Shown here: positions 1 to 64,000 of the stretch, piece by piece
How the letters are laid out: every line of letters starts with the position of its first letter
Position numbering within the stretch: position 1 is the stretch's first letter
Assembly (NCBI GenBank): GCA_038248345.1
Contig: JBBRXO010000006.1
Coordinates: 10-64,009 of the forward strand
DNA length: 64,000 nt
Direction of reading: 5' to 3'
From: Armatimonadota bacterium
Lineage (GTDB): Bacteria; Armatimonadota; Hebobacteria; CAIYQO01
Translations under genes and position numbers: made by a program
The notes under the pieces: generated by a model
The model's input: the letters and a program-made list of their open reading frames with translations, nothing else
Databases searched by the model: none
Told to the model about the DNA's origin: nothing

Positions 1-61
1 AGCGTGGATGTGGACGAAGAGATGGATGAGCTGTACGTAGATATGTGAGGAGTCGGGCCGC

Positions 62-1324
62 ATGGTGCAAACCCCACATAAACCACAATATGGCGCACTG
101 GAGATCCTCAAATACATCGGGCCGGGGCTGCTGGTCACCGTCGGGTTCATCGACCCGGGCAACTGGGCGACTAACGTGGCGGCGGGGGCGCAGTTCGGCT
201 ATGCCCTTCTCTGGGTAATCAGCTTATCCACCATCATGCTCATCCTGTTGCAGCGCAACGCTGCGCATCTGGGGATAGCCACCGGGCTGTGCCTCTCGGA
301 GGCCAGCACGCGCTACTTCCGCCCGTGGGTGAGCAGGTCACTGCTTGGCAGCGCCATGCTGGTGGCGGTATCCACGGCACTGGCGGAGATCCTCGGCGGG
401 GCGATCGGGCTGCAGATGCTCTTCCCCGCCATCCCCTTGCCTGTCGGGGTCATTTTGACTACTGCATTTGTCCTCTGGATGCTCCTCACCAATTCATATC
501 GGCGTCTGGAGAGCTGGATAATCGGCTTCGTCTCCATCATCGGCATCTCTTTCATTGTCGAGCTGGCTTTTCTGCATAATATCGCCTGGGGCACTGTCGC
601 CAGTAGCTGGGTCACACCGCAGCTCCCCCACGGCGCGGTGCCCACCATCATGGCGCTACTCGGTTCAGTGGTAATGCCGCACAACCTCTTCCTGCATTCC
701 GAAGTTATCCAGAGCCGCCAGTGGAATCTGGAGGACGAAAAGGTGATTGAACGACAATTCCGCTTTGAGTTCCTCGACACGCTTTTTTCCATGGGCATCG
801 GCTGGGCCATCAACAGCGCCATGATCATCGTCGCCGCCGCCGTCTTCTTCAGCAGGCAAATTCAGGTGGTGGATCTGCAACAGGCGAAAATGATGCTGGA
901 GCCGCTGGTAGGCCCGTCTGCGGCGATCATCTTCGCGCTGGCGTTGTTAATGGCGGGGTTGGCCTCCTCGGTCACCGCCGGCATGGCGGGCGGCAGCATC
1001 TTCGCCGGCATCTTCCGCGAGCCATATGACATCCACGACCAGCACTCGCGCCACGGCGTGGTCATCACCCTCGGCGGTGCAGCGCTGGCGATTCTCCTGC
1101 TGGTCTTCCTCCGCGTCAACGTCTTCAGCGCGCTCATCTTCTCGCAGATAGCGCTCAGCATCCAGCTCCCCTGGACCATCTTCGCCCAGCTCGCCCTCAC
1201 CTCATCCAAAGAGGTAATGGGGCGCCACGTCAACACCCCCCTGGAACGCGCCGGCCTCTACGCCATCGCCCTGATAGTGTCAGCGCTGAATGTCATGCTG
1301 GTTTGGGTGGTTAGTAAACCGTAG
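62..1324 (+). CDS. mntH: Nramp-family divalent metal (Mn2+/Fe2+) transporter
   Basis: 420 aa, multi-TM. N-terminal GPGLLVTVGFIDPGNWATNVAAGAQFGY is the Nramp DPGN signature. The stop codon TAG lies inside a REP element. Confidence 0.88.
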   Translation: MVQTPHKPQYGALEILKYIGPGLLVTVGFIDPGNWATNVAAGAQFGYALLWVISLSTIMLILLQRNAAHLGIATGLCLSEASTRYFRPWVSRSLLGSAMLVAVSTALAEILGGAIGLQMLFPAIPLPVGVILTTAFVLWMLLTNSYRRLESWIIGFVSIIGISFIVELAFLHNIAWGTVASSWVTPQLPHGAVPTIMALLGSVVMPHNLFLHSEVIQSRQWNLEDEKVIERQFRFEFLDTLFSMGIGWAINSAMIIVAAAVFFSRQIQVVDLQQAKMMLEPLVGPSAAIIFALALLMAGLASSVTAGMAGGSIFAGIFREPYDIHDQHSRHGVVITLGGAALAILLLVFLRVNVFSALIFSQIALSIQLPWTIFAQLALTSSKEVMGRHVNTPLERAGLYAIALIVSALNVMLVWVVSKP

Positions 1325-1344
1325 CCCGCGCCCGCCGTGGCGCG
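1321..1344 (+). repeat. REP element (family A: GTAGCC-CGCGCCCGCCGTGGCGCG), single copy
   Basis: Near-identical to the copies flanking the RAYT at 46.9-47.6 kb. 6-bp stem CGCGCC/GGCGCG with 6-nt loop; conserved 5' GTAG. Confidence 0.8.
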
Positions 1345-1542
1345 ATTACGACGTGGGTAGGGGCACAAGGCTTGTGCCCACGTCGTAAACATACAATTCA
1401 ATTGGTCATGCCTCCGCTACCCCGTTCAGTGGGCACATGCCATGTGCCCCTACAATACGAGAGTTCATTGTATCACCCATTAAACAGGAGTTCCCCTACC
1501 CCATGCCGAAAGATAACTGGACGGGCGAGGGAAAGGTGATAC

Positions 1543-2886
1543 GTGCCGCCAATTAAGCCGAACAATATGGAAGATAAGCATTACCAGGATCTGCTGCACG
1601 AGTCGGAGCTGGTGGTGGCTTTCGTGCGCATGGCGATGGTGGCGCTGGCGGTTATTATCCCTTCGGTTACCGGCATTAATCAGGAGATGCGGGCGGGTCT
1701 GCAGTACTCCATCGGCTTTGCGCTAACCTACCTGGTACTCTTCTTTGTGCTGCGCCAGTTTCGCGTCGTTGTCCCCGGTGCCCGGTTGACTATGCTGTTG
1801 CTGGATGGCACGCTGGTACTGACCTGGGTGATGCTCACCTGGCAAGATTCCACCGGTATTGCCGGGTCGCCGCTCTTCCCGCTCTGCTATGTGGTGGTGA
1901 TCATCGGGGCGCTGTGGTTTGAGGCACTGGGGGCGATGCTCACCGCCGCTGCATTGACGTCGACCTACCTCTTTATTATCTACCGCCTCTCCGGTGACCC
2001 GCTGGTGCTGACGGCGGCAATCTACCGCGAGGTGAGTTTCCTCTTTATCATTGCTATCCTCAGCGGGTACCTGGTAGATAAGCAGAAGCGCGAACGGGCG
2101 CAACAATCGAAATCGCGCGAATTGCTCGGGCAATATCAGGCACGTTTCGAGGCGGCGCAGGAAGTCTACGAGATGCTCATCCCCACCGCGTTACCCAAGG
2201 TGCCCGGGGTGGAGCTGGGCACGCGCTGGCGTCCGGCGATGCTCGAAGGCGGCGGCGATTTCCTCGATGCCGCGCTCCTCCCCGACGGCAGCATCGCGAT
2301 AACCATCGCCGACGTCTCCGGCAAATCGTTGCGGGGATCGCTGAAATTACCGATCTTCAAGGCGGCATTCCAGGCCAGTGTGCAGGTCTGGCAGGACCCG
2401 GGCGAGATACTTACCCAGGTGAACCGTATCGTCTACCCCACGTTGCAACCGGAGATGTTCATCAGTGCCTGTGTAGTGATTATTGATCCGGTGCAAAACA
2501 CGCTGCGCTACGCTAATGCCGGGCAAGACCCACCGGTATACTTCAGCCCGGCCAGCGATACTAACTTCCCGCTGGAGAGTGGCGGCCTGCTGCTGGGCAT
2601 TGATGACCATGCAATCTACTTCACCGAGCAGGTGTACATGTTGCCGGGCGATACCCTTTGCCTCTACACCGATGGTGTCACTGAGGCACGCAACCCCGCC
2701 CATGAGGAGTTCAGTACCGAGCGGGTATGGGCCGAGGTAAAAGTGTTGGCGAAACGTGAACTAACCGCCGACAACATTGCCGGAGAGATATTTGACGCGG
2801 TGAATAAATTCATGGACGGCGCCATACGCCACGACGATTTGACGATACTGGTGATGCGCTTCCAGCCGGATGATGTAGTTAAGTGA
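1543..2886 (+). CDS. membrane-anchored PP2C-family (SpoIIE/RsbU-like) serine phosphatase
   Basis: 447 aa. N-terminal half has several TM helices; C-terminal half carries PP2C/SpoIIE motifs (GGDFLDAALLPDGSIAITIADVSGKS, DGVTEARN). GTG start preceded by AAAGGTGA. Confidence 0.72.
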   Translation: MPPIKPNNMEDKHYQDLLHESELVVAFVRMAMVALAVIIPSVTGINQEMRAGLQYSIGFALTYLVLFFVLRQFRVVVPGARLTMLLLDGTLVLTWVMLTWQDSTGIAGSPLFPLCYVVVIIGALWFEALGAMLTAAALTSTYLFIIYRLSGDPLVLTAAIYREVSFLFIIAILSGYLVDKQKRERAQQSKSRELLGQYQARFEAAQEVYEMLIPTALPKVPGVELGTRWRPAMLEGGGDFLDAALLPDGSIAITIADVSGKSLRGSLKLPIFKAAFQASVQVWQDPGEILTQVNRIVYPTLQPEMFISACVVIIDPVQNTLRYANAGQDPPVYFSPASDTNFPLESGGLLLGIDDHAIYFTEQVYMLPGDTLCLYTDGVTEARNPAHEEFSTERVWAEVKVLAKRELTADNIAGEIFDAVNKFMDGAIRHDDLTILVMRFQPDDVVK

Positions 2887-3040
2887 GAGTTTGGGGTTGA
2901 TGATCGTTGGTTTTACCTACCCCCCCACCCCCTTCCCGCGCCGGGAAGAGGGCCGGGGGGTAGGTCGGTCAGAGGCTAAAGTGCGCTTCCCCGCAACCCG
3001 ACTTAATTATGAGCTACTAGCGAACAATGGCTCTCAAACG

Positions 3041-3121
3041 GCTACTAACATAGCCTCGGGTGAAGCCCGGAGGCGGCTTTTTTTTCCTTCACCGGGTTTC
3101 GCCCGGGGCTATGTTAGTAGC
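3041..3121. repeat. long imperfect palindrome (about 30-bp arms, 21-nt T-rich loop) between the convergent phosphatase and scpA genes; probable bidirectional terminator or structured element
   Basis: gctactaacatagcctcgggtgaagcccgg ... ccgggtttcgcccggggctatgttagtagc. Confidence 0.5.
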
Positions 3122-3209
3122 TCACTATTTGGTTATTGCCCGTAGTAGCCCGTTCTATATTATTGATACTAAAACCTTGTTTTTATGATTGTTGCGTGGG
3201 CTAAACGAA

Positions 3210-4031
3210 CTAATCAAACGCCTGCTGCGCCCCCGGTTGCACGGATATAATTGATATCGGGCCAAATAATTCCTCTTGTACTACCACAATCCGGTGCATG
3301 CGCATCAGCTCCAGCATCGCCAGGAAGGTGACGATGACCTCCAACCGCGTGGGCAAACCGCCATCAATAGTGAGGAAGAAGTCGACGAAGGCAACGCCGG
3401 TCGGGCAGGAATCCAGGCGTTTCAGGATATTGAGAACCTGTTGGCGGATAGTGACACGCGCCCGCGCAACCTCGCGCACTTGCGGCTCTGCCGCCTCCAC
3501 GCGTGCCAGCACCTCTTGCAACGCCGACCAAAGACTGAAGGCATCGGGGTTGCCCGCCAACTCCGGCGACGGGCGCATAAAGGTGAGATGGGGCACTATC
3601 TCGGAGCGGGAGAAGAGGCGTTTCCGCTCCTCGGCGCGCAGCTCCAGTTCACCCGCCGCAGCCTTATACTGCTGATACTCCACCAGTTTGCGCACCAGCT
3701 CAGCACGGGGGTCTTCCTCTTCCACCTCATCCTCGATTAACGCCGGTGGGCGCGGGAGCAACATGCGGGATTTGATCTCCAACAACGTCGCCGCCATCAC
3801 CAGAAACTCCGAGGCGACTTCCATATCGAGTTGCTGTAAGAGCGCCATGTATTCGAGGAATTGCGCCGTGATTTTAGCGATAGGGATGTCGGATATATCA
3901 ATTTCTTGCCGCTTGATCAGATAAAGTAAAAGGTCAAGCGGGCCTTCGAACAGCGGCAAACTCACCGGATACCCGGTAAAGCGCGACATCTGCTCGTCGG
4001 AGATATTTGCTGTAATGTTGGCAGTATACAT
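3210..4031 (-). CDS. scpA: segregation and condensation protein A (kleisin)
   Basis: 273 aa. N-terminal FEGPLDLLLYLIKRQEIDISDIPIAKITAQFLEYM is the classic ScpA signature. Confidence 0.85.
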   Translation of the reverse strand: MYTANITANISDEQMSRFTGYPVSLPLFEGPLDLLLYLIKRQEIDISDIPIAKITAQFLEYMALLQQLDMEVASEFLVMAATLLEIKSRMLLPRPPALIEDEVEEEDPRAELVRKLVEYQQYKAAAGELELRAEERKRLFSRSEIVPHLTFMRPSPELAGNPDAFSLWSALQEVLARVEAAEPQVREVARARVTIRQQVLNILKRLDSCPTGVAFVDFFLTIDGGLPTRLEVIVTFLAMLELMRMHRIVVVQEELFGPISIISVQPGAQQAFD

Positions 4032-4145
4032 AACGACGATATCCTCTGCAATTATCCCATACTATTCTACGCTAAAAAGAACATCCCCACATCCGTTATT
4101 ATACCACAAATAGTGTGTTGTGGGAATAATTATGCTGTAAATAGT

Positions 4146-4295
4146 GTCGTAGCATGGGCGTCCCGCCCATGAACAGAACAATTAGTGTCCGAGTATAATG
4201 AAAGAATCGTAGCATGGGCGTATCGCCCATGAGTCGGGGTCTTCATGAAATGCTGATGAGAATGAACTTCTCATGGGCGGGACGCCCATGCTTCG
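4146..4295. repeat. REP family B cluster (3 copies of CGTAGCATGGGCG-N-CGCCCATGA, the last inverted)
   Basis: Each unit is itself a palindrome (CATGGGCG.CGCCCATG). Lies in the scpA / 4325 divergent intergenic region. Confidence 0.7.
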
Positions 4296-4324
4296 CTTTT
4301 TAGATTTATGGTAATATTACTGAG

Positions 4325-4912
4325 ATGGATAGCAGATGGAAAAGCTGGGCGAAGGTGGCGTTGATTGTGGCGACGACGATCTACGGGGTCGTTTGTGCGC
4401 TTGACTATGAGAAATCGTACTTCATCCACGGGGTCGACCTGCTCATCCACGAATCCGGGCACATGATCTTCGGCATTTTCGGCAACCAGACGCTGATGAT
4501 TATGGGCGGGACGTTGCTGCAATTGATCATGCCGCTACTCTTCGTCGGATATTTCTTTTTTCGCAAGGAGTGGTACAGCACCGCGGTGACGGGCTGGTGG
4601 TTCGGGCAGAATTTCTTCGATGTAGCGGTATATATCCGCGATGCGCGGGCGCTGGCGCTGCCGCTGGTGGGGATAGGCACAGATGACCCCATCCATGACT
4701 GGAATTATCTGCTTTTTCACTGGCACGTACTGGCCCGTGATCAGCAGATCGCCAACTTATTCGCCGGCATCGGCTGGATTATCTTCTTCGTCGTCTTTAT
4801 CGTCGGATGCTATTTTGCCTTCCCTCATGATGAAGAAGAAATTCCACCGCCGCCGGTATTGCATGACTATGACAAACCGATCACAAATTACCTGCAAAGC
4901 GAAAAAAAATGA
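4325..4912 (+). CDS. small polytopic membrane protein with HExxH motif (putative zincin-like, DUF3267-type)
   Basis: 195 aa, about 4 TM helices. HESGH motif at the start of a TM segment; C-terminal acidic/proline-rich tail. Confidence 0.45.
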   Translation: MDSRWKSWAKVALIVATTIYGVVCALDYEKSYFIHGVDLLIHESGHMIFGIFGNQTLMIMGGTLLQLIMPLLFVGYFFFRKEWYSTAVTGWWFGQNFFDVAVYIRDARALALPLVGIGTDDPIHDWNYLLFHWHVLARDQQIANLFAGIGWIIFFVVFIVGCYFAFPHDEEEIPPPPVLHDYDKPITNYLQSEKK

Positions 4913-4957
4913 CTAACTTTCATTGACACCCCGGATACCCCTACGTATAATTCGACT

Positions 4958-6622
4958 GTGATAAAAGAAACATTTTACATCTCGCGGATGCGGGCAATAA
5001 TATCTCTGTTCATATTCGGTTTTCTTTTCCCTGTTATGGGCGTACGCGCACAAACACCCACTTCGCCGGTGGATGAGCAAATTAACCGCGCCGAGACGCT
5101 GGGGATCAGCGGGGATTATTCCGGGGCGATAGCATTGCTCAACGGCTTGGTACAGCGCAACGCTGACAATGCACGCGCTTACCAGGTGCTAGCCATCTGG
5201 CAGGAAAATCGACTGCTGCACAGCATTGAAGTGCCGACAGATAATATGCAGGAGCGCCAGCAGATGCTGCGCGAACGAATCTACGATGTCCGCTATCGCG
5301 ATGGCATTCGTGATTTGCTCGATACTTGCGCGCGAGGTATGATCAATCTCCCCGAAGCTCGCGCCTTGCGGCAGCGGGCACAGCTACTCACCAGCCAAGA
5401 GTTGCCCATCACTATGACGGAGTTCACTCCGCTGGTGCTGCCCGGCAACCCGGCTGTCTTCACTTATACTATCAATGATACCCAGCTCCCACCCGAACAA
5501 TTGGGGATACGCCGCTCGCTGATCACCACCACGCCGTTGCCGACCTCGGTGCGTCTGCAAAAAGACCCGAAATACGGCGCGAATCCGACACCAGACAAAC
5601 CAGAATATGCCAACTGGACCTTCCCCAACGTGCTCTATGCCTACGAATTTGCCGGGGATAGCCGTACGTGGAATCTACGTTTCCGCGTCCTCTGGCAGAA
5701 TGTCCCCGACCGCGCCGATATTCGTACGAACCAGGCACGGCAAGTGGCCCAGTTTATGTTGCGCCTCTCCGGGTTGGTTCGCGCCAACTCCGGCCTGGGT
5801 CCCCGCTTCAGTGAGGATGGCGTCGTAAACATCTGGCTGGCCGAGGAGGGCGAGGTGGGCGCGGAGGTGTACGGCGAAAATATCTACGTTTATCAAGTCG
5901 CCGCCGCCCGCACCGATCTGGAGTGGGTGCGCGAGATGATGCATGAATATGGCCACCAGACCCTCCCTACCGTGGGCGGATATGTTGATCCAGAATGGGC
6001 GGCCAGTGGACGGCTGGGCGAGCGGCTCTTCCTGCGCTGGCTTTTCGCCAACCCTGACGCTGACCTGGATAATCGCGGCTGGACATTGGGATTAGATCCC
6101 GTTCGTTTGCAGGAACGTCGCATCAATGTACTCGAGCGAAAGTTCGCCGCCGTGGGGCCGGATAATAAGATGCTATTGGGGACCGATGTGGACGCAATGG
6201 ACAGCTTCGTCGGCATGGCGCTCTATCTGGATGTAACCCGCGGAGGAAAATGGCTGGCCAAAACACTGGGCGAGGTGAAGACACCCTCCTACGCGGGCAA
6301 GCAAGGGTTTCTGAACACAGTTGTCGCGCTGGAGAAAGCCAGCCAGAATGTTGACCAGCCCACCGTCACCCTGCGCCTGCGTGACCTGCCGGAGAAACTA
6401 CCATTGTGGGTTTATCTGGAGACGGGCAACTGGGGAGGCACGATAGACCGGGCTGACCATATGAACCTGACTATAACCGCCACCGTTGATGGCAAAGATT
6501 GCCCGGTTACCCCCGCTGGCTCCTTCCACACCGGTGATATCACTGCCGGATGGCATGTAATAACTCTCAAAGCCGACGGCGGACTACCCAGCTATCGGGA
6601 GTTACGGTTAATGCGTCCGTAA
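4958..6622 (+). CDS. secreted hypothetical protein with HExxH (HEYGH) motif
   Basis: 554 aa. N-terminal signal peptide (LFIFGFLFPVMGVRAQT). MMHEYGHQT metallopeptidase-like motif; no other family recognised. Confidence 0.5.
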   Translation: MIKETFYISRMRAIISLFIFGFLFPVMGVRAQTPTSPVDEQINRAETLGISGDYSGAIALLNGLVQRNADNARAYQVLAIWQENRLLHSIEVPTDNMQERQQMLRERIYDVRYRDGIRDLLDTCARGMINLPEARALRQRAQLLTSQELPITMTEFTPLVLPGNPAVFTYTINDTQLPPEQLGIRRSLITTTPLPTSVRLQKDPKYGANPTPDKPEYANWTFPNVLYAYEFAGDSRTWNLRFRVLWQNVPDRADIRTNQARQVAQFMLRLSGLVRANSGLGPRFSEDGVVNIWLAEEGEVGAEVYGENIYVYQVAAARTDLEWVREMMHEYGHQTLPTVGGYVDPEWAASGRLGERLFLRWLFANPDADLDNRGWTLGLDPVRLQERRINVLERKFAAVGPDNKMLLGTDVDAMDSFVGMALYLDVTRGGKWLAKTLGEVKTPSYAGKQGFLNTVVALEKASQNVDQPTVTLRLRDLPEKLPLWVYLETGNWGGTIDRADHMNLTITATVDGKDCPVTPAGSFHTGDITAGWHVITLKADGGLPSYRELRLMRP

Positions 6623-6638
6623 CAGCCATGCTTCCGGT

Positions 6639-7556
6639 TTACAAGTGTACATGCTCTTCCGCCGCCAGCTCATCGGTCTCAATTTGTACAGTCTGGTGTC
6701 GGATATCAAAGCGCTCGTGCAGCACCTGGCGAATCTCTTCCAATTTACCGCAGCAAAAATCACATCGCTGCAAGACCACATGACAGCTCAACGAGATGTT
6801 ACCGCTGGTGATGGTCCAGACGTGCAGGTCGTGTATCTCCGTCACGCCGGTGATCGCCAACAGCGCCTGGCGAATCTCCTCAATATCAATATGCTTGGGG
6901 GTGGATTCCAACAGTATATCCACCGCCTCACGCAACAATGAGAAGGAACTGATGAGAATAAGGATCGATATTCCAATGGCCAGGATAGGATCAGCGATAC
7001 GCCAGTTATAAAGTAAGATCAACACGCCGGCGCCAATAGCCGCCACCGACCCCAGCGCATCACCCAGCACATGATAAAATACCGCGCGCATGTTGAGTGA
7101 GTGCGCATGGTCGCGATGCAAGAGCGCCGCTGCTACGATATTCACCACCAGCCCGCCAGTGGCGATGATCAGCAGCCCCTGCCCACCCACTTCCGGCGGA
7201 TTCTGCATACGAATAATCGCCTCCCAAATTATGAAACCGGAGATGCTCAGCAACGCCACTCCGTTGAACAGCGCCGCCAGTATCTCCAACCGATGATAAC
7301 CAAAAGATTTGCGCGCATTAGCCGGACGTTTCGCAAACATGTAGGCGAACATAGCCACCAGCATAGCAGCGATATCCGTGAGCATATGCCCGGCGTCGGA
7401 GAGCAACGCCAAGCTATGAGTCATTATGCCACCTATTACCTCGGCAAAGAAATAAATGGTCGTAATCACCAATACGATCATTAATCGCCGCCGGAAGCCT
7501 TCTCTATTCCCCTCGTCTTCACTATCATTATGATTATGCAAACTTTCACTCTCCAT
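6639..7556 (-). CDS. czcD: cation diffusion facilitator family metal efflux transporter (CzcD/ZitB-like)
   Basis: 305 aa. N-terminal His/Asp/Glu-rich stretch, 6 TM, HSLALLSDAGHMLTD and HVLGDALGSVAAI CDF motifs, C-terminal cytoplasmic domain. Confidence 0.85.
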   Translation of the reverse strand: MESESLHNHNDSEDEGNREGFRRRLMIVLVITTIYFFAEVIGGIMTHSLALLSDAGHMLTDIAAMLVAMFAYMFAKRPANARKSFGYHRLEILAALFNGVALLSISGFIIWEAIIRMQNPPEVGGQGLLIIATGGLVVNIVAAALLHRDHAHSLNMRAVFYHVLGDALGSVAAIGAGVLILLYNWRIADPILAIGISILILISSFSLLREAVDILLESTPKHIDIEEIRQALLAITGVTEIHDLHVWTITSGNISLSCHVVLQRCDFCCGKLEEIRQVLHERFDIRHQTVQIETDELAAEEHVHL

Positions 7557-7762
7557 TTTTAGCTCCCCATTAGTTTAGCATAAATATCAAGTTAATCAGA
7601 ATGCGCTTTCTGAAATAGTACCCACTTACCGGTCTTTTCATGGCCATTGTGCATTCCACTTCCCATGTTGTTGACTTCCGGCCATTGCACTCGTACAATT
7701 TAGCAGGTAATGTGGTGTATACGCAGGGGTTAGCCGCGTTCGCTACTGGGTATGGAGAATAT

Positions 7763-9238
7763 ATGCGGATTGCAATAATGTTGACGCTGGTGCTAATGAT
7801 GGCTGTCCTGGGAGCGGCGCAAGCGCTGAACAGGACGGAAACCGGCACAACAGTTATACCTCGAAGTATGATGAGCGATCTCGATGTCAACTTTCGCGGC
7901 AGTGACGCGATTTTGCTGGCAAAGAGTATTATGCTCAAGGTTCGTGATACGCACACGCTCTATCCAGCATACTCTATGCCGCTGTATAATGACCGCACCA
8001 CGAAAATAATCTCCGCCGCGCAATCATTTGAGCTGTTAGCGCGAACCCTCGTCCCCTGGTATGAAACAGGCGCCTGCCCGGATATGGTCACCATTACCAT
8101 ACCGACGGTCGCCCCCCCGGCATTACAACCATTATTGGAGCCACCGACCGAAGGTGACACCCACGCCGTACGCACCGAGGAGATTTATCTCGTCGTTTCG
8201 CGCATGTTGCCAATCATCGCAAAAATGAAAACATTGCCGGATTCATTCGTCTTGGGGAAGACGCCGCAGACACAATACAAATTCACCACCGCACAAATGA
8301 TCACTGCCATGGCCGCAGTATTGCAGGATGCCAATGAGTCGATGGAACTTCCCCGCACGGTGGAGGCTCCGCTCGTAAAATCGCCGAAATATTGGAATGT
8401 GCTAGATAGCCCACTTGCCATCAAACGCCCGCGCCAGCCCGTCCAAACAGTAACGCTGCAGCTCCCCGGCATAGTGCCGGATAACCGCGGCCCGGTACTA
8501 CCCTTCGTGGATGAGAATCTGCCAATATACATGACGTGGGCACGCCCCAAACACCCGATGGCCACTATCGCAATACCAGAGCAGGAACATTTAGACTCGG
8601 TATACAATTGGAAACATAGCTCTCCTGGTTTTTTTGCCGTTGATGCGGCGGATTATTTCTCCAAAGGTAACAACACCGGCAACGCGTTGCAGCAGCGGTT
8701 GGATTACGATACCATCGGGCCATCGCTGCACCCACCCTTCAAAATGGTGAAGTTACCGGTGACGCCGCAATTCTACGCTACCTGGCACCCCGTCGCACCT
8801 GATAAAATAGTCGACGTCGTCGAGGACGCTCCCGTGCTGCAATTACCCCCCCGGCGTATAGTCTCTCGGATGATCAACCCTTCTACTGCGGATATAACGG
8901 TAATATTGAATGGCCAGGAAGTAACCCTCCCCTTTCTGGAAGGACGTTGGCTGGGTGACCTGTACAGTGGGAAGATAAGCGTGGAAATCCGCCCGCAAGG
9001 AGACCTGCGTCTCGCCCAAATTCGTATCGACAACAACGCATGGTATCTGATGAGCGGCGACCAGACTAACACCGCCGACTACAACACACAACTGATCCGC
9101 GACGGCTGGCATTCCATGACCATGAGCGCCGTCGATAAATCCGGACGCGGCATCAACCACACCGTCTACTTCCAGGTACGCAACGGCAAAATGAGTAACC
9201 ACATCACCCGCCCAGAAACGGCTGATGGTGAAGTATAA
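7763..9238 (+). CDS. secreted hypothetical protein
   Basis: Long ORF 7640-9238. An internal ATG at 7763 is preceded by GGAGAA and begins a clear signal peptide (MRIAIMLTLVLMMAVLGAAQA). No recognisable family. Confidence 0.5.
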   Translation: MRIAIMLTLVLMMAVLGAAQALNRTETGTTVIPRSMMSDLDVNFRGSDAILLAKSIMLKVRDTHTLYPAYSMPLYNDRTTKIISAAQSFELLARTLVPWYETGACPDMVTITIPTVAPPALQPLLEPPTEGDTHAVRTEEIYLVVSRMLPIIAKMKTLPDSFVLGKTPQTQYKFTTAQMITAMAAVLQDANESMELPRTVEAPLVKSPKYWNVLDSPLAIKRPRQPVQTVTLQLPGIVPDNRGPVLPFVDENLPIYMTWARPKHPMATIAIPEQEHLDSVYNWKHSSPGFFAVDAADYFSKGNNTGNALQQRLDYDTIGPSLHPPFKMVKLPVTPQFYATWHPVAPDKIVDVVEDAPVLQLPPRRIVSRMINPSTADITVILNGQEVTLPFLEGRWLGDLYSGKISVEIRPQGDLRLAQIRIDNNAWYLMSGDQTNTADYNTQLIRDGWHSMTMSAVDKSGRGINHTVYFQVRNGKMSNHITRPETADGEV

Positions 9239-9315
9239 GAAAGCCACCCCGTAAACGAGGTGGCTGTGAAATCCCTTCTTTTCTCTTCGTGTCTTTGTGT
9301 CTTCGTGGTTCCGTC

Positions 9316-11145
9316 TTACTCTACTGTGACGCTCTTCGCCAGGTTGCGCGGCTGGTCGATGTCGAAGCCGAGGTAATCAGCACAGAAGTACGCCAGTAGT
9401 TGCAGCGGCAGTACCGCTAATATCGGAGTGAATAACTCTTCCGTGCGCGGGATGGGGATTACGTCGTCGGCGGATTTGCCCAGATCCTTGTCGTCCTTCG
9501 CGCCTACGGCGATGACGTGCCCTTCACGCGCTTTCACTTCCTTGATATTCGAGAGCATCTTGTCATACACACTACCCGGCACCGCAATGGCCACCGTGGG
9601 GCACTCCGGGGTGATGAGGGCGATGGGGCCGTGCTTCATCTCGCCAGCGGCGTAGCCTTCGGCATGGATATAGCTGATCTCCTTGAGTTTCAACGCCCCC
9701 TCCAGCGCAGTGGGGAAGTTCACCCCGCGGCCCAGGTAGAGCATCGAGTTTACGTTATGGAAGCGGCGGCTAAAATCCTTCACCATCTCATGCTCTTCCA
9801 GCACTTCCTTCATCTGCTCGGGGAGTTTCTCCAGTGCGATGATCAGTTCGGCGGCGCGTGCAGCGGAGAGCATACCGCGCTGCTCGCCCAGGTAGAGCGC
9901 CAGCAGGTACATCACCATCAACTGCGTGCTATAGGCCTTGGTGCTGGCGACGGCGATCTCTGGGCCGGCGTAGGTGTAGAGCGTACTGTCCGCCTCGCGG
10001 TCGACCGAACTGCCCACCACATTGGTGATAGCCAGCACGTGTGCGCCGCGTTCCTTGGCCTCGCGCAGCCCCGCCAATGTGTCGGCGGTCTCGCCGGACT
10101 GGCTGATGATGATCGCCAACGTGTGTTTGTCGATGACCGGGTCACGGTAGCGGAATTCGCTGGCCACGTCGATCTCCACCGCCAGCCGTGCCAGCTGTTC
10201 AATGGCGTATTTGCCCACATAGCCTGCATGGTAGGCGGTGCCGCAGGAGATGATCGAGACCTTGGTGATATTGCGCACTTCTTCGGCGGTGAGATTAAAA
10301 CCGGGAAGAATTACTCCCGTGCGGTCATCGCGCAGACGTCCGCGCAGCGTCTCCGCCAGCGCCACCGGCTGCTCATTGATCTCCTTCAGCATGTAGTGCT
10401 TGTAGCCACCCTTCTCCGCCGCCAGCGCGTCCCACTGCACGATTGATACCTCCGCCGTCACAGGGGTGCCGTCCAGCGTGGTGAGGGTGATGCCATCGGC
10501 GGTTACTACCGCGACTTCACCGTTTTTCAGGTAGGTCACTTTGCGGGTATGCATGAGGATAGCGGGCACATCAGAGGCGACGAAATTCTCCTCATCTCCG
10601 TGTCCCAGAATCAGCGGGCTATGCAGGCGCGCCGCCACCATCGACTCCGGCTCATCCTTACAGATCGCCACCATCGCGTAGGAACCTTCGATAAGCTTCA
10701 ACGTGGCGCACACCGCATCATAGAGGTTACCCGCATAAAATTTTTCGATCAGGTGCGCCAGCACTTCGGTGTCGGTCTCCGAGGTGAAGACGTGGCCCTC
10801 TGCCTGGAGTTGTTCACGTAACTGCAGGTAGTTCTCTACAATACCGTTATGCACCACCGAGAATTTACCCGAGCAATCGCAATGCGGGTGCGAGTTCTTA
10901 TCACTCGGTGCCCCATGCGTGGCCCAGCGTGTGTGCCCGATGCCCAGATGGCCATGGACGGGAGCTGAGTGCAGCTCTTTCGTCAGGTTCTCCAGTTTGC
11001 CCTTGCGGCGCTTAACAACGACCTCACCATCCGAGAGGATAGCCACCCCCGCCGAGTCATAACCACGGTACTCCAACTTCGCCAGACCCTCGATGAGAAT
11101 CTGCGTGGCATTGGCCGTCCCGATATATCCCACAATTCCGCACAT
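9316..11145 (-). CDS. glmS: glutamine--fructose-6-phosphate aminotransferase
   Basis: 609 aa. MCGIVGY N-terminal nucleophile amidotransferase start and two SIS domains; ends KSVTVE. Confidence 0.95.
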   Translation of the reverse strand: MCGIVGYIGTANATQILIEGLAKLEYRGYDSAGVAILSDGEVVVKRRKGKLENLTKELHSAPVHGHLGIGHTRWATHGAPSDKNSHPHCDCSGKFSVVHNGIVENYLQLREQLQAEGHVFTSETDTEVLAHLIEKFYAGNLYDAVCATLKLIEGSYAMVAICKDEPESMVAARLHSPLILGHGDEENFVASDVPAILMHTRKVTYLKNGEVAVVTADGITLTTLDGTPVTAEVSIVQWDALAAEKGGYKHYMLKEINEQPVALAETLRGRLRDDRTGVILPGFNLTAEEVRNITKVSIISCGTAYHAGYVGKYAIEQLARLAVEIDVASEFRYRDPVIDKHTLAIIISQSGETADTLAGLREAKERGAHVLAITNVVGSSVDREADSTLYTYAGPEIAVASTKAYSTQLMVMYLLALYLGEQRGMLSAARAAELIIALEKLPEQMKEVLEEHEMVKDFSRRFHNVNSMLYLGRGVNFPTALEGALKLKEISYIHAEGYAAGEMKHGPIALITPECPTVAIAVPGSVYDKMLSNIKEVKAREGHVIAVGAKDDKDLGKSADDVIPIPRTEELFTPILAVLPLQLLAYFCADYLGFDIDQPRNLAKSVTVE

Positions 11146-11439
11146 ATTATTTGCTCCATTCTTTGCTGTTGCTGATTATACTGGTTTGCGTTCCTATGCT
11201 ATTATATGTTATCGCTGAGGGGGGTGCAAGTGAAAGCCACCTTCCCATGCTTAATGTTTGAACCCAGATTAACTTGATTATAAGGATTTTCCTGATAACT
11301 AAGCAAAATACTCCATACCGTCTCGATTATCAAGCAAATCCTTTTACTCTGGCGAATCCAGGTTCAGGCAGAGCGCGCTTTAGCGTGCTTGCCGTTGTTA
11401 ACCACCTCCTTCAGGGAGTGGTGTATCAGGAGACCACAT

Positions 11440-12732
11440 ATGCCCACAACCTACATAACCAACATCACCGCTATCACCATGGACGCGCAGAATACTATCT
11501 TTGATGATGCCACCATCGTCATTGTCGATGAACGGATCACCTTTGTCGGGCCATCATCTGCTCCGCCGGCGCTGGCGGTGGGTGCGGAGATTATTGATGG
11601 GGCGGGGATGGTGGCTATCCCCGGGCTGGTGAACGCGCATACGCATGTGGCGATGACGCTCTTTCGCGGGGCGGGGGACGATTTGCCGTTGATGACCTGG
11701 CTGACGGAGCATATCTGGCCGGTAGAGGCGCGCATGACGGACGACGACGTCTACTGGGGATCACTGCTGGGCGTGGCCGAGATGTTGCGCGCGGGGGTGA
11801 CCTCTTTCCAGGATATGTACTGGCACCTGCCTGCCACCGCGCGCGCGGTGCGCGAGAGTGGCATCCGCGCCTGCCTCAGCGGGCCAATTATCGGAGCAAT
11901 GCCTGGTAATGAGGACGCAGTGGCGTGTGCGGCGGAGCAAATACGCGCCATCAATGGTGAAAATAACCCTCTCCTCACCGCCTGCTTCGGGCCACACGCG
12001 CCCTACACTGTGCCCCCGGCGATGCTGACGCAGATCATCGACGCAGCAGGTGAGCTGGGCGTGCGCATCAATATCCATCTGGCAGAGACCGCTGGCGAGG
12101 TGGCGGGGCACATCGCGCAATATGGTGCCACCCCGGTGAAGCACCTGCACCAGCTCGGGTTGTTCAACGTCCCGGTGACCGCCGCGCATTGCGTACACTT
12201 CTCCCCCGAGGAGATTGAAATACTGGCGGCCGCTGACGCTGTGGTGGCGCACTGCCCCAGCAGCAACATGAAGCTGGGCAGCGGCATCGCCCCCGTGCCC
12301 GCGCTGTTGCGCGCGGGAGTGCCGGTAGCGCTGGGCAGCGACGGCGCAGGGAGCAACAACACGCTGGATATCCTGCGCGAGGTGCGCCAGGCGGCGCTGC
12401 TGCACAAGGTAATGGGAGACACCACGGCGGTGAGCGCAGCGCAAGCGCTGCGCATGGCCACGGTGAGTGGAGCGGCGGCGCTGGGGCATGCCGACATCGG
12501 CGTACTCGCCCCCGGCAAACTGGCCGACATCACGCTGCTGGACTTCAACTGCGCCCACCTGCAACCCTCCGCTGGCCGCCAGCAGAGCCACCTGGCCTAT
12601 GCAGCCAGCGGGCATGACGTTAATACGGTGATCGTTCACGGAAAAGTACTGCTGCGCAACCATCAGCTGACCACAATTGATGAGAAATTGATTTTTACGA
12701 AGGTGGAGGAGATAGCGCGGAGGCTATTTTAG
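11440..12732 (+). CDS. amidohydrolase-family metal-dependent deaminase (MTA/SAH deaminase MtaD- or SsnA-like)
   Basis: Amidohydrolase motifs (PGLVNAHTHVAMTLFRG, HLAET, SDGAGSNN). Start moved to the ATG at 11440, which has an AGGAGA RBS. Confidence 0.78.
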   Translation: MPTTYITNITAITMDAQNTIFDDATIVIVDERITFVGPSSAPPALAVGAEIIDGAGMVAIPGLVNAHTHVAMTLFRGAGDDLPLMTWLTEHIWPVEARMTDDDVYWGSLLGVAEMLRAGVTSFQDMYWHLPATARAVRESGIRACLSGPIIGAMPGNEDAVACAAEQIRAINGENNPLLTACFGPHAPYTVPPAMLTQIIDAAGELGVRINIHLAETAGEVAGHIAQYGATPVKHLHQLGLFNVPVTAAHCVHFSPEEIEILAAADAVVAHCPSSNMKLGSGIAPVPALLRAGVPVALGSDGAGSNNTLDILREVRQAALLHKVMGDTTAVSAAQALRMATVSGAAALGHADIGVLAPGKLADITLLDFNCAHLQPSAGRQQSHLAYAASGHDVNTVIVHGKVLLRNHQLTTIDEKLIFTKVEEIARRLF

Positions 12733-12745
12733 GCGAATGCTAACC

Positions 12746-12774
12746 TTGACGCGTATTATCCCTTCCGGTAAAAT
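12746..12774 (+). promoter_or_regulatory. sigma70-like promoter TTGACG-N17-TAAAAT upstream of the SurA-like gene
   Basis: Seen in sequence: -35 at 12746-12751, -10 at 12769-12774. Confidence 0.5.
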
Positions 12775-12825
12775 TATCTAATTGAAATTGACCTGCCCGC
12801 GTGACGGATTCCAAAGGAGCAGAAA

Positions 12826-13947
12826 GTGCAAAAGTTCTTAAAAGATTGGCGCAACAGTGCGCTGATTGTAGCGGCGATATTGATCGTCATCCTCATCATC
12901 TTCATAAAAACCGGTGGCGAGCGTACGAATTCTACGTTAGTCCGCGTGGGCACGAAGAATATAACAGTGTCCGATCTCAATGCAATTATGAAGAAACGCT
13001 TCGGTGAACAGATGGTAAAACAGACTGTCTCAGACATGCTCATCCAGACTTATGCCGAAATGAAGAATGTCTCCGCAAATGAACGTGAAATTGATCAACT
13101 GGTAAACCAGGAGAAGCGCGTTGCCGAACAACAGGGAAAATCACTGGATGATGACCTGAAGGCGAGCGGCCTCACCATGGAAGCATTCCGCGAGCAAGCA
13201 CGCTCCATGGCCTTGCGTGCCAAGCTAGTGGTACCTGGAGAAGAGATTGCCAAGGTTTTGCAGGAGATCGTAAAAAGCAACGACCCCAGTCTGACCTATC
13301 CGCAAAGCTACCGCATTCGCACATTGTATTACTCCAACGAAGAATTTGCCAAACAATCACTTGCCATGCTGCAAGGTGTGAAGGATGACGAAGCGGGCAA
13401 AATACAACTGGCACAGGTGGCAGGGAGCGCACTGAATGCAAGCACTGCGATGAATATCAACCGCTATACTATTGAAGGTGATAAAGATACCCTAGACGTT
13501 GAGCTAATTGCCGCTCTCAAGGATTTACAACCGAATATGTGGAGCGAACCGACGAAGATGCACATCTCCAGCAAAAAACCTCCTAAAGATGAAAAAGAAG
13601 CGGAAGCGATGAAAAGCTATCGCCGGATCATCCAATTGATAGAAGTGGTGCCGGAAGAGAAGCCGACCTTGGAAAACCGTAACATCATCATAGCCATGGA
13701 TATCATCCAGCAGAAACAGGACTATTACCAGAAATTCAATCAGATTGAAGCAGAAGCCCGCCAGAAGATTGACGTTACCTTCCTGAATAACGATTTCCCC
13801 ATTGCGGTGAAATTCTTTAACGATCTGTACAAACAGAACCAACCGATACCCGGCGCTGATTCCTTCGGAGGATCAGCGATGAATGTCACGCCGGGCCCGC
13901 TGCCAGCACCCGATGCAATACCGACACCACCCGGGGCAGGTAAATAA
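12826..13947 (+). CDS. membrane-anchored SurA N-domain-like chaperone (PpiD/PrsA-like, no obvious PPIase motifs)
   Basis: 373 aa. N-terminal TM anchor then a SurA_N-like region. GTG start with AAAGGAG RBS. TTGACG-N17-TAAAAT promoter upstream. Confidence 0.5.
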   Translation: MQKFLKDWRNSALIVAAILIVILIIFIKTGGERTNSTLVRVGTKNITVSDLNAIMKKRFGEQMVKQTVSDMLIQTYAEMKNVSANEREIDQLVNQEKRVAEQQGKSLDDDLKASGLTMEAFREQARSMALRAKLVVPGEEIAKVLQEIVKSNDPSLTYPQSYRIRTLYYSNEEFAKQSLAMLQGVKDDEAGKIQLAQVAGSALNASTAMNINRYTIEGDKDTLDVELIAALKDLQPNMWSEPTKMHISSKKPPKDEKEAEAMKSYRRIIQLIEVVPEEKPTLENRNIIIAMDIIQQKQDYYQKFNQIEAEARQKIDVTFLNNDFPIAVKFFNDLYKQNQPIPGADSFGGSAMNVTPGPLPAPDAIPTPPGAGK

Positions 13948-13958
13948 ACCAGCAACAA

Positions 13959-13990
13959 CGGGGTGGCCTACCGGCCACCCCGCTTTTTTT
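13959..13990 (+). terminator. rho-independent terminator after the SurA-like gene
   Basis: ggggtggcc-tacc-ggccacccc followed by gcttttttt. Confidence 0.7.
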
Positions 13991-14008
13991 ACAAAAGGAT
14001 ACCTCGCT

Positions 14009-15598
14009 ATGTCACATCCTATAACCATCGTCGGCCTCGGGCCTGCCGCAATGAACCTGGTACCGCAGGGAACTGTGAATCTATTGCGGTCAGCGCGGCT
14101 GGTAATATTGCGTACCGGCAGGCACCCAGCAGCAGAAGAGCTCTCCGCTGCTGGGGTAAATGCGACTACCTGCGATGACCTGTACGAGACAAAAGCTACC
14201 TTTGAAGAGGTTTACGCCGCCGTGGTACAACGCGTGCTGTCCGCAGCAACTGACGGCCCGGTGGTATATGCTGTCCCGGGGGATCCACTGGTGGCTGAGC
14301 GCACCGTACAGGGTTTGTTGGCAGCCGCACGTGCTGACAAAAAATTGAATATACAAGTGATCCCCGCGCTGGGTGCGCTTAACATGATATTGGCCCGGCT
14401 GCAACTTGATCCCGGCGATGGCATGTTACTGTTGGATGCCCGCGACCCACAATTGCGCCCCGCCAATGAAGCGCCCGGTATCGCTGATCATGACGCCTAC
14501 CACGGCGCGCAGCCACGCGTGAACCCGACGTTGCCGACGCTCTGGTTTCAGGTGGACACCCCGCTGGTGGCCAGCGACCTGAAGGTGATCCTGCTGGAGC
14601 AATATCCGCCGGAACACCGGGTGACTGTGCTCACCGCCGTGGGTGCCGCGGATGAGCAGGTGACGGAGATACCGCTGGAGGATCTCGACCGCGAAGTCGC
14701 CATCAATCACCTCACCAGCCTTTTCGTCCCCGTGCTCCCCGCCGTGCAGCGTCGGCATACGGTAACAGACCTGCGTGCTATCATGGCATTGCTCCGCGCT
14801 CCGGGCGGCTGCCCGTGGGATCGCGAGCAGGATATGCTGGGTATGCGCCGCACTATCATCGAGGAAGCCTACGAGACGGTGGAGGCAATCGAGAAGGACG
14901 ACCCGGAGAACATCGCCGAGGAGCTGGGCGATCTGCTGCTGAATATCATCTTCGTAGCGCAGCTGGGTGCCGAAGAGGGCGTCTTTGATCTCGATGACGT
15001 GGCAGGCACACTGGCGGGCAAGCTCATCCGCCGCCACGCGCACGTCTTCGGGCAGGTGGAGGCCGACACCGCCGGTGCCGTGCTGCAGAGCTGGGAGAAG
15101 ATCAAAGCCAGTGAGCGGGCGGAAAAGGGTGAACACAGCATCTTCGACGATGTTCCGCAGGCGCTCCCGGCACTCTCCCGCGCACAGAAACTGCAGAAAC
15201 GCGCCGCCCGTGTCGGCTTCGACTGGCCCGATTACCGCGGCCCCTTGCAGAAACTACATGAGGAACTGCAAGAGACGCAGGAGGAGCTGGGGATCATGGA
15301 CACCTGGGAACTTCCTGCTATCCTCGCGGATCCACTGACTCCTATGTCGCAATTGCCGCCACTCACTGCCGATCCGGCACGCCTAACCCACGAAGTAGGC
15401 GATATCCTCTTCGCCGCCGTCAATCTCGCCCGCTTCCTGCATTTAGACGCCGAAGAAGTACTGCGCGAAGCCAACGCCCGCTTCGTCCGCCGCTTCACCC
15501 GGGTGGAAGATGAGGTGAAACGACAAGGCAAATCTATGGAACAGATGACCGTTGCCGAGATGGATGTAGTGTGGTTGGAGATCAAAGGGGAAGATTGA
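14009..15598 (+). CDS. mazG: tetrapyrrole-methylase/MazG nucleoside triphosphate pyrophosphohydrolase fusion (YabN-like)
   Basis: N-terminal SAM-methylase-like domain (ITIVGLGPAAMNLV) followed by two MazG EExxE/ELGDLL repeats. ATG at 14009 with RBS. Confidence 0.8.
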   Translation: MSHPITIVGLGPAAMNLVPQGTVNLLRSARLVILRTGRHPAAEELSAAGVNATTCDDLYETKATFEEVYAAVVQRVLSAATDGPVVYAVPGDPLVAERTVQGLLAAARADKKLNIQVIPALGALNMILARLQLDPGDGMLLLDARDPQLRPANEAPGIADHDAYHGAQPRVNPTLPTLWFQVDTPLVASDLKVILLEQYPPEHRVTVLTAVGAADEQVTEIPLEDLDREVAINHLTSLFVPVLPAVQRRHTVTDLRAIMALLRAPGGCPWDREQDMLGMRRTIIEEAYETVEAIEKDDPENIAEELGDLLLNIIFVAQLGAEEGVFDLDDVAGTLAGKLIRRHAHVFGQVEADTAGAVLQSWEKIKASERAEKGEHSIFDDVPQALPALSRAQKLQKRAARVGFDWPDYRGPLQKLHEELQETQEELGIMDTWELPAILADPLTPMSQLPPLTADPARLTHEVGDILFAAVNLARFLHLDAEEVLREANARFVRRFTRVEDEVKRQGKSMEQMTVAEMDVVWLEIKGED

Positions 15599-15618
15599 GG
15601 GGATAACGCAGCACCTCG

Positions 15619-16227
15619 TCACCCCTCCAGAAACACCCGAGCCGGGGCACCGTCAGCGCCCAGTAGCAACATGGGGGCACAGGTGAGGCGGTAGTCTCCG
15701 GGGGGAACGTTGTGGAGGTTCAGGCCTTCTACAATTATGATACCGGTGGAGAGGAGTAGCTCGTGGACTTCGCCGTTGCCGCCGTATTTCTCGATTGAAA
15801 GCCCATCGACGCCGACGAGTTTCACGCCCAGACCAGAGAGCAGGATAGCCGTGTCGATGGCCAAGCTGACGAAATCGGGGTCGAAATCTACCTCATTTTG
15901 TGCCCAGCGGATCGAATTGCGCGTACGAAAAAGCACCCGCTCTACACCGATCAGATGCTGTTCTGCCAAGGTATCCACGGTTATCTGCGCTACATCCGGC
16001 AAGTAGATTACCTTGCATTTGCCGATCAGCGCCGCTGGGTCAAGCTGATCGACAGTGACGGGTGAGACCGAGAAGTGCGTAGGTGCATCGACATGCGTAC
16101 CCGCATGGGAACCGATGCCCCAGCGCGATAGCTTCACGTGCTCACCGAACGTCTCACGTTCCACCCCCGGATCACCGGGCCAGCAGGCCATGCCCGGAGA
16201 AATCGGCAACGTTATATCATAAATCAT
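15619..16227 (-). CDS. cyclase-family protein (kynurenine formamidase-like)
   Basis: 202 aa. HxGTHxDxPxH motif (SHAGTHVDAPTHF) typical of the cyclase/arylformamidase family. Confidence 0.75.
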   Translation of the reverse strand: MIYDITLPISPGMACWPGDPGVERETFGEHVKLSRWGIGSHAGTHVDAPTHFSVSPVTVDQLDPAALIGKCKVIYLPDVAQITVDTLAEQHLIGVERVLFRTRNSIRWAQNEVDFDPDFVSLAIDTAILLSGLGVKLVGVDGLSIEKYGGNGEVHELLLSTGIIIVEGLNLHNVPPGDYRLTCAPMLLLGADGAPARVFLEG

Positions 16228-16234
16228 CGTTTTA

Positions 16235-17575
16235 CTAGCTCCCGTACCACACCATCAACGTGCGCAATGTCGCGCGATCCGCTAGATATCGCAGACGGAA
16301 CTGCTCTGTCGGCACCTTAAAGAAGGGTATCCGTCCATGACGGCGGTCAACGATCTGAATCGCCCGCTCCATCGCCTGCGCGTCAATATGCGTCAGTTTG
16401 CGCCCGAGGGCATCGGCCCGGGCGAACCAGAGGATGAACGGCGCGGTGAGTAGCAGCGCCCCCAGCCCCTCCAGATATGACCGCCTGAAGAAGAATGGCC
16501 CGAAAAAGGCCAGGCTGGTGAAGCGCATGTGGAAGTAGCGCTCCAGCGCTGCCGCCGCCGCTGCACTGGGGATACCGAAAGATTTATCCAGCTCCATGAA
16601 GGTGACTGTTGGGAAGCCGGGGTACAATTTAGGTACTACTCCGAAACCCATAATCATATTCATGTTATTAGTAAGACGCTCACCGAGGTTGGCCGGGGCA
16701 TTTATCCGATCAGCGCGTCCATATGCAGCGAGAAGCTGGCGAAAAAGCTGGCGTGCCCCCAAACCCGGTTGCACGCGCGGTAATTCATCGGCCCGCGCCG
16801 CCGCTACCACCTTGTCCGTAACTACCTTAAGGAAGTCCGACAGTTTGCGCCCTTCCATCTCCCCTATCCGTGGGGTGCGCAACAGCGCCGCCATATTCAC
16901 GCAGGCAAGCAACTTGCGCGTGATATCCAAATCAGGAATCACCATTATCGACTCTAGACTCTCACTCAACCGGCAGAGCTGCGGCCAGCTCAGCTTCACG
17001 CGGTCATAAAATGGCGCTGGCTCAATACCCACTACTGACTCCGGCAGCGCCAGCGGTAGCAACCCCAACAGCGCTTGCCGATGTCCAGGGATGGCGCGGC
17101 CTTTGTTCTCCGCCACCGCCGGGCAATCAAAACGAATGTCTATCCGCACCTGTTTTCCCAACGGGTTGAACATGAAAGGAAAAAGGCGGCACGGCAGCGG
17201 TTTCGCTGCTTCGCCGAACTTCGCATGGATTCGGCAGAGGCCCTTTTCGTTCTGGAAGACGCACGGGCCGTCAACGCGGTTATTCAGCACCGTGCGGCCA
17301 TCATGACGGCGGAATAGCTCCACCCCCGCCATCTCCGGGTCGTCCCCCCACCCCTGCCCTTTGATACGCTCCTGCTCTTCGGCGGTGACGGTGACGTAAA
17401 ACACCCCCTGGCAACAGGCCCCGCAACCGGTACAGTCATAGCATTGAAAAGACGGTGGCGTAACCAGACTGAAAGATTTAGCGTTCATTTCACCTTTTTG
17501 CATAATTAAGATGATACCGAAAATGAGCGTTGAGCACAAATATAGTAAATCAGACCCCCGCACAAACGCGCACAA
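16235..17575 (-). CDS. YkgJ-family Cys-cluster (CxxCxxCC, UPF0153) protein with about 300-aa C-terminal extension of unknown function
   Basis: CYDCTGCGACCQ ... GPCVFQNEKGLCRIHAKFGEAAKPLPCRLFPF zinc/iron-chelating domain. 8 nt from the cyclase gene on the same strand; likely an operon. Confidence 0.6.
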   Translation of the reverse strand: MCAFVRGSDLLYLCSTLIFGIILIMQKGEMNAKSFSLVTPPSFQCYDCTGCGACCQGVFYVTVTAEEQERIKGQGWGDDPEMAGVELFRRHDGRTVLNNRVDGPCVFQNEKGLCRIHAKFGEAAKPLPCRLFPFMFNPLGKQVRIDIRFDCPAVAENKGRAIPGHRQALLGLLPLALPESVVGIEPAPFYDRVKLSWPQLCRLSESLESIMVIPDLDITRKLLACVNMAALLRTPRIGEMEGRKLSDFLKVVTDKVVAAARADELPRVQPGLGARQLFRQLLAAYGRADRINAPANLGERLTNNMNMIMGFGVVPKLYPGFPTVTFMELDKSFGIPSAAAAAALERYFHMRFTSLAFFGPFFFRRSYLEGLGALLLTAPFILWFARADALGRKLTHIDAQAMERAIQIVDRRHGRIPFFKVPTEQFRLRYLADRATLRTLMVWYGS

Positions 17576-17618
17576 GCATGTTATAATACGACACCGATAC
17601 CACTATTAACGGAGGATT

Positions 17619-17990
17619 ATGATGACTGACGAAGTAAAACCCGTGGATGATGAACAGTGCGCAGCATGCAGTGATGAAAGCTGTAACGGAACCTGCAGCG
17701 ATAGCGAAGAGAACGCCCCTCAAATGCCTGATCTGAAGGTAGAAGACCTGATGATGTGGACGCTGGGCGAATATGCACGGATGGCGTGGATGAACCTGGG
17801 CATCCAGACCAACCCAGCCACCGGTGATACCACCGCGAACTTCCCCCAGGCACGCCTGGCCATCGACTGTATCAACGCCATGGTACCACTGCTGGAAGGC
17901 AAAATGGAACCCCATATGCTACGCGATCTGAAGAACATGCTCAGCAGCCTGCAGATGAACTACGCGCAACGGTTCAATGCTGGGAGTTAA
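17619..17990 (+). CDS. DUF1844 family protein
   Basis: 123 aa, acidic Cys-rich N-terminus, conserved WMNLG core typical of DUF1844. Confidence 0.55.
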   Translation: MMTDEVKPVDDEQCAACSDESCNGTCSDSEENAPQMPDLKVEDLMMWTLGEYARMAWMNLGIQTNPATGDTTANFPQARLAIDCINAMVPLLEGKMEPHMLRDLKNMLSSLQMNYAQRFNAGS

Positions 17991-18035
17991 AGGTTCAATA
18001 TTCAACGTTCAATAGGGACGGGCAAAGGGTCTTCC

Positions 18036-18056
18036 TTGGAACTTGAAACTTGAAAC
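18036..18056 (+). promoter_or_regulatory. tandem heptanucleotide tract (TTGGAAC)(TTGAAAC)2 directly upstream of the DUF721 gene ATG
   Basis: Seen in sequence. Ends 6 nt before the ATG. Inverted GTTCAA hexamers at 17993-18012. Confidence 0.6.
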
Positions 18057-18062
18057 TAAATT

Positions 18063-18608
18063 ATGGCTCAACTCAAACTCGATGAAGTGCTGGGAACGCT
18101 GCTGAAGAACAAGCGTTTCGCAGCGAATTTGCGGCGCGTGATGGTGTTGACCATGTGGAAACAGGTGGTAGGGCCGCTCATCGCGCAGAAAAGCTGGCCC
18201 GTGCGTATCAGTGATGGCGTGCTCCAGGTTCGGGTGTCCTCGCACGCCTGGTGCGATCAGCTGCACCTGCTCACCCCACAGATACTCGAGCGCTACAATA
18301 CCCTCCTCGGGCGCGCCTCGGTAAAGAAGATAGAATTCCGCCAGGGCAGTCGCAGCAAGGTGGGCGTTGAAGACCCCCACAGCCTGCACCCACTCTTCCC
18401 ACCTCGTGGAGAGGCCATACCCGCCGCACCGCCGGAGACAGACCCGCTGGCCCACATCACCAACCCCGAAGTCCGCGCCGCCCTCGCCCCTGGCTTCGCC
18501 CGCCTTCGCGCCACCCGTGCCTGGAAAGAAGCCCACGGCTGGACCCGCTGTGAAGCCTGCGGCAAAGTATACCATCTCACCGCAGGATGTCCGTGGTGTA
18601 AAAAATAA
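18063..18608 (+). CDS. DUF721 (DciA-like) domain protein with C-terminal CxxC zinc ribbon
   Basis: 181 aa. The DUF721-like N-terminal region fits better than the overlapping 230-aa minus-strand ORF. The ATG is preceded directly by a (TTGRAAC)3 tract. Confidence 0.6.
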   Translation: MAQLKLDEVLGTLLKNKRFAANLRRVMVLTMWKQVVGPLIAQKSWPVRISDGVLQVRVSSHAWCDQLHLLTPQILERYNTLLGRASVKKIEFRQGSRSKVGVEDPHSLHPLFPPRGEAIPAAPPETDPLAHITNPEVRAALAPGFARLRATRAWKEAHGWTRCEACGKVYHLTAGCPWCKK

Positions 18609-18732
18609 CTGGTATACGGTTATCTCCCTCGAATAAAAATCTTCTGCCTCTTGTCTTCTGAGCCCTTTTTCGGGTAACTTATAGCTGGTAAAAATTAACA
18701 CTGGCTAGTATGTTACTGAAGGAATTTGATTA

Positions 18733-20733
18733 ATGGGCCAATATCGCGATTCGCAGTTTTCTTTACGCGGATTCTCGCAGAAAATACATGACTTCTTTCT
18801 GGGTTCTCCCCTCGCATCATCGGCACAACTGGAGCACCGCCTACCGATCCTGCTGGCATTGCCGGTATTTGCTTCCGACGCCGTTTCTTCGGTAGCCTAC
18901 GGTACCCAGGAAATCCTTTTGCAATTCCACGACAAGGCGACAGATAAATTCTCTCCCGTGGCGATCCCATATCTTATGGGTATCAGCTTTGCTATCGCTA
19001 TCTTAATTGTCATCGTGGGGATGAGCTACCGCAAAGCTATCCACCTCTACCCTGCTGGCGGTGGCTCCTACACGGTAGCACGCGACAACCTGGGTACCTT
19101 ACCAGGCTTGATGGCGGCAGCGGCATTATTTATCGACTATATATTGACAGTGGCAGTGAGTATATCATCCGGTGTGGAAAACCTGGTAGCGGTGGTGAAA
19201 CCGTTGAGTGGGTATATGGTCATATTTGGCTATGGCGTTCATATCCCTATCCTGCTGTGCATATTATTGGTATTCCTTATCATGCTGGTAAATCTGCGTG
19301 GCACTAAGGAATCGGGGTGGTTCTTTGCCATCCCGGCATATAGCTTCGTCTTCATGCTCTCATTGGCTTTGATCATGACCGCATATCGGTATTTCACCCA
19401 TAGCTGGGTTCCTGATGAAATGCAGATAATGGCAACGGAAAACACTCTCAAAGGTGTTGGCTTGCTGGTAATTTTGAAGGCCTTCTCCAGTGGGTGTTCC
19501 GCCCTCACAGGTGTGGAGGCCGTCAGCAACGGTATCTCGGCATTTGAGAAACCAGAGGCCAAAAACGCCGCCAAAACGTTGACGATACTGATGGTGATGC
19601 TGGTGGTGCTCTTCCTCGGGTTAGGCGCCGCAGCCGTATATTTCCATGCCTTGCCGGTAGAAGGTGAGACCGTAATCTCGCTGGTGGCACGCCATAGCTT
19701 CGGCGGCTCGCAACTGGGAGTATTCGCCACCTATGCACTCTCCATCACCACCCTCTCCATCCTGATGATCGCCGCCAACACCAGCTTCGCCGGCTTCCCC
19801 CGGTTAATCGCCATCGTCGCCAAGGATGGATACGCGCCAAAATCCTTCGCCAACCTGGGCGAGCGGCTGGTACACAACCAGGGTATCTTCATGCTCGCAG
19901 TTCTATCGATTGTGTTGATTATCGCGCATGACGCCAAAACCAATGCGCTTATTCCGCTCTACGCCGTGGGCGTATTCCTCTGCTTCACCCTCTCGCAGTC
20001 TGGCATGGCGAAGAAAGCACATGAGATGCAGGAGAAGGGTTGGCGTTCCACCATGGCGCTAAACATCTTCGGCGCGGTGATTACTGGCTTGGTGACAATG
20101 GTGCAGGCGATCAGCAAATTCTCCGAAGGCGCCTGGCAGGTAGTCGTATTCCTGCCTCTCCTCGTCTCCATCTTCTATGTCATACATCGACATTATAAAT
20201 GGTTCGACAAAGTTATGATTGTCGGTAAAGATGATTACAATCCACTAGCCGAAGCGCCGCGTCCTTCACTGGTGCTGGTACTCATCTCTTCAGATATCCA
20301 TCGTGGCATCTTGGAGGGGCTGGATTGCGCGCGCTCCTTCATCGCCTGTATACCAGGCAGTGAGTTACGCGCCGTGCATGTGGAAATCGATGAAGTGAAG
20401 ACCGAACGTTTGCGGCTAAAATGGGCACAACTGGTGACACCGTACATGGGGAGCGAGATCAAGCTGGAAGTCATACAGTCACCATATCGCTTTATTTTAG
20501 AGCCAATCCTGGAGTATATCGATAGGGTAGACCTGCAACATATCAATGATAACGTCATCATCGTGTTGCCGGAGTTTGAGACCGGGTCGTATTTCACCCA
20601 GTTGCTCCACAACTTCACTGCCAACCGCATGCGCCGCGAGCTGCTCAACCGCCCGCACATCACCGTGGTCAGCAAACGCTACTTCATGCGCAATAAAGCC
20701 TGGCGTGAGGGGCGCGGGGGGTTAGTGTATTAA
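18733..20733 (+). CDS. kimA: KimA-type (YdaO-like) APC-superfamily high-affinity K+ importer with C-terminal cytoplasmic domain
   Basis: 666 aa. Near-identical blocks to B. subtilis KimA (DYILTVAVSIS, LKAFSSGCSALTGVEAVSN, IPLYAVGVF..FTLSQSGMA). Confidence 0.85.
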   Translation: MGQYRDSQFSLRGFSQKIHDFFLGSPLASSAQLEHRLPILLALPVFASDAVSSVAYGTQEILLQFHDKATDKFSPVAIPYLMGISFAIAILIVIVGMSYRKAIHLYPAGGGSYTVARDNLGTLPGLMAAAALFIDYILTVAVSISSGVENLVAVVKPLSGYMVIFGYGVHIPILLCILLVFLIMLVNLRGTKESGWFFAIPAYSFVFMLSLALIMTAYRYFTHSWVPDEMQIMATENTLKGVGLLVILKAFSSGCSALTGVEAVSNGISAFEKPEAKNAAKTLTILMVMLVVLFLGLGAAAVYFHALPVEGETVISLVARHSFGGSQLGVFATYALSITTLSILMIAANTSFAGFPRLIAIVAKDGYAPKSFANLGERLVHNQGIFMLAVLSIVLIIAHDAKTNALIPLYAVGVFLCFTLSQSGMAKKAHEMQEKGWRSTMALNIFGAVITGLVTMVQAISKFSEGAWQVVVFLPLLVSIFYVIHRHYKWFDKVMIVGKDDYNPLAEAPRPSLVLVLISSDIHRGILEGLDCARSFIACIPGSELRAVHVEIDEVKTERLRLKWAQLVTPYMGSEIKLEVIQSPYRFILEPILEYIDRVDLQHINDNVIIVLPEFETGSYFTQLLHNFTANRMRRELLNRPHITVVSKRYFMRNKAWREGRGGLVY

Positions 20734-20746
20734 AGGGCCTGCGTAC

Positions 20747-20782
20747 CCTGGGAGCGCCAATCTCCAGATTGGCGCTCCCAGG
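20747..20782. terminator. bidirectional terminator: perfect 17-bp-arm palindrome between convergent kimA and pepA
   Basis: cctgggagcgccaatct-cc-agattggcgctcccagg. Confidence 0.7.
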
Positions 20783-20789
20783 TTATTCA

Positions 20790-22280
20790 TCACCCCAAAA
20801 TATACTCCACCAACGCCCGTACTGGCACCCCGGTGCAGCCTTTCGGCTCATAGGCGCGTTCTTTGTCGAGCATACTGGTGCCGGCGATGTCCAGGTGGGC
20901 CCAGGGGGTGTCGCCGACGAATTCCTGCAGGAAGACGCCGCCCTGGCTGGCGCTGGCTTCACGGCTGGCGCTATTTTTGATATCGGCGATATCGCTATCG
21001 AGCATCTCGCGGATCTCCTCATCGAGCGGAAGATTCCACATGCGCTCACCCACCGTATCACCAGCGGCGCTGATAGCGTCAATGAGCGGCTGATTATTCC
21101 CCATGATGCCCGTCCAACGACGCCCCAACGCTACCATGCAACCGCCCGTGAGTGTGGCAATATCGATAATCTCATCGAAGCCGCCGTCAGCGGCAACGGA
21201 GAGAGCATCAGCGAGGACCAGGCGGCCTTCTGCGTCAGTGTTATCTATCTCGATAGTCATGCCGTTGCGCGCGGTGAGCACGTCATCTACTTTGTAGCTG
21301 GTACCGGAGACCATATTCTCGCACACGGGCAAAAAGCCCGAAACCACCACTCCCGGACGTAGTTTGGCGATGACGCCCAACACACCGAGTACGGCGGCGG
21401 CGCCAGCCATATCCGTCTTCATGTGGCGCATATGCTCCGCCGGTTTCAGCGACAGGCCGCCGCTGTCGTAGCAAAGACCTTTGCCCACCAGCGCCACTCG
21501 CTTGCTGGCGCCATCAGGGGTATAGTCCACCCGAATGAAACACGGCGGGTTAGCGCTGGCGCGGCCCACTGCTAGCAGGCAGTTCATGCGCTCTTCCACC
21601 AACTTCTCACCACTCCAAATTGTACACTGCAGCCCCAGCGCTTCCGACATATTGGTCGCATACTCGGCGAGGAACTGCGGAGTAACGACGTTAGGCGGCT
21701 CGTTGGAGAGGTCACGGGTGACATTAACCGCCGAGGCAATGACAGTTCCCTTGGATACTCCAGCCTCGATATCAGCGATTTTCGCCGCATCAAGCTCCAC
21801 CATGATGAGCTTGGCTACCGGCACCTCTTCATTTTTGCTCTTATATTTGCTGAAGCTATAGTCACCCAGCAACGCACCTTCGGTCACCGCCTGCGCGCAA
21901 CAATCAGCAGGAAGCCCGGCGATTCCTGCGCCGTGCAATATGGTAACTACCGTATTAGCCTTCACCTTCTTCGCTGCTTTAATGGCAGTGGAGGAAACCT
22001 GGCGAATCTGCTCCGCTCCGAATTTCTCGCGTTCGCCCAATCCTACTACTAGCACACGGGTGGCGAGAATTTTACCGTGGGTATCCAACAACAGCATACT
22101 ATTGAGCTTACCTTTGAAGTCCTGTTCGGCGATAGCCTTGCTGATCCATCCTCCGAGCGCTGCATCCACGGCACCGGTGCCGCCACCCGGAGCGGTAACG
22201 CCCGCAAATAGGTTCACAACTAATAAATCGCAACCAACCTGCACCAGATCGCCCTGCATTACTGATATATCCACCTTCAT
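20790..22280 (-). CDS. pepA: leucyl aminopeptidase (M17)
   Basis: M17 motifs VGKGLCYDSGG, NTDAEGRL. Start set at the second ATG (MKVDIS), which has an AGGGAGGAG RBS; the ORF extends to 22292. Confidence 0.9.
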   Translation of the reverse strand: MKVDISVMQGDLVQVGCDLLVVNLFAGVTAPGGGTGAVDAALGGWISKAIAEQDFKGKLNSMLLLDTHGKILATRVLVVGLGEREKFGAEQIRQVSSTAIKAAKKVKANTVVTILHGAGIAGLPADCCAQAVTEGALLGDYSFSKYKSKNEEVPVAKLIMVELDAAKIADIEAGVSKGTVIASAVNVTRDLSNEPPNVVTPQFLAEYATNMSEALGLQCTIWSGEKLVEERMNCLLAVGRASANPPCFIRVDYTPDGASKRVALVGKGLCYDSGGLSLKPAEHMRHMKTDMAGAAAVLGVLGVIAKLRPGVVVSGFLPVCENMVSGTSYKVDDVLTARNGMTIEIDNTDAEGRLVLADALSVAADGGFDEIIDIATLTGGCMVALGRRWTGIMGNNQPLIDAISAAGDTVGERMWNLPLDEEIREMLDSDIADIKNSASREASASQGGVFLQEFVGDTPWAHLDIAGTSMLDKERAYEPKGCTGVPVRALVEYILG

Positions 22281-22380
22281 CTCCTCCCTCATTTGTGGTT
22301 AAGCTTTGCTGAAATAATAACATATCTGCGCGCTGAAAGTAAGGTTATCAGGGGGTAATTGCAAAAACCATTTCTCGCTA

Positions 22381-22475
22381 GGATTGAAATCCCGGCTGCG
22401 TGGCATTAAAATGCCCGTCGTCCGCCTACGCGGGCGACCGGCACGAAGTGCCCTGCAGCCGGGACTTTAGTCCCC
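22381..22475. other. compact multi-hairpin structured element in the pepA / rapZ divergent intergenic region
   Basis: 9-bp outer stem cccggctgc/gcagccggg enclosing three 5-6-bp hairpins (ggcat-taaa-atgcc; gtccgc-ctac-gcgggc; ggcac-gaa-gtgcc). Flanked by ggatt-ga-aatcc and gggact-tt-agtccc. Confidence 0.4.
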
Positions 22476-22636
22476 AGCTGAATAACGGGGTTTTACAATC
22501 ACCTTAGCAGGAATGTTATGCAGATTGTTCTCTCATTGTCACACTAACACTCTGCGATTGGCTATGCCACCCTCCCCAAAAACCCGCTAATCTGCTAAAC
22601 TGGAGGGGTAGTAAATTTAATGTCTGGGGTGCCGTC

Positions 22637-23527
22637 ATGTATATTCCCGACCAACAGGAATGTCGCAATACTCATCGCTTCGTCATAGTCACCGGTTTGT
22701 CGGGGGCGGGGAAAACGCTCGCCATTCATACGCTGGAGGACATGGGGTATTATTGTGTCGATAATATTCCGCAAGAGTTGATTCCCGCAGTAGCGCAGCA
22801 TTGTAACGAGCATGGTATTACGCAGGTGGGCATTATATCTGACATTCGAAGCGGGGCGGATTTTTTGGAAAATCTGCCGGATATCGCCGGTAAGCTCTGC
22901 AAACTTGGTTTCCTCCCCACCATGGTGTTTTTGGAGGCTTCCGAAGAAGCGCTGATTCGCCGCTTTAAGGAGACACGCCGCCGCCATCCATTAAGCTCTA
23001 CTGAGCTGCCGCTGCCGGATGCAATCCGCCAGGAACGACAGGAATTGAACGAGCTACGCGCATGTGCCGACAAAATAATTGATACCAGTGACACCAGCAC
23101 TTACGCATTCAAGCAACAGATGGCATCACTTTTTTCTTCGGGCGAAGGTAGCGGGCACATTCTGGTTGATATTTTCTCTTTCGGGCACAAGCATGGCACC
23201 CCCATGGATGCCGACCTGCTCTTCGACGTACGTTTCCTGCACAACCCGTTTTACGTGGCGAAGTTGCAAAAACTCACCGGGGAAGACCAGCGCGTAGTGG
23301 ATTACGTTATGGAAGACCCGGGCGCAGCGGAGTTATTGCAGAAATTGCAGGAGCTACTCCTCTTCTCCTTGCCACGTTATGACGATGAGGGCAAGTCTTA
23401 CCTGACAGTGGGAATCGGCTGCACGGGCGGGCGTCATCGCTCGGTGGCCTTTGCTTGCTTGCTGGCGAATTTTGTGCGCGATCTGGGGTATGATGTGGTG
23501 CTGGAGCACCGGGATATCAATAAATAA
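22637..23527 (+). CDS. rapZ: RNase adapter protein RapZ (YvcJ P-loop NTPase)
   Basis: 296 aa. Walker A VIVTGLSGAGKT and full-length RapZ architecture. Confidence 0.9.
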   Translation: MYIPDQQECRNTHRFVIVTGLSGAGKTLAIHTLEDMGYYCVDNIPQELIPAVAQHCNEHGITQVGIISDIRSGADFLENLPDIAGKLCKLGFLPTMVFLEASEEALIRRFKETRRRHPLSSTELPLPDAIRQERQELNELRACADKIIDTSDTSTYAFKQQMASLFSSGEGSGHILVDIFSFGHKHGTPMDADLLFDVRFLHNPFYVAKLQKLTGEDQRVVDYVMEDPGAAELLQKLQELLLFSLPRYDDEGKSYLTVGIGCTGGRHRSVAFACLLANFVRDLGYDVVLEHRDINK

Positions 23528-24843
23528 TGTACAGACTACTGCTACCTGGCTTGCATATCAAACGTTGGGTCATGCTGATACTACTCGGTATGCTGGTATT
23601 TGGTATTGGGTTCTCACTGGCGGTCAGTTTGCAAAATGCCCTGTTTGCCTTCATGTGGTTTGTGTGGTTTCGCCTCACCCACCAGGCACTCTCCGAGAAT
23701 GCTCCCATCTTCATCGGGATGGTAATCGGTATCGGCGGTATTGCATTAGTCGCCTGGGGCATGAAAATGCTCATCAGCGCCTTCACGGCCATCACCAACC
23801 CCAATGCCACCAGTATGCAATTGCTCTATGAGCTACTGGAACAGCGGCAGGCGACGCCAAAACCCAGCGTAGTAGGAATTGGCGGCGGCACCGGGTTATC
23901 TACACTCTTACGCGGTCTGAAGGCCTACCCACTCGATCTCACCGCCATCGTTACCGTCAGCGATGACGGCGGCAGCAGTGGCCGTCTGCGTGGCGCACTG
24001 GACATGCCGCCCCCGGGAGATATACGCAACTGCCTGGTGGCGCTGGCGGAGGCGGAGCCGATGATGGAGAGCCTCTTTCAATATCGCTTCAGCAACGCCA
24101 GCGAGGAACTTAAGGGGCATCCGCTGGGCAATTTAATTATTGCCGGGATGCTGGAGATGACTGGAAACTTCCGCAAAGCTATCCAACAGGTGAGCCGCGT
24201 ACTGGCCGTGCGCGGTACAGTATTACCTACCACTGCTAAAGCGGTAATACTAAAAGCCACCATGACGGACGGCAGCATCGTCCGTGGTGAGACTGCCATT
24301 GTGGCACATAGTGGTACTATCGCGAAATTGCGGGTTGAACCTGCTGACACCCAACCATTGCCGGAGGTGCTGGAAGCTATCCGTACCGCCGATGTTATCA
24401 TCGTTGGCCCCGGCAGTGTCTACACGAGCCTGCTGCCCAATTTGATCATCAACGGTATGGCCGACGCTTTGCGCGACTCGCAGGCCATCAAAATTTTCGT
24501 CTGCAACGTAATGACACAGCCAGGAGAAAGCGAATCCTTCACCGCCGCCCAACACCTGGAAGTTGTACTGCAGCAGATGGGTGGCAATAATCCTTTCAAC
24601 TACACCATCGTCAACCTGCAACGCCCCCCTGAGCATGTTAAATCAGAATATGATTCCAAAGGCCAGCAGTATGTAGAGCCTGATCTCGCCAGCCTGCGCG
24701 CCCTCGGTGTCACCCCCATCACTGGCAATCTCCTCACCGAAGACCACGTTGCCCGCCATGACCCGGAAAAACTGGCCCAAGTAATCCTCACCCAGGTAGC
24801 TCGCGATAAGAGCTGGCCAAGTGTGCTACGGAGAAGAAAATAA
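23527..24843 (+). CDS. yvcK: YvcK/CofD-like gluconeogenesis factor (UPF0052), with N-terminal membrane segment
   Basis: VGIGGGTGLSTLLRGLK and TVSDDGGSSGRLR motifs. Adjacent to rapZ as in Firmicutes. Confidence 0.85.
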   Translation: MYRLLLPGLHIKRWVMLILLGMLVFGIGFSLAVSLQNALFAFMWFVWFRLTHQALSENAPIFIGMVIGIGGIALVAWGMKMLISAFTAITNPNATSMQLLYELLEQRQATPKPSVVGIGGGTGLSTLLRGLKAYPLDLTAIVTVSDDGGSSGRLRGALDMPPPGDIRNCLVALAEAEPMMESLFQYRFSNASEELKGHPLGNLIIAGMLEMTGNFRKAIQQVSRVLAVRGTVLPTTAKAVILKATMTDGSIVRGETAIVAHSGTIAKLRVEPADTQPLPEVLEAIRTADVIIVGPGSVYTSLLPNLIINGMADALRDSQAIKIFVCNVMTQPGESESFTAAQHLEVVLQQMGGNNPFNYTIVNLQRPPEHVKSEYDSKGQQYVEPDLASLRALGVTPITGNLLTEDHVARHDPEKLAQVILTQVARDKSWPSVLRRRK

Positions 24844-24857
24844 TCGGTGGATGTACG

Positions 24858-26096
24858 CTATTCCGACTTTTTCCGCGGTAGTATAGTCATCAAATAGTCA
24901 TCAGTGGCTTCAAAAATCGGATCAATCTGGTTGAATTGTCGCATCAGGGGAATGACCTTGGTTCTTACCCCCATCCCACGAGCATCAACATACCCGTAGT
25001 CACGGAGAATCCCCACCATCAGGGGGTTGCGCGGTGAACGTTGCCCTGCTACCATTTTGCTAACGGTCATTGAATTCTGCAATTTCCCCGGACTGATAAC
25101 CTCGAGCCGATCATGATAACAGGTAACCCCCACGTCAACCGATCTTGTCCAGTCACGGTGCGCCAAAGCGTTGATCACAGTCTCACGGATAGCCTCCCAT
25201 GGATAGAGCCAGGTTTTTTCTTTCCGCATATACTCATCAATCGTGGGAGATTCCTGGGTAATAAAAGGAGCTATTGCCGAGGCAAACTTCTCAAAAAGAC
25301 CCCCATCAACCAGCTTCTTCATCCCGGTATCCGTGACCTGCCAACGCCCTACTAGAGGTGCATCCAACTCAATATCCAGCAGCGCCTGGTATTCTTTTTC
25401 TACACCAGCAAAAGCCATGATCCGCAAACCTGCCTGCCGAAGGAAACGACGAGGATTTATGCCAAAGCAGAGTAAGCCCGCTATTGAACACACAGTATTG
25501 CCCAGTCCATCTTCTACCATCAACCCCAATCCCAACAAACGGTCAATCCATTCTGCGTCATTAGTTGGCATTTCAGGATCTTTAATTATTTGCCGCAGAT
25601 AATAGTCAATTCTATCGATATCCATATCGGTCAGCTTCGTCCCTGCTACCGGCAACACTTCGATGTGAAGTAATCCACCACTTTCAAATAGCCGCATTTG
25701 TTGTTCGCGCGTGGCTATTTCAGACCTATCACCCATGCGGATGTAGACATCTTCTCTGTTGTTATTACGTACCACATACGGTTTTGATATCCCCGCCGTA
25801 AGTGTGATTATCCCAACTTTTACACCTGGGTCAATAATTATCTCTTCGTAGAATGGAATGATCTGTGGATGTACTTTGTCCCGAAAGACATTCAATACCC
25901 ATTCTTGGGTTGCCTGACGTTGGATACCGGTTATTTCGCCGTTGTCCTCTACTCCCAGGAAGATTCTACCACCCTGAAGATTTGCAAACGCTACTATCTC
26001 TTTAGCTAATTGCTCAGGTCTAATATCATCTCGCTTGAACTCCACTCCAGAATTTTCTCCATTAGAGATTATTTGTAATAATTCTTCCCTAAGCAT
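24858..26096 (-). CDS. AlbA_2 (Schlafen-like) plus HATPase_c_4 ATP-binding protein, 'putative transcriptional regulator / RecG-like' family
   Basis: 412 aa. N-terminal EELLQIISNGENSGVEFKRD...AFANLQGGRIFLGVED is the AlbA_2 signature; C-terminal region is HATPase_c_4-like. Confidence 0.7.
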   Translation of the reverse strand: MLREELLQIISNGENSGVEFKRDDIRPEQLAKEIVAFANLQGGRIFLGVEDNGEITGIQRQATQEWVLNVFRDKVHPQIIPFYEEIIIDPGVKVGIITLTAGISKPYVVRNNNREDVYIRMGDRSEIATREQQMRLFESGGLLHIEVLPVAGTKLTDMDIDRIDYYLRQIIKDPEMPTNDAEWIDRLLGLGLMVEDGLGNTVCSIAGLLCFGINPRRFLRQAGLRIMAFAGVEKEYQALLDIELDAPLVGRWQVTDTGMKKLVDGGLFEKFASAIAPFITQESPTIDEYMRKEKTWLYPWEAIRETVINALAHRDWTRSVDVGVTCYHDRLEVISPGKLQNSMTVSKMVAGQRSPRNPLMVGILRDYGYVDARGMGVRTKVIPLMRQFNQIDPIFEATDDYLMTILPRKKSE

Positions 26097-26157
26097 AATT
26101 CACCTCAAAGGATTGCGCTTCGCCAACAATAACTATGTGTGCCAGCAGCTTAAAACA

Positions 26158-27924
26158 TTATTTCCCCACCACCAGCGCCCCACTTAATGCTACACCTTTA
26201 ATGCGGCAATGATAGGGTAGCCGCTGGCCTGCTTCCAGTGTTGTAGGGACAACCCAGGCAAAGACTTCTCCATCGGGGATCCCTTGTGGTAAAACGTTGT
26301 CGGAGACGAAGGAGCCGTCATCGGCGATCACTGTACGTGGCGCGCCGGAGGCGTTCTGCCAGATGACTATTGATCCAGGAGCAACGGTCAACTCGGCAGG
26401 ATTGTAGTCGCCATTGATTGTAATTGTCATCATTGTGGGCGGTGTGGCTTTGTCTGCTACCAGGAAAGAGCGCGTGAAGGCGCTCATGTTGCCGCGGCCA
26501 TCCTTTGCCGTCATTACCAGCCGATGTATCCCGACCGCTAGCGGTGTAGTAGGATTCAGCTCAATGAAGTAAAACGACGCCTTGGCGCTATACTGTAATG
26601 CTCGTGTGTAGTCTACCCTATCAAGAGTGCAGGTGACGCCGCCGGGCATTACACTCGATCCTTCATCCTCAATGCTCACTCCCAGATAGCGTAGCGATCT
26701 TCGGTCATTCACGCCATCGTTCCAGTTCAACGGTTGCGTGCTGCTCATCGTCGGGCCGTCCACATCGGGAGCGCCCGCACTTAGCTTCAGCAGATTCCCA
26801 CCGGAGGTGGCGATAAATAGATCGTTACCACTGACGCCAGGAACGCCGAACTTCAACGCCGGATGTACTCCCGGCATACGATAGAGCCAGAGCATACGCC
26901 CGGTATCCTTGGTGAATATCCCTATCATCCCGTGCTCCATACGTACCACCAGCAGAGCGCCCCATACCAGCGGCGCGGCAGTAGCCGTCGCGGGCAACAC
27001 GGCACCAGGTAGCGTTTTGCCGTCTTTGCTGGTGCGTTTCCAGCTATCTTTACCCGTGGAGGTATCCAACGCCAATATCGTGCCCGAGCGAGTGCCCGCA
27101 TAAATCAAACCACCATCTACCGTCAGTGGGAATGGCAGAATATCACCAGTGTAGCGCCATAGGACGGGGTTCATAGTATCTGTGGAATCAGTGGCAATAA
27201 TTCCACCCGCCACCGGCACGTAAATCTGGTTGCCGTCGGCAGTAGCGGTAAGGGGCAACGGTGCCGCAGGAAGCTGGGCCGACCAGCGTTGCGCCACATG
27301 GCCATCCACCATCTCTACCCGCGCCTGGCTACTATCCAGGTAAGTGAGCAACATACTGCCACCCTGTGCTAACGGCGCTCCTGCGATCTCATGACCAAGG
27401 GTAAACGGATTGAGCATCTTTCCGTTATGCTGTTCGATAAGCTGGATACTGCTGGATTTAAGCGCATAAAAAAGATATCGCTCGTCATGCGTCGGCCCGT
27501 TGACTATGGAGGTGTTCAATGTCGTCTGCCAGGCCACTTCGCCCGTACTCGGTTCGCGACCTTGCACAATGCCATTTGGCATAGAGATCACGAGCCGCCC
27601 ATCGAGCAGCAAAATATCATCCAATGGGGCTTGCGGTAACGCCTGTGCCCATCGCACCTCGCCAGTATCTACCGTGACAGCGGACAATTTACGGCCAAAG
27701 GCGACAATTACCAGCCCATTAGTGATGACAGTATTCGACGGAGTATCTGTGCCGTTATTAAGCGACGCTTTCCACACCAGTGCCGGAAGCTGTGGGCAAG
27801 CTACCTCCAGGAACGTACCTTTATTGCTAGGCCCACGCCCCCCGTTGTAGGGGACGCCGGCGCACGCCGCCAATGCCATAATGGCGAACAATAGAAGAAT
27901 ATTTATACGAATAATTAGCTGCAT
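26158..27924 (-). CDS. secreted PQQ-like beta-propeller repeat protein with C-terminal cupredoxin/Ig-like domain
   Basis: Signal peptide (MQLIIRINILLLFAIMALAACAG). Repeated hydrophobic-G-x-hydrophobic propeller blades (DGRLVISMPNG, TGEVAW). ORF extends to 27945. Confidence 0.55.
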   Translation of the reverse strand: MQLIIRINILLLFAIMALAACAGVPYNGGRGPSNKGTFLEVACPQLPALVWKASLNNGTDTPSNTVITNGLVIVAFGRKLSAVTVDTGEVRWAQALPQAPLDDILLLDGRLVISMPNGIVQGREPSTGEVAWQTTLNTSIVNGPTHDERYLFYALKSSSIQLIEQHNGKMLNPFTLGHEIAGAPLAQGGSMLLTYLDSSQARVEMVDGHVAQRWSAQLPAAPLPLTATADGNQIYVPVAGGIIATDSTDTMNPVLWRYTGDILPFPLTVDGGLIYAGTRSGTILALDTSTGKDSWKRTSKDGKTLPGAVLPATATAAPLVWGALLVVRMEHGMIGIFTKDTGRMLWLYRMPGVHPALKFGVPGVSGNDLFIATSGGNLLKLSAGAPDVDGPTMSSTQPLNWNDGVNDRRSLRYLGVSIEDEGSSVMPGGVTCTLDRVDYTRALQYSAKASFYFIELNPTTPLAVGIHRLVMTAKDGRGNMSAFTRSFLVADKATPPTMMTITINGDYNPAELTVAPGSIVIWQNASGAPRTVIADDGSFVSDNVLPQGIPDGEVFAWVVPTTLEAGQRLPYHCRIKGVALSGALVVGK

Positions 27925-27995
27925 CGACACACACCTCAGCCACAATATGACTGTGCATATGATACCATATTTGAGATGATTAGGCGGAACCGCAC

Positions 27996-29534
27996 CTACC
28001 CGGCCATCTTACCCCGATCCAGGCTGCGATACTGGATAGCCTCAGCTAGGTGCGCCAACGCGATATCTGTGCTGGACTCCAGGTCAGCGATGGTGCGCGC
28101 TAATTTCAGGATACGATCATAGGCGCGGGCAGAGAGGTGCAACTGCTCGATAGCCGTACGCAGTAGCGCCTGCGTATCATCATGTAAGTGGCAGTACTGA
28201 CGAACATCACGGGGACGCATCTGGGCGTTGTTCATCACGTTTGTTCCCACAAACCGGTCGCGCTGGCGCACCCGTGCAGATGCCACCCGCGCCCGAACAT
28301 TTACTGACGGTTCACCCTGGCGATTTGAAAGCAGCTCATCCTGGCGCAAACGCGGTACTTCGATATGGATATCAAGACGATCAAGGATTGGGCCACTGAT
28401 GCGCGTCTGATATTTATTCACTTGCGTCGGTGAGCAGGTACAAGCGCGGCCTAAATCACCAAGGAAACCACACGGACACGGATTCATACTGGCGATCAAC
28501 TGCAAGCGTGCCGGATAAGAAAGGTTAGCTGCAGCGCGGGATATCGTTACTACGCCATCTTCCATCGGCTGTCGCAATACCTCCAGCACACGGCGGTCGA
28601 ATTCTGGAAATTCATCAAGAAAGAGTACGCCCTGATGCGCAAGGCTGATCTCCCCCGGACGCGGAATTGAACCGCCCCCCACCAGCCCCGCACTGCTGAT
28701 AGTATGATGCGGCGACCGGAAAGGGCGACTACGTACCAGCCCCACATCTCCAGGAAGCATACCGGCGATGGAATAAATTTTGGTGATCTCCAGCGCCTCA
28801 GAGAGCGACAAGGGCGGTAGGATTGTCGGTAATCTCCGCGCCAGCAACGTTTTGCCGGATCCCGGTGGGCCGATCATGAGCATATTATGCCCGCCAGCGG
28901 CAGCTACCTCCAGCGCACGCTTCACATGCGCCTGCCCCTTCACCTCGGAAAGATCGACATCAAATTCTACTTGCTCTGGTGACCAGTCAGAGACGGTGCT
29001 GGGGTGCGGACTGCGGTTTCCCGGCAACATAAACAACTCAGCAGCCTCCGCCAGACTCTCTACCGGATAGACCTCGATACCCTCAACCACCGACGCCTCC
29101 GGGGCATTATCACGTGGGACGATAAGGGCCGTCTTCCCCAGCGAATGCGCCGCCAGCGCAAAGGGCAACACCCCGGACACCGAGCGCACCGATCCGTCCA
29201 ACGATAACTCACCGATGATAAGGAATCGTTCCACATCCTCGCGGGGAATCTGCCCGGTGGCGAAGAGGATACCCATGGCAATAGGCAGGTCAAAACCTGG
29301 CCCCTCCTTGCGGATATCCGCCGGTGCCATGTTCACCACCAGGTTCACATTGGGCGGGTACTTCAGGCCCGAGTTGCGTAGTGCGGTTCGCACACGCTCG
29401 GTAGCCTCGCGCACGGAGGTATCAGGCAGTCCGACGATGGTGAATTTCTCCATCCCCGGGCCGGCATTAACCTGCACCTGCACGGCATAAGCATCGATGC
29501 CTAAAATGGCAGCAGAATCAACAATAGCAAGCAT
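27996..29534 (-). CDS. yifB: YifB/ComM family Mg-chelatase-like AAA+ ATPase
   Basis: 512 aa. N-terminal Lon-protease-like domain, Walker A GPPGSGKT, C-terminal ChlI-like domain. Confidence 0.9.
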   Translation of the reverse strand: MLAIVDSAAILGIDAYAVQVQVNAGPGMEKFTIVGLPDTSVREATERVRTALRNSGLKYPPNVNLVVNMAPADIRKEGPGFDLPIAMGILFATGQIPREDVERFLIIGELSLDGSVRSVSGVLPFALAAHSLGKTALIVPRDNAPEASVVEGIEVYPVESLAEAAELFMLPGNRSPHPSTVSDWSPEQVEFDVDLSEVKGQAHVKRALEVAAAGGHNMLMIGPPGSGKTLLARRLPTILPPLSLSEALEITKIYSIAGMLPGDVGLVRSRPFRSPHHTISSAGLVGGGSIPRPGEISLAHQGVLFLDEFPEFDRRVLEVLRQPMEDGVVTISRAAANLSYPARLQLIASMNPCPCGFLGDLGRACTCSPTQVNKYQTRISGPILDRLDIHIEVPRLRQDELLSNRQGEPSVNVRARVASARVRQRDRFVGTNVMNNAQMRPRDVRQYCHLHDDTQALLRTAIEQLHLSARAYDRILKLARTIADLESSTDIALAHLAEAIQYRSLDRGKMAG

Positions 29535-29601
29535 AGAACATAAATTCGCTACTCGCTAATAGATTCCTTCTATTTTATATGATAATTACGATCTTTTTTG
29601 C

Positions 29602-29640
29602 AAAAAAACGCCGTTCGGTACTCCGAACGGCGTTTTGTAT
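29602..29640. terminator. bidirectional rho-independent terminator between secF and yifB
   Basis: aaaaaaACGCCGTTCGG-tact-CCGAACGGCGTtttgtattt, with A-run and T-run flanks. Confidence 0.7.
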
Positions 29641-29659
29641 TTACCACATGCTATCTGAA

Positions 29660-30973
29660 TCAGCGTTTGCGTTTGGAAGATTTGCCCGCCTGACGTGCAT
29701 TCTGTAATGCGCTCGCCTCAGTGGGAGCGGCTGGCTCTTCAAATGTGATCACGCTCGACTGGGTAATTCCACCACCGGCTACTGCCGGGGCAACGGTATC
29801 AAAAGTGTGCATCTCACGGTCTTTGCTTGACGCCCAGCTGACCAGCAACTGGCTGGCGATACAGATGGAACTGTAACCACCGACGATCACACCGATTAGC
29901 ATCGCCGCGACGAAGTCGCGCAAACTGGGACCACCGAAGAGTAGTAGTGCGATCAAGGTGAACATTACCGTTAAAATCGTATTGACGGAACGGGCTAGCG
30001 TCTCTAACAATGAGACGTTGACTGTCTCCGCGAAGGTATTGCATTTTTTCAAGCGGATATTTTCACGAATACGGTCGAAGATGACGATGGTATCGTGAAT
30101 AGAATACCCTAGCACCGTGAGCAAAGCCGCCACGAATGGACTATTCACCACCAGGAACTGATGCAAAATAGCGAATGCTGAAACCAGGATGAACAGGTCA
30201 TGGAAGAGCGCGATAATCGCCGCTACAGAATATTTCCACCCCATACCACCAATATTATAGCGAATCCATATCCAAAGCATAATAAGGAGAGTACCGATAA
30301 TCAATGCCAGAATAGCTCGACTAATAAGATCAGATTTAACAGTTCCACCTACAGCCTCATGGCTTACCAGTGTTACACCGTTACCGATACTTGATCCTGC
30401 TGCCGGTATCTCGGTTACCGGTGTTGCAGCTGTTGCGCTAGATGGTTCAGCAATGGTCGCCGATGAAGAGATCGCAGCGGATGAGCTGTTCATCACCGGT
30501 TTCTCATCAGTTGTAACCGGGTTTTCATCAGTTTTACTGATAACCGCGCCACTTGCTTTCACGGCTGCGCTCACCACGGTATTGATCTTTTCCAATATTA
30601 CATTCTGATCATCTTCCTGGTTAGAGCTCAACGCTTTGACAATGATATCGTCACCTTTGCTGGTAGCGCTCGGCAATACTTGAATTTCGGCGTTCTTCAC
30701 TACTAGATCATTTTCACCACTTTTAGCGGCCAGATTCTCTCTGATCACTTCTTGGATTCTACCGTGATCAGGTAAAGTACCGCTCACGTGGTATGTCGCC
30801 TCAATACCACCTTTGAAGTCAATACCTAACGTAAGACCCCAGGTGAATAGAGCGATTATACCGGCAAGCGTCAGCAGGCCAGAAAACACATAGAAAGCGC
30901 CTCGTTTATCAACAAGGTCCCATTTTTGATTACGAAAGAGGTCAACCACGACGTTATGCCTCCACGGGGCCAT
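29660..30973 (-). CDS. secF: protein translocase subunit SecF (with long periplasmic insert)
   Basis: 437 aa. DFKGGIE motif and RND-type 6-TM C-terminal half. Follows secD on the same strand. Confidence 0.85.
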   Translation of the reverse strand: MAPWRHNVVVDLFRNQKWDLVDKRGAFYVFSGLLTLAGIIALFTWGLTLGIDFKGGIEATYHVSGTLPDHGRIQEVIRENLAAKSGENDLVVKNAEIQVLPSATSKGDDIIVKALSSNQEDDQNVILEKINTVVSAAVKASGAVISKTDENPVTTDEKPVMNSSSAAISSSATIAEPSSATAATPVTEIPAAGSSIGNGVTLVSHEAVGGTVKSDLISRAILALIIGTLLIMLWIWIRYNIGGMGWKYSVAAIIALFHDLFILVSAFAILHQFLVVNSPFVAALLTVLGYSIHDTIVIFDRIRENIRLKKCNTFAETVNVSLLETLARSVNTILTVMFTLIALLLFGGPSLRDFVAAMLIGVIVGGYSSICIASQLLVSWASSKDREMHTFDTVAPAVAGGGITQSSVITFEEPAAPTEASALQNARQAGKSSKRKR

Positions 30974-31023
30974 CCCCGGTATGTCAAATTAGCGGCAATG
31001 CTCACCGCTGACAAAAAGCTAAA

Positions 31024-32805
31024 TTACAGTCCGTACCAAGATAGGTTGTGCCCGGATTTTGAATGTACCATCAATTTCATAAAGAGCCGTGTGACAGACA
31101 CAGCAGTGAAGAGCGATACCGCTACACCGATAACCAGTGTCACTGCGAATCCTTTCACTGCTCCAGTTCCGAAGGACCAGAGAACCATACCAGTGATGAG
31201 AGAAGCGACGTTAGAGTCGAGAATAGCTGTCCAGGCACGGGCGAAAGCAATATCAATAGCTGACTCCAGCGGTTTACCCATCCGCAACTCTTCCTTCAGG
31301 CGCTCAAAGATAATCACGTTGGCATCCACCGCCATACCGATGGCGATAATGAAACCGGCGATACCCGGTAATGTCAGCGTAGCGTTAAAGAAGCGTAACA
31401 CCGCCAGCGAGAGGAAGATGTATACGATAAGCGCCAGGTTGGCCATTAATCCCGGCAAACGGTAATAGGCGAACATGAAGATGAGAACCAGCGCCAGACC
31501 GATGAGGCCGGCGAAGAGACTACGCTGTACCGAATCAGCTCCCAGTGTCGCACTAACCAGCCGGTTCTCCACTACTTTGATTGGCACTGGCAATGCACCA
31601 GCATTGAGCAATACCGACAGATCTCTGGCTTCATCGCCGGTAAAGCTTCCGGTGATTTCACCTGAGCCGCCAGTGATCGGTGTCTGAATAACCGGCGCAG
31701 TGATAACCGTGTCATCGAGGACGATGGCTAACTGTTCCTTCACGTGGGCCCGGGTAGTATTTGCAAAAATATCTTTGGCGCGATCATTACCGAAAGTGAA
31801 TGAAACAGCGTAGCCCTGCGGGTTCTGCGGATCGCTGGTTACGGTGCTGTTTGGCAACAGATCTTTGCCTTCCAATATAAGCGTGGAGGCGGCGATAGCC
31901 TCTTCCACTGTCATATTAGGATTAGTCGCACTGAATACAGTGGTCTTTCCGGTGTTTTTATCGGTACTCACCTGGATGCTTTTGGGTACTAGTTTGAATT
32001 GCATCAAACCAGGTTTACCGAGCATCTGCATCACACGCTCCGGGTCTTTCACGCCAGGAATTTCCAATACCACCTGGTCGGAACCCTGTTTGTATGCGGT
32101 CACTTCCGCCAGCCCGGTACCATTGAGACGATTCTCCATGATCTGGGTTACAGAAGTCTGCTCCTGCTCACTCGCCTGCTTGAAGATGGAGGCGTTGCGA
32201 TCAGATTTGATAATATCTGAGGTTTTCGGTTCCGTATATTCCTGCCCGACGAAGACTGCCTTTATTGCATCATTTATCTGACGCAGCTGCGCAGTTGCTA
32301 CTTCCGCAGAATCCGGTTGGGTAGTAATAGTGATCAACGATGTATTATTCTTATCGCCGAGTACCGCTTCGGAGATTACAACGCGTACCTTCTTGGAATC
32401 ACGTGCATCCGTCCCTAATCGACTTGGTTCGGCCAAGGCAGCAATCAGCTTGACCTGGTAACTACTAACCTCGTCGGTACCGGTGATGCCTTTCTTCAGC
32501 TCGTAAGTGAAGTCGGCCCGGTTAGAGATTTTGATTGCCACGCGCATACCGCCCCGAAGGTCGAGACCAAGTCGAAGATCATGTTGCGGCACGTACAGGA
32601 AAAACTTTACTTTGCCCAGCTCAAATAGCTCTTTCGGCACCGATGTCGGGCTGAATTTGCTATCTGCCGTGGCCGTGCGCAGATACTTGGTTGCGTCCGT
32701 CGGGTCTTTACGCGGCGATATTGTTATCGGCTTAAAGACGACAAAGAAAGCGAGAACGGTCAACGCAATTATACTTGTCAACCATATGGAATGTGAGTTA
32801 CGCAT
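31024..32805 (-). CDS. secD: protein translocase subunit SecD
   Basis: 593 aa. LGLDLRGGMRV motif, large periplasmic domain, 6-TM C-terminal half. Confidence 0.9.
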   Translation of the reverse strand: MRNSHSIWLTSIIALTVLAFFVVFKPITISPRKDPTDATKYLRTATADSKFSPTSVPKELFELGKVKFFLYVPQHDLRLGLDLRGGMRVAIKISNRADFTYELKKGITGTDEVSSYQVKLIAALAEPSRLGTDARDSKKVRVVISEAVLGDKNNTSLITITTQPDSAEVATAQLRQINDAIKAVFVGQEYTEPKTSDIIKSDRNASIFKQASEQEQTSVTQIMENRLNGTGLAEVTAYKQGSDQVVLEIPGVKDPERVMQMLGKPGLMQFKLVPKSIQVSTDKNTGKTTVFSATNPNMTVEEAIAASTLILEGKDLLPNSTVTSDPQNPQGYAVSFTFGNDRAKDIFANTTRAHVKEQLAIVLDDTVITAPVIQTPITGGSGEITGSFTGDEARDLSVLLNAGALPVPIKVVENRLVSATLGADSVQRSLFAGLIGLALVLIFMFAYYRLPGLMANLALIVYIFLSLAVLRFFNATLTLPGIAGFIIAIGMAVDANVIIFERLKEELRMGKPLESAIDIAFARAWTAILDSNVASLITGMVLWSFGTGAVKGFAVTLVIGVAVSLFTAVSVTRLFMKLMVHSKSGHNLSWYGL

Positions 32806-32988
32806 CCGACAGAACTCCTATATCATCGGCCATCTGCGGCCTGAAGGTAGGGCAGAACAGCCGCCCGCCTATATATAAACGTAAAGAATCCGAAGCACAT
32901 ATGGCCTCGGTTCAAATTAGTATAGCCTAATGGCAGGCTAGCGTCAACCAGAAATACATGAATCTTTCGTAAAACTGGCATTTTCGGC

Positions 32989-34152
32989 TCAGCTATGCTT
33001 TACGATCTCCTGCCAAATTGCTTTTTTTACATTATTACTGGCATTTTCGGCTAATGTTGTTAGTGAAACACCGGCGGTAGCGGCATCAAACGCGGTCAAC
33101 ACCAATACCGGTTTTCGGTCAAAAGTGATGTATGCATTTTCGTCCATGACCGTAAAGTCCACATTGAATTGCTGGATATACTGCTGATGCAGAATATCAT
33201 TTATCGTCGCAACTGCTGTCGTTATTCTTTCAGCAGCTGTTTTGCTGCCGTTAGCTTCAGTTAGCGTAACGATCGTCAACCCCGACATGGTCAACTGGTA
33301 TCCTTTTTCCTCACCTTTGGGGGCCACCATCACGGCACGGAATGCCAGCACACGCCAGAGATTTATGCTCACACCCAATTCCTTCAAATGTTTTTCAATT
33401 GCCACCAGCCGTTCTTTCGATGCCGGGTGCGTCCGTAGAAAACCGGGATCATCGGCAGCGCGACTTTGCTCCATCTGCTTAAAGCCCAGCATAACCGAAT
33501 ACATCCCCAGCGGGTCGTACTTTTTTGAATTATACAGATAATCCACTGCGTGCATGTCAGCTTCTTCTTCCATATCTTCCTGATATCCATTATTCAACGA
33601 TTGCACCACTAATGAGCTCATCGTCGATATCGCCGCGGTAGGCGGTACATCACCGGAGCTGCCCCGCACGAATACGGAGGCAACTGTAGCTAGCAGCCAG
33701 GCTAAATTTCCGCGGGCTTTGCTGTTCAGCATCTTCTGCACATGGCCGAGTGAGTTATGCGCCATCTCATGCGCCATCACTCCTGCCAGTTCATCGTCAC
33801 TCTCCACCGCTTTCAGCAATGCACTGGTGAAATATATCGTGCCGCCAGGTATCGACATGGCGTTAGGTTCATTATCCTCGATAATCTTACAGGTGTAGAC
33901 CACGCCCGGGCGCTCGGTGAATGGCACAATAATTGCCGTCATCGCATTCAGCTTCGCCATGGCCACATCATCTTTCACCATCTTACTGCTGCGTTCTATC
34001 TCATCAGCAGTCTTCTTCCCCAACGCGGCTTCCGCCTTTGTCGTGGCAGTGGCGTCGACTTGCGGGGCAACCGGGGGCGTTGTCGGTTCCGCTCCCGTTA
34101 CCAATAACGCGAAGAATATTAATATGCTCAACAGCAATGGAAGACGATTCAT
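32989..34152 (-). CDS. secreted M48-family zinc metallopeptidase
   Basis: HEMAHNSLGH HExxH motif and signal peptide. Start set at the internal ATG (MNRLPLLLSILIFFALLV); the ORF extends to 34167, abutting the dxs stop. Confidence 0.75.
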   Translation of the reverse strand: MNRLPLLLSILIFFALLVTGAEPTTPPVAPQVDATATTKAEAALGKKTADEIERSSKMVKDDVAMAKLNAMTAIIVPFTERPGVVYTCKIIEDNEPNAMSIPGGTIYFTSALLKAVESDDELAGVMAHEMAHNSLGHVQKMLNSKARGNLAWLLATVASVFVRGSSGDVPPTAAISTMSSLVVQSLNNGYQEDMEEEADMHAVDYLYNSKKYDPLGMYSVMLGFKQMEQSRAADDPGFLRTHPASKERLVAIEKHLKELGVSINLWRVLAFRAVMVAPKGEEKGYQLTMSGLTIVTLTEANGSKTAAERITTAVATINDILHQQYIQQFNVDFTVMDENAYITFDRKPVLVLTAFDAATAGVSLTTLAENASNNVKKAIWQEIVKHS

Positions 34153-34166
34153 ATTCTCTCCTGGCA

Positions 34167-36059
34167 CTATACCTTAACGGCTGTAGTTGCTCGCTTGAGC
34201 GTAGTTAATCGTGCCGCTATAGATGCGGCAATACCAGCCGGATGTAGCCCCAACCGGGCCAGTAGCACGCCACGCGGCCCTTGTCCGACGAATTCATCGG
34301 GTATACCCAGCGAGTATACCGGCGTGGCAACCTGTTTGGCCGAGTAGAACTCCCGCACAACCGAAGCGAAGCCGCCACACAGCACATTTTCCTCTAATGT
34401 CACCACCAGAGGAGTATCGGCAGCAGCGAGCAAGGTGGCGCTATCCAGCGGTTTGACGAAACGGGCATTGATCACCCGTGCTGCAATACCTTGTTGTTCC
34501 AGTAACTCCGCCGCCCGTAGCGCACGGGACACCATGGAACCGATGGCCACCAACGCCAGATCATCACCTGGGCGCAAGACCGCCGCTCGTCCGCGCGCGA
34601 TATCGGCTAAATCCCCACCCTCATCCAGATTCGCCTTACCTTTGGGGTAACGAATTGCGCTGGGGCCGCTCAATTGCAGGGAGTATTTGAGCATTGCATC
34701 CAACTCTGCCAGCGTCGCCGGGGCCATAACGGTCATATTCGGCATTAAGTGCAGATAGGACAAATCGAAAACCCCATGGTGAGTAGGGCCGTCGTCGCCC
34801 ACTAACCCGGCGCGGTCAAGTGCGAAGGTAACCGGCAGATTCTGCAGACAGACATCATGGAGGATCTGGTCAAATCCACGCTGCAGGAATGTGGAATATA
34901 TCCCCACTACCGGCCGCAACCCCTCCACAGCCATGCCCGCCGCCAACGTAACTGCGTGCTCCTCCGCCATCGCGACATCGAAGAATCTGGTCGGAAATTG
35001 CGCGCGAAAATCATTCAAACCGGTGCCGTCGCACATGGCAGCCGAGATAGCCACCACCCGCGGATCAGCTTCTGCCAGGCGCAATACTGTGCTCCCAAAT
35101 GTCCGAGTGTAGGTCTCCTGCGCCGGACAGTCCACCGGTTCGCCGCTCTCCAGATCAAAGGCGGTCACCCCATGCAGACGACAATTGTGCTCCTCCGCAG
35201 GTGAATAACCTTTGCCTTTGGTGGTCAGGACGTGCAATAAAACCGGGCCTTCCAGTCGCCTAGCCTGCTTCAACGCATCAATAAGCTGCGGAATATTGTG
35301 CCCATTTATCGGCCCCAGATAGGTGAAGCCAAAATCTTCGAATAGCATCCCGGGGATGACAATCTGCTTGACACCAGATTTCAGTCGCTCTACTACTTCT
35401 ACCACAGTATTACCGCCCGGCACGCGGTTCATCAAAGTAGTGAAGTTCTCCTTGGCGCGCAGGTACATCGGGCCGCTGCGGATACGTCGCAGATATTGCG
35501 CCATCGCCCCGACATTTGGGGAAATTGCCATGGCGTTATCATTGAGGATCACCAATAGATTCGTCTTGGCTCGCCCGGCATCGTTCATCGCCTCCAGCGC
35601 CATCCCGGAGGATAGCGCACCGTCGCCGATAATTGCCACCACGCGCCCCGGTTTACCGGTAAGTTCGTGCGCGCGCGCTATCCCCAGCGCGGCACTGATG
35701 GAGGTGCCACCGTGCCCAGCGTCAAAAGCATCATGCTCACTTTCCTCACGTTTGGCAAAACCGGAGAGGCCATCGAGTTGACGTAACGTCGGGAACTGCT
35801 CGCGCCTTCCCGTGAGTAATTTGTGTGTGTATGCCTGATGACTGACATCCCAGACCAGCCGGTCTATCGGGCTGTCGAAGACGTAATGCAGCGCGATGGT
35901 TAACTCCACCACGCCGAGGTTTGCCCCCAGGTGCCCACCGGTGGTCGCCAATGTCTCCAGCAGGAATCCACGAATCTCCGCTGCCAACACCGGCAGCTGT
36001 TCCGGGGTAATCCGCTTCAAGTCCTCCGGGGTATTTATCTTTTCTAACAATAAAGTCAC
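34167..36059 (-). CDS. dxs: 1-deoxy-D-xylulose-5-phosphate synthase
   Basis: 630 aa. TPEDLKRI start, GHxGxSxS TPP-binding motifs, full-length DXS. Confidence 0.95.
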   Translation of the reverse strand: MTLLLEKINTPEDLKRITPEQLPVLAAEIRGFLLETLATTGGHLGANLGVVELTIALHYVFDSPIDRLVWDVSHQAYTHKLLTGRREQFPTLRQLDGLSGFAKREESEHDAFDAGHGGTSISAALGIARAHELTGKPGRVVAIIGDGALSSGMALEAMNDAGRAKTNLLVILNDNAMAISPNVGAMAQYLRRIRSGPMYLRAKENFTTLMNRVPGGNTVVEVVERLKSGVKQIVIPGMLFEDFGFTYLGPINGHNIPQLIDALKQARRLEGPVLLHVLTTKGKGYSPAEEHNCRLHGVTAFDLESGEPVDCPAQETYTRTFGSTVLRLAEADPRVVAISAAMCDGTGLNDFRAQFPTRFFDVAMAEEHAVTLAAGMAVEGLRPVVGIYSTFLQRGFDQILHDVCLQNLPVTFALDRAGLVGDDGPTHHGVFDLSYLHLMPNMTVMAPATLAELDAMLKYSLQLSGPSAIRYPKGKANLDEGGDLADIARGRAAVLRPGDDLALVAIGSMVSRALRAAELLEQQGIAARVINARFVKPLDSATLLAAADTPLVVTLEENVLCGGFASVVREFYSAKQVATPVYSLGIPDEFVGQGPRGVLLARLGLHPAGIAASIAARLTTLKRATTAVKV

Positions 36060-36149
36060 GTTTACCTGTTCCTAGTTCCTGATTATTAGTCTATTGTACC
36101 ACCGTCTGGGCAATTGTATGAATAGCAAGCTAACACTTTTCTCATCAGG

Positions 36150-36716
36150 TCACAGCCTTAATGCCTTCGGAAGTGGTAGTTTCCGGCCCAACAGCGAATA
36201 TTTACGTGCCAGAGTCAGAAAATCACATTGTAGTATCATCAGCAATTCCGGCGCTGGCCGGGCGGCCAGGTACTGCTGCACTAAAGGTTCCAATGCATCG
36301 TTAAAACCATCACGTGATGCGCCGTGCGAGCCGCGCCCGACTTTGCGGATAGTGCCGTCGAACATCGGCGATATGTGGTAAAGCTCATGGATGAGCGTCA
36401 GAACCCGGCGCTCATAAGGCTGCTCGAAGAAACGCGGTACGTAAATATAGATGACGTAGAGCACATCACCGTGCGGAGTGGGAATCTGCGGTAACGAGTA
36501 ATGCGCACCATGCATCACTTTCAATGGGGTACCGTCAGGAAAACGTAGCCCAGCTATTTTCGCAAAGACGCCTCCGGGCGATATATTTCGAGTAGAAGTG
36601 ACAGCAAACAACACCCGCCGGACATCGATATGCGCGAATTCCGGCAGGCGTTGGCAGATATCTCTCACGATATTAGCGATATGCTCGGTAAGGTTTAGCT
36701 GAGGTTTCTTTCCCAC
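36150..36716 (-). CDS. hypothetical protein with HExxH (HELYH) motif, putative metal-dependent hydrolase
   Basis: 188 aa. LIHELYHISPMFDG; no confident family match. Confidence 0.45.
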   Translation of the reverse strand: MGKKPQLNLTEHIANIVRDICQRLPEFAHIDVRRVLFAVTSTRNISPGGVFAKIAGLRFPDGTPLKVMHGAHYSLPQIPTPHGDVLYVIYIYVPRFFEQPYERRVLTLIHELYHISPMFDGTIRKVGRGSHGASRDGFNDALEPLVQQYLAARPAPELLMILQCDFLTLARKYSLLGRKLPLPKALRL

Positions 36717-36722
36717 AGAAGG

Positions 36723-37076
36723 CTATTCCTCGCCTTCTTCGGTGGTCACATCGGTGGTCTCTTCCTCATGCTTACCAATTTTGGCGCGCATTTCCCGTAA
36801 TGCAGCGATCTCGGCGTCAATCTCTTTGATGCGAATGTATTCCGGACGCAACAGCTTCTCGGCAAATGTATCCTCATCGAACATGCGGATAAGCAGATCA
36901 AGCATAGCCTCGCGGCATTGCGCCTTCTCCTTTTCCTTGGTGGCAATCTGCGCCCCGATGTGCTGGCTCTCCCGCATATCATTAATGCGTTCACCAGCAT
37001 TCTGTGCTACATCGGCCAAGCGGCCACCCAGGTCATCAATTGTCTTCTTTACCTTTTCTGAGAAATCCTGATCCAT
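36723..37076 (-). CDS. small acidic coiled-coil hypothetical protein
   Basis: 117 aa, charged/heptad-rich. 7 nt upstream of the 188-aa ORF on the same strand. Confidence 0.4.
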   Translation of the reverse strand: MDQDFSEKVKKTIDDLGGRLADVAQNAGERINDMRESQHIGAQIATKEKEKAQCREAMLDLLIRMFDEDTFAEKLLRPEYIRIKEIDAEIAALREMRAKIGKHEEETTDVTTEEGEE

Positions 37077-37199
37077 TATTATTACCTCCTGTGGGTATTC
37101 TACTCTTTAATATTCCACAACAGTGGCGGAAATTCCTTCATTCTTTCACACATCTCCCATCGCTTAACGAAACCCCGCAATTTCGTTATACTAGCAGTT

Positions 37200-38333
37200 A
37201 TGGAAAATCAGGTGACAGGTATACATACGTCAGTAGGGGTAGTGGAGACGAAATATTTCCACTACGACGATAAGCTGCAGCTCGAATCCGGGGAGTCCGT
37301 GGGGCCCCTCACCATCGCTTACGAAACTTACGGAATCCTGAACCCAGCGAAAGACAATGCCATCCTGATCGTTCACTCCCTCACCAGTGACGCCCATGCG
37401 GCTGGTCTGCATGAGGGTGATGACCCCGCCAAACCGGGCTGGTGGGAGATGATGATCGGCCCCGGCAAGGCCTTTGACACCGAGCGTTTCTTCGTCGTCT
37501 GCTCCAATGTGCTGGGTGGGTGCCGGGGAACTACTGGGCCTACCTCGGTAAACCCGGATACCGGCGAACTATTCGGCATGACCTTTCCCATCATCACCGT
37601 CGGCGATATGGTGAATACCCAAGTTTTGCTGACCGATCACCTGGGGATCGACTGTTGGGCCGCTGTTTCCGGCGGCAGCATGGGCGGGATGCAGGCACTG
37701 CAATGGGCGGTAGCCTATCCTGACCGAGTGGCTCGCTGCATCCCCATCGCCACCACGCACCGGCTGACGGCACAAGGTATCGCCTTCAGCGCCGTGGGCC
37801 GCGCCAGCATCATGAGTGATCCGCACTGGTGTAACGGTGAATATTATAAAAACGCCGTGGGGCCGGATAGCGGGCTGGCCGTGGCGCGCATGATCGCGCA
37901 TATCACTTATCTTTCCGAACAGGCGATGCACGAAAAATTTGGCCGCAGTCTGCGGCATGCCGAAGCCTACTCATGGAATTTCTCCCCCGAATTCTCCGTG
38001 GAGACCTATCTGCAATATCAGGGTCATTCCTTTGTCAAGCGTTTTGATGCCAACAGTTACCTCTACATCACCAAAGCGATGGACTACTTCGACCTAGGTG
38101 CCGCTTCTGGATCGCTGGCAGCAGCGATGGTAGGGGTGCGGGCACGCTTCCTGGTAATTTCCTTCAGTAGCGACTGGCTCTTCCCCACTCCGCAATCGCG
38201 CGAAATTGTGCGCGCACTGCGCTGGAACGGTATCGATGTAAGCTTTGTAGAGCTATCCACCCCCCACGGTCACGATGCCTTCCTGCTGGAATATGAAGAG
38301 CAGACACAATTAATCCGTGGGTTTCTGGGGTAA
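37200..38333 (+). CDS. metX: homoserine O-acetyltransferase
   Basis: 377 aa. alpha/beta hydrolase with GGSMGGMQAL nucleophile elbow and MetX N-terminal region. Confidence 0.9.
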   Translation: MENQVTGIHTSVGVVETKYFHYDDKLQLESGESVGPLTIAYETYGILNPAKDNAILIVHSLTSDAHAAGLHEGDDPAKPGWWEMMIGPGKAFDTERFFVVCSNVLGGCRGTTGPTSVNPDTGELFGMTFPIITVGDMVNTQVLLTDHLGIDCWAAVSGGSMGGMQALQWAVAYPDRVARCIPIATTHRLTAQGIAFSAVGRASIMSDPHWCNGEYYKNAVGPDSGLAVARMIAHITYLSEQAMHEKFGRSLRHAEAYSWNFSPEFSVETYLQYQGHSFVKRFDANSYLYITKAMDYFDLGAASGSLAAAMVGVRARFLVISFSSDWLFPTPQSREIVRALRWNGIDVSFVELSTPHGHDAFLLEYEEQTQLIRGFLG

Positions 38334-38412
38334 CAGAATAAAAACATAACTCCTTTCAAAAGAATCAGAAATGAAGTGACACCCCGGTAATTAATTCCGG
38401 AGCTATCGAAAA

Positions 38413-38545
38413 CGCCCCATGAATGGGACTTTACCGGGGGAAACAAGCCCCATTCATGGGGCGCATTACGATAGCCCCGTCCTTCAGGGCGGGGAATGGG
38501 GCAGACGGACTTAAACACTCTAAATCAGCCTTGGAACTTGAAACT
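38413..38545 (+). repeat. dispersed composite repeat (family C): 15-bp-stem hairpin, CCCCATTCATGGGGCGCA core, CCCCGTCCTTCAGGGCGGGG hairpin, AACACTCTAAATCAGCC, then TTGGAAC heptads
   Basis: Sub-segments recur at 54450-54515 (inverted; about 27-bp and 20-bp matches) and 63082-63114 (27/33 match). Confidence 0.65.
38531..38544 (+). promoter_or_regulatory. tandem heptanucleotide tract (TTGGAAC)(TTGAAAC) upstream of a 22-codon small ORF
   Basis: Seen in sequence. Confidence 0.55.
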
Positions 38546-38564
38546 ATTTCGCAGGAAAATAACA

Positions 38565-38633
38565 ATGAAAATTGCACTATACGCCCCGATAAAAAATGTG
38601 GTAAAACAAGATGTTCTGGCGATTTTGGCGTAA
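38565..38633 (+). CDS. candidate 22-aa small ORF / leader peptide (MKIALYAPIKNVVKQDVLAILA)
   Basis: ATG 9 nt after CAGGAAAA. Heptad tract upstream. Perfect terminator hairpin immediately downstream (38648-38690). About 300 nt upstream of the pdaD operon. Confidence 0.35.
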   Translation: MKIALYAPIKNVVKQDVLAILA

Positions 38634-38647
38634 ATTATCTTCCTGCA

Positions 38648-38690
38648 GGCTAATGATTGTACAATTATTAGCCCATTTTTTGCTTTTTAC
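38648..38690 (+). terminator. rho-independent terminator (GGCTAAT-loop-ATTAGCC plus T-run)
   Basis: ggctaatgattgtacaattattagcc followed by cattttttgcttttt. Confidence 0.65.
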
Positions 38691-38929
38691 CGCTAAAGTA
38701 CTGGTATAAATGCTGGTAATAAGCTATAATAGCGCGCATTGTAACGTTGATACGGTACATAAAGAACCCGCCCAGGAAGGGATTAATGAACCAGAGTTGC
38801 TGAAGAGCACCATTGTCTGGGGTTGGCTGAAGGATTGCCCAAATACTGGCCGGAATCGGCTGGGGCCACCTTGGGGTGGTGCTTTCGTGCGCCTGATGGC
38901 GAATGAGTATAATTTAAGGGAGAAAAATA

Positions 38930-39397
38930 TTGCGCTGGGCTACACCAAATTGTATTTGGCCGACCTCTGGAGATGCGGAAGGCTTAACAGAATTAAACGC
39001 ATTTGACAACGCCCTGCTGAAGGCAGGCATTGGCAATCTGAATCTGATCAAACTGAGCAGTATCGTGCCGGCAGATATCGTCATGCTCGATCACCGCCCG
39101 GAAGATATGGTGGAAGGTGATCTGGCGCCGACGGTCTATACTATTAAGATCAGCGATACTCCCGGCGATATCGTGGCAGCAGCTGTAGGCATTGGCCTGC
39201 GCAAAGATGGCCACGGGATGATCTTTGAAAATACCGGCGGATCACGCGAGGCGGTAGAAGATACCGTGCGCCGCATGGTTCGTGAAGGCTTTGCCCAGCG
39301 TGGCATGGAGCTGGACGAGCTCCTCGTTTTCTCGTCCGAGCACAAAGTCGAGCGCATAGGCTGTGCATTAGCAGCAGTCGTGCTCTGGTGGAGGTAG
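38930..39397 (+). CDS. pdaD: pyruvoyl-dependent arginine decarboxylase
   Basis: 155 aa. Closely parallels M. jannaschii PdaD along its length, including LNAFD.ALL.AGIGN.NLI..SSI.P, where the SS is the self-cleavage/pyruvoyl site. TTG start with AAGGGAG RBS 9 nt upstream; in-frame stop at 38915. Confidence 0.8.
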   Translation: MRWATPNCIWPTSGDAEGLTELNAFDNALLKAGIGNLNLIKLSSIVPADIVMLDHRPEDMVEGDLAPTVYTIKISDTPGDIVAAAVGIGLRKDGHGMIFENTGGSREAVEDTVRRMVREGFAQRGMELDELLVFSSEHKVERIGCALAAVVLWWR

Positions 39398-39401
39398 AAG
39401 T

Positions 39402-39797
39402 TTGGAAAGAATTGGTCGCCACCTGATTTTGGAGCTATGGGGCTGCAACGCAGACAGCATCAACTCCATTGAGACCATCACTAAAGCGATGACCGAAACG
39501 GTCGAAGCGTGCGGAGCCACTCTGTTGGACTTACGCGTTTATCCGTTTACCCCGATCGGGGTTACTGGCGTCGCTATTCTCTCGGAATCACACATGATGA
39601 TTCACACATGGCCGGAACACGGGTATGCCGCAGTTGATATCTTCACCTGCGGTTATCACACTGACCCCAATAAGGCAGTGCCCGTGTTGCGCCAGTACTT
39701 CTCGCCGGAACGTATTCAGGTGATGGAGATGAATCGCGGAATTATCGTTGATGAACCGAGTACACAAGCGAAGGAGCTTTATGCCGGAGTTTGCTGA
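39402..39797 (+). CDS. speH: S-adenosylmethionine decarboxylase proenzyme (small, class 1b SpeH)
   Basis: 131 aa. GRHLILELWGC and ESHMMIHTWPEHGYAAVDIFTCG self-processing motifs. Confidence 0.85.
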   Translation: MERIGRHLILELWGCNADSINSIETITKAMTETVEACGATLLDLRVYPFTPIGVTGVAILSESHMMIHTWPEHGYAAVDIFTCGYHTDPNKAVPVLRQYFSPERIQVMEMNRGIIVDEPSTQAKELYAGVC

Positions 39798-40671
39798 ACC
39801 GTATCGCCATGGATGGCAACAGTCCGTGCAGGTGCGCGAAATCCTTTTTGATGGTATGTCGGAATTCCAACACTTACAAGTGTTGGATACAGTCCCGTTC
39901 GGCCGTATGCTGGTACTGGACGACGCTACCCAAACGAGCGTGGTGGATGAGTATATCTACCATGAGATGCTCGTACACATCCCCATGATGACGCATCCCA
40001 ACCCGAAACGCGTGCTGATTATCGGCGGCGGTGACGGCGGGGCCTTGCGGCGCGTGCTTGAGTATCCGGTCGAGAAAGTAACCATGGTGGAGATCGACGG
40101 CGAAGTCGTGCGTGTCAGCCGCGAATTCCTCCCAGAGATCAGCGGTGACGCCTTTGAAGACCCGCGCGCCGAGGTAATCATCGGCGACGGCGTGCAGTAT
40201 CTGCGCGAGAATACCGAGCATTTCGATGTCATCTGTATAGACTCTACTGACCCCGTGGGGCCAGCGGTCGATCTCTTCAATCATGAATTCTACCTCAACG
40301 TACATCGTGCGCTGGGTAATAATGGCATCATGGTTACGCAGAGCGGCTCCCCGCTGGTGATGCTCGGTGAATTGCACACCACCAGGACGCGCATGATAGA
40401 AGTTTTCCCGATCGTGCATACCTACGTCTGCAACATCCCCATTTATCCGGGGGTAATGTGGAGCTTCACCGCTGCATCCAACACCCTGGATCCACAATCA
40501 GTTGTACCGGTGACAATCGCGCAGCGTCTGCAGGCCAACGGACAGCCAACCGGCTGGTATACCCCGGCAATCCATCATGCCGCTTTTGCCCTGCCGAATT
40601 TCCTCAGAGGTTTCTTGAATATACAGGAGAACGATGAACCTACCGCCCTCTCCGTACCCATTTCTCGTTAG
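39781..40671 (+). CDS. speE: spermidine synthase (polyamine aminopropyltransferase)
   Basis: VLIIGGGDGGALREV, DSTDPVGPA motifs. ATG at 39781 preceded by GAAGGAG; overlaps the speH stop. Confidence 0.9.
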   Translation: MPEFAEPYRHGWQQSVQVREILFDGMSEFQHLQVLDTVPFGRMLVLDDATQTSVVDEYIYHEMLVHIPMMTHPNPKRVLIIGGGDGGALRRVLEYPVEKVTMVEIDGEVVRVSREFLPEISGDAFEDPRAEVIIGDGVQYLRENTEHFDVICIDSTDPVGPAVDLFNHEFYLNVHRALGNNGIMVTQSGSPLVMLGELHTTRTRMIEVFPIVHTYVCNIPIYPGVMWSFTAASNTLDPQSVVPVTIAQRLQANGQPTGWYTPAIHHAAFALPNFLRGFLNIQENDEPTALSVPISR

Positions 40672-41485
40672 TCAGCCCGGGCAAATTGGTGCCGTAACCC
40701 TGCTCGGTGCGCCGTTAGATCGCACTGGTTCCTTCCGCCCCGGTTGTGCCGATGGCCCAGCCGGTGTGCGTTGGGCCTCTGAGAACCTGGAAGAATACAG
40801 CCCCACCCTCGACCGCGACCTGAACGACCTCGACCTCGGCGATCTGGGCGACCTGGAGCTGGCCGGTCTGTCACAAGCGGACGCGCTTGATCTCATCGAG
40901 ACTGAAGTAGGCGCATTAATTGACGCCGGCACCCTCCCGTTCATCCTCGGTGGTGAGCATACCATTGCACTCCCTATCGCCCGCGCAGTCTGTAAACGCT
41001 ACCCGGACGCGCTCATTCTGCATCTGGACGCCCACGCCGATCTACGCGACACCTACCTAGATGACCCGCTCTCCCACGCCACCTGGGCCTACCGCGCCGG
41101 GGAGGAGTTCGGTTTTGAGCGTCTGATGCAGCTGGGTATCCGCAGTGGCCTGCGTGAGGAGTTCACGCTGGGACGCGCACGTAGTGGTTACTTCAGCATG
41201 GGACTTGATTACCCGGAACAGGTACGCGAGCTGCTGGCTTCCCGCCCGGTGTACCTCACACTGGATATCGATATACTTGACCCGGCCTACCTGCCTGGCA
41301 CCGGCACACCGGAAGCAGGCGGCGTTACCTACCGCGAGCTGATGGAATTCCTGCAGGGGTTACCGAAATTAAAAATGGTGGCGATGGATCTGAACGAGAT
41401 CGCCCCACCCCTTGACCCAACCGGTGTCACCGCTGCTACCGCCGCAAAGCTGGCACGCGAGATGATGCTGATCTTCGGCATGTGA
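40634..41485 (+). CDS. speB: agmatinase (ureohydrolase family)
   Basis: 283 aa. Arginase-fold Mn-binding motifs GGEHTIALP, LHLDAHADL, LTLDIDILDPA. Confidence 0.85.
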   Translation: MNLPPSPYPFLVSQPGQIGAVTLLGAPLDRTGSFRPGCADGPAGVRWASENLEEYSPTLDRDLNDLDLGDLGDLELAGLSQADALDLIETEVGALIDAGTLPFILGGEHTIALPIARAVCKRYPDALILHLDAHADLRDTYLDDPLSHATWAYRAGEEFGFERLMQLGIRSGLREEFTLGRARSGYFSMGLDYPEQVRELLASRPVYLTLDIDILDPAYLPGTGTPEAGGVTYRELMEFLQGLPKLKMVAMDLNEIAPPLDPTGVTAATAAKLAREMMLIFGM

Positions 41486-41496
41486 TATAATCAGGC

Positions 41497-41946
41497 ATGG
41501 ATGCAACATGGCGCGCATTTAGATATCAATACCTGGCCTTTGTGTTGGCTTTCCCTGCGGGCATGGCGTGGGTGTTTTATGCCCCCACCAGCATCCCGCC
41601 ACTCTGCCTATTTCGGTTGTCCACCGGTTTTGACTGCCCTGGATGTGGCATGACGCGCGCATTTGCCGCCTTAGCGCATATGGACATAATATCAGCTATC
41701 CGTTATAATCCGGTTAGTCCTGCGGTATTCTTAGTTATGATAGTACTGTGGGGGTATTCTGTAGCGCGATTAGTTACTGCCGGGCGGTTCGTATGGCGAG
41801 CCTGGCCGAGTTTGATCACCGAACGAGTGTTCTGGGCATTACTGATAATCTATCTGGCATTCGGCATAACTCGCCTTGCGCTGGAGATACATAACCCGGA
41901 GATGCGCCTGCCGGCGGCAAATATAACGACATATAACAGCATTTGA
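41497..41946 (+). CDS. DUF2752 membrane protein
   Basis: 149 aa. CPGCGMTRA motif plus TM helices. Confidence 0.6.
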   Translation: MDATWRAFRYQYLAFVLAFPAGMAWVFYAPTSIPPLCLFRLSTGFDCPGCGMTRAFAALAHMDIISAIRYNPVSPAVFLVMIVLWGYSVARLVTAGRFVWRAWPSLITERVFWALLIIYLAFGITRLALEIHNPEMRLPAANITTYNSI

Positions 41947-41976
41947 AGATTATTTGATGAAAGAGATATAGCCCGC

Positions 41977-42882
41977 ATGACAGATATTATCATAGCCGGA
42001 ATATTCCCCGGACAGGGATCGCAACAGGTAGGTATGGGGCAGGAGCTCGCCGCCACGGTAGCGTGCGTGCGCGACACCTTTGCCGAAGCAGATGCGACCC
42101 TCGGCTTTAAACTCTCCGATATCATCTTCAATGGCCCCGCTGATGAATTGAAACGCACCTCCATTGCGCAACCAGCGCTACTGACGATGAGCGCCGCATG
42201 TTGGCGCATGCAGGATTACCACTGTTCGGTAGTCGCCGGACATAGCCTGGGTGAGTATTCGGCGCTGGTGGCCGCTGGAGCGCTGACCTTCATCGACGCA
42301 CTGAAACTAGTACGGGTACGCGGACAATTAATGGAAACAGCCGCGGGCAACCACCCGGGCGGTATGGCCGCGATCCTCGGCATGGAAGACGAAGCCGTCA
42401 TCGCATTATGCGCCGAAGTAGCCGCTGTACATGGTACACTGGTGCCAGCGAATTTCAACTCACCTGGCCAGGTGGTGGTCTCCGGTGAATCCGCCGCTCT
42501 TGCTGCCGTGCGTGCCGCCGCCAAAGCCAAAGGCGGGCGGGCTATCCCGTTGCAGGTGAGCGGCCCATTCCACAGCCCGTTGATGCAATCCGCCGCCGAT
42601 GCCTTCGCGAAAGCGCTGGCGGAGGTCACCATTAATGCGCCAGCCATTCCGGTAGTGCCGAATTTCACTGCCGTCCCCACCATGGACATCGAGGAGATTC
42701 GCGCCGCGCTGGCCGCGCAGATCACCGGAGCAGTGCAATGGGTGAAAAGCCTGCGCGCCATGCATGCGTTGGGCGCAAATAAGTTTATCGAGATTGGACC
42801 CGGCAACGTCCTTACCGGTCTGGTGCAACGCACCCTGCCGGATGTTGAAGTGTTCGCCATTAGTTCTGAATCGGCGGGATAG
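41977..42882 (+). CDS. fabD: malonyl CoA-ACP transacylase
   Basis: 301 aa. GQGSQQVGMG and GHSLGEYSALVAAG motifs. Confidence 0.9.
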   Translation: MTDIIIAGIFPGQGSQQVGMGQELAATVACVRDTFAEADATLGFKLSDIIFNGPADELKRTSIAQPALLTMSAACWRMQDYHCSVVAGHSLGEYSALVAAGALTFIDALKLVRVRGQLMETAAGNHPGGMAAILGMEDEAVIALCAEVAAVHGTLVPANFNSPGQVVVSGESAALAAVRAAAKAKGGRAIPLQVSGPFHSPLMQSAADAFAKALAEVTINAPAIPVVPNFTAVPTMDIEEIRAALAAQITGAVQWVKSLRAMHALGANKFIEIGPGNVLTGLVQRTLPDVEVFAISSESAG

Positions 42883-42914
42883 TCCCGTCAAATATATTAA
42901 AGGAGGGCTATAAC

Positions 42915-43298
42915 ATGCCTCAGCGTCATTTCGGGGCCGTCCCCGTATTTGCGATTATCTTAAAGATAGTCGCTGTGATCTCATTTCTAGTATCCACCCT
43001 AAGTGGAATACTGGGCATCATGGACATTCGGCAAAAAGTCGTAGAGTATATGGCTTCTCCAGGTGCCAAAGCATTGAAACCCAACGAATTGATGGGTGCT
43101 TTCCGCGAACCCGTTACCATGATCATCAGCGGCATCGTCCTCGGCATTGTTATCTGGGCATTCGCTGAACTCATCAACATGATGCGCGAAACCGAATTCA
43201 ACACCCGCGTCTCCGCGGGCATCAAAGAAGAAGTATCAGGGTACAGCTACCCCGCTCCCGATGCGATTGCTCCTCCTGCTGCTAAAACCGAAGAATAA
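42915..43298 (+). CDS. small membrane protein of unknown function
   Basis: 127 aa, 2 TM helices. RBS AAGGAGGG upstream. Inserted between fabD and fabG. Confidence 0.4.
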   Translation: MPQRHFGAVPVFAIILKIVAVISFLVSTLSGILGIMDIRQKVVEYMASPGAKALKPNELMGAFREPVTMIISGIVLGIVIWAFAELINMMRETEFNTRVSAGIKEEVSGYSYPAPDAIAPPAAKTEE

Positions 43299-43426
43299 TC
43301 GATTTCTGAAATTCAAGTTGACGGACACAGCCTTGGTCTACCTAACCCCCGGACCACTCCTTCGCAGGGAAGAGGATGGGGGTTAGATGACGTGGCTGTG
43401 CTTCGTCATGTGTAAAGGAGTAAATA

Positions 43427-44188
43427 ATGTCATACGCAATTGACCTGACCGGGCAAGTAGCCCTGGTCACTGGCAGCCGTCGGGGCCTGGGCAAGGCCAT
43501 CGCTGTGAAACTGGCCGAGGCTGGCGCCGATATTATCATCAACGATATCGAGCCGGGCCGCGAAGAAGCTGAGGCCACCGCCGCAGAGATCTGCGCCATG
43601 GGCCGCCGTGCTATCGCCCTCTGTGGCGACGTCTCCAAGTCCGAGGAAGCCACTGCCCTCATCGAACAGGGATGGGCTGAGATGGGCAAAATTGATATCC
43701 TGGTGAACAACGCCGGTATTACCCGCGACAACCTGCTCATCCGTATGACGGATGACGAATGGCAGACTGTCATCAACATCAACCTCTCCGGTGCCTTCTA
43801 CTGCACACGCGCCGCCGCCAAGCGCATGATGAAGGCCCGCTACGGTCGCATCATCAACATGGCCTCGGTAATCGGGCTGATGGGCAATGCCGGGCAGACC
43901 AACTACGCCGCCAGCAAAGCGGGCATCATCGGCATGACCAAGGCGAATGCCAAGGAACTGGCGGGCAGAGGCATCACCGTCAACGCCATCGCCCCCGGCT
44001 TCATCATCAGCGCCATGACGGACAAGCTCACCGCCGAGCAGAAGCAGAAGATGGTCGACATCATCCCGCAGAGCCGCCTGGGCACCGCCGACGACGTCGC
44101 CAACGCGGTACTGATGTACACCAGCAAACTGGCCGACTACACCACCGGCCACGTATTTAACGTGGATGGCGGAATGGTAATGGAGTAA
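43427..44188 (+). CDS. fabG: 3-oxoacyl-ACP reductase
   Basis: 253 aa. SDR with TGSRRGLG cofactor motif, NNAG, YAASKAG catalytic motif. Confidence 0.9.
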   Translation: MSYAIDLTGQVALVTGSRRGLGKAIAVKLAEAGADIIINDIEPGREEAEATAAEICAMGRRAIALCGDVSKSEEATALIEQGWAEMGKIDILVNNAGITRDNLLIRMTDDEWQTVININLSGAFYCTRAAAKRMMKARYGRIINMASVIGLMGNAGQTNYAASKAGIIGMTKANAKELAGRGITVNAIAPGFIISAMTDKLTAEQKQKMVDIIPQSRLGTADDVANAVLMYTSKLADYTTGHVFNVDGGMVME

Positions 44189-44233
44189 GTCGCTAGTCTG
44201 CTAGTCGCTAGTCCTGACCTGATGTAAATTACG

Positions 44234-44270
44234 TAAAAAAGCTCGGAGTTTAACCTCCGAGCTTTTTGGC
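44234..44270. terminator. bidirectional rho-independent terminator between fabG and the C11 peptidase gene
   Basis: aaaaaaGCTCGGAGtttaacCTCCGAGCtttttgg. Confidence 0.75.
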
Positions 44271-44306
44271 TTTTAGATGTTGAAATCAGGACTCGTGACT
44301 AGCGAC

Positions 44307-45791
44307 TTACTCCTTCTGTCCGCTTAGGAACTGGCCCCAGTGGGTATCTTTGGCGAAGTCTAGCAGGTTGTAATAGGGGCCGTTGGTTAGATGATTGAAG
44401 GATAGTCCGTTAGGCACGTATATGCTGATGCCATGCGACTTTGTGTGGTAGGTGCCGGTGGCGTTTGTTATTACGACATTGTTTACCGCAGTTTTTACAG
44501 CTGTAGCGGCAGTTTTGGCACCGTTATTTTGCACGTTCAGCGATATCTGGTCGGCGTAGTCATATAGGTCTTTGTATTCGGTATAAGACGGGCTACCAAA
44601 AAATTCAGCGTTATTACGAGCGGTTTTCAGCGCGGGCGCTTCCGCGGTCGAAATCCCCTGCAAGGCAACAGCGAGGCTATCCACGGCGACGGCCAGCTGT
44701 GGTAGTTTCGCCATTTCTACCACCGAGTGGGTGAGGAGCGTCTCGTATGAGGGATAATATTGTACCGTCTGCTGGGCGATGGCAGTGGCGAAATCGCGCG
44801 GAGCCATCGCCGGATTATTGGCGAGGGAGGTGAGCCAAGTATTGTAGAGATACCCTGCCCCCGGCACATTCTCCTCGGACGCAACTAAATAGTTACAGTT
44901 GTTGCGTATCTGGTATCCCACCTCAAGCATCTGCATAAGACAGGCATCCATAGCGACGATATCCAACGGCGGATTGGAGGCCAACCCCAGGGGGAGATCC
45001 TTGCCGGAGATACTGCTGCCGTATTCATCGTCCCAGGAGATCGCACGCGGTTGCGCCATTACAGGAGTAGCCAGTGTGCGTGCACGCCAGCCAGTGCCGT
45101 GATCCCACAGCACTACCATATAATGCTCGGCCGGGAAGGTACTTTTACCCCAGGAGATGAAGTCGGCCAATTCGGCCGCTGAACCCATATTGCGCGAACC
45201 AAGATCATCTACTACTGGTGAAGTGGTAAAAGAGGTAACTGTACTGGGGTCATTATCATGAACAATAGTAAAGCGCTTGGTGCCCACCCATGTGCCCGCC
45301 GCAGCCGGCCTGCTACTGGCAAGGCGCCCTAGCTCAACTGCTACAGTTACTTGCGGGTTGTCTGGCGCCATCTCCATTTGATTCAAATTGTCGACGCTAT
45401 AGGTTTCCAAATTATTCTTGGCATTGAGAAAAACGAGGATTGTCCATTTACGCGCTACCGCTGTCAGTATGACGTCAGACGGGGTTGCCGTAACATCTGT
45501 TACTACACTCACCTGTATGGTTTTAGCGGAGAAACCGTTTGTGGTGATGAGTAGAGTATGTACGCCCACCGGAACGTTTTTGAGGGTGTAGCTACCGTCA
45601 CTAGCCGTAAGCGAGCTAATCGTCGTCCCCTGCACACTCACCAGTGCCTGCGAGATGGGCACCCTTCCAACGATATTCAACACTTTACCAGTAACGCTGC
45701 CAGTGTCAGGACCGACAGGGCCACCACAACCGGCAATCACCAGCAGCAGTAATAAACATAGCGCCAAGCCAACTGTATATATGAAACGCAT
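44307..45791 (-). CDS. clostripain-family (C11) cysteine peptidase lipoprotein with N-terminal CarbopepD_reg-like domain
   Basis: Lipobox LVIAGC; WDHGTGW (catalytic His region) and AMDACLMQ (catalytic Cys region). Confidence 0.72.
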   Translation of the reverse strand: MRFIYTVGLALCLLLLLVIAGCGGPVGPDTGSVTGKVLNIVGRVPISQALVSVQGTTISSLTASDGSYTLKNVPVGVHTLLITTNGFSAKTIQVSVVTDVTATPSDVILTAVARKWTILVFLNAKNNLETYSVDNLNQMEMAPDNPQVTVAVELGRLASSRPAAAGTWVGTKRFTIVHDNDPSTVTSFTTSPVVDDLGSRNMGSAAELADFISWGKSTFPAEHYMVVLWDHGTGWRARTLATPVMAQPRAISWDDEYGSSISGKDLPLGLASNPPLDIVAMDACLMQMLEVGYQIRNNCNYLVASEENVPGAGYLYNTWLTSLANNPAMAPRDFATAIAQQTVQYYPSYETLLTHSVVEMAKLPQLAVAVDSLAVALQGISTAEAPALKTARNNAEFFGSPSYTEYKDLYDYADQISLNVQNNGAKTAATAVKTAVNNVVITNATGTYHTKSHGISIYVPNGLSFNHLTNGPYYNLLDFAKDTHWGQFLSGQKE

Positions 45792-45856
45792 TTTTATCCT
45801 TTGATGGGAAAGTACCTATTTACTCATACCCACTTGCATATAATTATACACCATTT

Positions 45857-46723
45857 TCACCGCAAACGTGATACCTGCGTCACCCAATCCTCCCGCTCAT
45901 AGCGCGCCAGCACTTCATGTCCGCCGACTTCCAATGCTGTGCGTATCTCAGCCTCCTGGCTGGTGATATAGCCGCTGGATATAAAGAGCGCATCTTTGGC
46001 CATGATACGCGGAAGCAGCGGAATCAGGCGCAATACTACCGGTGCGAGGATATTTGCCAGCACCAGATCGTAGGGGGCGTCGACGCCCGCTTCCAGATCG
46101 GAAACACGGAAGTCGATCTGCTCGGCGACGCCGTTGACCGCAGCATTCTCGCACGCCACGCGCACCGCCAGGTCGTCATTGTCGGTAGCGGTGACGCTGC
46201 CCGCGTCCAGCTTCACCGCGGCGATGGCGAGGATACCGCTGCCAGTGCCAATATCCGCCACGCGCATCCCCGGTTGCAGATATTCCGACAGCGCTTGCAG
46301 GCAGGTGAAGGTGGTGCCGTGGGTACCGGTGCCAAAGGCCATGCCGGGATCGAGGGTAATGATCTGCTGCCCCGGTTGCGGGGTGAATTCCTCCCAGCTA
46401 GGTACCACCGCCAGCCGGGGTGATACCTCAAAGGGAGAGAAGAATTGCTTCCACCCCTCCAGCCAATCCTGATCTTCCATACTGCTGAGTACGTAGGCGG
46501 GAACCTCCGGGATGAGGCCGAACTCCGCCAGCTTCGCCAATGTCGTATCGGTATCCGCCGTCACTTCGTCGGCATGGGCATCCTTCCAGAAGCCGCGCAC
46601 ACACCAGCCATCGCGCACACGCCACTCGGCGGAGGCGCCATCTGCCCCACCCGCGCGCAACGTCTCCGCCGCCACCTCGCACAGCTCTTCCTCCAACGGG
46701 AATTCTACTACGTACCAGGGCAT
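45857..46723 (-). CDS. prmA: ribosomal protein L11 methyltransferase
   Basis: 288 aa. VADIGTGSGILAIAA SAM motif and PrmA N-terminal domain. Confidence 0.85.
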   Translation of the reverse strand: MPWYVVEFPLEEELCEVAAETLRAGGADGASAEWRVRDGWCVRGFWKDAHADEVTADTDTTLAKLAEFGLIPEVPAYVLSSMEDQDWLEGWKQFFSPFEVSPRLAVVPSWEEFTPQPGQQIITLDPGMAFGTGTHGTTFTCLQALSEYLQPGMRVADIGTGSGILAIAAVKLDAGSVTATDNDDLAVRVACENAAVNGVAEQIDFRVSDLEAGVDAPYDLVLANILAPVVLRLIPLLPRIMAKDALFISSGYITSQEAEIRTALEVGGHEVLARYEREDWVTQVSRLR

Positions 46724-46885
46724 AATTTCATCCTTTTGTATTTGACATATGGAAGATACATCTGTACCATATCTACGTTATCGGTAATAATTATTACCGA
46801 TAACTGCCAATACCTGTCATATTTATTAACGATTTTGGCCATTATCTGTAATAATTATGACATATAATGGCATTATTAGGGAGAG

Positions 46886-46950
46886 TTACAATAACGCGCC
46901 ACGGCGGGCGGAATCAATAGTTATAACGCGCCACGGCGGGCGCGGGCTAC
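46886..46950 (-). repeat. REP family A cluster (2 copies, inverted relative to the right-hand cluster), left flank of RAYT
   Basis: aacgcgccacggcgggcgg ... aacgcgccacggcgggcgcgggctacag. The reverse complement of CTGTAGCCCGCGCCCGCCGTGGCGCG contains the restored RAYT stop codon. Confidence 0.8.
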
Positions 46951-47473
46951 AGAATTGAATCTACGATAGCTGAATATGGATACTGTTGCCAATCCTCCAC
47001 GATTCCTTTTCGCACTGGATTTTTCAAAATATAATTTATCGTTTCGTTGATTTCACCGTCATGTCGCAGGGCATGATCATAAAACTACGTTGCCAGAGTT
47101 TTCCACTACCACCATGCTTCCACCATATCTGGGATGTCGTATACGATTTAAAATCCTCTATAGCAGTCAGTACATTTTCTATCGTTCCACCGACTGCTCC
47201 CATATTACGATATTCAGTTATCGTCTCACGAATCTGCACTAGGAAATGCAGGTGATCTGGCATCAAACAATAGCAAAGAAGGTAAAATTCATGCTTTTTA
47301 CGACGCCACAACAACGATTCAATTACGCCATTTGCTATCTCATCATTTAAAAATGGCTTCTGATGCTGACTGGCATTGATTGTAAAGAAAAATTCTGTAC
47401 CACTATATGTATACTGCTCAACAGACAAGCGATGTCGCTTGGTAATAATACGGCCATCATTACGATCGTTCAA
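46944..47473 (-). pseudogene. REP-associated tyrosine transposase (RAYT / TnpA_REP, IS200-like HuH), interrupted by a -1 frameshift
   Basis: ORF 47036-47473 carries the HuH motif YCLMPDHLHFLV and WQRSF. The expected C-terminus (FYDHALRHDGEINETINYILKNPVRKGIVEDWQQYPYSAI) continues in another frame. One extra T in the minus-strand T4 run (plus strand AAAA near 47081-47084) would restore it. The restored ORF ends with TAG inside the REP at 46944. Flanked by inverted REP clusters. Confidence 0.75.
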
Positions 47474-47519
47474 ATATTCGATCTATTCATCGTAACTCAT
47501 ACTACCCTCGACAAAAGAC

Positions 47520-47612
47520 ATCTGTAGCCCGCGCCCGCCGTGGCGCGTATTCGTAACCCGCGCCCGCCGTGGCGCGAATCTGTAACCCGCGCCTGCTGTG
47601 GCGCGCATTTGT
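47520..47612 (+). repeat. REP family A cluster (3 tandem copies at 29-bp period), right flank of RAYT (BIME-like)
   Basis: ctGTAGCCCGCGCCCGCCGTGGCGCGta / ttcGTAACCCGCGCCCGCCGTGGCGCGaa / tctGTAACCCGCGCCTGCTGTGGCGCGca. 5-nt linkers are too short for CRISPR spacers. Confidence 0.8.
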
Positions 47613-47623
47613 TTTTTAATGGA

Positions 47624-50600
47624 TTATATCGTTGTTATCCCCACTACAATCTCCTCGCCTCCCAACTCTACCGTCGCGTTATAAACTTCGGCGGGGACAG
47701 TGTCGAAGTTCACGACATCAGACAGCGTCTCGGCCATCAAATAGGCTAGGTTATCCGCGATTGCGGTCGCTAATTCCTCGGATAACTGCAATGTCAGCGT
47801 TATATGATCGCTGATCTGGAGCGCGGCGTCTTTGCGCGCGTCCTGCACGGCGCGCACCAGGTCGCGTGCCAACCCTTCGCGGCGCAGCTCCTCGGTGATC
47901 TCGGTATTCAGCGCCACCACGTAGCCGCCGTCTTCTGCCACGGCGAAACCTTCGGGAGAAGAGGTCTCGATGAGAATCTCTTCACCGGTGAACTGCATCA
48001 CCTCTCCGGCGACAGTCAACGGGAAGCTCTCGCCGGCTTTGGATGCGGCCACCATCGCTTGCGCGGTCGGCTGGTCAATAAGCAGCAAAGCCTCTTTCAT
48101 GGCCGGCACCAGCTTGCCATATTTGCGCCCTACCACCGGCAAGTTCGGCTTGAAGTTGTACTTCACCAGCCCGCTCTCGCCATCGAGGAAACGTACATCC
48201 TTCACGTTCAGCTCATCACGCAATACTTCGATAAACTGCGCCAGACTCGCTTTCTCGGCATCGCCGGGCACGTGTACCAGCAGCTCTGCCAGTGGCTGGC
48301 GAATCTTCCAGCCGGATTCGGCACGTGCGGAGCGGCCCAGCTCTACTGTCTTCAACAGCACCGACATGTCGGTGTCCAGTTGCGTGTCGAGCAGACTCGC
48401 ATCCACCACCGGCCATGCGGCCAGGTGGACGCTCTCCGCCTCCCCCTGCCCGTCGGTCAAGTTTCGATAGATCTCCTCGCTGATGAACGGCGCAAACGGC
48501 GCGGTCAATTTCGCTACCGTGAGCAAGCAGGTGTAGAGCGTATAATAAGCCGCCTGTTTGTCGGCGTCCGCCTCGCTCTTCCAGAAACGACGGCGATTGC
48601 GGCGCAGATACCAGTTGGAGAGCAGGTCGACGAACTCCTCCACCGCGCGGCCCGCCTCGGTGACGCGGTAATGCTCCAGGTGCTCGGTCACTTCGCCGAT
48701 AACCAGCTGCAGCCGTGACAGCGCCCATTTGTCGATCTTCGCCAGTTCCATCGGCATCTCGCCCGGCGTCCAGCCGTCCAGATTAGCATAGGTAACGCAG
48801 AAGCTGTAGGTATTCCACAGCGTCAGGAGGAATTTGCGCACCGACTCCGCCACCAGCAACCCGCTGAATCGACGCGGATTCCCCGGCGTGGTGCAGGTGA
48901 AGAGATACCAGCGTAGGGCGTCAACACCATGCGCATCGATGATCTCCCACGGGTCGATCACATTCCCCTTGGACTTCGACATTTTGAAGCCCTTTTCATC
49001 GAGGATGTGCCCAAGGCAGATGACGTTTTTGAACGCTGGTTCGCCGGTAAGCAAAGTAGAAAGCGCATGCAAGCTGTAGAACCACCCGCGTGTCTGGTCC
49101 ACCGCTTCGGAGATGAAATCTGCCTGGCGCACGTGATGCTCGTCCACCCACTGCTTGTTTTCAAAGGGATAATGCCACTGCGAAACCGGCATGGCACCGC
49201 TATCGAACCAGGCGTCGAGTACCTCGGGCAAGCGGCGCATTTCACCGCCACACTTGCTGCACGGCCAGGTCACTTCGTCTATATATGGGCGGTGCAGATC
49301 CAGCTCGGTGCAATCGCGTCCCGCTTTAGTGCTCAATTCGGCCACGCTGCCGATACATTCCTGCTGCCCACAGGCACATTCCCAGATAGGCAGTGGTGTG
49401 CCCCAGTAGCGCTCGCGGCTGATGGCCCAGTCGATGTTGTTCTCCAGCCAGTTACCGAAGCGCCCGTTTTTGATATGCTCCGGCTGCCAGGTGATCTCCT
49501 GGTTCCCGCTGATGAGTCGGTCTTTCACTGCAGTAGTACGGATATACCAGCTGGTTTTGGCGTAAAAGAGCAGCGCGGTGCTGCAGCGCCAGCAGAACGG
49601 GTAGGTGTGCTTGGTGCGCGCGGACTTGAACATCAAGTTGCGGTTCTTCAATTCGCGGATGATATGCGAATCTGCATCCTTGAAGAAGCGCGTCTCGAAC
49701 TGCGCCAGCTCCGGCAGCATCTTCCCCTGCAGGTCCACCGAGAAGAGCGTGGGCAGCCCGTGCCGTCGCCCGATCTCCAGGTCACCATAGGCAGGGGCGA
49801 TATGCACGATACCGGTGCCGTCGCCCAGGCTCACGTAGTCATCGGCAACTACGGTGTAGGCTTTGGACATATCGGTGGCCACACCTACACCCGGCACGCC
49901 GGGGTAGAGGTTCTCATAGACGATACCGGCCAGCTCTGCACCGGTGAAGCGGCGAATAATCGTCGCTTCCTCGCCGAGGTTAGCGGTCATCAACGCTTCT
50001 GCCAGCACAAAGGTCTCTTCGCCCAGTTGCGCAGCCACGTAGTCGCCCCCGGGCTTCACCGCCACCGCCACATTGGCGGGCAGCGTCCACGGGGTAGTTG
50101 TCCAGGCGAGGAAATATACATCGCCGGCCAGCCCCGCCAGCGGGGCGGGCAGCTGCCCGTCTACGCGTGCTACCTTGAATTTCGGCCAGATGCTCGGATC
50201 TTCAGTGTCATCCTTGTAACCCTGCGCCACTTCATGGTCGCTTAGGGTGGTGACACAGCGCGGGCAGTGCATATTCACCTTGTAGTCGCGATAGAGCAGC
50301 CCGCGATCCCACAGGTTCTTCAGAATCCACCAGTTGCTCTCCAGATACTCATTTTTGTAGGTGATGTACGGGTTTTCCAGATCGATCCAGTAACCGATGC
50401 GATCGGTCATCTTCTCCCATTCCTGTACGTAGCGAAAGACGCTGCCTTTGCATTTCTCATTGAAGGGGGCGATGCCGTACTGCTCGATGTCGTGCTTGCC
50501 TTCCAGCTTCAATTCGCGCTCAATCTCCAGCTCCACCGGCAATCCCTGGGTATCCCAGCCGCCGCGTGCTCCGATGATATGGAAGCCATTCATGCGCTTG

Positions 50601-50812
50601 TAGCGCAGCATGATATCCTTAAAAGCGCGCGCGAGCACGTGGTGCACACCGGGGCGGCCATTGGCAGTGGGAGGGCCTTCAAAGAAGATGAAATCCGGGC
50701 CATCCTCGGTGCCACTCATGGCGCGGCGCGGCACATCGGCCTCACGCCACCAGGCGAGAACCTCTTCTTCTAATTTCGGGAACGATACCTGTGAAGCTAC
50801 ACTACGAAACAC
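47624..50812 (-). CDS. ileS: isoleucine--tRNA ligase (type 2)
   Basis: 1062 aa. PTANGRPGVHHV HIGH region, KMSKS (FKMSKSKGN). GTG start with AAGGAG RBS. Confidence 0.95.
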   Translation of the reverse strand: MFRSVASQVSFPKLEEEVLAWWREADVPRRAMSGTEDGPDFIFFEGPPTANGRPGVHHVLARAFKDIMLRYKRMNGFHIIGARGGWDTQGLPVELEIERELKLEGKHDIEQYGIAPFNEKCKGSVFRYVQEWEKMTDRIGYWIDLENPYITYKNEYLESNWWILKNLWDRGLLYRDYKVNMHCPRCVTTLSDHEVAQGYKDDTEDPSIWPKFKVARVDGQLPAPLAGLAGDVYFLAWTTTPWTLPANVAVAVKPGGDYVAAQLGEETFVLAEALMTANLGEEATIIRRFTGAELAGIVYENLYPGVPGVGVATDMSKAYTVVADDYVSLGDGTGIVHIAPAYGDLEIGRRHGLPTLFSVDLQGKMLPELAQFETRFFKDADSHIIRELKNRNLMFKSARTKHTYPFCWRCSTALLFYAKTSWYIRTTAVKDRLISGNQEITWQPEHIKNGRFGNWLENNIDWAISRERYWGTPLPIWECACGQQECIGSVAELSTKAGRDCTELDLHRPYIDEVTWPCSKCGGEMRRLPEVLDAWFDSGAMPVSQWHYPFENKQWVDEHHVRQADFISEAVDQTRGWFYSLHALSTLLTGEPAFKNVICLGHILDEKGFKMSKSKGNVIDPWEIIDAHGVDALRWYLFTCTTPGNPRRFSGLLVAESVRKFLLTLWNTYSFCVTYANLDGWTPGEMPMELAKIDKWALSRLQLVIGEVTEHLEHYRVTEAGRAVEEFVDLLSNWYLRRNRRRFWKSEADADKQAAYYTLYTCLLTVAKLTAPFAPFISEEIYRNLTDGQGEAESVHLAAWPVVDASLLDTQLDTDMSVLLKTVELGRSARAESGWKIRQPLAELLVHVPGDAEKASLAQFIEVLRDELNVKDVRFLDGESGLVKYNFKPNLPVVGRKYGKLVPAMKEALLLIDQPTAQAMVAASKAGESFPLTVAGEVMQFTGEEILIETSSPEGFAVAEDGGYVVALNTEITEELRREGLARDLVRAVQDARKDAALQISDHITLTLQLSEELATAIADNLAYLMAETLSDVVNFDTVPAEVYNATVELGGEEIVVGITTI

Positions 50813-51103
50813 TGTGGCACTCCTTAATGAGAAAAGAGTTAGCAGTTAGTTTGATTGCTAACTACTAACCCTGCTGAAAAATCTGATCTGTTATTTTTTT
50901 CCAATTCCACCACGAAGTGGTGGTGGAATATAGCCCAGGGCGTAAGCCTTGGGATTGATTTTATCTATATTGCATCTCACCCCGAAGGGGTGACGGAAGA
51001 GTAGTCCACCACCACTTCGGGGTGGAATTAAAACTAAACTCTCTGACCCGGCGCTTACGCACCGGGCTATATTCCACCACCACTTTGTGGTGATATTCAA
51101 TGA
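50813..51103 (-). promoter_or_regulatory. highly structured 291-nt ileS 5' leader with attenuator-like terminator; candidate T-box-type or novel riboswitch, or an inserted MITE
   Basis: About 45-bp inverted repeat (50908-50960 vs 51040-51093). Several C(UUCG)G-loop hairpins on the transcribed strand (from ccaccacGAAGtggtggtgg, tcaccccGAAGgggtga). Hairpin GUUAGUAGUUAGC..CUAACUGCUAAC followed by UCUUUUCUC about 15 nt before the AAGGAG RBS. Confidence 0.5.
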
Positions 51104-52087
51104 TTATTTCTTCAACTTGCTGAACAGATTGCCAAACATATCGCCCAGGGTTGGGGTGGCGACGCTTTCGGCTTTCTGTTTCTGCATAAATTCGCGGGTT
51201 TCGTTACGTTCGCGATCGCGGGCTACTTGCTTGATGCTCAGCGTCATGCGGCGGTCACGCGGGCGGAATTCTATAACCTTGACGGATACGACCTGGCCCA
51301 CTGCTACTGCTTCCGCTGGTGTTTCGATGCGATGTTCGGTCATTTCGCGAGTGGGGATGGTGGCATCTACGCCTTTCATGACCAGCGCAGTAGCGCCAAA
51401 ACTTTCCAGCTTGGTGATGGTGACCTCAATAATAGAACCTTCGCGGATCTGCTTGTAAGCTGCTGTCCACGGATCATCTTCTAATTGTTTCAAGCCGAGA
51501 GAGATGCGTTTGCTATCTTTCTCTACGCGCAGTACTTTAAGCTGCAACTGCTGATCGATTTGCAGAAACTCTTCTGTTTTCTCTACACGATCCCAGGAGA
51601 TGTCCGAGACGTGTAGCAACCCATCAACACCGCCGATGTCGACAAAGGCGCCGAATTCGGTAATGCGGCGTACCACACCATCGACCAGCTGACCGGGTTT
51701 CAGGTTTATCATCAGCTCTTTCCGTTGCACAGCGCGCTTTTCTTCATCAGCACGGCGCTCGGAACAGATTACCCGCCCCTTTTCCTTGTCGACTTCAGAA
51801 ATTTTAAATTCGACCATATGGCCGATGTAGCGTTCTAAGCCATCCAGATCACGGGTAGCAATCTGTGATTTAGGGATGAAACCACGTACGCCCAGGTCAA
51901 TGACCAGCCCGCCCTTTACCGCGTCTACCACGGTGGAGGAAAGGGTGACTTGCGATTTACGGGCTTCTTCAAGAGATTCCCACATCTTATCATAGTCACT
52001 AGAAGTGCCGGCGGTGACAATACCACCCTCGGCAACTACAGAATCATCGACTTCAGCGGCGAAGTCTTCGGCAAACTCGTCAGGCAT
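51104..52087 (-). CDS. rpsA: S1 RNA-binding domain protein (short ribosomal protein S1-like, about 4 S1 repeats)
   Basis: 327 aa. Repeated GxV.G.V....GaFVdiGg S1 motifs; acidic N-terminus. Confidence 0.75.
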   Translation of the reverse strand: MPDEFAEDFAAEVDDSVVAEGGIVTAGTSSDYDKMWESLEEARKSQVTLSSTVVDAVKGGLVIDLGVRGFIPKSQIATRDLDGLERYIGHMVEFKISEVDKEKGRVICSERRADEEKRAVQRKELMINLKPGQLVDGVVRRITEFGAFVDIGGVDGLLHVSDISWDRVEKTEEFLQIDQQLQLKVLRVEKDSKRISLGLKQLEDDPWTAAYKQIREGSIIEVTITKLESFGATALVMKGVDATIPTREMTEHRIETPAEAVAVGQVVSVKVIEFRPRDRRMTLSIKQVARDRERNETREFMQKQKAESVATPTLGDMFGNLFSKLKK

Positions 52088-52323
52088 GAGTGCTCCTCTT
52101 CGGTCTATCCACAGGTTCCCCTGCGATACTACACGTTAGAATACCATAATCACCCGCTGTGAGGGAATACCCCGGAAAAGAAAATACTGCTTGATTGATG
52201 GCTTCGCAAAAATATTTTCTCCAAAAGAAGGAAATACCGCCCGACATTGCGAATTGATAGTATGTGTTTTTAATTTAGCGTTAGACCGTGAAAATTACCT
52301 ATCACAAGGAAAAGGGGAACAAA

Positions 52324-52722
52324 ATGGCTACTATAAAGAAAAAAAATGATGATGAAGTCGATCCGTTAGAAGCAACGAAACAGCGGATTACGGCGGAGAA
52401 GGTTCGACTGGAAGCTGAACTGCATGAGATAATCGAAAGAACTGTACTCTCTTCGGACACGGAGAAAGCAGCAGAAATCTCGTCTTATGATGACCACCCG
52501 GCGGATATGGCCTCGGAAACCTTCGAGCGCGAGAAAGATCTGGCGCTGGAAAGCAATATCCAGAGCCTGCTGACCAAAGTAAACACTGCACTGGAAAAGA
52601 TCGCCGAAGGTACCTATGGCATTTGCGATGTCTGCGGAGTGGAGATCAACGCGAAACGCATGGAAGCCCTCCCCTGGGCCTCGTTGTGCCGCGACTGCCA
52701 GGCCTTCCATGAAGGCCGCTGA
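52324..52722 (+). CDS. DksA/TraR-family C4 zinc-finger protein (YteA/YlyA-like)
   Basis: C-terminal CDVCGVEI...CRDCQ four-Cys finger. Start set at ATG 52324 with AAGGGGAA RBS; ORF begins at 52288. Position between ileS and lspA mirrors B. subtilis ylyA. Confidence 0.7.
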   Translation: MATIKKKNDDEVDPLEATKQRITAEKVRLEAELHEIIERTVLSSDTEKAAEISSYDDHPADMASETFEREKDLALESNIQSLLTKVNTALEKIAEGTYGICDVCGVEINAKRMEALPWASLCRDCQAFHEGR

Positions 52723-52725
52723 CCA

Positions 52726-53223
52726 GTGAAAATGCAAAAAAAAATATGGGCCGTTAGTGCAATTGTCATCCTGACGGCCCTCGATCAGCTTTCCAAGGCG
52801 CTGGTAATTCAACATTTCCCCACTCTCGGCACCTCTGTGCCGGTGGTGCCGGGTGTTTTCAGCATTACCTATCAGATTAATACCGGCATGGCCTTCAGTC
52901 AGGGATCATCCTGGGGGGTACCGCTCATTGTTTCGATAATCCTGCTGGCGCTAGCAGCATTATCATTTCTGATACGCCCATATATTGCTTTCCGCGGCGC
53001 TTTATCATCATTATGCTTGATTATAGCGGGCGCAACTGGTAATCTTATCGACAGAGTTCGTCTCGGCCATGTTACAGATTTTCTCGATCTTTATCGAGGA
53101 ACGTTTCATTGGCCAGTATTCAATATCGCGGATATCTGCGTGGTCATCGGGGTAGTTACTCTGGTGGTGACAATATTCACTGCAGAGCGTAAACGACCCA
53201 CGCCGGAAGGTACCACCATATGA
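52726..53223 (+). CDS. lspA: lipoprotein signal peptidase II
   Basis: 165 aa. 4 TM; NxGxAF and FNIADICVVIGV motifs. Confidence 0.85.
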   Translation: MKMQKKIWAVSAIVILTALDQLSKALVIQHFPTLGTSVPVVPGVFSITYQINTGMAFSQGSSWGVPLIVSIILLALAALSFLIRPYIAFRGALSSLCLIIAGATGNLIDRVRLGHVTDFLDLYRGTFHWPVFNIADICVVIGVVTLVVTIFTAERKRPTPEGTTI

Positions 53224-54197
53224 AACCTGTACTATTATCATTTGCCACCCCGGATCTGCTCATGCGGATAGGTATACTTTTAGTTGTTGCACTAGGAATC
53301 GGTATCTGGCTCTGGATCACCAGCCGCCGCGAGCCGCTGACAAAAGAGCACTATATCACCGGACTGGTGACGCTGGCGGTTGCTCTCATCCCGCTGGCAT
53401 TGTTGCAATTTTTCCCCGACATCCGCATCAACTCCTATGGAGCTATGCTCACATTGGGTTTCCTCGCGGGCACCATCACCGCTGTGCAATTGGGCAAGCG
53501 TCGAGGCATCGCCGGAGAGAATATCATCGACATGGGGTTGATTATCCTCATCGGGGCCATCATCGGTGCGCGCCTGATCTACGTGATGATTACCAAGGAT
53601 ATCAATGGAGTACACCCGCATATCATTGACGCCGAGATACTGCGCCAGGGTATGGGCGGCCTCAGTTTTCACGGCGGCCTCATCGGTGGTGTTATCGCCG
53701 CCGGGATATATGTCTGGATCACCAAACTGAACTTCTGGCGTGTGGCTGACACTATGGCTCCGGGATTAGCGATAGGCTACGCCATCACGCGCATCGGCTG
53801 TTTTCTCAATGGTTGCTGCTATGGCAGACCCGCTCCGGAGTGGCTACACACTCCCTTCGCCGTCACCTTCCCGGCCTTCGCTGGCCGCGCCCCTATCATC
53901 CACGTTTACGCCACCCAGCTCTACGCCATGGCGATGGGGCTGGTGATGTTCGGCATCCTGCTCCTGCTTGCCCGCGGGAAGAGTATGGGGCGCGCTGGCC
54001 GTCTGCTGATGGTGTTGCTTATCCTTGAGGGGATAGAGCGCTTTGTGATGGAGATCTTCCGCGAGCCGGATCCACATTTCACCAGCATCCTCTCCCCCGC
54101 CCAGGTGGTATCAATTGTGCTGGCGCTCATCGGAGTCATCGGCTACTTCCTGTTGAAGAAAGTACCGGCGGTGGTGGAAGAACCAGCCTCCGAGTAG
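53220..54197 (+). CDS. lgt: prolipoprotein diacylglyceryl transferase
   Basis: 325 aa. Lgt signature RIGCFLNGCCYG. Overlaps the lspA stop by 4 nt. Confidence 0.9.
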   Translation: MKPVLLSFATPDLLMRIGILLVVALGIGIWLWITSRREPLTKEHYITGLVTLAVALIPLALLQFFPDIRINSYGAMLTLGFLAGTITAVQLGKRRGIAGENIIDMGLIILIGAIIGARLIYVMITKDINGVHPHIIDAEILRQGMGGLSFHGGLIGGVIAAGIYVWITKLNFWRVADTMAPGLAIGYAITRIGCFLNGCCYGRPAPEWLHTPFAVTFPAFAGRAPIIHVYATQLYAMAMGLVMFGILLLLARGKSMGRAGRLLMVLLILEGIERFVMEIFREPDPHFTSILSPAQVVSIVLALIGVIGYFLLKKVPAVVEEPASE

Positions 54198-54215
54198 ACT
54201 CCCTTTGCATGGGCG

Positions 54216-54431
54216 TCATCCCTTCTCTACCGCCGCGAACCCCAACATGTCAATGATCCGCTTGATCTCGGCAATATCGATCTTTGTCTCATCGAAGGTG
54301 AATTCGCCGACAGTGGACTCGAGGTCTACTTTGGCTGAAATAACCCCTGGTGCACCAGCCAGACGTCGTTCGATACGCGATGAACAACCACCGCAGGTCA
54401 TCCCATGTATTGTCAATTCAATTGTAGTCAT
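54216..54431 (-). CDS. copZ: heavy-metal-associated (HMA) copper chaperone
   Basis: MTTIELTIHGMTCGGCSSRIE. Start set at the ATG with GAAGGAGAAAAG RBS. The upstream extension of the 106-aa ORF overlaps a dispersed repeat and is unlikely to be coding. Confidence 0.75.
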   Translation of the reverse strand: MTTIELTIHGMTCGGCSSRIERRLAGAPGVISAKVDLESTVGEFTFDETKIDIAEIKRIIDMLGFAAVEKG

Positions 54432-54449
54432 TTCTTTTCTCCTTCGATA

Positions 54450-54515
54450 ATAGTTCCAAGGCTGATTTAGAGTGTTCAAGCCCGTTAGCCTAATTCCCCG
54501 CCCTGAAGGACGGGG
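54450..54515 (-). repeat. family C repeat copy (inverted) in the copZ / peptidase intergenic region
   Basis: agttccaaggctgatttagagtgtt and ccccgccctgaaggacgggg are reverse complements of the segments at 38474-38545. Confidence 0.65.
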
Positions 54516-54600
54516 AGTAGAGATAATCGTCAACAAATTTTTATCCCCAAATAATGAAGCTCACTTCATTACTGATTCCTCGTATGAACATTTTTTTAAC

Positions 54601-54621
54601 TTGGAACTTGGAACTTGGAAC
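54601..54621 (+). promoter_or_regulatory. tandem heptanucleotide tract (TTGGAAC)3, 18 nt upstream of the peptidase MA-like gene
   Basis: Seen in sequence; followed by TAATGTCGTTATACTAGC and the ATG. Confidence 0.6.
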
Positions 54622-54639
54622 TAATGTCGTTATACTAGC

Positions 54640-55602
54640 ATGGATATGAGATTATTTATAGCCATATTGGCGCTCTTTGCCTGCGCATTATTCTGTCTGG
54701 CGCTATCCTGGGAGACATCTCCGGGGCGCGTGGTGGTGGTCAGCGTACATCCGGGTGAGGAGAGCGTCGCCCGGCTGGTGGAATCACTGGCGGAAAGTGA
54801 TGTTCCGCGCATTGCCGCCACATTGGGAGTTGCACTGCCGGGGCCATTTGAGGTGTACGCCTATACAGATGGGGCGGAGTTCATGACCGATGCCGGACGC
54901 AACCCCTACCTGCGCGGGGTCTCCTACCGCCCCAGCGGGGCCATCCGCGTGAATGCCACCACAACGGTTAATGAACTGCGCCGCACGCTAGCGCACGAGC
55001 TGACTCATAGCCTGCTGAATCAACTCCTCGGTGATCATATCAGCATACTGCCGCTCTGGGTGGATGAGGGGATAGCCGGGCACTGCTCCGACCCGATAGC
55101 GCCGGAGAACCTGCAGGCTGCCGCGCAGCAGATGCACCAGCAAGGAGTGCTGACATTGTACGAGATGGAGCACGGCTTTGGAGATGATCATAACAACAAT
55201 GCCGCCTACCTGCAAAGCCGTGCGATGATCGCCTGGTTGGAATATAATCATCCGGGAGCCCTGCGCAAACTGCTAGCGCGCATGGCAGACGGCGAATACT
55301 TCCCCGCCGCACTGCAAGCCACCACCGGGCTAACCGCCGAAGAATGGCTGAAACGCTGGCAACAAGGAATACCATTCTGGATAAATCTGATACCGATATT
55401 GAACTCCCCGGTAATCTTCGCCCCCTTTGCCATCCTAGTGGTGATAATAGTAATCCTGCGCGAGCGCAAACGCAAAGCAGAGGAAGAAGCAGAAGCGATG
55501 CTGGAAGAAGAGCCCGGGGAATTAACCGATGAGGAAGATGACCCGGAAGATGATCTGCTGGAGGACGAAAAGGCAATTGATGAGGAGATGGGGAAACTCT
55601 AA
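54640..55602 (+). CDS. putative zincin (peptidase MA-like, HELTH) protein with C-terminal TM anchor and acidic tail
   Basis: 320 aa. Signal/TM at N-terminus, LAHELTHSL ... VDEGIAGH. TM near residue 250, then an E/D-rich tail. (TTGGAAC)3 tract 18 nt upstream. Confidence 0.5.
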   Translation: MDMRLFIAILALFACALFCLALSWETSPGRVVVVSVHPGEESVARLVESLAESDVPRIAATLGVALPGPFEVYAYTDGAEFMTDAGRNPYLRGVSYRPSGAIRVNATTTVNELRRTLAHELTHSLLNQLLGDHISILPLWVDEGIAGHCSDPIAPENLQAAAQQMHQQGVLTLYEMEHGFGDDHNNNAAYLQSRAMIAWLEYNHPGALRKLLARMADGEYFPAALQATTGLTAEEWLKRWQQGIPFWINLIPILNSPVIFAPFAILVVIIVILRERKRKAEEEAEAMLEEEPGELTDEEDDPEDDLLEDEKAIDEEMGKL

Positions 55603-55657
55603 TTGTGCCCATCGTTTCTATTTGGTTTTTACGTGGCATGTGCTATACAACAAAATT

Positions 55658-55688
55658 CCCCCTGGAACCGTAGTTCCAGGGGGAATTT
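55658..55688. terminator. bidirectional terminator between the peptidase MA-like gene and the OFOR operon
   Basis: ccccctggaac-cgta-gttccaggggg, flanked by A-rich and T-rich runs. Confidence 0.65.
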
Positions 55689-55715
55689 GACTAGTGACTC
55701 GTGACTAGCGACTCG

Positions 55716-57944
55716 TTAGAGAACCGGGTTCTCGGCACGAGCTTTCAGTTTTTCCCAGCGGGTATCGATTTCCGTCTGGATTGACTCGGCGATGTCGGCG
55801 AACTTCGGCGTGGCAATGTGGCTGAACATGGAGCCCATCTTTGCCAGTGCTTCGGTTACCGGGATCTTCGAGTTGCTGGTTTCCGGGTTGTAGTTGAGCG
55901 TAGTGACGCCACATTCCACTTCATACAGTGGGTGAATGCAGCTCTTCACTATGGCATCGATGACATCGTTGCCCTGGCCCGGATCGCAGCCCCAGTTGAG
56001 CGGGCAGGCGCTGAACAGCTTGCCGAAGGCGAAGCCGCCGTTGCGTACCGTTGCCTGCGCTTTGCGCGCTTTGGCGATCATGTCGCGGGGGTTGCTCTCG
56101 GCAGCCTGGAAGAGATACGGCGCGTTAGTGCCGCGCATGATCTCCACGATGTCCTTGGACTGCGTGAGCTTGCCGCGCTGGCCGGGGCCGACGCCCGCGT
56201 TGGAGTTGCGCTGGCCCTTGATACCGGAGTAGCAGAGCTGGCCGCCGGTGTTCATGTAGCCCTTGTTATCGTACTCGAGGAAGATGATCGGGTCATTGCG
56301 CAGCGAAGCGCCGATCAGCTGATCCATGCCGATATCATCGCCACCGTCGCCGGAGACGCAGATGAAGGTGATCTCTTCATCGGGGATCTCACCTTTCTGG
56401 CGGAAGCGGTGGTACATCTCCATGATACCCGTCGCGGTAGACGAGTTGTTATGGAAGAGGTTGTGTACGTAGGGAACCTTGTGCGAGGTGAACGGGAAGC
56501 CGGTGGTCACCACCATACCGCAACCGGTATTGAAGATGAACACCACTTTGCCGTCGATACCACGCAGGAAGAGGTTCAGGTTAGTGAAGATGCCACAGCC
56601 CGGGCAAGCAGAATGCTTGTCGATACGTGTCGGCATGTTCGAGAGCTCTTTCAGGTCGATCTTATCTTTACCGGCATTCCAGGTGGTCTCTTCGGTGGTG
56701 AGTGGCTTGAGTGTCTGTGGCAGTGCGTCGCCTTCTGGCACGCCCGACCAGGCACCATGGAAGCGACCTTCCAGCGTCTTCAGGCTGGCGTCTACATTCG
56801 GCCAGTTCATCGCCAGGTCGAACATCGGATGACCATCTTCTTCCGGACGGAAGTTAAGACCACCGATGCCGTAGACACGGCTGATCACCTGCGTGGTGCA
56901 GTTGCCGGCCTGCTGCAGTGCAGCAGAGACTTCGTTCTCCAGGTAGTTGCCCGCGCCATACTGGCTGACGCGCTCGGCGACAACCAGGTTCTTCAGGCCA
57001 CCCACTGCTGCAACCATCTCCTTTTTCGGGAAGGGGCGCAGCACTATCGGCTCAACCAGCTTGACGGACTTGCCTGCGGCTTTGAGTTCATCAACGGTGA
57101 TTTTGGCAGCTTCGGCGGCGGAGTTGAGGATGAGTAGACCGGCTTCGGCATTCTCATCGCCATATACTTCGACGAAGTCATATTTGCGCCCGGTGAGTTC
57201 AGCAAATTCAGCGAAGACCTGTGGGATCATCTCGTAGGCCTGCTGCATCTTCTGCTCCATGATGACTTTGGTGTTGATAACGTCATCGTTCATGTAGGGG
57301 CCGAAGGTGGTCGGGTTCTCGGTATCCAGCGCATTGATGCGTTTCGGCTTGGTGCCGACGAAATCCGCTACATCTTTCGGGTTAGCGAAGACTTCGATGC
57401 GGCGGTTAGCATGGCTGGTATGGAAGCCATCGTAGCCGATGATAGCGGGCAAATTGACCGCTTCAGCAATTTTGATGGCGATGATGTTCATGTCGTAGGT
57501 GGCCTGAACATTCGGGGCCAGGAAAGTGAGCCAGCCCCAGCCCAGGGTGGCGGCCAGGTCGCTGTGCCCGTTTTTGATGTTCAGCGGTGCGCTGATTTCG
57601 CGCAGGCTGAGGTTGAGCACCATCGGCAAGCCCATGCCAGCGATTGCGGGCATCTCTTCGGCCTTGAGCATCAACCCCTGTGAGGAAGTGACGTCCACGG
57701 CGCGGCCACCGGCCAGTGCCATACCGGTACAGATACCGATAGCGGCCAGCTCGGAGGTGCCGACGACGAAGCTGATGTCGCTGGTTCCGGCAGCTACTGC
57801 CTTGGCGACAATTTCACCTACTTCGGAAGATGGGGTGATGGGGTAATAGCCCTCACCATCGAATTTAATATCTAAGATCGCCTGTGCAGCGGCGTCGTTC
57901 CCGTTTCCGAGAAACATCTTCTGTTCTGCTTTTACAGCTCGCAT
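55716..57944 (-). CDS. 2-oxoacid:ferredoxin oxidoreductase, fused alpha-beta subunit (PorA/KorA plus TPP-binding PorB/KorB)
   Basis: 742 aa. N-terminal alpha-type domain (GNDAAAQA, GYPITPSSE). C-terminal beta-type TPP domain (CPGCG, GDGG). Confidence 0.85.
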   Translation of the reverse strand: MRAVKAEQKMFLGNGNDAAAQAILDIKFDGEGYYPITPSSEVGEIVAKAVAAGTSDISFVVGTSELAAIGICTGMALAGGRAVDVTSSQGLMLKAEEMPAIAGMGLPMVLNLSLREISAPLNIKNGHSDLAATLGWGWLTFLAPNVQATYDMNIIAIKIAEAVNLPAIIGYDGFHTSHANRRIEVFANPKDVADFVGTKPKRINALDTENPTTFGPYMNDDVINTKVIMEQKMQQAYEMIPQVFAEFAELTGRKYDFVEVYGDENAEAGLLILNSAAEAAKITVDELKAAGKSVKLVEPIVLRPFPKKEMVAAVGGLKNLVVAERVSQYGAGNYLENEVSAALQQAGNCTTQVISRVYGIGGLNFRPEEDGHPMFDLAMNWPNVDASLKTLEGRFHGAWSGVPEGDALPQTLKPLTTEETTWNAGKDKIDLKELSNMPTRIDKHSACPGCGIFTNLNLFLRGIDGKVVFIFNTGCGMVVTTGFPFTSHKVPYVHNLFHNNSSTATGIMEMYHRFRQKGEIPDEEITFICVSGDGGDDIGMDQLIGASLRNDPIIFLEYDNKGYMNTGGQLCYSGIKGQRNSNAGVGPGQRGKLTQSKDIVEIMRGTNAPYLFQAAESNPRDMIAKARKAQATVRNGGFAFGKLFSACPLNWGCDPGQGNDVIDAIVKSCIHPLYEVECGVTTLNYNPETSNSKIPVTEALAKMGSMFSHIATPKFADIAESIQTEIDTRWEKLKARAENPVL

Positions 57945-58873
57945 GTCAGCCCTCCCTCATTCAGTGCTTTCCCTTTTTTCGTTGTCGGGCAGACTGCCAC
58001 GCAGCGCAAGCACGCCTTACAATAGGACAGGTCGATACCCGCCATCTTCTGCTCTTTCCACACGATAGCGCCCGGATCAGCACAAACCATCAAGCATTTG
58101 GCGCAGTCAATGCAGGCTTCGCGATTGAACTCCGGTGCTGGATTGGAACGTGCGCCCGCATTGGAGCGGGTCACCGTGCAGTGTGTCAGTGCGTCAATGG
58201 CACCACCGTTGAGCATGGACAGGTAACCGATGCCACCGCGCTCTTCGGAGGGCGGTACCAGCTCGTACTTGCCGTCAGCGGCGAAGGTCTCGGTGTGCGA
58301 CTCAGCCACGGCCTGCTTATAGGCGGTGACGTTGGCGGTGATCGCCTTCGGCCAGGTGCTCTCGATGTAGTGCTGCACGTCGGCTTCCGGGAATTTTAAT
58401 ACATACGCCAGCATGGCCATCATCGGCATGTTGAGGCGACTATGCGACTCAATGGCGATGCGCTGGGCGTCAAGCGTGATAATCGTACCACTGTGCATCT
58501 GCAGCTCGTCGCGAATCTCGGCGGCGGAACGACAGGTGTTCACGATAACCGTGGCATTCTCCTGCAAGCCCTTGTTAAGCTTGAGCGGGCGAATCAGGTT
58601 TTCGCGAAAGATGCAGAGGATGTGCGGGCGGTTATTAGGGCCGCTCTCGCGCACCGGCGTGCCGAAATCGCACAGCCGTAAAGAAACATCGGTCGGGGTT
58701 CCCTTTTTCTCAGACCCGTATTTGGCGTCGTAGGCGCCATCAAGGTTGAGGTAAGAAGCCCCGATTTTGAACAGGATCTTGGCCGCCATATTGGCTCCGT
58801 CTCCGCCGATAGCGGAAAGCAGACAATTGGTGAAGCCTTGTCCGTCATAGTAGGGTAGTTGATAGTTCGACAT
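57932..58873 (-). CDS. 2-oxoacid:ferredoxin oxidoreductase, fused gamma-delta subunit (PorC plus 2x[4Fe-4S] ferredoxin PorD)
   Basis: 313 aa. Gamma-like N-terminal domain; C-terminal CIDCAKCLMVCADP and CKACLRCVAVCPT ferredoxin motifs. Overlaps the alpha-beta gene by 13 nt. Confidence 0.8.
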   Translation of the reverse strand: MSNYQLPYYDGQGFTNCLLSAIGGDGANMAAKILFKIGASYLNLDGAYDAKYGSEKKGTPTDVSLRLCDFGTPVRESGPNNRPHILCIFRENLIRPLKLNKGLQENATVIVNTCRSAAEIRDELQMHSGTIITLDAQRIAIESHSRLNMPMMAMLAYVLKFPEADVQHYIESTWPKAITANVTAYKQAVAESHTETFAADGKYELVPPSEERGGIGYLSMLNGGAIDALTHCTVTRSNAGARSNPAPEFNREACIDCAKCLMVCADPGAIVWKEQKMAGIDLSYCKACLRCVAVCPTTKKGKALNEGGLTCEL

Positions 58874-59031
58874 CCATCACTCTCCATTGTGGGGGCAGCC
58901 GCCCCCGAATCTGGCAAACAACACATTGTACCACATTTCACAAACATCGTACAACTTGAATATTGCGATAATATTTCGGGCGTGGGTTGACACAATAGAT
59001 GCATACACAGACAATAAGGACGAGAATTATT

Positions 59032-59592
59032 ATGAAATTTGAAACCTATTCGTTAAAGTTAGTCGCCGAGATTGGCGATGTGGTACACCGCGTGGATGCC
59101 GGGCAGGTGGAGACGCTGGTGGATATGATCATGCGTACCCGACGCCTATTTGTGGAGGGACGCGGCCGCTCCGGGCTGATGATGAGCGCCTTTGCCATGC
59201 GCCTCACCCATCTGGATATCCACTGCCACGTGGTAGGCGAGTCCACCACCCCCAGCCTGCAGCCGGACGACCTGTTACTGGTTGGCTCCGGTTCCGGCGA
59301 GACTGTGACGGCGGTGCAGGCGGCGAAACTGGCGAAATCCAACCGTGGTAAAGTGACGGTACTCACGTCACGCCGCTCCTCCACCCTGGCAAAGATCAGC
59401 GATCACCTGGTGATCATCCCCGCCCCGGTGCGGGAAACCGGTGACATTGAGACTGTCAGCACGGTTCAGCCGATGGGCTCCCTTTTCGAGCAAACGCTAT
59501 TAATCGTCCTCGACACCATCGTCCTGATGCTCAAAGACCGCTTGCAGCAAGATGAGCAAATGATGATCGCCCGCCACTCGAATCTGGAATAG
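59032..59592 (+). CDS. SIS-domain protein (6-phospho-3-hexuloisomerase-like)
   Basis: SIS fold motifs (LFVEGRGRSG, LLLVGSGSGET). Start set at the internal ATG (MKFETY). Confidence 0.65.
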   Translation: MKFETYSLKLVAEIGDVVHRVDAGQVETLVDMIMRTRRLFVEGRGRSGLMMSAFAMRLTHLDIHCHVVGESTTPSLQPDDLLLVGSGSGETVTAVQAAKLAKSNRGKVTVLTSRRSSTLAKISDHLVIIPAPVRETGDIETVSTVQPMGSLFEQTLLIVLDTIVLMLKDRLQQDEQMMIARHSNLE

Positions 59593-59673
59593 CCCCCTTC
59601 CCCAGAATATCACAAGCAGGTATAATCTATTTGCCCAGCGTTGACTCGCTGGAGTACCTGCATAGGAGGCCTT

Positions 59674-61767
59674 ATGCGTCTATTGCCTGCGGGATTATTA
59701 TTATTTATCGTCACTAGCCTGTTGCCAGCCTGGGGGCAAGTAGCGGATCCATTAACTGCTGCTCCCCCCACCGGGTCGGAGCGCATCATCTCTTACCATA
59801 CCGCAATTGCTATCCAATACGATGGTGGGGTGGATGTGCAGGAAGATGTAAGAGTGCTGAATACGGGGCAGAATATGCCCAATGGTTTTGAACTCTTTTT
59901 CGCCAATAGTCGCTATGATAGCAATGGGCTGCGCCGAATATTAACACCGACAATCACCCAGGTGTTGCGCGATGGAAAGCCGGAGCCATTCCTGGTAGAA
60001 AAAGGCCCCAAGGAAGCTCGACTGATAATCAGCGGCAGCGGCGGACGCTATCCGGTGGGGTTATACAATTACACCATTCGCTATAGCAGCGACGCCCAAC
60101 TATTGCAACTGCCTGACCGGGACGAGTTGCAATGGGAAGTGCGTGGCGACATCGGGGATCTGGCCGCCGATAGCGTGAGCGTGACCGTGACACTACCAGA
60201 TGGAATGTCTACCACGCAAGCTACCCCATTTGCCCGGGTGACAGCTCTCACCGGTGATACCAATGAGTTTACGATTACCCCCACCGGCGCCAACAGTTTC
60301 ACCTGTACCGCTAGCCGCCCATTGCGCGCCAACGAGAACCTTACCTTCGGCATATCCATGCCGCCGCACCTGATCCTGCGCCCGACTTCCGGGCAGGTAC
60401 AACAGCAGATACTGCGCGATAACCCGGAGATATATTGGGCCATTGCCGGTATCCTCATCGTCTTGCTATATTTCCTCCTCGTCTGGGCCGCAGTGGGGCG
60501 TGACCCCCGCGCGGGCAAAGCGACTCCGCGTTTCACTCCCCCGGCAGCGCTATCGCCGGCGGCAGTTCGCTATCTCAGGCATCTGCATCATGATGATATC
60601 GGCCTGGCTACCGTACTGGTGAACGCCGCGACACACGGGCTGGTGAAGATATCCGAATATACCGACAGCTTCCGCATTATGCGCATCGGCGATACTAATC
60701 CACCGGTGCAGCGACTGGTACTTACCGAGTTGAAACGTGGCTACATCCTCACCTACCCAGAGTTGGCGGCACGCGTGCAGCTAACTGAGGAAGTCGTTAA
60801 GAATGCGGTGCAGCAGCTTATTGACGAAGAAAGCGTGCCTATCGTAGTAAAGAAGGGCAAATTACGGCTGGAGAAAAGCCCGGACATGGAATTGCCGCCC
60901 AGTGATACACCGCTTACGGCAGAGGAATATGCGGTGCTCAACTGCCTGCTGCCGGGTATTACCCAATCAATCATGGTAGATAAGGGCGCGCAAGAGGAGT
61001 TCTACCAGGCACGTAAGGTTTTGTGCGCCTCGCTGGAGGCTGGCTATGCGAAACGCTACTTCTCTACCAACAGCAATTACTTCGGCTTCGGGTTGATAAT
61101 CGCCATCATCGGCCTGCTACCGGCGGGGATGTGGGTGATAATGACAGAAGATGATAGCTGGACACCATGGCTGGCGATGGGCGGCATGACAATCGCCGCA
61201 CTGGTCTTCTTTGTCAGTTTACTGCCTGCCTGGAAACGTGTGCTGGCCGGTGGTCGACTTCTGCGGAAAACGCTCTGGTGGTTGATCCCGGTATCATTGT
61301 TCTTCGCCGGGCTAGGCTTTGTCTGTTCTGATCTGCTACCTCCGCCGCCGATTTACCTGAGTATTTATGCCGTGCTGATGCTGGCGCTGAACATTCTCTT
61401 CCAGAACCTGCTCACTGCCATGACAATGGCCGGTCGCGCAGTGCTCGATAGCATTGAAGGCTTCCGGCATTACCTCACTGGTGAAGTGTTGTTGCCCGAG
61501 GCCCCGGTGACGAATGCCCAGTTCGAGGCCTGCCTCCCCTATGCGCTGGCGATGGATCTCCCTGATAACTGGACAGCTAATTTTGTACGTCCTGCGCACG
61601 GCGATTGTGATCCTAAACCCTACACACCCGCATGGTATAGCGGGGAGGCATGGAAGAGCGGACAACTGGGCCATTTTGTCCATGCCCTCATTGCCGACTT
61701 TGCCATGTCAATTAATGCCATACCAGATGCAGCGGCAACCGCAACGCTGGACAATTCATCGGAGTAA
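59674..61767 (+). CDS. DUF2207-like predicted membrane protein (large extracytoplasmic N-domain plus multi-TM C-terminal region)
   Basis: Start at the ATG with AGGAGG RBS (MRLLPAGLLLFIVTSLLPAWG signal). 5 TM segments in the C-terminal half. Confidence 0.55.
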   Translation: MRLLPAGLLLFIVTSLLPAWGQVADPLTAAPPTGSERIISYHTAIAIQYDGGVDVQEDVRVLNTGQNMPNGFELFFANSRYDSNGLRRILTPTITQVLRDGKPEPFLVEKGPKEARLIISGSGGRYPVGLYNYTIRYSSDAQLLQLPDRDELQWEVRGDIGDLAADSVSVTVTLPDGMSTTQATPFARVTALTGDTNEFTITPTGANSFTCTASRPLRANENLTFGISMPPHLILRPTSGQVQQQILRDNPEIYWAIAGILIVLLYFLLVWAAVGRDPRAGKATPRFTPPAALSPAAVRYLRHLHHDDIGLATVLVNAATHGLVKISEYTDSFRIMRIGDTNPPVQRLVLTELKRGYILTYPELAARVQLTEEVVKNAVQQLIDEESVPIVVKKGKLRLEKSPDMELPPSDTPLTAEEYAVLNCLLPGITQSIMVDKGAQEEFYQARKVLCASLEAGYAKRYFSTNSNYFGFGLIIAIIGLLPAGMWVIMTEDDSWTPWLAMGGMTIAALVFFVSLLPAWKRVLAGGRLLRKTLWWLIPVSLFFAGLGFVCSDLLPPPPIYLSIYAVLMLALNILFQNLLTAMTMAGRAVLDSIEGFRHYLTGEVLLPEAPVTNAQFEACLPYALAMDLPDNWTANFVRPAHGDCDPKPYTPAWYSGEAWKSGQLGHFVHALIADFAMSINAIPDAAATATLDNSSE

Positions 61768-61860
61768 ATCTCTCGAAGGAGTAAACGATGAAATTATTGT
61801 GGGATAAAAAGCTGACAGCGGAGCATCCCTTATCCACATCATTTATACCGGGGGTATGGT

Positions 61861-61895
61861 TTGGAACTTGGAACTTGGAAATTGGAACTTGGAAC
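61861..61895 (+). promoter_or_regulatory. tandem heptanucleotide tract (TTGGAAC)2(TTGGAAA)(TTGGAAC)2, 20 nt upstream of galT
   Basis: Seen in sequence; followed by TAATCATC, the GAAGGAG RBS and the ATG. Confidence 0.6.
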
Positions 61896-61915
61896 TAATC
61901 ATCGAAGGAGTTAAC

Positions 61916-62965
61916 ATGTCATCGTTCTCGCTAAATGATCATTCGCACCGCCGTTTTAACCCACTCACCGGCGAGTGGCTGCTGGTTTCGCCTCACCGGG
62001 ATAAGCGGCCGTGGCAGGGACAAGAAGAAGATACTCCGGTGGATGACCGTCCGGCATATGATCCGGAATGCTATCTGTGTCCCGGCAATACCCGTAAGGG
62101 ACTAACCACTCCCAATCCCGCCTACGAGTCAACCTTCGTCTTCACGAACGATTTTTCAGCTTTGCTACCCGACTCGCCGGAGGGAGGGGTAAATATCGAC
62201 GGGCTGATGGTGGCACAGGCGGAACGTGGCATCTGCCGCGTCATCTGTTTCTCCCCCACTCATAATCTGACGCTGGCGGAGATGACTACCGAGCAGCTCG
62301 CCCCGGTGGTTGACGTGTGGGCGGAGCAGTATAATGAAATAGGCGCCATACCCGACATCAATTACGTGCAGATATTCGAGAACAAAGGCGCCATCATGGG
62401 CTGCAGCAACCCCCACCCGCACGGGCAAGTATGGGCCAGCCAGAGCATCCCCGGGGAACCGGCAAAAGAGTTGCAGACGCAACGCGCTTACCATGCCGAG
62501 AAATGCAATTGCCTGCTCTGCGATTACCTGCGCCTGGAAGAGCAAGCACAAGAGCGCATCGTCTGCGAGAATGAGCATTTTGTCGCGCTGGTGCCCTTCT
62601 GGGCCTGCTGGCCGTTCGAGGTATTGCTGTTGCCGCGCCGCCATACTCGCGCACTGCCGGAATTATCCTCCGAGGAGCGGCTGGCATTGGCGGATATCCT
62701 GCGCCGTCTCACCACCCGCTATGACAATCTCTTCGAGACCTCCTTCCCCTACTCGATGGGCTGGCACCAGGCCCCCACCGATGGCGACGCCCACGAAGAG
62801 TGGCACCTGCACGCACACTTCTACCCGCCGCTGCTGCGCTCCGCCTCGGTGAAAAAATTCATGGTCGGCTTCGAGATGCTGGGCAACCCACAACGCGACA
62901 TCACCCCGGAGACCGCCGCCACTAAATTACGAGCATTGTCCGAGGTGCATTATAAGAAATCGTAG
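61916..62965 (+). CDS. galT: galactose-1-phosphate uridylyltransferase (HIT family, type 1)
   Basis: [38 protein letters not shown] motifs. ATG preceded by GAAGGAG. ORF begins at 61856 but that segment is the heptad repeat tract. Confidence 0.9.
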
Positions 62966-63003
62966 TATGGACGTCCCCGTAGCATGGGAGCCTGCCCATG
63001 AGA
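62961..63003 (+). repeat. REP family B-like copy downstream of galT
   Basis: cgtagtatggacgtccccgtagcatgggagcctgcccatgag shares the GTAGCATGGG...GCCCATGAG frame. Confidence 0.55.
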
Positions 63004-63081
63004 ACGAGGTCGCAATTCCAGGATTATTTTTTCAACACAGAGATCACAGAGAAGATGAACGGGGCATGTTTCCCCGTTGAA

Positions 63082-63134
63082 ACCCCATTTATGGGGCGCA
63101 TGACGCTAACCCCGGCATTTATGCCGGGGTTAGC
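63082..63134 (+). repeat. family C repeat copy plus 14-bp-stem hairpin downstream of galT
   Basis: accccatttatggggcgcatgacgctaaccccg, then perfect hairpin gctaaccccggcat-tt-atgccggggttagc. Confidence 0.6.
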
Positions 63135-63434
63135 CTATTGTTATAGAAGCACAACAACCTGCAGATTATTTTTCAAAAAAAGTGTAAATAATAGCTGAAA
63201 GATATTGCAGGAATGTTTTTTCAGTGGTAGATTATAATTAAGGTATTAAATACGTGCTGTGATGTTTGTTATGGGTGATTGTATAGTTTCACCAACTCTG
63301 TGAAACTGTTTTGCAATAGATGCGTATTTGTATTGTGTTAGTATCATGGAGGTACAAAAGTGGATGTATTATCCATCTTTTAGTCCCTTATGACATTGTA
63401 TTTTGCAGGTAGGAACTGTAGAGGAGAGTGTACT

Positions 63435-64000
63435 ATGCGTAGAATAATCGGGAAATGGGCTATTTGCCTTTCTATATTGATGTCGATGTCAGCGCTGGCA
63501 ATTGCGCAAGATGCGGCAACTGATCCTGGTGGATTGGATGTGGTAACCACCGGACCGGCCATCACTGTGCCGGATCTGGCAGGATCCAATGTTGATATCA
63601 TCGATCCAGTCGCAGCTGGATCGGCGGTAACTGATGATGAAACCACCGCTACCGCACCAGCAGCTGATCTTAAATTCGGCATCATTAAAGTAAGCTATGC
63701 CGATTTAAGTAGCATTACTGCTGCTCTCGGGGGCACCATGTTGCCATTAGATACCGGCAGCAGCCTCAGCAATGGCTCATCAAATTATCCAACTGGCTAC
63801 CGTTCATCGTACAACAACCAGGGAAACTATTACCCCACATCCTACAACAATGGGTACAACAACAACAACAACAACAACGGCTACAACAACAACAACAATG
63901 GATACAACAACAACAACGGGTATACGAACAATGGGTACAATAACAACAACGGGTACAACAACAACAATGGATACAATAACAATAATGGGTATACGAACAA
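63435..64000 (+). CDS. secreted protein with Asn/Tyr/Gly-rich low-complexity repeats (partial, runs off window)
   Basis: ATG after GAGGAGAG RBS. Signal peptide MRRIIGKWAICLSILMSMSALAIAQ. From about 63780 the DNA is a degenerate 15-21 nt tandem repeat encoding (N)3-5GY units. Confidence 0.5.
   Translation, partial: MRRIIGKWAICLSILMSMSALAIAQDAATDPGGLDVVTTGPAITVPDLAGSNVDIIDPVAAGSAVTDDETTATAPAADLKFGIIKVSYADLSSITAALGGTMLPLDTGSSLSNGSSNYPTGYRSSYNNQGNYYPTSYNNGYNNNNNNNGYNNNNNGYNNNNGYTNNGYNNNNGYNNNNGYNNNNGYTN

Follow-up and report, generated by a model that had tools for sequence, protein, structure and literature searches.

Four head-to-tail runs of the heptad TTGRAAC stand just upstream of four genes in a 64-kb window of Armatimonadota DNA (the whole stretch analysed, 64,000 nt), and the question is whether they are regulatory elements, phase switches or something else. 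All four are on the plus strand, where a sequence-only reading had placed them: one TTGGAAC and two TTGAAAC units at 18036..18056, one unit of each kind at 38531..38544, (TTGGAAC)3 at 54601..54621, and five units, the third being TTGGAAA, at 61861..61895. Allowing at most one mismatch, TTGRAACTTGRAAC has nine overlapping 14-mer matches in the 64-kb window against 0.09 expected, a count reached in 0 of 100 shuffles. At its default score TRF calls three of the four tracts as period-7 arrays; the two-unit tract (38530) is called only below the default score threshold. The four tracts are real and non-random. No Rfam model matches at the tract loci, the only hit in the window being Acido-Lenti-1 at 50908-50953.

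The tracts end 6, 20, 18 and 20 nt before a start, within the 6-25 nt proposed, and Pfam assigns three of the downstream products as expected (DciA, which is DUF721, Peptidase_MA_2 and GalT), but the fourth, a 22-codon ORF, is a gene stump. TAAT or TAAAT follows the tracts except at 38.5 kb, where TATTT does. Besides the four loci a fifth site had been overlooked, a single minus-strand TTGGAAC(TA) at 54453..54459, which lies 21 nt before the start (54431) of a copZ-like HMA gene on the same strand. A strong SD (GAAGGAG) separates this heptad from the ATG. A clear GAAGGAG also lies between tract and ATG at galT, and the small ORF has AGGA; no SD was found before dciA (ATG at 18063) or the peptidase gene.

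Our preferred reading, which we hold with a probability of roughly 55%, is that the tracts are short heptanucleotide SSR arrays (TTGRAAC/GTTYCAA). Local duplication, slippage and indels would create such arrays, alter their length and remove them again within a short evolutionary time, and each array would have its own local consequence, with no operator common to the four genes. Because a 7-nt unit shifts the frame, only arrays outside reading frames survive. In many bacterial genomes no long simple repeat is commoner than the heptanucleotide array. Among the several heptad families that occupy short intergenic spacers in this lineage, probably Armatimonadota, TTGRAAC is the commonest, with five sites in the 64-kb window and three in a relative, L125; AGTCRCT has three sites. 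Over 145 kb of the lineage, 12 of the 23 period-7 arrays called by TRF fall in the non-coding 10% of the sequence, compared with an intergenic share of about 10% at other periods (10 of 89 at period 6, 2 of 19 at period 9). Exact arrays of at least 2.5 units occurred at period 7 only, among periods 7-11, and shuffles gave 0.

The peptidase gene is the one locus at which the likening of TTGGAAC to a -35 hexamer is borne out. The middle unit of its array contains TTGGAA (54608..54613, plus strand), 17 nt from a TATACT -10 hexamer (54631..54636, plus strand) that lies 3 nt before one ATG (54640) and 9 nt before another (54646). This spacing fits a sigma-70-type test (a TTGACA-like hexamer 16-18 nt upstream of a TATAAT-like one, conserved in relatives), and TTGGAA-17-TATACT is conserved in three genomes: L125 has an identical (TTGGAAC)3 and promoter, and the more distant L129 a single TTGGAT in the same register, 17 nt from TATACT. 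Conservation and spacing show the middle unit in the position of the -35 element of a conserved, predicted sigma-70-type promoter, from which the peptidase mRNA would be nearly leaderless. A GTTCCAA...TTGGAAC inverted pair, made of the copZ-side single unit and the peptidase array, spans the divergent spacer.

A promoter that contains a repeat brings to mind contingency loci, in which frequent slippage in unit number switches downstream genes on and off. The tracts are tandem repeats of 2-5 units adjoining promoters and start codons, their presence and unit number vary between species, and heptads in promoters have precedents in V. cholerae ctxAB (TTTTGAT) and H. influenzae hmw. That they are SSRs of the slipped-strand type is part of this proposal that stands, but the switch itself does not follow. 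Since the -35 lies inside the tract, gain or loss of a unit leaves TTGGAA 17 nt from TATACT and the promoter spacing unaltered. The other arrays lie outside ORFs and have no usable -10 element after them; at dciA, galT and 38.5 kb the -10-like hexamers overlap the ATG, so these tracts cannot be promoters of these genes. When unit numbers are compared at orthologous loci, the peptidase tract is the only one common to relatives, and it has three units in both the window and L125 despite a protein divergence of about 10-25%. Two Logan contigs (SRR19962012) show the same unit numbers, although at 99.99-100% identity they are probably not independent of the window. The arrays are also short, and the genes are housekeeping (dciA, galT), a peptidase and a stump rather than surface, host-interaction or restriction-modification genes. 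Phase variation is not suggested by the data, and we consider contingency loci very unlikely here.

At dciA, the GTTCAA units said to mirror the tract are real and themselves form a period-7 array by TRF: GGTTCAA, TATTCAA and CGTTCAA plus one T at 17992..18013 (plus strand), 2 nt past the DUF1844 stop. Together with the tract they make up a predicted hairpin in the DUF1844-dciA intercistronic spacer (-20.2 kcal/mol, z = -2.6), of which they are the 5' arm. The dciA array would then be the 3' arm, ending 5 nt before an SD-less AUG, and at the RNA level a ribosome terminating on DUF1844 might open the hairpin and free the dciA start region. At the orthologous dciA site L126 and L128 have no TTGRAAC tract; in relatives whose DciA is 76% and 87% identical, (AATTACG)3-4 and REP-like hairpins stand there instead.

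The galT array is part of a lineage-specific insertion of about 128 nt upstream of the gene. The insertion is absent from the orthologous sites in L122/L123 and L124; in two relatives, with 90% and 84% GalT identity, the spacer measures 19 nt (L122/L123) and about 50 nt (L124) and carries an SD and no tract. What was the ancestral galT ATG now opens a 36-codon uORF (61788..61898, plus strand) that runs through the array to a TAA immediately behind it; the galT ATG now in use (61916) follows 17 nt later. The ancestral RBS copy TCGAAGGAGTAAAC (61773..61786, plus strand) recurs as TCGAAGGAGTTAAC at 61902-61915, an imperfect direct duplication of 14-18 nt on both sides of the insertion. No second copy of the non-repeat part of the insertion was found in the sequences compared. 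A young insertion may have turned the ancestral start into that of a uORF that ends directly past the array and before the duplicated SD.

The two-unit array at 38.5 kb lies in a deletion scar. The 22-codon ORF 20 nt downstream (38565..38633, plus strand) is the remnant 5' end of a deleted 2-hydroxyacid dehydrogenase gene: its first eight codons (MKIALYAP) match the start of such a gene, and in L125 the orthologous site has the 2-Hacid_dh gene intact, without an array. A 64-nt segment with the hairpin CCCCGTCCTTCAGGGCGGGG, ending in TTGGAAC (38475..38538, plus strand), has an inverted copy of 91% identity at 54452-54515. This array probably does nothing.

These loci also bear on the proposal of a shared cis-element, that is, of tandem sites for one transcription factor or alternative sigma factor co-regulating the four genes. 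The same heptad does stand before four or five genes in 64 kb, GGAAC and GAAAC resemble ECF-type -35 elements, and the single TTGGAACTA upstream of copZ is kept in two genomes (the copZ-side TTGGAAC is present in L125 and missing from L129). Yet the orthologous dciA, galT and 38.5-kb sites lack the tract, which is not conserved at the dciA and galT promoters; its reverse complement follows stop codons, and unrelated heptads occupy the same positions. By inspection there is no consistent -10 partner at ECF (CGT) or sigma-54 (TTGC) spacing, at three loci the array is too near the ATG to precede a transcription start, and the genes are unrelated in function. We regard a common operator as highly improbable.

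The relatives compared have 75-90% protein identity to the Armatimonadota MAG, and their orthologous sequences show arrays coming and going within about 10-25% protein divergence. Other heptads, AGTCRCT, AATTACG and TAGGAAA, take equivalent or even identical sites, where they often make up the two inverted arms of a long hairpin starting at a stop codon. In the convergent spacer between the adh_short and C11 peptidase genes, an AGTCGCT-type array (44188..44217, plus strand) starts at the third base of the adh_short stop codon and forms the outer 5' arm of a hairpin, 118 nt long, that encloses a bidirectional terminator (-56.3 kcal/mol, z -7.5). Its inverted partner (44286..44307, plus strand) abuts the stop of the minus-strand C11 peptidase gene. 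The arms of this spacer are AGTCRCT with 2.6-4.6 units in the window, L212 and L213; L125 has GTTCCAA/TTGGAAT arms instead, and in all four genomes the hairpins reach -50 to -92 kcal/mol. The minus-strand POR gene has a TGACTAG/CGACTCG array (55688..55715, plus strand) 2 nt from its stop, with a hairpin adjoining.

The same heptad forms arrays in many phyla, including Acidobacteriota, Planctomycetota, Verrucomicrobiota and Bacteroidota, and we examined its orientation at no fewer than 120 loci from many phyla, with crude gene calls (longest ORFs). Among the matches listed, and within 12 nt in each case, TTGRAAC outnumbers GTTYCAA 15 to 1 at starts and GTTYCAA outnumbers TTGRAAC 25 to 8 at stops; when real stop codons were used for a recount, the figures were 33 versus 16 at stops and 26 versus 5 at starts, again among the matches listed. 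The adjacent starts are genuine, in that the Pfam profiles of recR, trpA, tatD, purE, hscB and a MoxR ATPase begin at residues 1-11. On the sense strand GTTYCAA stands at or just past stops and TTGRAAC ends just before starts, and the two are often the arms of one spacer-filling hairpin. Inverted pairs run 5'-GTTYCAA...TTGRAAC-3' in 38 cases versus 9 in the opposite order, and 97 of 135 arrays lack an inverted partner (both among the matches listed). The motif itself is special only mildly: in viral contigs (TTGRAAC)3 occurs at 36 loci versus 25, 7 and 13 for composition-matched permutations, all far above chance.

Such hairpins could be mobile or copy-and-paste foldback cassettes of a MITE-like kind (array, central hairpin, inverted array) that enter the DNA at gene borders and replace one another, the arrays being their terminal arms. 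At the C11/adh_short site the whole spacer, arms and central terminator alike, differs between L125 and the window, L212 and L213; the galT array sits in an insertion flanked by a direct duplication, the 64-nt hairpin segment is present at two loci, TA is found on both sides of the arms in the Armatimonadota lineage, and the fixed polarity of the inverted pairs fits as well. We nevertheless think this origin unlikely, as no TA or other target duplication signal appears across phyla (TA follows array and partial unit in 3% of the matches listed), no transposase is associated, many of the arrays lack an inverted partner, the sequences compared contain the non-repeat part of the galT insertion only once, and unit numbers differ between arms and between species as slippage predicts. 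Identity with REP, REPIN or MITE elements was also considered and rejected: the arrays lie outside this genome's GTAG-headed REP hairpins, there is no TA duplication signal across phyla, and the galT insertion is single-copy in the sequences compared.

The polarity at starts raises another possibility, that UUGRAAC in 5' leaders is a post-transcriptional element, recognised by the ribosome (e.g. S1) or an RNA-binding protein, which sets initiation of SD-poor genes. In several phyla the gap of 3-12 nt between the end of an array and a genuine start is too short to hold an SD. Starts show a strong strand bias, neither dciA nor the peptidase gene has an SD, and the arrays are rich in A/U without being self-complementary; this idea has also been put forward for the TAACTGA repeats (PMC4679880) and in a Nostoc preprint (bioRxiv 10.1101/2022.06.06.494920). 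It sits less well with galT and copZ, which keep a strong SD (GAAGGAG) between array and ATG, with close relatives whose orthologous genes do without an array, with a reverse complement equally frequent at stops, and with unrelated heptads in the same places. In viral contigs, arrays of composition-matched heptads are almost as frequent, and the dciA array is predicted to be paired, not free. We consider it possible, if rather doubtful.

Short SSR arrays remain our preferred explanation, and several observations count against it. One and the same heptad is met four to five times in 64 kb, three times in 21 kb of sequence from a relative, and across many phyla, and the reading leaves the seven-base period and the polarity without a cause; the strict polarity at starts and stops exceeds what neutral slippage predicts and could reflect a factor that reads RNA. 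The peptidase array has stayed the same across about 20% protein divergence, which is unusual for a neutral SSR but can be explained by a promoter role. A bolder view, which we find improbable, is a cross-phylum UUGRAAC/GUUYCAA punctuation system read by a conserved factor, or dedicated enzymatic writing of arrays at stop and start codons. A ribosome or RNA-binding protein could read both orientations where two cistrons meet, on the 3' end of the first and the 5' end of the second, and couple termination, protection of RNA 3' ends and SD-independent re-initiation; alternatively, a dedicated process other than polymerase slippage could write the arrays. Both ideas would account for the fixed polarity and for the way in which one heptad takes the place of another at a given site.

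For annotation, such tracts should not be called operators or phase switches without strain or read evidence. They can be co-opted, as for the -35 at the peptidase gene, and they can mark recent rearrangements, as in the galT insertion with its new uORF. The sequence-only reading recognised no described feature in them, but tandem heptamers beside start and stop codons are known from Beggiatoaceae (PMC4679880), Xanthomonas and Nostoc (PMC4692102) and Nostoc rec genes (bioRxiv 10.1101/2022.06.06.494920), and the TTGRAAC tracts join this already known class. The window extends this class by one more phylum and one more heptad, by clean comparisons of orthologous sites in which arrays are gained and lost over about 10-25% protein divergence, and by the cross-phylum rule of GTTYCAA past stops and TTGRAAC before starts, often as hairpin arms.

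Among the closest known systems are the TAACTGA direct repeats (MacGregor, 2015; PMC4679880), which are found in marine Beggiatoaceae and in some Cyanobacteria and Bacteroidetes. Like TTGRAAC, these occur as many sets per genome, mostly forward and a few nucleotides before starts, often without a canonical SD, before unrelated and partly essential genes, and with a scattered phylogenetic distribution. The heptad described here is another one, found probably in Armatimonadota and in Acidobacteriota, Planctomycetota, Verrucomicrobiota and Bacteroidota; unlike TAACTGA, its reverse complement is as common at stops, hairpin pairing is frequent and its sites are shared with other heptads. Every TAACTGA unit contains stop codons, whereas TTGGAAC contains none and TTGAAAC only TGA. 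The G-rich intergenic heptamers GGGAATC of Xanthomonas and GGGGAYT of Nostoc, mostly transcribed (Rehm et al., 2015; PMC4692102), are likewise strongly over-represented in intergenic DNA, with one orientation at most 50 bp upstream of ORFs and the other at most 50 bp past stops or overlapping them, and with inverted arrangements that can form stem-loops; unlike TTGRAAC, they can also form G-quadruplexes. Cyanobacterial STRR heptanucleotides and long simple sequence repeats, mainly of 7-nt units (Mazel, 1990; Mrazek, 2007; as described in PMC4679880 and PMC4692102), share genome-specific favourite heptamers, tandem arrangement, non-coding location and slippage as the presumed source, but their arrays are often much longer and those descriptions emphasise no start/stop polarity rule. 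In V. cholerae, the TTTTGAT repeats of ctxAB are also tandem heptads in a promoter, of which the number varies between strains; they are placed upstream of the -35, where ToxT and H-NS are recruited to them, whereas a TTGRAAC array contains the -35, at one locus only, and nothing about it points to a regulator. Finally, Nostoc PCC 7120 has TTTTGAA/TTCAAAA repeats near start codons and promoters, with at least three contiguous heptamers before many starts, as for TTGRAAC (bioRxiv 10.1101/2022.06.06.494920). The heptad differs and TTGRAAC arrays are known here from sequence alone, whereas the Nostoc repeats come with experimental data: deletion of the heptamers changed reporter output (bioRxiv 10.1101/2022.06.06.494920).

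Head-to-tail tracts of the heptads TTGGAAC and TTGAAAC (together TTGRAAC) lie directly upstream of four genes: three units at 18036-18056 before dciA, two at 38531-38544 before a 22-codon small ORF, three perfect TTGGAAC units at 54601-54621 before a Peptidase_MA_2 gene, and five at 61861-61895 before galT, the third of which reads TTGGAAA. All are on the plus strand, as a sequence-only reading had located them, and they far exceed shuffle expectation (nine overlapping matches in the window to a two-unit pattern with at most one mismatch, against 0.09 expected). Tandem Repeats Finder reported period-7 arrays at three of the four tracts with its default score, and detected the two-unit tract (at 38530) only with a lowered score threshold; an Rfam search of the window gave no match at the tracts. 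The ATG follows after 6, 20, 18 and 20 nt respectively. The TAAT/TAAAT said to follow each tract fails at 38.5 kb, where TATTT comes next. By Pfam, the genes that follow are those for DciA (the former DUF721), Peptidase_MA_2 and GalT, in agreement with the earlier assignments, but the small ORF proved to be a gene stump. A fifth site had been missed: on the minus strand, one TTGGAAC unit (54453-54459) precedes a copZ-like HMA gene by 21 nt. The best-supported interpretation is that the tracts are young heptanucleotide simple sequence repeat (SSR) arrays at gene borders, and neither a common operator of the four genes nor a demonstrated phase switch.

For the orthologous loci we relied on several relatives. 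One organism is represented by a 100-kb ENA scaffold (L122 and L126) and a Logan contig (L125; run SRR18576995), with identities to the window of 90% for GalT, 81% for the C11 peptidase and 76% for DciA. The others are NCBI GCA_038215455.1 (L124 and L213; GalT 84%), an ENA locus (L128; DciA 87%) and two JGI loci, L129 (peptidase 75%) and L212 (C11 peptidase 70%). A metagenome scan using the peptidase as query returned one relative only, and the closest named homologues of GalT and the C11 peptidase are from Armatimonadota MAGs, which suggests that the window too belongs to Armatimonadota. The MazG-fusion and cyclase genes of L126 are separated (4228-6979) by genes for a reverse transcriptase (RVT_1) and an FRG-domain protein and by a small ORF, none of which the window has.

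Of the tracts, only that of the Peptidase_MA_2 gene is shared with a relative: L125 has an identical (TTGGAAC)3 followed by TAATCTCGTTATACTAGCATGGATATG, and the more distant L129, which lacks the array, shows one TTGGAT that precedes the same TATACT by exactly 17 nt. A consensus scan picked out TTGGAA-17-TATACT, and because this arrangement is kept in the relatives, the middle unit of the array, judged from sequence, provides a conserved promoter with its -35 hexamer. The peptidase mRNA is probably near-leaderless, and at this locus an array unit would have been co-opted as a -35 element. The proposed likeness of TTGGAAC to a -35 hexamer thus holds for the peptidase gene but not for dciA, the small ORF and galT, for which a sigma-70 promoter was rejected: the sole -10-like hexamers overlap the ATG, so that the arrays cannot be the promoters of these genes. 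Reading the heptad as an ECF-sigma (GGAAC-N16-18-CGT) or a sigma-54 (TGGCAC-N5-TTGC) element was rejected as well, there being by eye no consistent -10 or -12 partner, respectively, at the five sites. It had also been argued that adding or removing a unit would shift promoter spacing; since the -35 hexamer sits within the peptidase array, gain or loss of a unit would leave the spacing constant. At the single tract shared with a relative, the copy number stays at three units, and this, together with the housekeeping nature of the genes, argues against phase variation on sequence grounds.

The other interpretation first offered, a shared cis-element for one regulator, finds no support, the tract being absent in relatives at dciA, galT and 38.5 kb. 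At the orthologous dciA site no TTGRAAC was found in two relatives, in which the same DUF1844 stop codon is followed by (AATTACG)3-4 and GTAG-headed REP-like hairpins. The mirror-image GTTCAA units noticed at the 18-kb locus are indeed present in the window (17992-18013); they form a period-7 array in their own right, and the hairpin predicted from their pairing with the tract (-20.2 kcal/mol, z = -2.6) stops 5 nt short of the dciA AUG. As a local consequence, the array may supply one arm of a hairpin in the DUF1844-dciA spacer. GC-rich hairpins of the same GTAG-headed family, including three copies in tandem with a 29-nt period, occur in the window at 1320-1345, 1357-1453, 4148-4306, 46926-46953, 47521-47606 and 62960-63005.

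Before galT, the tract is absent in both relatives compared (L122/L123 and L124); the Shine-Dalgarno (SD) sequence is present there, in a short spacer of 19 nt in L122/L123 and some 50 nt in L124. The window gene retains a strong SD between tract and ATG and carries an insertion of ~128 nt right behind the SD and ATG of the ancestral gene, with the two copies of an imperfect duplication on either side (TCGAAGGAGTAAAC at 61773, TCGAAGGAGTTAAC at 61902). The insertion has turned the former galT ATG into the start of a 36-codon uORF (61788-61898), which runs through the five units to a TAA directly after the array; the array would here be part of a uORF-creating insertion, again a local consequence. 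This lineage-specific insertion also contains a perfect DnaA-box-like TTATCCACA (61830-61838), a single copy compatible with chance.

At the 38.5-kb site, the 2-hydroxyacid dehydrogenase gene of a relative is intact (L125 17116-18093). The first eight codons of the 22-codon ORF (38565-38633) are the same as those of this gene, which marks the ORF as a deletion-derived stump, and the array may be a scar. A 64-nt segment with the hairpin CCCCGTCCTTCAGGGCGGGG at 38475-38538 has a second, inverted copy at 54452-54515 (91% match), and both terminate in TTGGAAC, with a start codon a short way downstream. A reading of the tract as the 3'-terminal part of a REP/MITE-like element was rejected, as L125 has TTGGAACTA at copZ without the 64-nt segment. 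No additional copies of the segment were found in the window and the relatives' sequence; positions 63080-63129 are related to its 5' part.

Arrays of other heptads also occupy gene borders in this lineage. Over 145 kb of window and relatives, of which intergenic DNA makes up 10%, 12 of 23 period-7 arrays are intergenic, against a share of about 10%, as expected, for other repeat periods. An AGTCRCT-type array (TA|AGTCGCT, 44188-44217) begins at the third base of a stop codon, and its inverted partner (44286-44307) also lies at a stop codon; the two form the outer stem of a predicted 118-nt hairpin that encloses a terminator (-56.3 kcal/mol, z = -7.5). An array of TGACTAG units (55688-55715) is found directly at a stop codon. 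In L122, the first unit of (TAGGAAA)4 (14770-14802) takes in the clpB stop codon, with a terminator hairpin after the array, and (TTCCTAT)n (7751-7795) lies between SIS and DUF2207 genes. Where the C11 peptidase and adh_short genes converge, the arms of the spacer are AGTCRCT arrays in the window, L212 and L213, and the number of units differs among them. In the orthologous spacer of L125 the arms are GTTCCAA/TTGGAAT instead, and the central hairpin is not the same; strong folds (-50 to -92 kcal/mol) are predicted for all four spacers. Position and seven-base period therefore persist at this spacer, while the heptad sequence does not.

Other repeats and structures were observed elsewhere in the window. 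Between the IleRS and S1-domain genes lie an Acido-Lenti-1 RNA match (RF01687, 41.3 bits, 50908-50953, minus strand) and two more hairpins resembling it (51002-51038 and 51053-51100). Three 26-nt palindromes (TTATCGGTAATAATTATTACCGATAA and variants) with 32-nt spacing, operator-like in appearance, occupy 46778-46867. Imperfect AAC-rich repeats (periods 15-33) at 63829-64000 would encode NNNNGY-type low-complexity repeats, in an ORF that continues past the window end.

A scan for (TTGRAAC)3 using one genome per GTDB species returned at least 120 stretches. Those listed include stretches from Flavobacterium and other Bacteroidota, Verrucomicrobiota, Planctomycetota, Desulfonema, and many Pyrinomonadaceae, Blastocatellia and Chloracidobacterium, and often adjoin arrays of other heptads. 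Among these listed matches, which are a sample, and with genes called by longest-ORF heuristics, TTGRAAC on the sense strand lies no more than 12 nt from a start codon in 15 cases, compared with one for its reverse complement GTTYCAA; for stop codons at the same distance the numbers are eight and 25. A recount among the listed matches gave 26 versus 5 for a start just 3' of the array and 16 versus 33 for a real stop codon just 5' of it; inverted pairs in the order 5'-(GTTYCAA)n...(TTGRAAC)n-3' number 38, versus 9 in the opposite order. The genes that begin 3-12 nt past arrays (recR, trpA, tatD, purE, hscB and a MoxR ATPase) are genuine, with Pfam profiles starting at residues 1-11. A TA target-site duplication, suggestive in the lineage, was rejected for lack of signal across phyla. 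In viral contigs (TTGRAAC)3 occurs at 36 loci and three composition-matched permutations at 25, 7 and 13; since the permutations also form arrays, period counts for more than sequence. Any heptad array is far above chance in these contigs, and TTGRAAC is favoured only mildly.

The start/stop polarity, the exchange of heptads at a given site and the period of seven bases leave room for two explanations besides SSR arrays: a reader acting on the arrays at the RNA level, which we consider unlikely, and a cassette-like mobile origin, which appears more doubtful still.

The sequence-only reading recognised no described feature in the tracts. This stands for the heptad itself: a literature search turned up no account of arrays of TTGRAAC, its only matches being to unrelated primers and CRISPR repeats. 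It does not stand for the class, as heptamer repeats with the same anatomy are known. TAACTGA repeats are mostly forward and a few nucleotides from start codons of unrelated genes (PMC4679880); GGGAATC and GGGGAYT lie upstream of ORFs in one orientation and in the other next to stop codons or overlapping them, and they also occur in inverted arrangements (PMC4692102). Deletion of Nostoc TTTTGAA repeats near start codons altered reporter output (bioRxiv 10.1101/2022.06.06.494920), and heptanucleotide units are described as generally over-represented among long bacterial SSRs (Mrazek 2007, as summarised in PMC4679880 and PMC4692102). The anatomy of the window arrays agrees with that of the TAACTGA, GGGAATC/GGGGAYT and Nostoc TTTTGAA heptamer repeats.

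Follow-up and report, generated by a model that had tools for sequence, protein, structure and literature searches.

A probable REPtron with a broken RAYT gene at a variable site in an Armatimonadota genome

RAYT/REP systems are usually seen as old, single copy, vertically inherited, and mostly proteobacterial. A 64-kb stretch of Armatimonadota DNA, called the window here at its full length, carries a candidate RAYT gene between ileS and prmA, and the question it raises is what kind of element this is and whether its gene is intact. A sequence-only reading had placed an IS200-like HuH transposase ORF containing WQRSF on the minus strand, and that ORF is indeed present at 47036-47473, with both YCLMPDHLHFLV and WQRSF; FYDHALRHDGEINETINYILKNPVRKGIVEDWQQYPYSAIVDSIL, with its stop codon, continues it in a different frame. 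The ancestral coding sequence runs on the minus strand from 47500 to 46947 and starts at an ATG (47500-47498) with a Shine-Dalgarno sequence, GAGGG, just 5′ of it. The features of the gene are as follows.

46947-47500, minus strand: ancestral coding sequence of the RAYT (TnpA_REP-like) gene, 184 codons once repaired, with two lesions now.
47036-47473, minus strand: longest ORF in the unrepaired sequence, 145 amino acids from a TTG start, with the HUH motif present and the catalytic Tyr absent.
47081-47084, minus strand: T4 run with one base missing (AAAA on the plus strand), the shift putting YILKNP, and with it the catalytic Tyr, out of frame.
47483-47485, minus strand: TAG in frame at the sixth codon of the ancestral coding sequence, in an alignment column that is conserved and hydrophobic in the N termini of homologs.

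The frame-corrected protein matched the Y1 HuH transposases, as had been anticipated for it (Pfam Y1_Tnp PF01797, 32.8 bits; cut-off, 23), and specifically matched the RAYT model, NCBIfam NF047646 REP_Tyr_transpos, "REP-associated tyrosine transposase" (101.8 bits; cut-off, 80). Its best solved-structure relative was E. coli TnpA_REP, PDB 4ER8 (profile E=5e-14, 55.7 bits). Both PDHLHFLV and YILKNP occur in the corrected protein, the latter conforming to the class 2 signature Y-x3-NP and carrying the catalytic Tyr in the restored C terminus. Moreover, an alignment of 22 sequences indicated that the window protein keeps every invariant column of 21 homologs, namely, HUH (H90, H92), WQ-S, and Y164-x3-N168. 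The motifs DHLH, WQ, and Y[IV]L[NK]NP gave an exact match to no single row of Table 1 of PMC6006769. Membership in IS200/IS605 class 1 was rejected, as the motif is YILKNP rather than Y-x3-Q and the score against the IS200 NCBIfam model NF033573 was 18.2 bits, far under the cut-off of 55. Searches for closer kin found no protein more than 57% identical to the RAYT among 5.8 billion protein clusters, no second RAYT copy within the 64-kb window, no exact match for the 145-amino-acid ORF or for IleRS in a protein look-up, and no relatives of the RAYT in viral contigs, where a phage vector was looked for.

Two lesions interrupt the frame that would join HUH to Tyr, a 1-nt deletion at 47081-47084 and the TAG at 47483-47485. 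Addition of one T to the T4 run gives ...WQRSFYDHALR..., the motif seen in the intact homologs P0030 and P0109, which share the junction WQRSFYDH. That single base brings back 45 conserved C-terminal residues, and the earlier proposal that one extra T restores the C terminus from its other frame was thereby upheld. The segment across the TAG added 10.5 bits in a profile built from homologs only, a gain reached by 1 of 500 shuffles. If the TTG at 47473 serves as the start, the TAG cuts off only ~9 residues, and the N-terminal segment is absent in some homologs (P0022, P0027, and P0030). We conclude that the RAYT gene is inactive as written, with a TAG after 5 codons and a 1-nt deletion parting the HUH half from the catalytic Tyr, and that the lesion at codon 6 is new relative to the sequence-only reading. 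For annotation, the gene should be labeled a RAYT pseudogene.

The missing T could indicate decay of the gene, a sequencing error, or a programmed slip, the three options that had been raised for it. One way in which the RAYT could be intact in the organism is if the T was lost through a homopolymer error of sequencing or assembly and translation starts at the TTG at 47473, giving a functional 175-amino-acid enzyme. Such an error would be in keeping with the retention of all invariant and nearly invariant residues, with the recovery of the C terminus by one base, and with P0022, P0027, and P0030, which do without the N-terminal segment. However, T4 is short for a homopolymer error, and the window's 39 other long ORFs appear intact, with neighboring proteins full length relative to orthologs in relatives; an assembly indel at exactly the RAYT gene is therefore unlikely. 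Moreover, the TAG interrupts a segment significantly homologous to intact N termini, an ATG and the GAGGG Shine-Dalgarno sequence lie upstream, and inspection by eye found no evident Shine-Dalgarno sequence before the TTG. We consider an intact gene unlikely.

Alternatively, a −1 slip on U_UUU_A or polymerase stutter could yield small amounts of the full-length enzyme, as happens with IS1 and IS3 transposases. On UUUU, tRNA-Phe could shift back by one base and pair again, but the X_XXY_YYZ heptamer is absent, the 96 nt spanning the T run and ~80 nt downstream fold no better than shuffles (z=+1.13), and all 21 aligned homologs are encoded in one frame. A run the length of T4 is far too short for transcriptional slippage. 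Programmed frameshifting was rejected for want of both the heptamer and the downstream structure, and we regard it as extremely improbable. Thus, decay is favored for the T run, and a slip or a sequencing error is disfavored, because there is a second lesion at codon 6, there is neither a slippery heptamer nor downstream structure, and the homologs use a single frame. Since every invariant residue is kept, either the inactivation is very recent or the frameshift is an artifact.

The gene lies among REP hairpins in which a 6-bp stem (CGCGCC/GGCGCG) stands next to a GTAG foot and encloses a CGCCGT loop. The copies in the window are as follows.

47524-47547, plus strand: REP R1, GTAGCCCGCGCCCGCCGTGGCGCG, inner arm of a 28-nt perfect inverted repeat (47521-47548).
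47553-47576, plus strand: REP R2, with a GTAA foot.
47582-47605, plus strand: REP R3, GTAA footed, with two bases changed in the loop (CTGCTG).
46927-46950, minus strand: REP L2, complete, forming the second arm of the 28-nt inverted repeat (46926-46953).
46895-46911, minus strand: REP L1, 5′ degenerate, without GTAG and with a 4-bp stem, orthologous to the single REP at the site in the sister metagenome-assembled genome (MAG) L030.
1321-1344, plus strand: dispersed REP away from the RAYT gene, the TAG of which (1322-1324) terminates the Nramp/MntH gene.

The perfect inverted repeat containing GTAGCCCGCGCCCGCCGTGGCGCG bounds the RAYT gene (46926-46953 versus 47521-47548, 28/28 complementary). 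A 20-nt spacer (47501-47520) separates the RAYT start from the repeat, and on the other side the repaired gene stops at the TAG within REP L2 (46949-46947). Three tandem REPs with a 29-nt period lie upstream of the gene, and one full and one partial copy lie downstream with 32-nt spacing. The sequence-only reading described inverted clusters of two copies on the left and three on the right; the opposite orientation and the three right copies stand, and the left cluster is instead one full copy plus one degenerate partial. A 6-bp stem had been given to all copies, and every full copy does fold with a 6-bp stem and a 6-nt loop at about −7.8 kcal/mol as DNA, but the copy at 46895-46911 has only 4 bp. 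Nor do all copies share GTAG, as had been claimed: the foot is GTAG in only 3 of the 6, GTAA in 2 (47553 and 47582), and missing from 1 (46895-46911). The BIME label was likewise withdrawn. Each cluster is a direct tandem array, without the alternating inverted pairs of two types that define a BIME in the E. coli sense, and the two arrays flank the gene in inverted orientation, the layout of a REPtron.

Away from the RAYT gene, only one REP was found in the 64 kb; the copy claimed at the mntH stop is there, such that the Nramp/MntH ORF (62-1324) terminates in the TAG of the REP's GTAG. No locus retrieved from the relatives contains mntH. The 15-nt REP core occurs exactly 5 times in the window, and when up to 3 mismatches were allowed, 16 matches were found compared to 5.1 ± 2.4 in shuffles (0 of 100 shuffles reached 16). 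Taken alone, the folding energy of a single hairpin falls short of significance (z −1.4 to −2.7), and the case for REP structure is made instead by a constant loop whose surrounding stems vary from locus to locus. The REP region matched no known RNA family, with hits only to sub-threshold eukaryotic models, and a promoter and terminator scan of this AT-rich stretch was uninformative.

The intact homologs of the clade are flanked by GTAG hairpins in which the stems differ and the CGCCGT loop is constant. A stem of at least 5 bp was present at 16 of 197 CGCCGT sites, compared to 6 of 6,146 sites for permuted loops. Fifteen of the 16 stemmed hairpins lie within 450 nt of a RAYT gene, and 14 have a GTAG or GTAA foot. 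The clade proteins have an insertion of ~13 to 17 amino acids after the HUH strand and an N-terminal extension. By analogy with E. coli TnpA_REP, an intact enzyme would attach to the REP hairpin formed in single-stranded DNA, read its GTAG foot, and cut and rejoin it by means of the Tyr of Y-x3-NP and an HUH-bound metal, and such activity would spread REPs and REP doublets.

The window holds no doublet of this REP besides the pair around the RAYT gene. Outside the window, the same 24-mer was found in a sister Armatimonadota MAG (L005 and L007) and in metagenome Ga0194063 (12 copies on 9 contigs), and thus the motif is not confined to the two loci at which it had first been noticed. The sister MAG had two contigs with the exact REP pattern, as well as variants. 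Short REP doublets were present in L005, L007, and L023, and in Ga0194063 the REP forms REPIN-like 187-nt hairpins (four copies; −69.6 kcal/mol; z=−9.6). A scan of the GTDB collection gave seven loci, five of them in genomes of 66 to 76% GC (Frankia, Planctomycetota, two Gemmatimonadales, and Hydrogenophaga); we judged these five to be probable chance matches or coincidences within coding sequence, given their base composition and given that no other repeats are shared. None of the REP-bearing loci found by the REP search had a RAYT. We infer that REP copies persist in this genome and its relatives while the RAYT decays, and the REP family may be low copy in this lineage.

The host had been thought Firmicutes/Chloroflexi-like, an assignment that IleRS replaces with Armatimonadota. 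Two MAG proteins share 98% and 96% identity with IleRS of the window, and the nearer of the two belongs to a MAG named Armatimonadota; identity is 70 to 76% to other Armatimonadota and about 58% to Chloroflexota. Comparison of the ileS-prmA interval with that of relatives defined one further feature.

46912-47623, no strand: segment absent from the ileS-prmA interval of sister MAG L030.

In L030 (ileS 92% identical in nucleotides), the interval contains one REP and no RAYT, and in L031 (ileS 88% identical), the whole of 46737-47636 is absent and ileS and prmA are 4 nt apart. A PrmA look-up also returned one 1.4-kb Logan contig, L001, which equals window positions 45499-46955 with 6 single-nucleotide differences; it gives no view of the frameshift because it ends just past the left REP. 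As to assembly, the end of L001 falls in a REP and that of L030, the contig of the sister MAG, lies ~230 nt past one, and several RAYT homologs sit on contigs of ~1 kb.

The gene also differs from its surroundings in composition. GC3 of the RAYT is 0.36, compared to 0.65 ± 0.08 for 39 window genes and 0.60 to 0.72 for homologs; no other 600-nt bin of the window is as low in GC as the one at this gene, and its protein is the most divergent and most AT-shifted of its clade. Long-term pseudogene decay was rejected as the cause of the low GC, as all invariant residues survive. We conclude that the gene looks compositionally foreign. Absence of the RAYT from the site in L030 and L031, together with the foreign GC3, departs from stable vertical inheritance at a single locus; these absences and the composition are new findings relative to the sequence-only reading. 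The gene is missing in two relatives and foreign in composition, and thus the cassette is variable, probably arrived recently, and is starting to decay. Gain of the RAYT in the lineage of the window and loss in L030 are equally parsimonious. The flanking REPs match the lineage's resident family although the gene itself looks foreign, a combination that simple import of a cassette does not account for.

A recent arrival could mean that an autonomous IS200-like insertion sequence with REP ends, a cassette of ~620 to 680 bp, entered the ileS-prmA spacer as one piece. The compact layout, with its 28-nt perfect inverted repeat, 20-nt spacer, and stop codon inside a REP, would suit such an element, as would the foreign composition and the absence of the cassette from two close relatives, one with a clean 4-nt empty site. 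However, the protein matches the RAYT model and not IS200, with Y-x3-NP rather than Y-x3-Q (PMC6006769), the window holds no second copy and the 5.8 billion proteins no near-identical one, and REPtrons reportedly do not move as whole units (PMC6006769). Moreover, in L029 and L032 the homologs retain the same neighboring gene, a sign of vertical descent in that branch, and deletion in the relatives accounts for the pattern equally well. An autonomous insertion sequence is thus quite unlikely. The same low degree of belief attaches to a self-contained, still-mobile RAYT that entered the ileS-prmA operon in one piece (REP-gene-REP, ~620 to 680 bp) from a low-GC donor, and to the part of that account in which the clade recognizes hairpins by GTAG foot and CGCCGT loop and not by stem sequence, a doubtful proposal as well. 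If true, a mobile RAYT would represent a still-existing halfway stage from IS200-type insertion sequences to RAYTs that have been domesticated and no longer move.

We therefore favor, with fairly good confidence, the reading of the locus as a REPtron, in which a class 2 HUH-Y1 RAYT/TnpA_REP gene sits between its own REP hairpins as a variable, probably recently arrived, and decaying cassette. The locus belongs to a known kind of element and is notable mainly for its absence in two close relatives and its foreign-looking composition. It adds a documented RAYT/REP case in Armatimonadota, with filled, partly filled, and clean empty sites found among close relatives, and it combines a foreign but nearly intact gene with the clade-wide signature of GTAG, a variable stem, and a CGCCGT loop. 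It thus offers a concrete system for asking whether a RAYT gene can be gained together with its repeats and which features of the hairpin the enzyme recognizes. Contig breaks in related MAGs are also explained by the REP copies.

The REPtron of E. coli K-12 (TnpA_REP, RayT/YafM, 4ER8) likewise combines HUH and a single Tyr in Y-x3-NP with its own GTAG-footed REP hairpins that flank the gene in opposite orientation, and with REPs elsewhere at gene ends. Sequence similarity to 4ER8 is only remote, the clade described here has the insertion and the N-terminal extension, and the REPs differ from those of E. coli in their short perfect 6-bp stems, conserved CGCCGT loop, and direct tandem arrays in place of Y/Z BIME pairs. 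Here, moreover, the gene is broken and the host is in Armatimonadota. The RAYT/REPIN systems of P. fluorescens SBW25 also pair a RAYT with a cognate REP family; in the clade described here the two co-vary, and inverted, long-hairpin doublets of the present REP occur in related populations. RAYTs of those systems are described as single copy, vertically inherited, and maintained (PMC3116915; PMC5581495), whereas the present gene varies in its presence among close relatives, has a foreign composition, and has become a pseudogene, and REP copy number appears low. The IS200/IS605 TnpA proteins (IS608 and ISDra2; class 1 TnpA_Y1) share the HUH-Y1 fold family and a compact ~0.6- to 0.7-kb design with hairpins at both ends, but the present locus has Y-x3-NP rather than Y-x3-Q, is without tnpB, and is without multiple identical copies in the window and protein clusters.

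The statement that RAYT/REP systems are best known in Proteobacteria was loose, as nonproteobacterial systems are already documented (PMC3733652; PMC6006769): class 2 TnpA_REP is in about 25% of species (PMC6006769), and GTAG REPs are documented in Cyanobacteria, Chloroflexi, and PVC (PMC3733652), a survey with 0 occurrences of Armatimonadota. The present REPs resemble the GTAG REP superfamily of Di Nocera et al. 2013 in their unpaired 5′ GTAG and short GC-rich stem-loop, their position at gene ends, and their association with a RAYT, a likeness to the general description of a superfamily with 24 families (PMC3733652). Set against that description, the combination of an invariant CGCCGT loop and stems that vary freely appears to be specific to this clade.

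The minus-strand ORF at 47036-47473 encodes 145 amino acids that include an HUH motif (YCLMPDHLHFLV) and WQRSF, and downstream of it FYDHALRHDGEINETINYILKNPVRKGIVEDWQQYPYSAIVDSIL followed by a stop lies in a second frame. The frames meet at a T4 run (AAAA on the plus strand, 47081-47084). The sequence-only reading had described the region 46880-47615 in terms that the sequence bears out, including that one extra T mends the frame; the resulting WQRSFYDH junction is also that of P0030 and P0109, two intact homologues. The frame-corrected protein, which that reading had assigned to the Y1/RAYT (REP-associated tyrosine transposase) family, scored 101.8 bits against NCBIfam NF047646 "REP-associated tyrosine transposase" (cutoff, 80), matched Pfam Y1_Tnp above threshold, and fell below the cutoff of the IS200 model (18.2 bits; cutoff, 55). 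A profile search with the clade returned E. coli TnpA_REP (4ER8; E=5e-14) as the best solved relative, ahead of IS200/IS605 transposases. Alignment with 21 homologues indicated that the window protein retains all invariant columns, including both histidines of HUH, W-Q-x-S, and Y164-x3-N168, the last of which fits the Y-x3-NP signature of class 2 TnpA_REP, unlike the Y-x3-Q of IS200 (Quentin et al., PMC6006769). The nearest proteins were only 45 to 57% identical; several carry a RayT annotation from pipelines, and P0008 comes from a MAG named Armatimonadota. We conclude directly from these matches that the gene belongs to the RAYT family.

The ORF as written could not yield an active enzyme, as the catalytic tyrosine is downstream of the frameshift. 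In the alignment, 17 codons 5′ of the TTG start matched the N termini of intact homologues, and an in-frame TAG (47485-47483) occupied a conserved hydrophobic column. The segment across the TAG scored +10.5 bits on a profile built from 15 homologues only, a score reached by 1 of 500 shuffled versions. This homology puts the start of the ancestral coding sequence at an ATG (47500) with GAGGG before it and its end at the TAG at 46949-46947, which is the TAG within the GTAG of the left REP. At the related locus L029, the RAYT stop codon is likewise the TAG of a REP's GTAG. The gene carries two directly observed lesions: codon 6 has become a stop codon, and one nucleotide is missing at approximately codon 147. 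A random assembly indel hitting this gene alone is unlikely, as broken frames were absent from the window's 39 other long ORFs and as IleRS, PrmA, and the S1-domain protein aligned end to end with orthologues in relatives. Programmed frameshifting at the T run is very unlikely: a slippery heptamer is lacking, a 96-nt stretch covering the run and ~80 nt downstream of it folded no better than shuffles (z=+1.13), and every RAYT homologue is read in one frame. We conclude that the element is a RAYT pseudogene within a REPtron, a RAYT gene with its flanking REPs, in an Armatimonadota genome.

The REP sequence GTAGCCCGCGCCCGCCGTGGCGCG was found at five window positions, and a remnant was found at a sixth. 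The claim that all copies share GTAG failed, as the foot was GTAG at three full copies and GTAA at two.

REP copies in the window
1321, plus strand: full copy, GTAG foot
46895-46911: remnant, degenerate at its 5′ end
46950, minus strand: full copy, GTAG foot
47524, plus strand: full copy, GTAG foot
47553, plus strand: full copy, GTAA foot
47582, plus strand: full copy, GTAA foot

The 15-nt core had 5 exact copies in the window and 16 matches at ≤3 mismatches, versus 5.1 ± 2.4 in shuffles. The innermost copies form a perfect inverted repeat (28/28; 46926-46953 with 47521-47548), and the right-hand cluster is a direct array of three copies with a 29-nt period. A full copy folds as DNA into a 6-bp stem with a 6-nt loop (~-7.8 kcal/mol), an energy only 1.4 to 2.7 SD better than shuffles for sequences this short and GC rich. 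At 1321, the predicted overlap with the mntH stop was present, the REP copy supplying the TAG stop of the Nramp/MntH gene. Directly after that copy, hairpins of a second GTAG-footed family (GTAGGGGCACAAGGCTTGTGCCC; stem of 8 bp) form an inverted doublet (1357-1381 [+] and 1429-1453 [-]); this family may be the property of another RAYT elsewhere in the genome. A third GTAG-footed family (GTAGCATGGGCGTCCCGCCCATG) occurred at 4149-4171 (+), 4209-4231 (+), 4271-4295 (-), and 62979-63000 (+). The window held 8 GTAG-footed perfect hairpins, versus 0 to 6 for any permuted foot.

Co-occurrence of hairpin and gene was observed directly across the clade, GTAG-footed hairpins adjoining the gene at 7 of 7 intact homologues examined. 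The stems varied (CGCGCC, GCGCGCC, GGGAACGCT, GGAACGAA, GGGCGCGTT, GCGCGGA, and GGCACGTT), but the hexaloop CGCCGT was constant. At the homologue loci, perfect stems of at least 5 bp enclosed 16 of 197 CGCCGT sites versus 6 of 6146 permuted-loop sites; 15 of those 16 were within 450 nt of a RAYT gene, and 14 of the 16 had a GTAG or GTAA foot. In the window and at locus L026, REPs on the two sides of the gene had opposite orientations, and at locus L034 they formed direct arrays on both sides. The two closest homologues, P0011 and P0241, share the gene that follows them, a DAO-type FAD oxidoreductase gene (L029, 4440-6256; L032, 10001-11798), which shows the RAYT locus to have been inherited vertically there. 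Good comparative evidence points to hairpin, foot, and loop as functional features of the REP, and the stem sequence appears free to co-vary.

Dispersal was examined by searching 185,579 species genomes for GTARCCCGCGCCNGCNGTGGCGCG. True copies were confined to two loci of the sister Armatimonadota MAG (L005 and L007), where they form inverted doublets with variant partners; five other loci, in genomes of 66 to 76% GC, were judged coincidental. A metagenome scan gave 16 loci, and one sample, Ga0194063, held 12 exact copies on nine contigs that have further small repeats in common with the window. The motif is thus not restricted to the two window loci. Four Ga0194063 contigs contained a conserved element of ~187 nt bounded by two inverted REP copies, which was absent from the window.

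Composite elements of ~187 nt in Ga0194063 contigs
L015, 3329-3514
L017, 2077-2262
L018, 1877-2063
L021, 4052-4237

As DNA, the element forms a single long hairpin (-69.6 kcal/mol; z=-9.6), with invariant ends, a conserved core, a central hairpin, and a mean column identity of 87%. It is a REPIN as defined by Bertels and Rainey, REPIN- or MITE-like in form. In contigs L013 and L021, REP copies lie at the edges of accessory-looking genes of 43% GC, encoding a 1273-amino-acid helicase-like protein and zinc-ribbon membrane proteins, in a population otherwise of 54 to 59% GC. The REP 24-mer is identical between genomes whose ileS genes are only 88 to 92% identical, consistent with an actively homogenized repeat family. 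The family may be low copy in the window's genome, because a single window copy lies away from the RAYT gene.

The genome had been called Firmicutes/Chloroflexi-like, which is wrong: IleRS (47624-50812) was 98% identical to a protein of GCA_038215455.1 (MAG "Armatimonadota bacterium Co_metawrap_1616"), 96% to GCA_037140675.1, and 70 to 76% to other Armatimonadota MAGs, versus ~58% to Chloroflexota, and the window is therefore placed in Armatimonadota. With the host phylum and the GTAG feet corrected, the RAYT/REP interpretation is supported. Presence of the locus between ileS and prmA was directly seen to vary. In the relative L031 (ileS, 88.5% nucleotide identity), 4 nt separate the two genes, with no AT-rich spacer, REP, or RAYT. 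In the sister-MAG locus L030 (92%), RAYT is absent from the interval, which has ~113 nt of unrelated sequence including a different hairpin repeat, then a single REP, the orthologue of the degenerate left copy in the window, and then the AT-rich prmA upstream region. Compared with both, 46912-47623 is particular to the window and comprises the RAYT gene together with the full REP copy on its left and the array of three copies. Parsimony is undecided, as gain in the window lineage and loss in L030 cost one event each. RAYT GC3 was 0.36, versus 0.65 ± 0.08 (minimum, 0.46) for 39 window genes and 0.60 to 0.72 for homologues; the lowest-GC bin of the window contains the gene, and its protein is the most divergent and AT shifted of the clade (FYMINK, 0.32; GARP, 0.17). 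Decay after inactivation was ruled out as the source of low GC by the survival of all invariant residues. Composition favors recent arrival at the locus, yet this gene of foreign appearance has perfect copies of the REP native to the lineage on both sides.

Several other repeats were noted. The AT-rich spacer directly 5′ of prmA (46725-46880), well below the window's 54% GC, has three 32-nt-period units (46778-46803, 46810-46835, and 46842-46867) on the palindrome TTATCGGTAATAATTATTACCGATAA, with one unit fewer in L030 and the spacer missing in L031; it looks like an acquired promoter/operator region whose arrival divided an operon of ileS and prmA. At 3041-3121, the arms of a 30-nt inverted repeat (GCTACTAACATAGCCTCGGGTGAAGCCCGG) lie on either side of a T run, and a similar hairpin (L030, 10545-10580) fills the ileS-prmA spacer where the window has RAYT, making that spacer a landing site for repeats of several kinds. 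A hairpin 5′ of ileS (50908-50953, minus strand) matched Rfam Acido-Lenti-1 (RF01687; 41.3 bits; cutoff, 37), and copies related to it occupy 50894-50947, 51002-51038, and 51053-51097. The motif lay 14 to 500 nt from the composite element at 4 of 4 Ga0194063 loci and here behaves like a dispersed repeat, not a single sRNA gene. A 36-nt palindrome (CCCTGGGAGCGCCAATCTCCAGATTGGCGCTCCCAGG; 20746-20781) is 92 to 93% identical to sister-MAG copies adjoining REP doublets (L005, 389-424 and 1240-1268; L007, ~960-990). A 50- to 64-nt double hairpin (AAGCCCCATTCATGGGGCGCATTACGATAGCCCCGTCCTTCAGGGCGGGG) has three window copies (38445-38538, 54452-54515, and 63080-63129) and a fourth copy on a related metagenome contig (L023, 1635-1688). 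Short TTGGAACTTGGAACT-type direct repeats occupy four intergenic places (18028-18057, 38529-38545, 54593-54622, and 61859-61903). A tandem repeat with 9- to 18-nt periods (AACAACAAC...GGNTAC; 63829-64000) continues past the window end and probably codes for an Asn/Gly/Tyr-rich low-complexity protein segment.

By analogy with E. coli TnpA_REP and IS608 (PMC6006769), an intact enzyme would bind folded REPs on single-stranded DNA, read the GTAG foot, and cut and rejoin them with the tyrosine and an HUH-bound metal, activity that would multiply REPs and REPINs. The window copy, judged by its coding sequence, is no longer capable of such cutting and rejoining. That the window REPtron itself transposed as a unit is improbable, as REPtrons are reported not to move in that way (PMC6006769). 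Armatimonadota is mentioned in neither of two surveys, of which one documented GTAG-tagged REPs with RAYTs in Proteobacteria, Cyanobacteria, Chloroflexi, and the PVC group (PMC3733652) and the other found class 2 TnpA_REP genes in about a quarter of species (PMC6006769). The gene-plus-REPs layout has already been named REPtron (PMC6006769), and the less usual features of this locus are its clean series of filled, partial, and empty sites, its foreign composition, its very compact layout, and its invariant loop.

Follow-up and report, generated by a model that had tools for sequence, protein, structure and literature searches.

The structured spacer upstream of ileS in an Armatimonadota-like lineage is mostly made of an inverted pair of Acido-Lenti-1 repeat units

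Genes for isoleucine–tRNA ligase, ileS, are regulated by T-boxes in several Gram-positive and related phyla. REP and REPIN sequences are present at tens to hundreds of copies per genome. These repeats, BIMEs and the RAYT genes have been described in several studies (Bertels and Rainey; Di Nocera et al., 2013, PMC3733652; PMC3337134), and the usual site of REP-type repeats is 3′ of genes (Di Nocera et al., 2013, PMC3733652). Acido-Lenti-1 (RF01687) was first described from Acidobacteria and Lentisphaerae (Weinberg et al., 2010, PMC2864571). On the strength of covariation, Rfam and the original study both class it as probably a non-coding RNA (Weinberg et al., 2010, PMC2864571), and its Rfam type is sRNA.

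The published Acido-Lenti-1 alignment of 87 sequences (PMC2864571, supplementary file 183), in which we counted the family statistics given here, has 56 sequences from a single genome, and 42 of the 87 have a neighbour at most 1 kb away. Adjacent pairs are direct in 23 cases, often with constant spacing, and inverted in four, with 54–106 nt between the copies. Judged from the alignment, these multi-copy and clustered sequences fit a dispersed palindromic repeat, not a single-copy regulator. Furthermore, the stem cells that are not Watson–Crick pairs are A·C in 38 cases vs. G·U in 8, indicating that the annotated strand folds worse than its complement. Acido-Lenti-1 may have been annotated on the wrong strand, or it may act as DNA.

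The DNA analysed here, called the window, is a stretch of 64 kb from an Armatimonadota-like lineage. Its minus strand carries an S1-domain gene and, downstream of it across a spacer of 291 nt, ileS. L009 and L010 in the following lines are the two closest relatives, introduced below.

51104–52087, minus strand: S1-domain protein gene, 327 aa, ribosomal protein S1-like, with three stretches matching Pfam S1.
50885–51103, minus strand: variable distal part of the spacer, 219 nt, unalignable with relatives.
50813–50884, minus strand: proximal leader common to L009, 72 nt with 2 differences.
50835–50872, minus strand: AU-rich 15-bp stem-loop with loop CAAUCAAA, then UUUUCUC, matching the terminator pattern scan.
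50820–50825, minus strand: AAGGAG ribosome-binding site, 7 nt before the ileS GTG, conserved in L009 and L010.
47624–50812, minus strand: ileS, isoleucine–tRNA ligase of 1062 aa, of the type with a DUF5915 C-terminus.

The ileS gene starts with GTG at 50810–50812, and its product contains the Pfam domains tRNA-synt_1, Anticodon_1 and DUF5915 and matches NCBIfam TIGR00392 with 899.9 bits (cutoff 621). NCBIfam ribosomal protein S1 models match the S1-domain product, all below their cutoffs. A search for sigma-70-like promoters found none in the spacer, so that ileS is probably transcribed by read-through from the upstream S1 gene. The entire spacer folds with −139.8 kcal/mol (z = −13.1).

An earlier reading made from the sequence only had taken the spacer for an unusually structured ileS leader, with an inverted repeat of about 45 bp and about 90% identity. 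Indeed, the inverted repeat is real: its arms, 50903–50947 and 51053–51097, are 45 nt each, 89% complementary and separated by 105 nt, and a 20-mer common to the two arms was never seen when the window was shuffled 100 times. In an Rfam scan of the whole window, a single match rises above its gathering score, and this is RF01687. The 45-nt inverted repeat is two inverted copies of the 46-nt two-hairpin Acido-Lenti-1 motif, which we call units A and B.

50903–51097, no strand: composite REPIN/BIME-like element in which units A and B stand head-to-head, hairpin 1 inward, around a 93-nt core.
50908–50953, minus strand: Acido-Lenti-1 unit B, RF01687 with 41.3 bits (gathering score 37), model positions 1–46.
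51047–51092, plus strand, inverted relative to unit B: Acido-Lenti-1 unit A, RF01687 with 33.6 bits, below the gathering score.
51002–51032, plus strand: partial unit, a hairpin-2-like copy only (TCCACCACCACTTCGGGGTGGAA), folding with −12.1 kcal/mol.
50978–50997, minus strand: hairpin-2 variant CACCCC-UUC-GGGGUG, 7 bp with a UUC triloop in the fold.

Unit B has E = 6e-6 over the whole window and a local fold of −25.7 kcal/mol (z = −6.2). Its hairpin 1, CCCAAGGC-UUAC-GCCCUGGG, is followed by a linker, CUAUAUU, and by hairpin 2 (CCACCAC...GUGGUGG). Unit A has E = 7e-4 over the window in a permissive scan and a local fold of −27 kcal/mol (z = −5.8); compared with unit B, its hairpin-1 stem is changed at three positions, leaving one mismatch. 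Both units align to positions 1–46 of the RF01687 model, with the columns of the GGCUA linker and the GCUNACGC core matched, and a script looking for 8-bp stems with 4-nt loops followed by GGCTA returned positions 50953, 51047 and 38494. The 93-nt core between the units contains degenerate hairpin-2 units: the partial unit belongs to the direct-repeat family D1 and to the inverted pairs I2 and I3, and the hairpin-2 variant pairs with 51005–51024 as the inner inverted pair I4, 85% complementary. The whole 195-nt element folds as a single hairpin with −114.3 kcal/mol (z = −13.8).

The sequence-only reading had also listed three CCACCAC hairpins and one CCCC hairpin, and three CCACCAC...GTGGTGG-type hairpins and one CACCCC...GGGGTG hairpin are present. 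Its interpretation of them as C(UUCG)G tetraloops did not hold: UUCG is on the ileS-sense strand in only two of the four hairpins (the others have AAAG and GAAG), and in the registers of the stems the loops are triloops (UUC or AAA) or 6 nt long, with no C-UUCG-G closure. The Rfam consensus for the Acido-Lenti-1 hairpin is also a triloop.

As the element begins only 7 nt past the S1 stop codon, it is better named part of the S1 3′ region than an ileS leader. A 69-aa ORF spanning it (50891–51100, minus strand) is not taken for a gene, as relatives do not have this region.

Orthologous spacers are available from two close relatives, both MAG contigs (GCA_038215455.1 and GCA_037140675.1), whose IleS is 98% (L009) and 96% (L010) identical to that of the window. 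At the nucleotide level, the identities are 92% and 88%, respectively, for ileS, and 83% in both for the S1 gene, which makes them genus-level relatives. The S1–ileS gene order is kept in both, and the spacer measures 291 nt in the window, 232 nt in L009 and 127 nt in L010. In blastn comparisons, homology with both relatives ends exactly at the S1 stop codon (51104 with L009, 51105 with L010) and restarts at 50884 in L009 and at 50856 in L010. The composite element is absent from both orthologous spacers. In L009, a palindromic element unrelated to it (CCTAACCCCC...GGGGGGTTAGG, carrying CCCCTTCCC hairpins) takes up about 160 nt in place of the 219 nt of the window; in L010, only 44 nt without any element lie between the homology breakpoints. 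Because the relatives are only genus-level, the difference could be due to loss there, not gain here.

More distant relatives were also compared, namely three MAGs labelled Armatimonadota with 72–76% IleS identity (L011, L019 and L020), near which the window is placed by its IleS homologues. Their ileS leaders are unrelated to that of the window, each with its own TACAAT promoter; ileS follows a divergently transcribed gene in L019 and L020, and on the L011 contig, ileS is preceded by no more than 154 nt. Rfam models found neither a T-box nor an Acido-Lenti-1 match in these three leaders.

The distal 219 nt are probably a REP/REPIN-like mosaic of Acido-Lenti-1 units in the S1 3′ region, not an isoleucine-responsive leader, a reading that follows from the multi-copy and clustered nature of the published alignment. 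Its two full, mutually inverted units, which enclose degenerate hairpin-2 units, have the architecture of a REP doublet (REPIN/BIME-like), and on this reading it was gained, or retained, only in the lineage of the window. Such units might spread as single-stranded DNA hairpins, moved by a Y1 (RAYT-like) transposase, or else through recombination. The mosaic, if transcribed together with S1 and ileS, would be expected to have a generic effect only, as a very stable intercistronic hairpin giving mRNA 3′-end protection or serving as an RNase III target.

There are further palindromic elements in the window.

38446–38494, minus strand: Acido-Lenti-1-like unit, 28 bits in the permissive whole-window scan, below the gathering score.
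38378–38494: inverted dimer of a diverged Acido-Lenti-1-like unit, 45 nt past ORF 37200–38333.
3041–3121: 81-nt inverted dimer in the gap of two convergent ORFs, with the layout GCTACTAACATAGCC+hairpin ... T8 ... hairpin+GGCTATGTTAGTAGC.
2915–2975 (in L009, 7081–7202): C-rich palindrome of the L009 type (CCCCCTTCCCGCGCCGGGA..GGGCCGGGGGGT(T)AGG), in the window after ORF 1543–2886.
46952–47473, minus strand: ORF of a RAYT gene, between ileS and prmA; the locus with its REPs covers 46885–47612.
1325–1344: exact copy of the RAYT-type REP core, directly past the stop of ORF 62–1324 and 45 kb from the RAYT gene.

The dimer at 38378–38494 is reversed compared with that at ileS, as its hairpin 2 faces inward, and the one at 3041–3121 has a hairpin+GGCTAT layout, as in hairpin 1 of Acido-Lenti-1. 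The dimers, the L009-type palindrome and the REPs all lie just 3′ of stop codons. The RAYT gene is frameshifted between its HUH motif and catalytic tyrosine, and the merged protein matches REP_Tyr_transpos (NCBIfam) with 101.8 bits (cutoff 80). It is flanked by three upstream and two inverted downstream copies of a REP, GTAGCCCGCGCCCGCCGTGGCGCG, in which the tag and stem read GTAGCC+stem. The reverse complement of the repeat unit at ileS reads ATAGCC+stem, which is similar without having the canonical GTAG, and NTAGCC or TCAGCC is found across the seed alignment. L010 does not have the RAYT insertion, its prmA beginning 5 nt past ileS, and L009 has a single REP at this position. The flanks of ileS are accordingly a hot spot for small palindromic elements in this lineage, with three states upstream, and with the RAYT gene and its REPs downstream in the window only.

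No RAYT flanked by Acido-Lenti-1 units was found, either in the window, where the flanking REP is a different one, or at two acidobacterial loci (L012 and L014) recovered as homologues of K. versatilis ORF1552 from the supplement of Di Nocera et al. Acido-Lenti-1 was also considered as a terminal repeat for the acidobacterial RAYT/TIRYT (Di Nocera et al.), which is rejected for that clade, since L012 and L014 are flanked by other double hairpins.

Some observations on these elements stand apart. A single unit related to the 3041–3121 dimer follows ileS in L009 (about 10546–10575). The L009-type palindrome is a further repeat family of the lineage and has a weak, sub-threshold match to the Rfam "mraW RNA" (28 vs. 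50 bits). Past the REP at 1325–1344, there are GC-rich hairpins, GGGCACAAGGCTTGTGCCC (about 1361–1381) and GGGCACATGCCATGTGCCC (about 1432–1452). AT-rich perfect palindromes (GTTATCGGTAATAATTATTACCGATAAC and related copies spaced by 32 nt) lie at 46777–46872, just upstream of prmA; they are about 90% conserved in L009 (10654–10844) and may be an operator or promoter region.

Whether the arms occur elsewhere bears on their mobility, an insertion with terminal inverted repeats having been among the earlier suggestions. Family-like units are present at three loci within the window, so that diverged members do recur, but the exact arm variant is found at ileS only: no further copy was found in the remaining 63.7 kb of the window or in the GTDB species genomes and JGI metagenomes, collections that do not include the source genome. 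A 19-mer scan of the GTDB species genomes gave eight single matches, all by chance and in coding DNA, and a metagenome scan with ACGCNNNGGGCTATATTCCACC gave one related cluster and one probable chance match. The related cluster (L017, JGI contig Ga0210388_10017172, 3100–3330) has three tandem hairpin-1-like units with a 44-nt period (CCCCTTGCTGACGCACGGGGCTACATT) plus one inverted unit; it lies downstream of a 798-aa ORF, and its units are without hairpin 2 and without an Rfam match. Strict regularity is also seen in several Lentisphaera arrays of the published alignment, where same-orientation copies are separated by gaps of 23/23, 28/28/28, 64/65, 69/69 and 146/146 nt.

The ileS-proximal leader proper is the last 72 nt, with the AU-rich stem-loop and the ribosome-binding site. 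The stem-loop folds with −20 kcal/mol (z = −6.9), and no convincing further copy of this stem was found in the window. The earlier reading saw here an attenuator-like terminator about 15 nt before the ribosome-binding site; the stem in fact ends 9 nt before it. The stem itself is present and kept in relatives, and the terminator pattern of stem-loop and U-tract is satisfied in the window and L009. In L010, however, a larger insert, which has a hairpin of its own, stands in place of the loop, and there is no U-tract (CUCCUACUUCAUAUU). Both stem arms (13 + 11 nt) and the Shine–Dalgarno sequence are identical in L010 despite a local fourfold-site divergence of 29% (15/52), which argues that the stem is probably under constraint.

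The near-identity of the proximal leader to L009 has to be read differently. Purifying selection on it had been concluded from the comparison between the window and L009 (P = 1.4e-6), and this result was withdrawn because similarity is just as high in the adjoining 300 nt of ileS, where 2/52 fourfold sites differ. The near-identity is a local low-divergence tract and is not evidence of constraint. Divergence between the two ileS genes (window 47637–50884 vs. L009 7240–10487) is very uneven: the first 300 nt of ileS hold four differences, whereas stretches of 300 nt in the middle differ by about 10%. As the end of the low-divergence tract coincides exactly with the beginning of the repeat elements, a recombination tract with the repeats as its limits is suggested.

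Could the proximal stem-loop with its U-tract be a true attenuator that controls read-through from S1 to ileS by a factor other than a T-box, a protein or a tRNA? Such an attenuator can coexist with the repeat explanation of the distal part, and several points speak for it: the matched terminator pattern with its stable fold, the lack of a sigma-70-like promoter between S1 and ileS, by which transcription probably crosses the stem, the arms and Shine–Dalgarno sequence unchanged in L010, and a loop sequence, AAUCAA, that holds the isoleucine codon AUC and is retained in all three genomes. Against these stand the U-tract missing in L010 and the weakness expected of a terminator with 5 GC pairs out of 15 and an interrupted U-run. 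In addition, no antiterminator partner was seen in conserved sequence, only 12 nt upstream of the stem being common to L009; the near-identity to L009 is explained by the local low-divergence tract; leaders are unrelated in relatives at 72–76% IleS identity; and three related sequences are too few for a covariation test. Terminator function of the stem is doubtful, and we consider the attenuator unlikely.

If the stem-loop were instead a new, T-box-independent control element of ileS, the AAUCAA loop would expose an AUC codon, a possible contact for the tRNA-Ile anticodon or a protein. This proposal would be based on the arms kept in three genomes, with changes in loop and tail, and on the position 9 nt before the ribosome-binding site of a transcript that probably has to come through from S1; we regard it as very improbable.

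For the distal part, the mosaic of repeat units has to be weighed against a classical MITE, in which the 195-nt unit would be a deletion derivative of a DDE-transposase IS, moved via its terminal inverted repeats. Of the options raised by the earlier reading, a MITE-like insertion comes closest to the evidence, in that the arms are copies of a multi-copy motif, though they were not found at many loci in the window and the collections scanned. The 45-nt terminal inverted repeats, small size, intergenic position and presence/absence polymorphism among relatives would all suit a MITE. On the other hand, no target-site duplication was seen at the element ends, where flanks were read in the window with no identical-flank empty site for comparison, and no related IS lies within the window. 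Each arm is, moreover, a two-hairpin unit that occurs elsewhere singly or in direct arrays, which is REP-like and unlike MITE ends. A classical MITE is therefore improbable.

About as improbable is that the units are independently transcribed small RNA genes that lie between S1 and ileS by chance. The classification as a probable non-coding RNA with covariation by Rfam and Weinberg et al. (2010) favours this, but palindromic DNA repeats also keep stem complementarity, so that covariation is not discriminating. Neither unit is adjoined by a promoter-like site, the two lie on different strands and are complementary to one another, arrays and dimers are known in the family, and the excess of A·C over G·U mismatches means that the annotated strand folds worse.

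A divergent T-box, or another riboswitch sensing an amino acid or tRNA, was one suggestion for a long, highly structured spacer before a gene that is a known T-box target in Gram-positive and related phyla, and it is effectively refuted: RF00230 has no match at E ≤ 10 in 50700–51250 (551 nt) and none at gathering score window-wide, the structured part is a long palindrome of repeat units missing from the closest relatives' spacers, and all six ileS leaders of the clade (window plus five relatives) are without a T-box in Rfam scans. No other Rfam leader family matched the 551-nt region even at E ≤ 10, nor did any match the ileS leaders of the five relatives. A cis-regulatory RNA of another kind, likewise proposed for the leader, is not supported for the inverted repeat and could apply only to the proximal stem-loop. 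The ileS genes of this clade seem to be without T-box control, and the one candidate for a leader element is the small conserved stem-loop.

The "structured ileS leader" is thus mostly explained by a known kind of repeat and is ordinary in this sense. A striking, very stable structure before an aminoacyl-tRNA synthetase gene need not be a T-box or riboswitch, and the one found here is a mosaic of repeats that varies among close relatives. What is new is that the host range of Acido-Lenti-1 reaches an Armatimonadota-like lineage, with a clear example of an inverted dimer. The new lineage, the clustering in the alignment and the strand asymmetry together support Acido-Lenti-1 as a REP/REPIN-like DNA repeat, not an sRNA gene. 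That the family as a whole is a REP-type mobile DNA palindrome, possibly acting opposite to its annotated strand, is a tentative proposal, which we hold to be possible rather than probable; it is likelier, and less novel, than the proximal stem-loop as an ileS control element.

Compared with known systems, the spacer resembles a T-box leader only in its position upstream of ileS and in the terminator-like hairpin before the ribosome-binding site; it differs in having no covariance-model match, T-box sequence, specifier-loop architecture or antiterminator alternative, and in a structured region that is unconserved in orthologous leaders. Likeness to Acido-Lenti-1 extends through the 46-nt two-hairpin unit, that is, hairpin 1 (stem of 8 bp, loop of 4 nt, conserved GCUNACGC), the GGCUA linker, and the short hairpin 2 with a UUC loop, and inverted pairs are known among some published family members. 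The differences are the host, Armatimonadota-like here as opposed to Acidobacteria or Lentisphaerae, a longer hairpin 2 (CCACCAC/GUGGUGG), the nearest seed sequence being only 72% identical, and the scores of unit A and of the 38446–38494 unit under the gathering score. From REPs, the unit differs by its tag, ATAG (NTAG or TCAG in the family) where the canonical REP tag is GTAG, and by its two hairpins per unit. It shares with REPs, REPINs and BIMEs a short palindromic unit with an unpaired tag beside the stem (ATAG-CC+stem here; GTAG+stem in REPs), a head-to-head inverted dimer that folds as one long hairpin (−114.3 kcal/mol), a location just 3′ of genes with variable presence in relatives, and a RAYT gene in the same genome.
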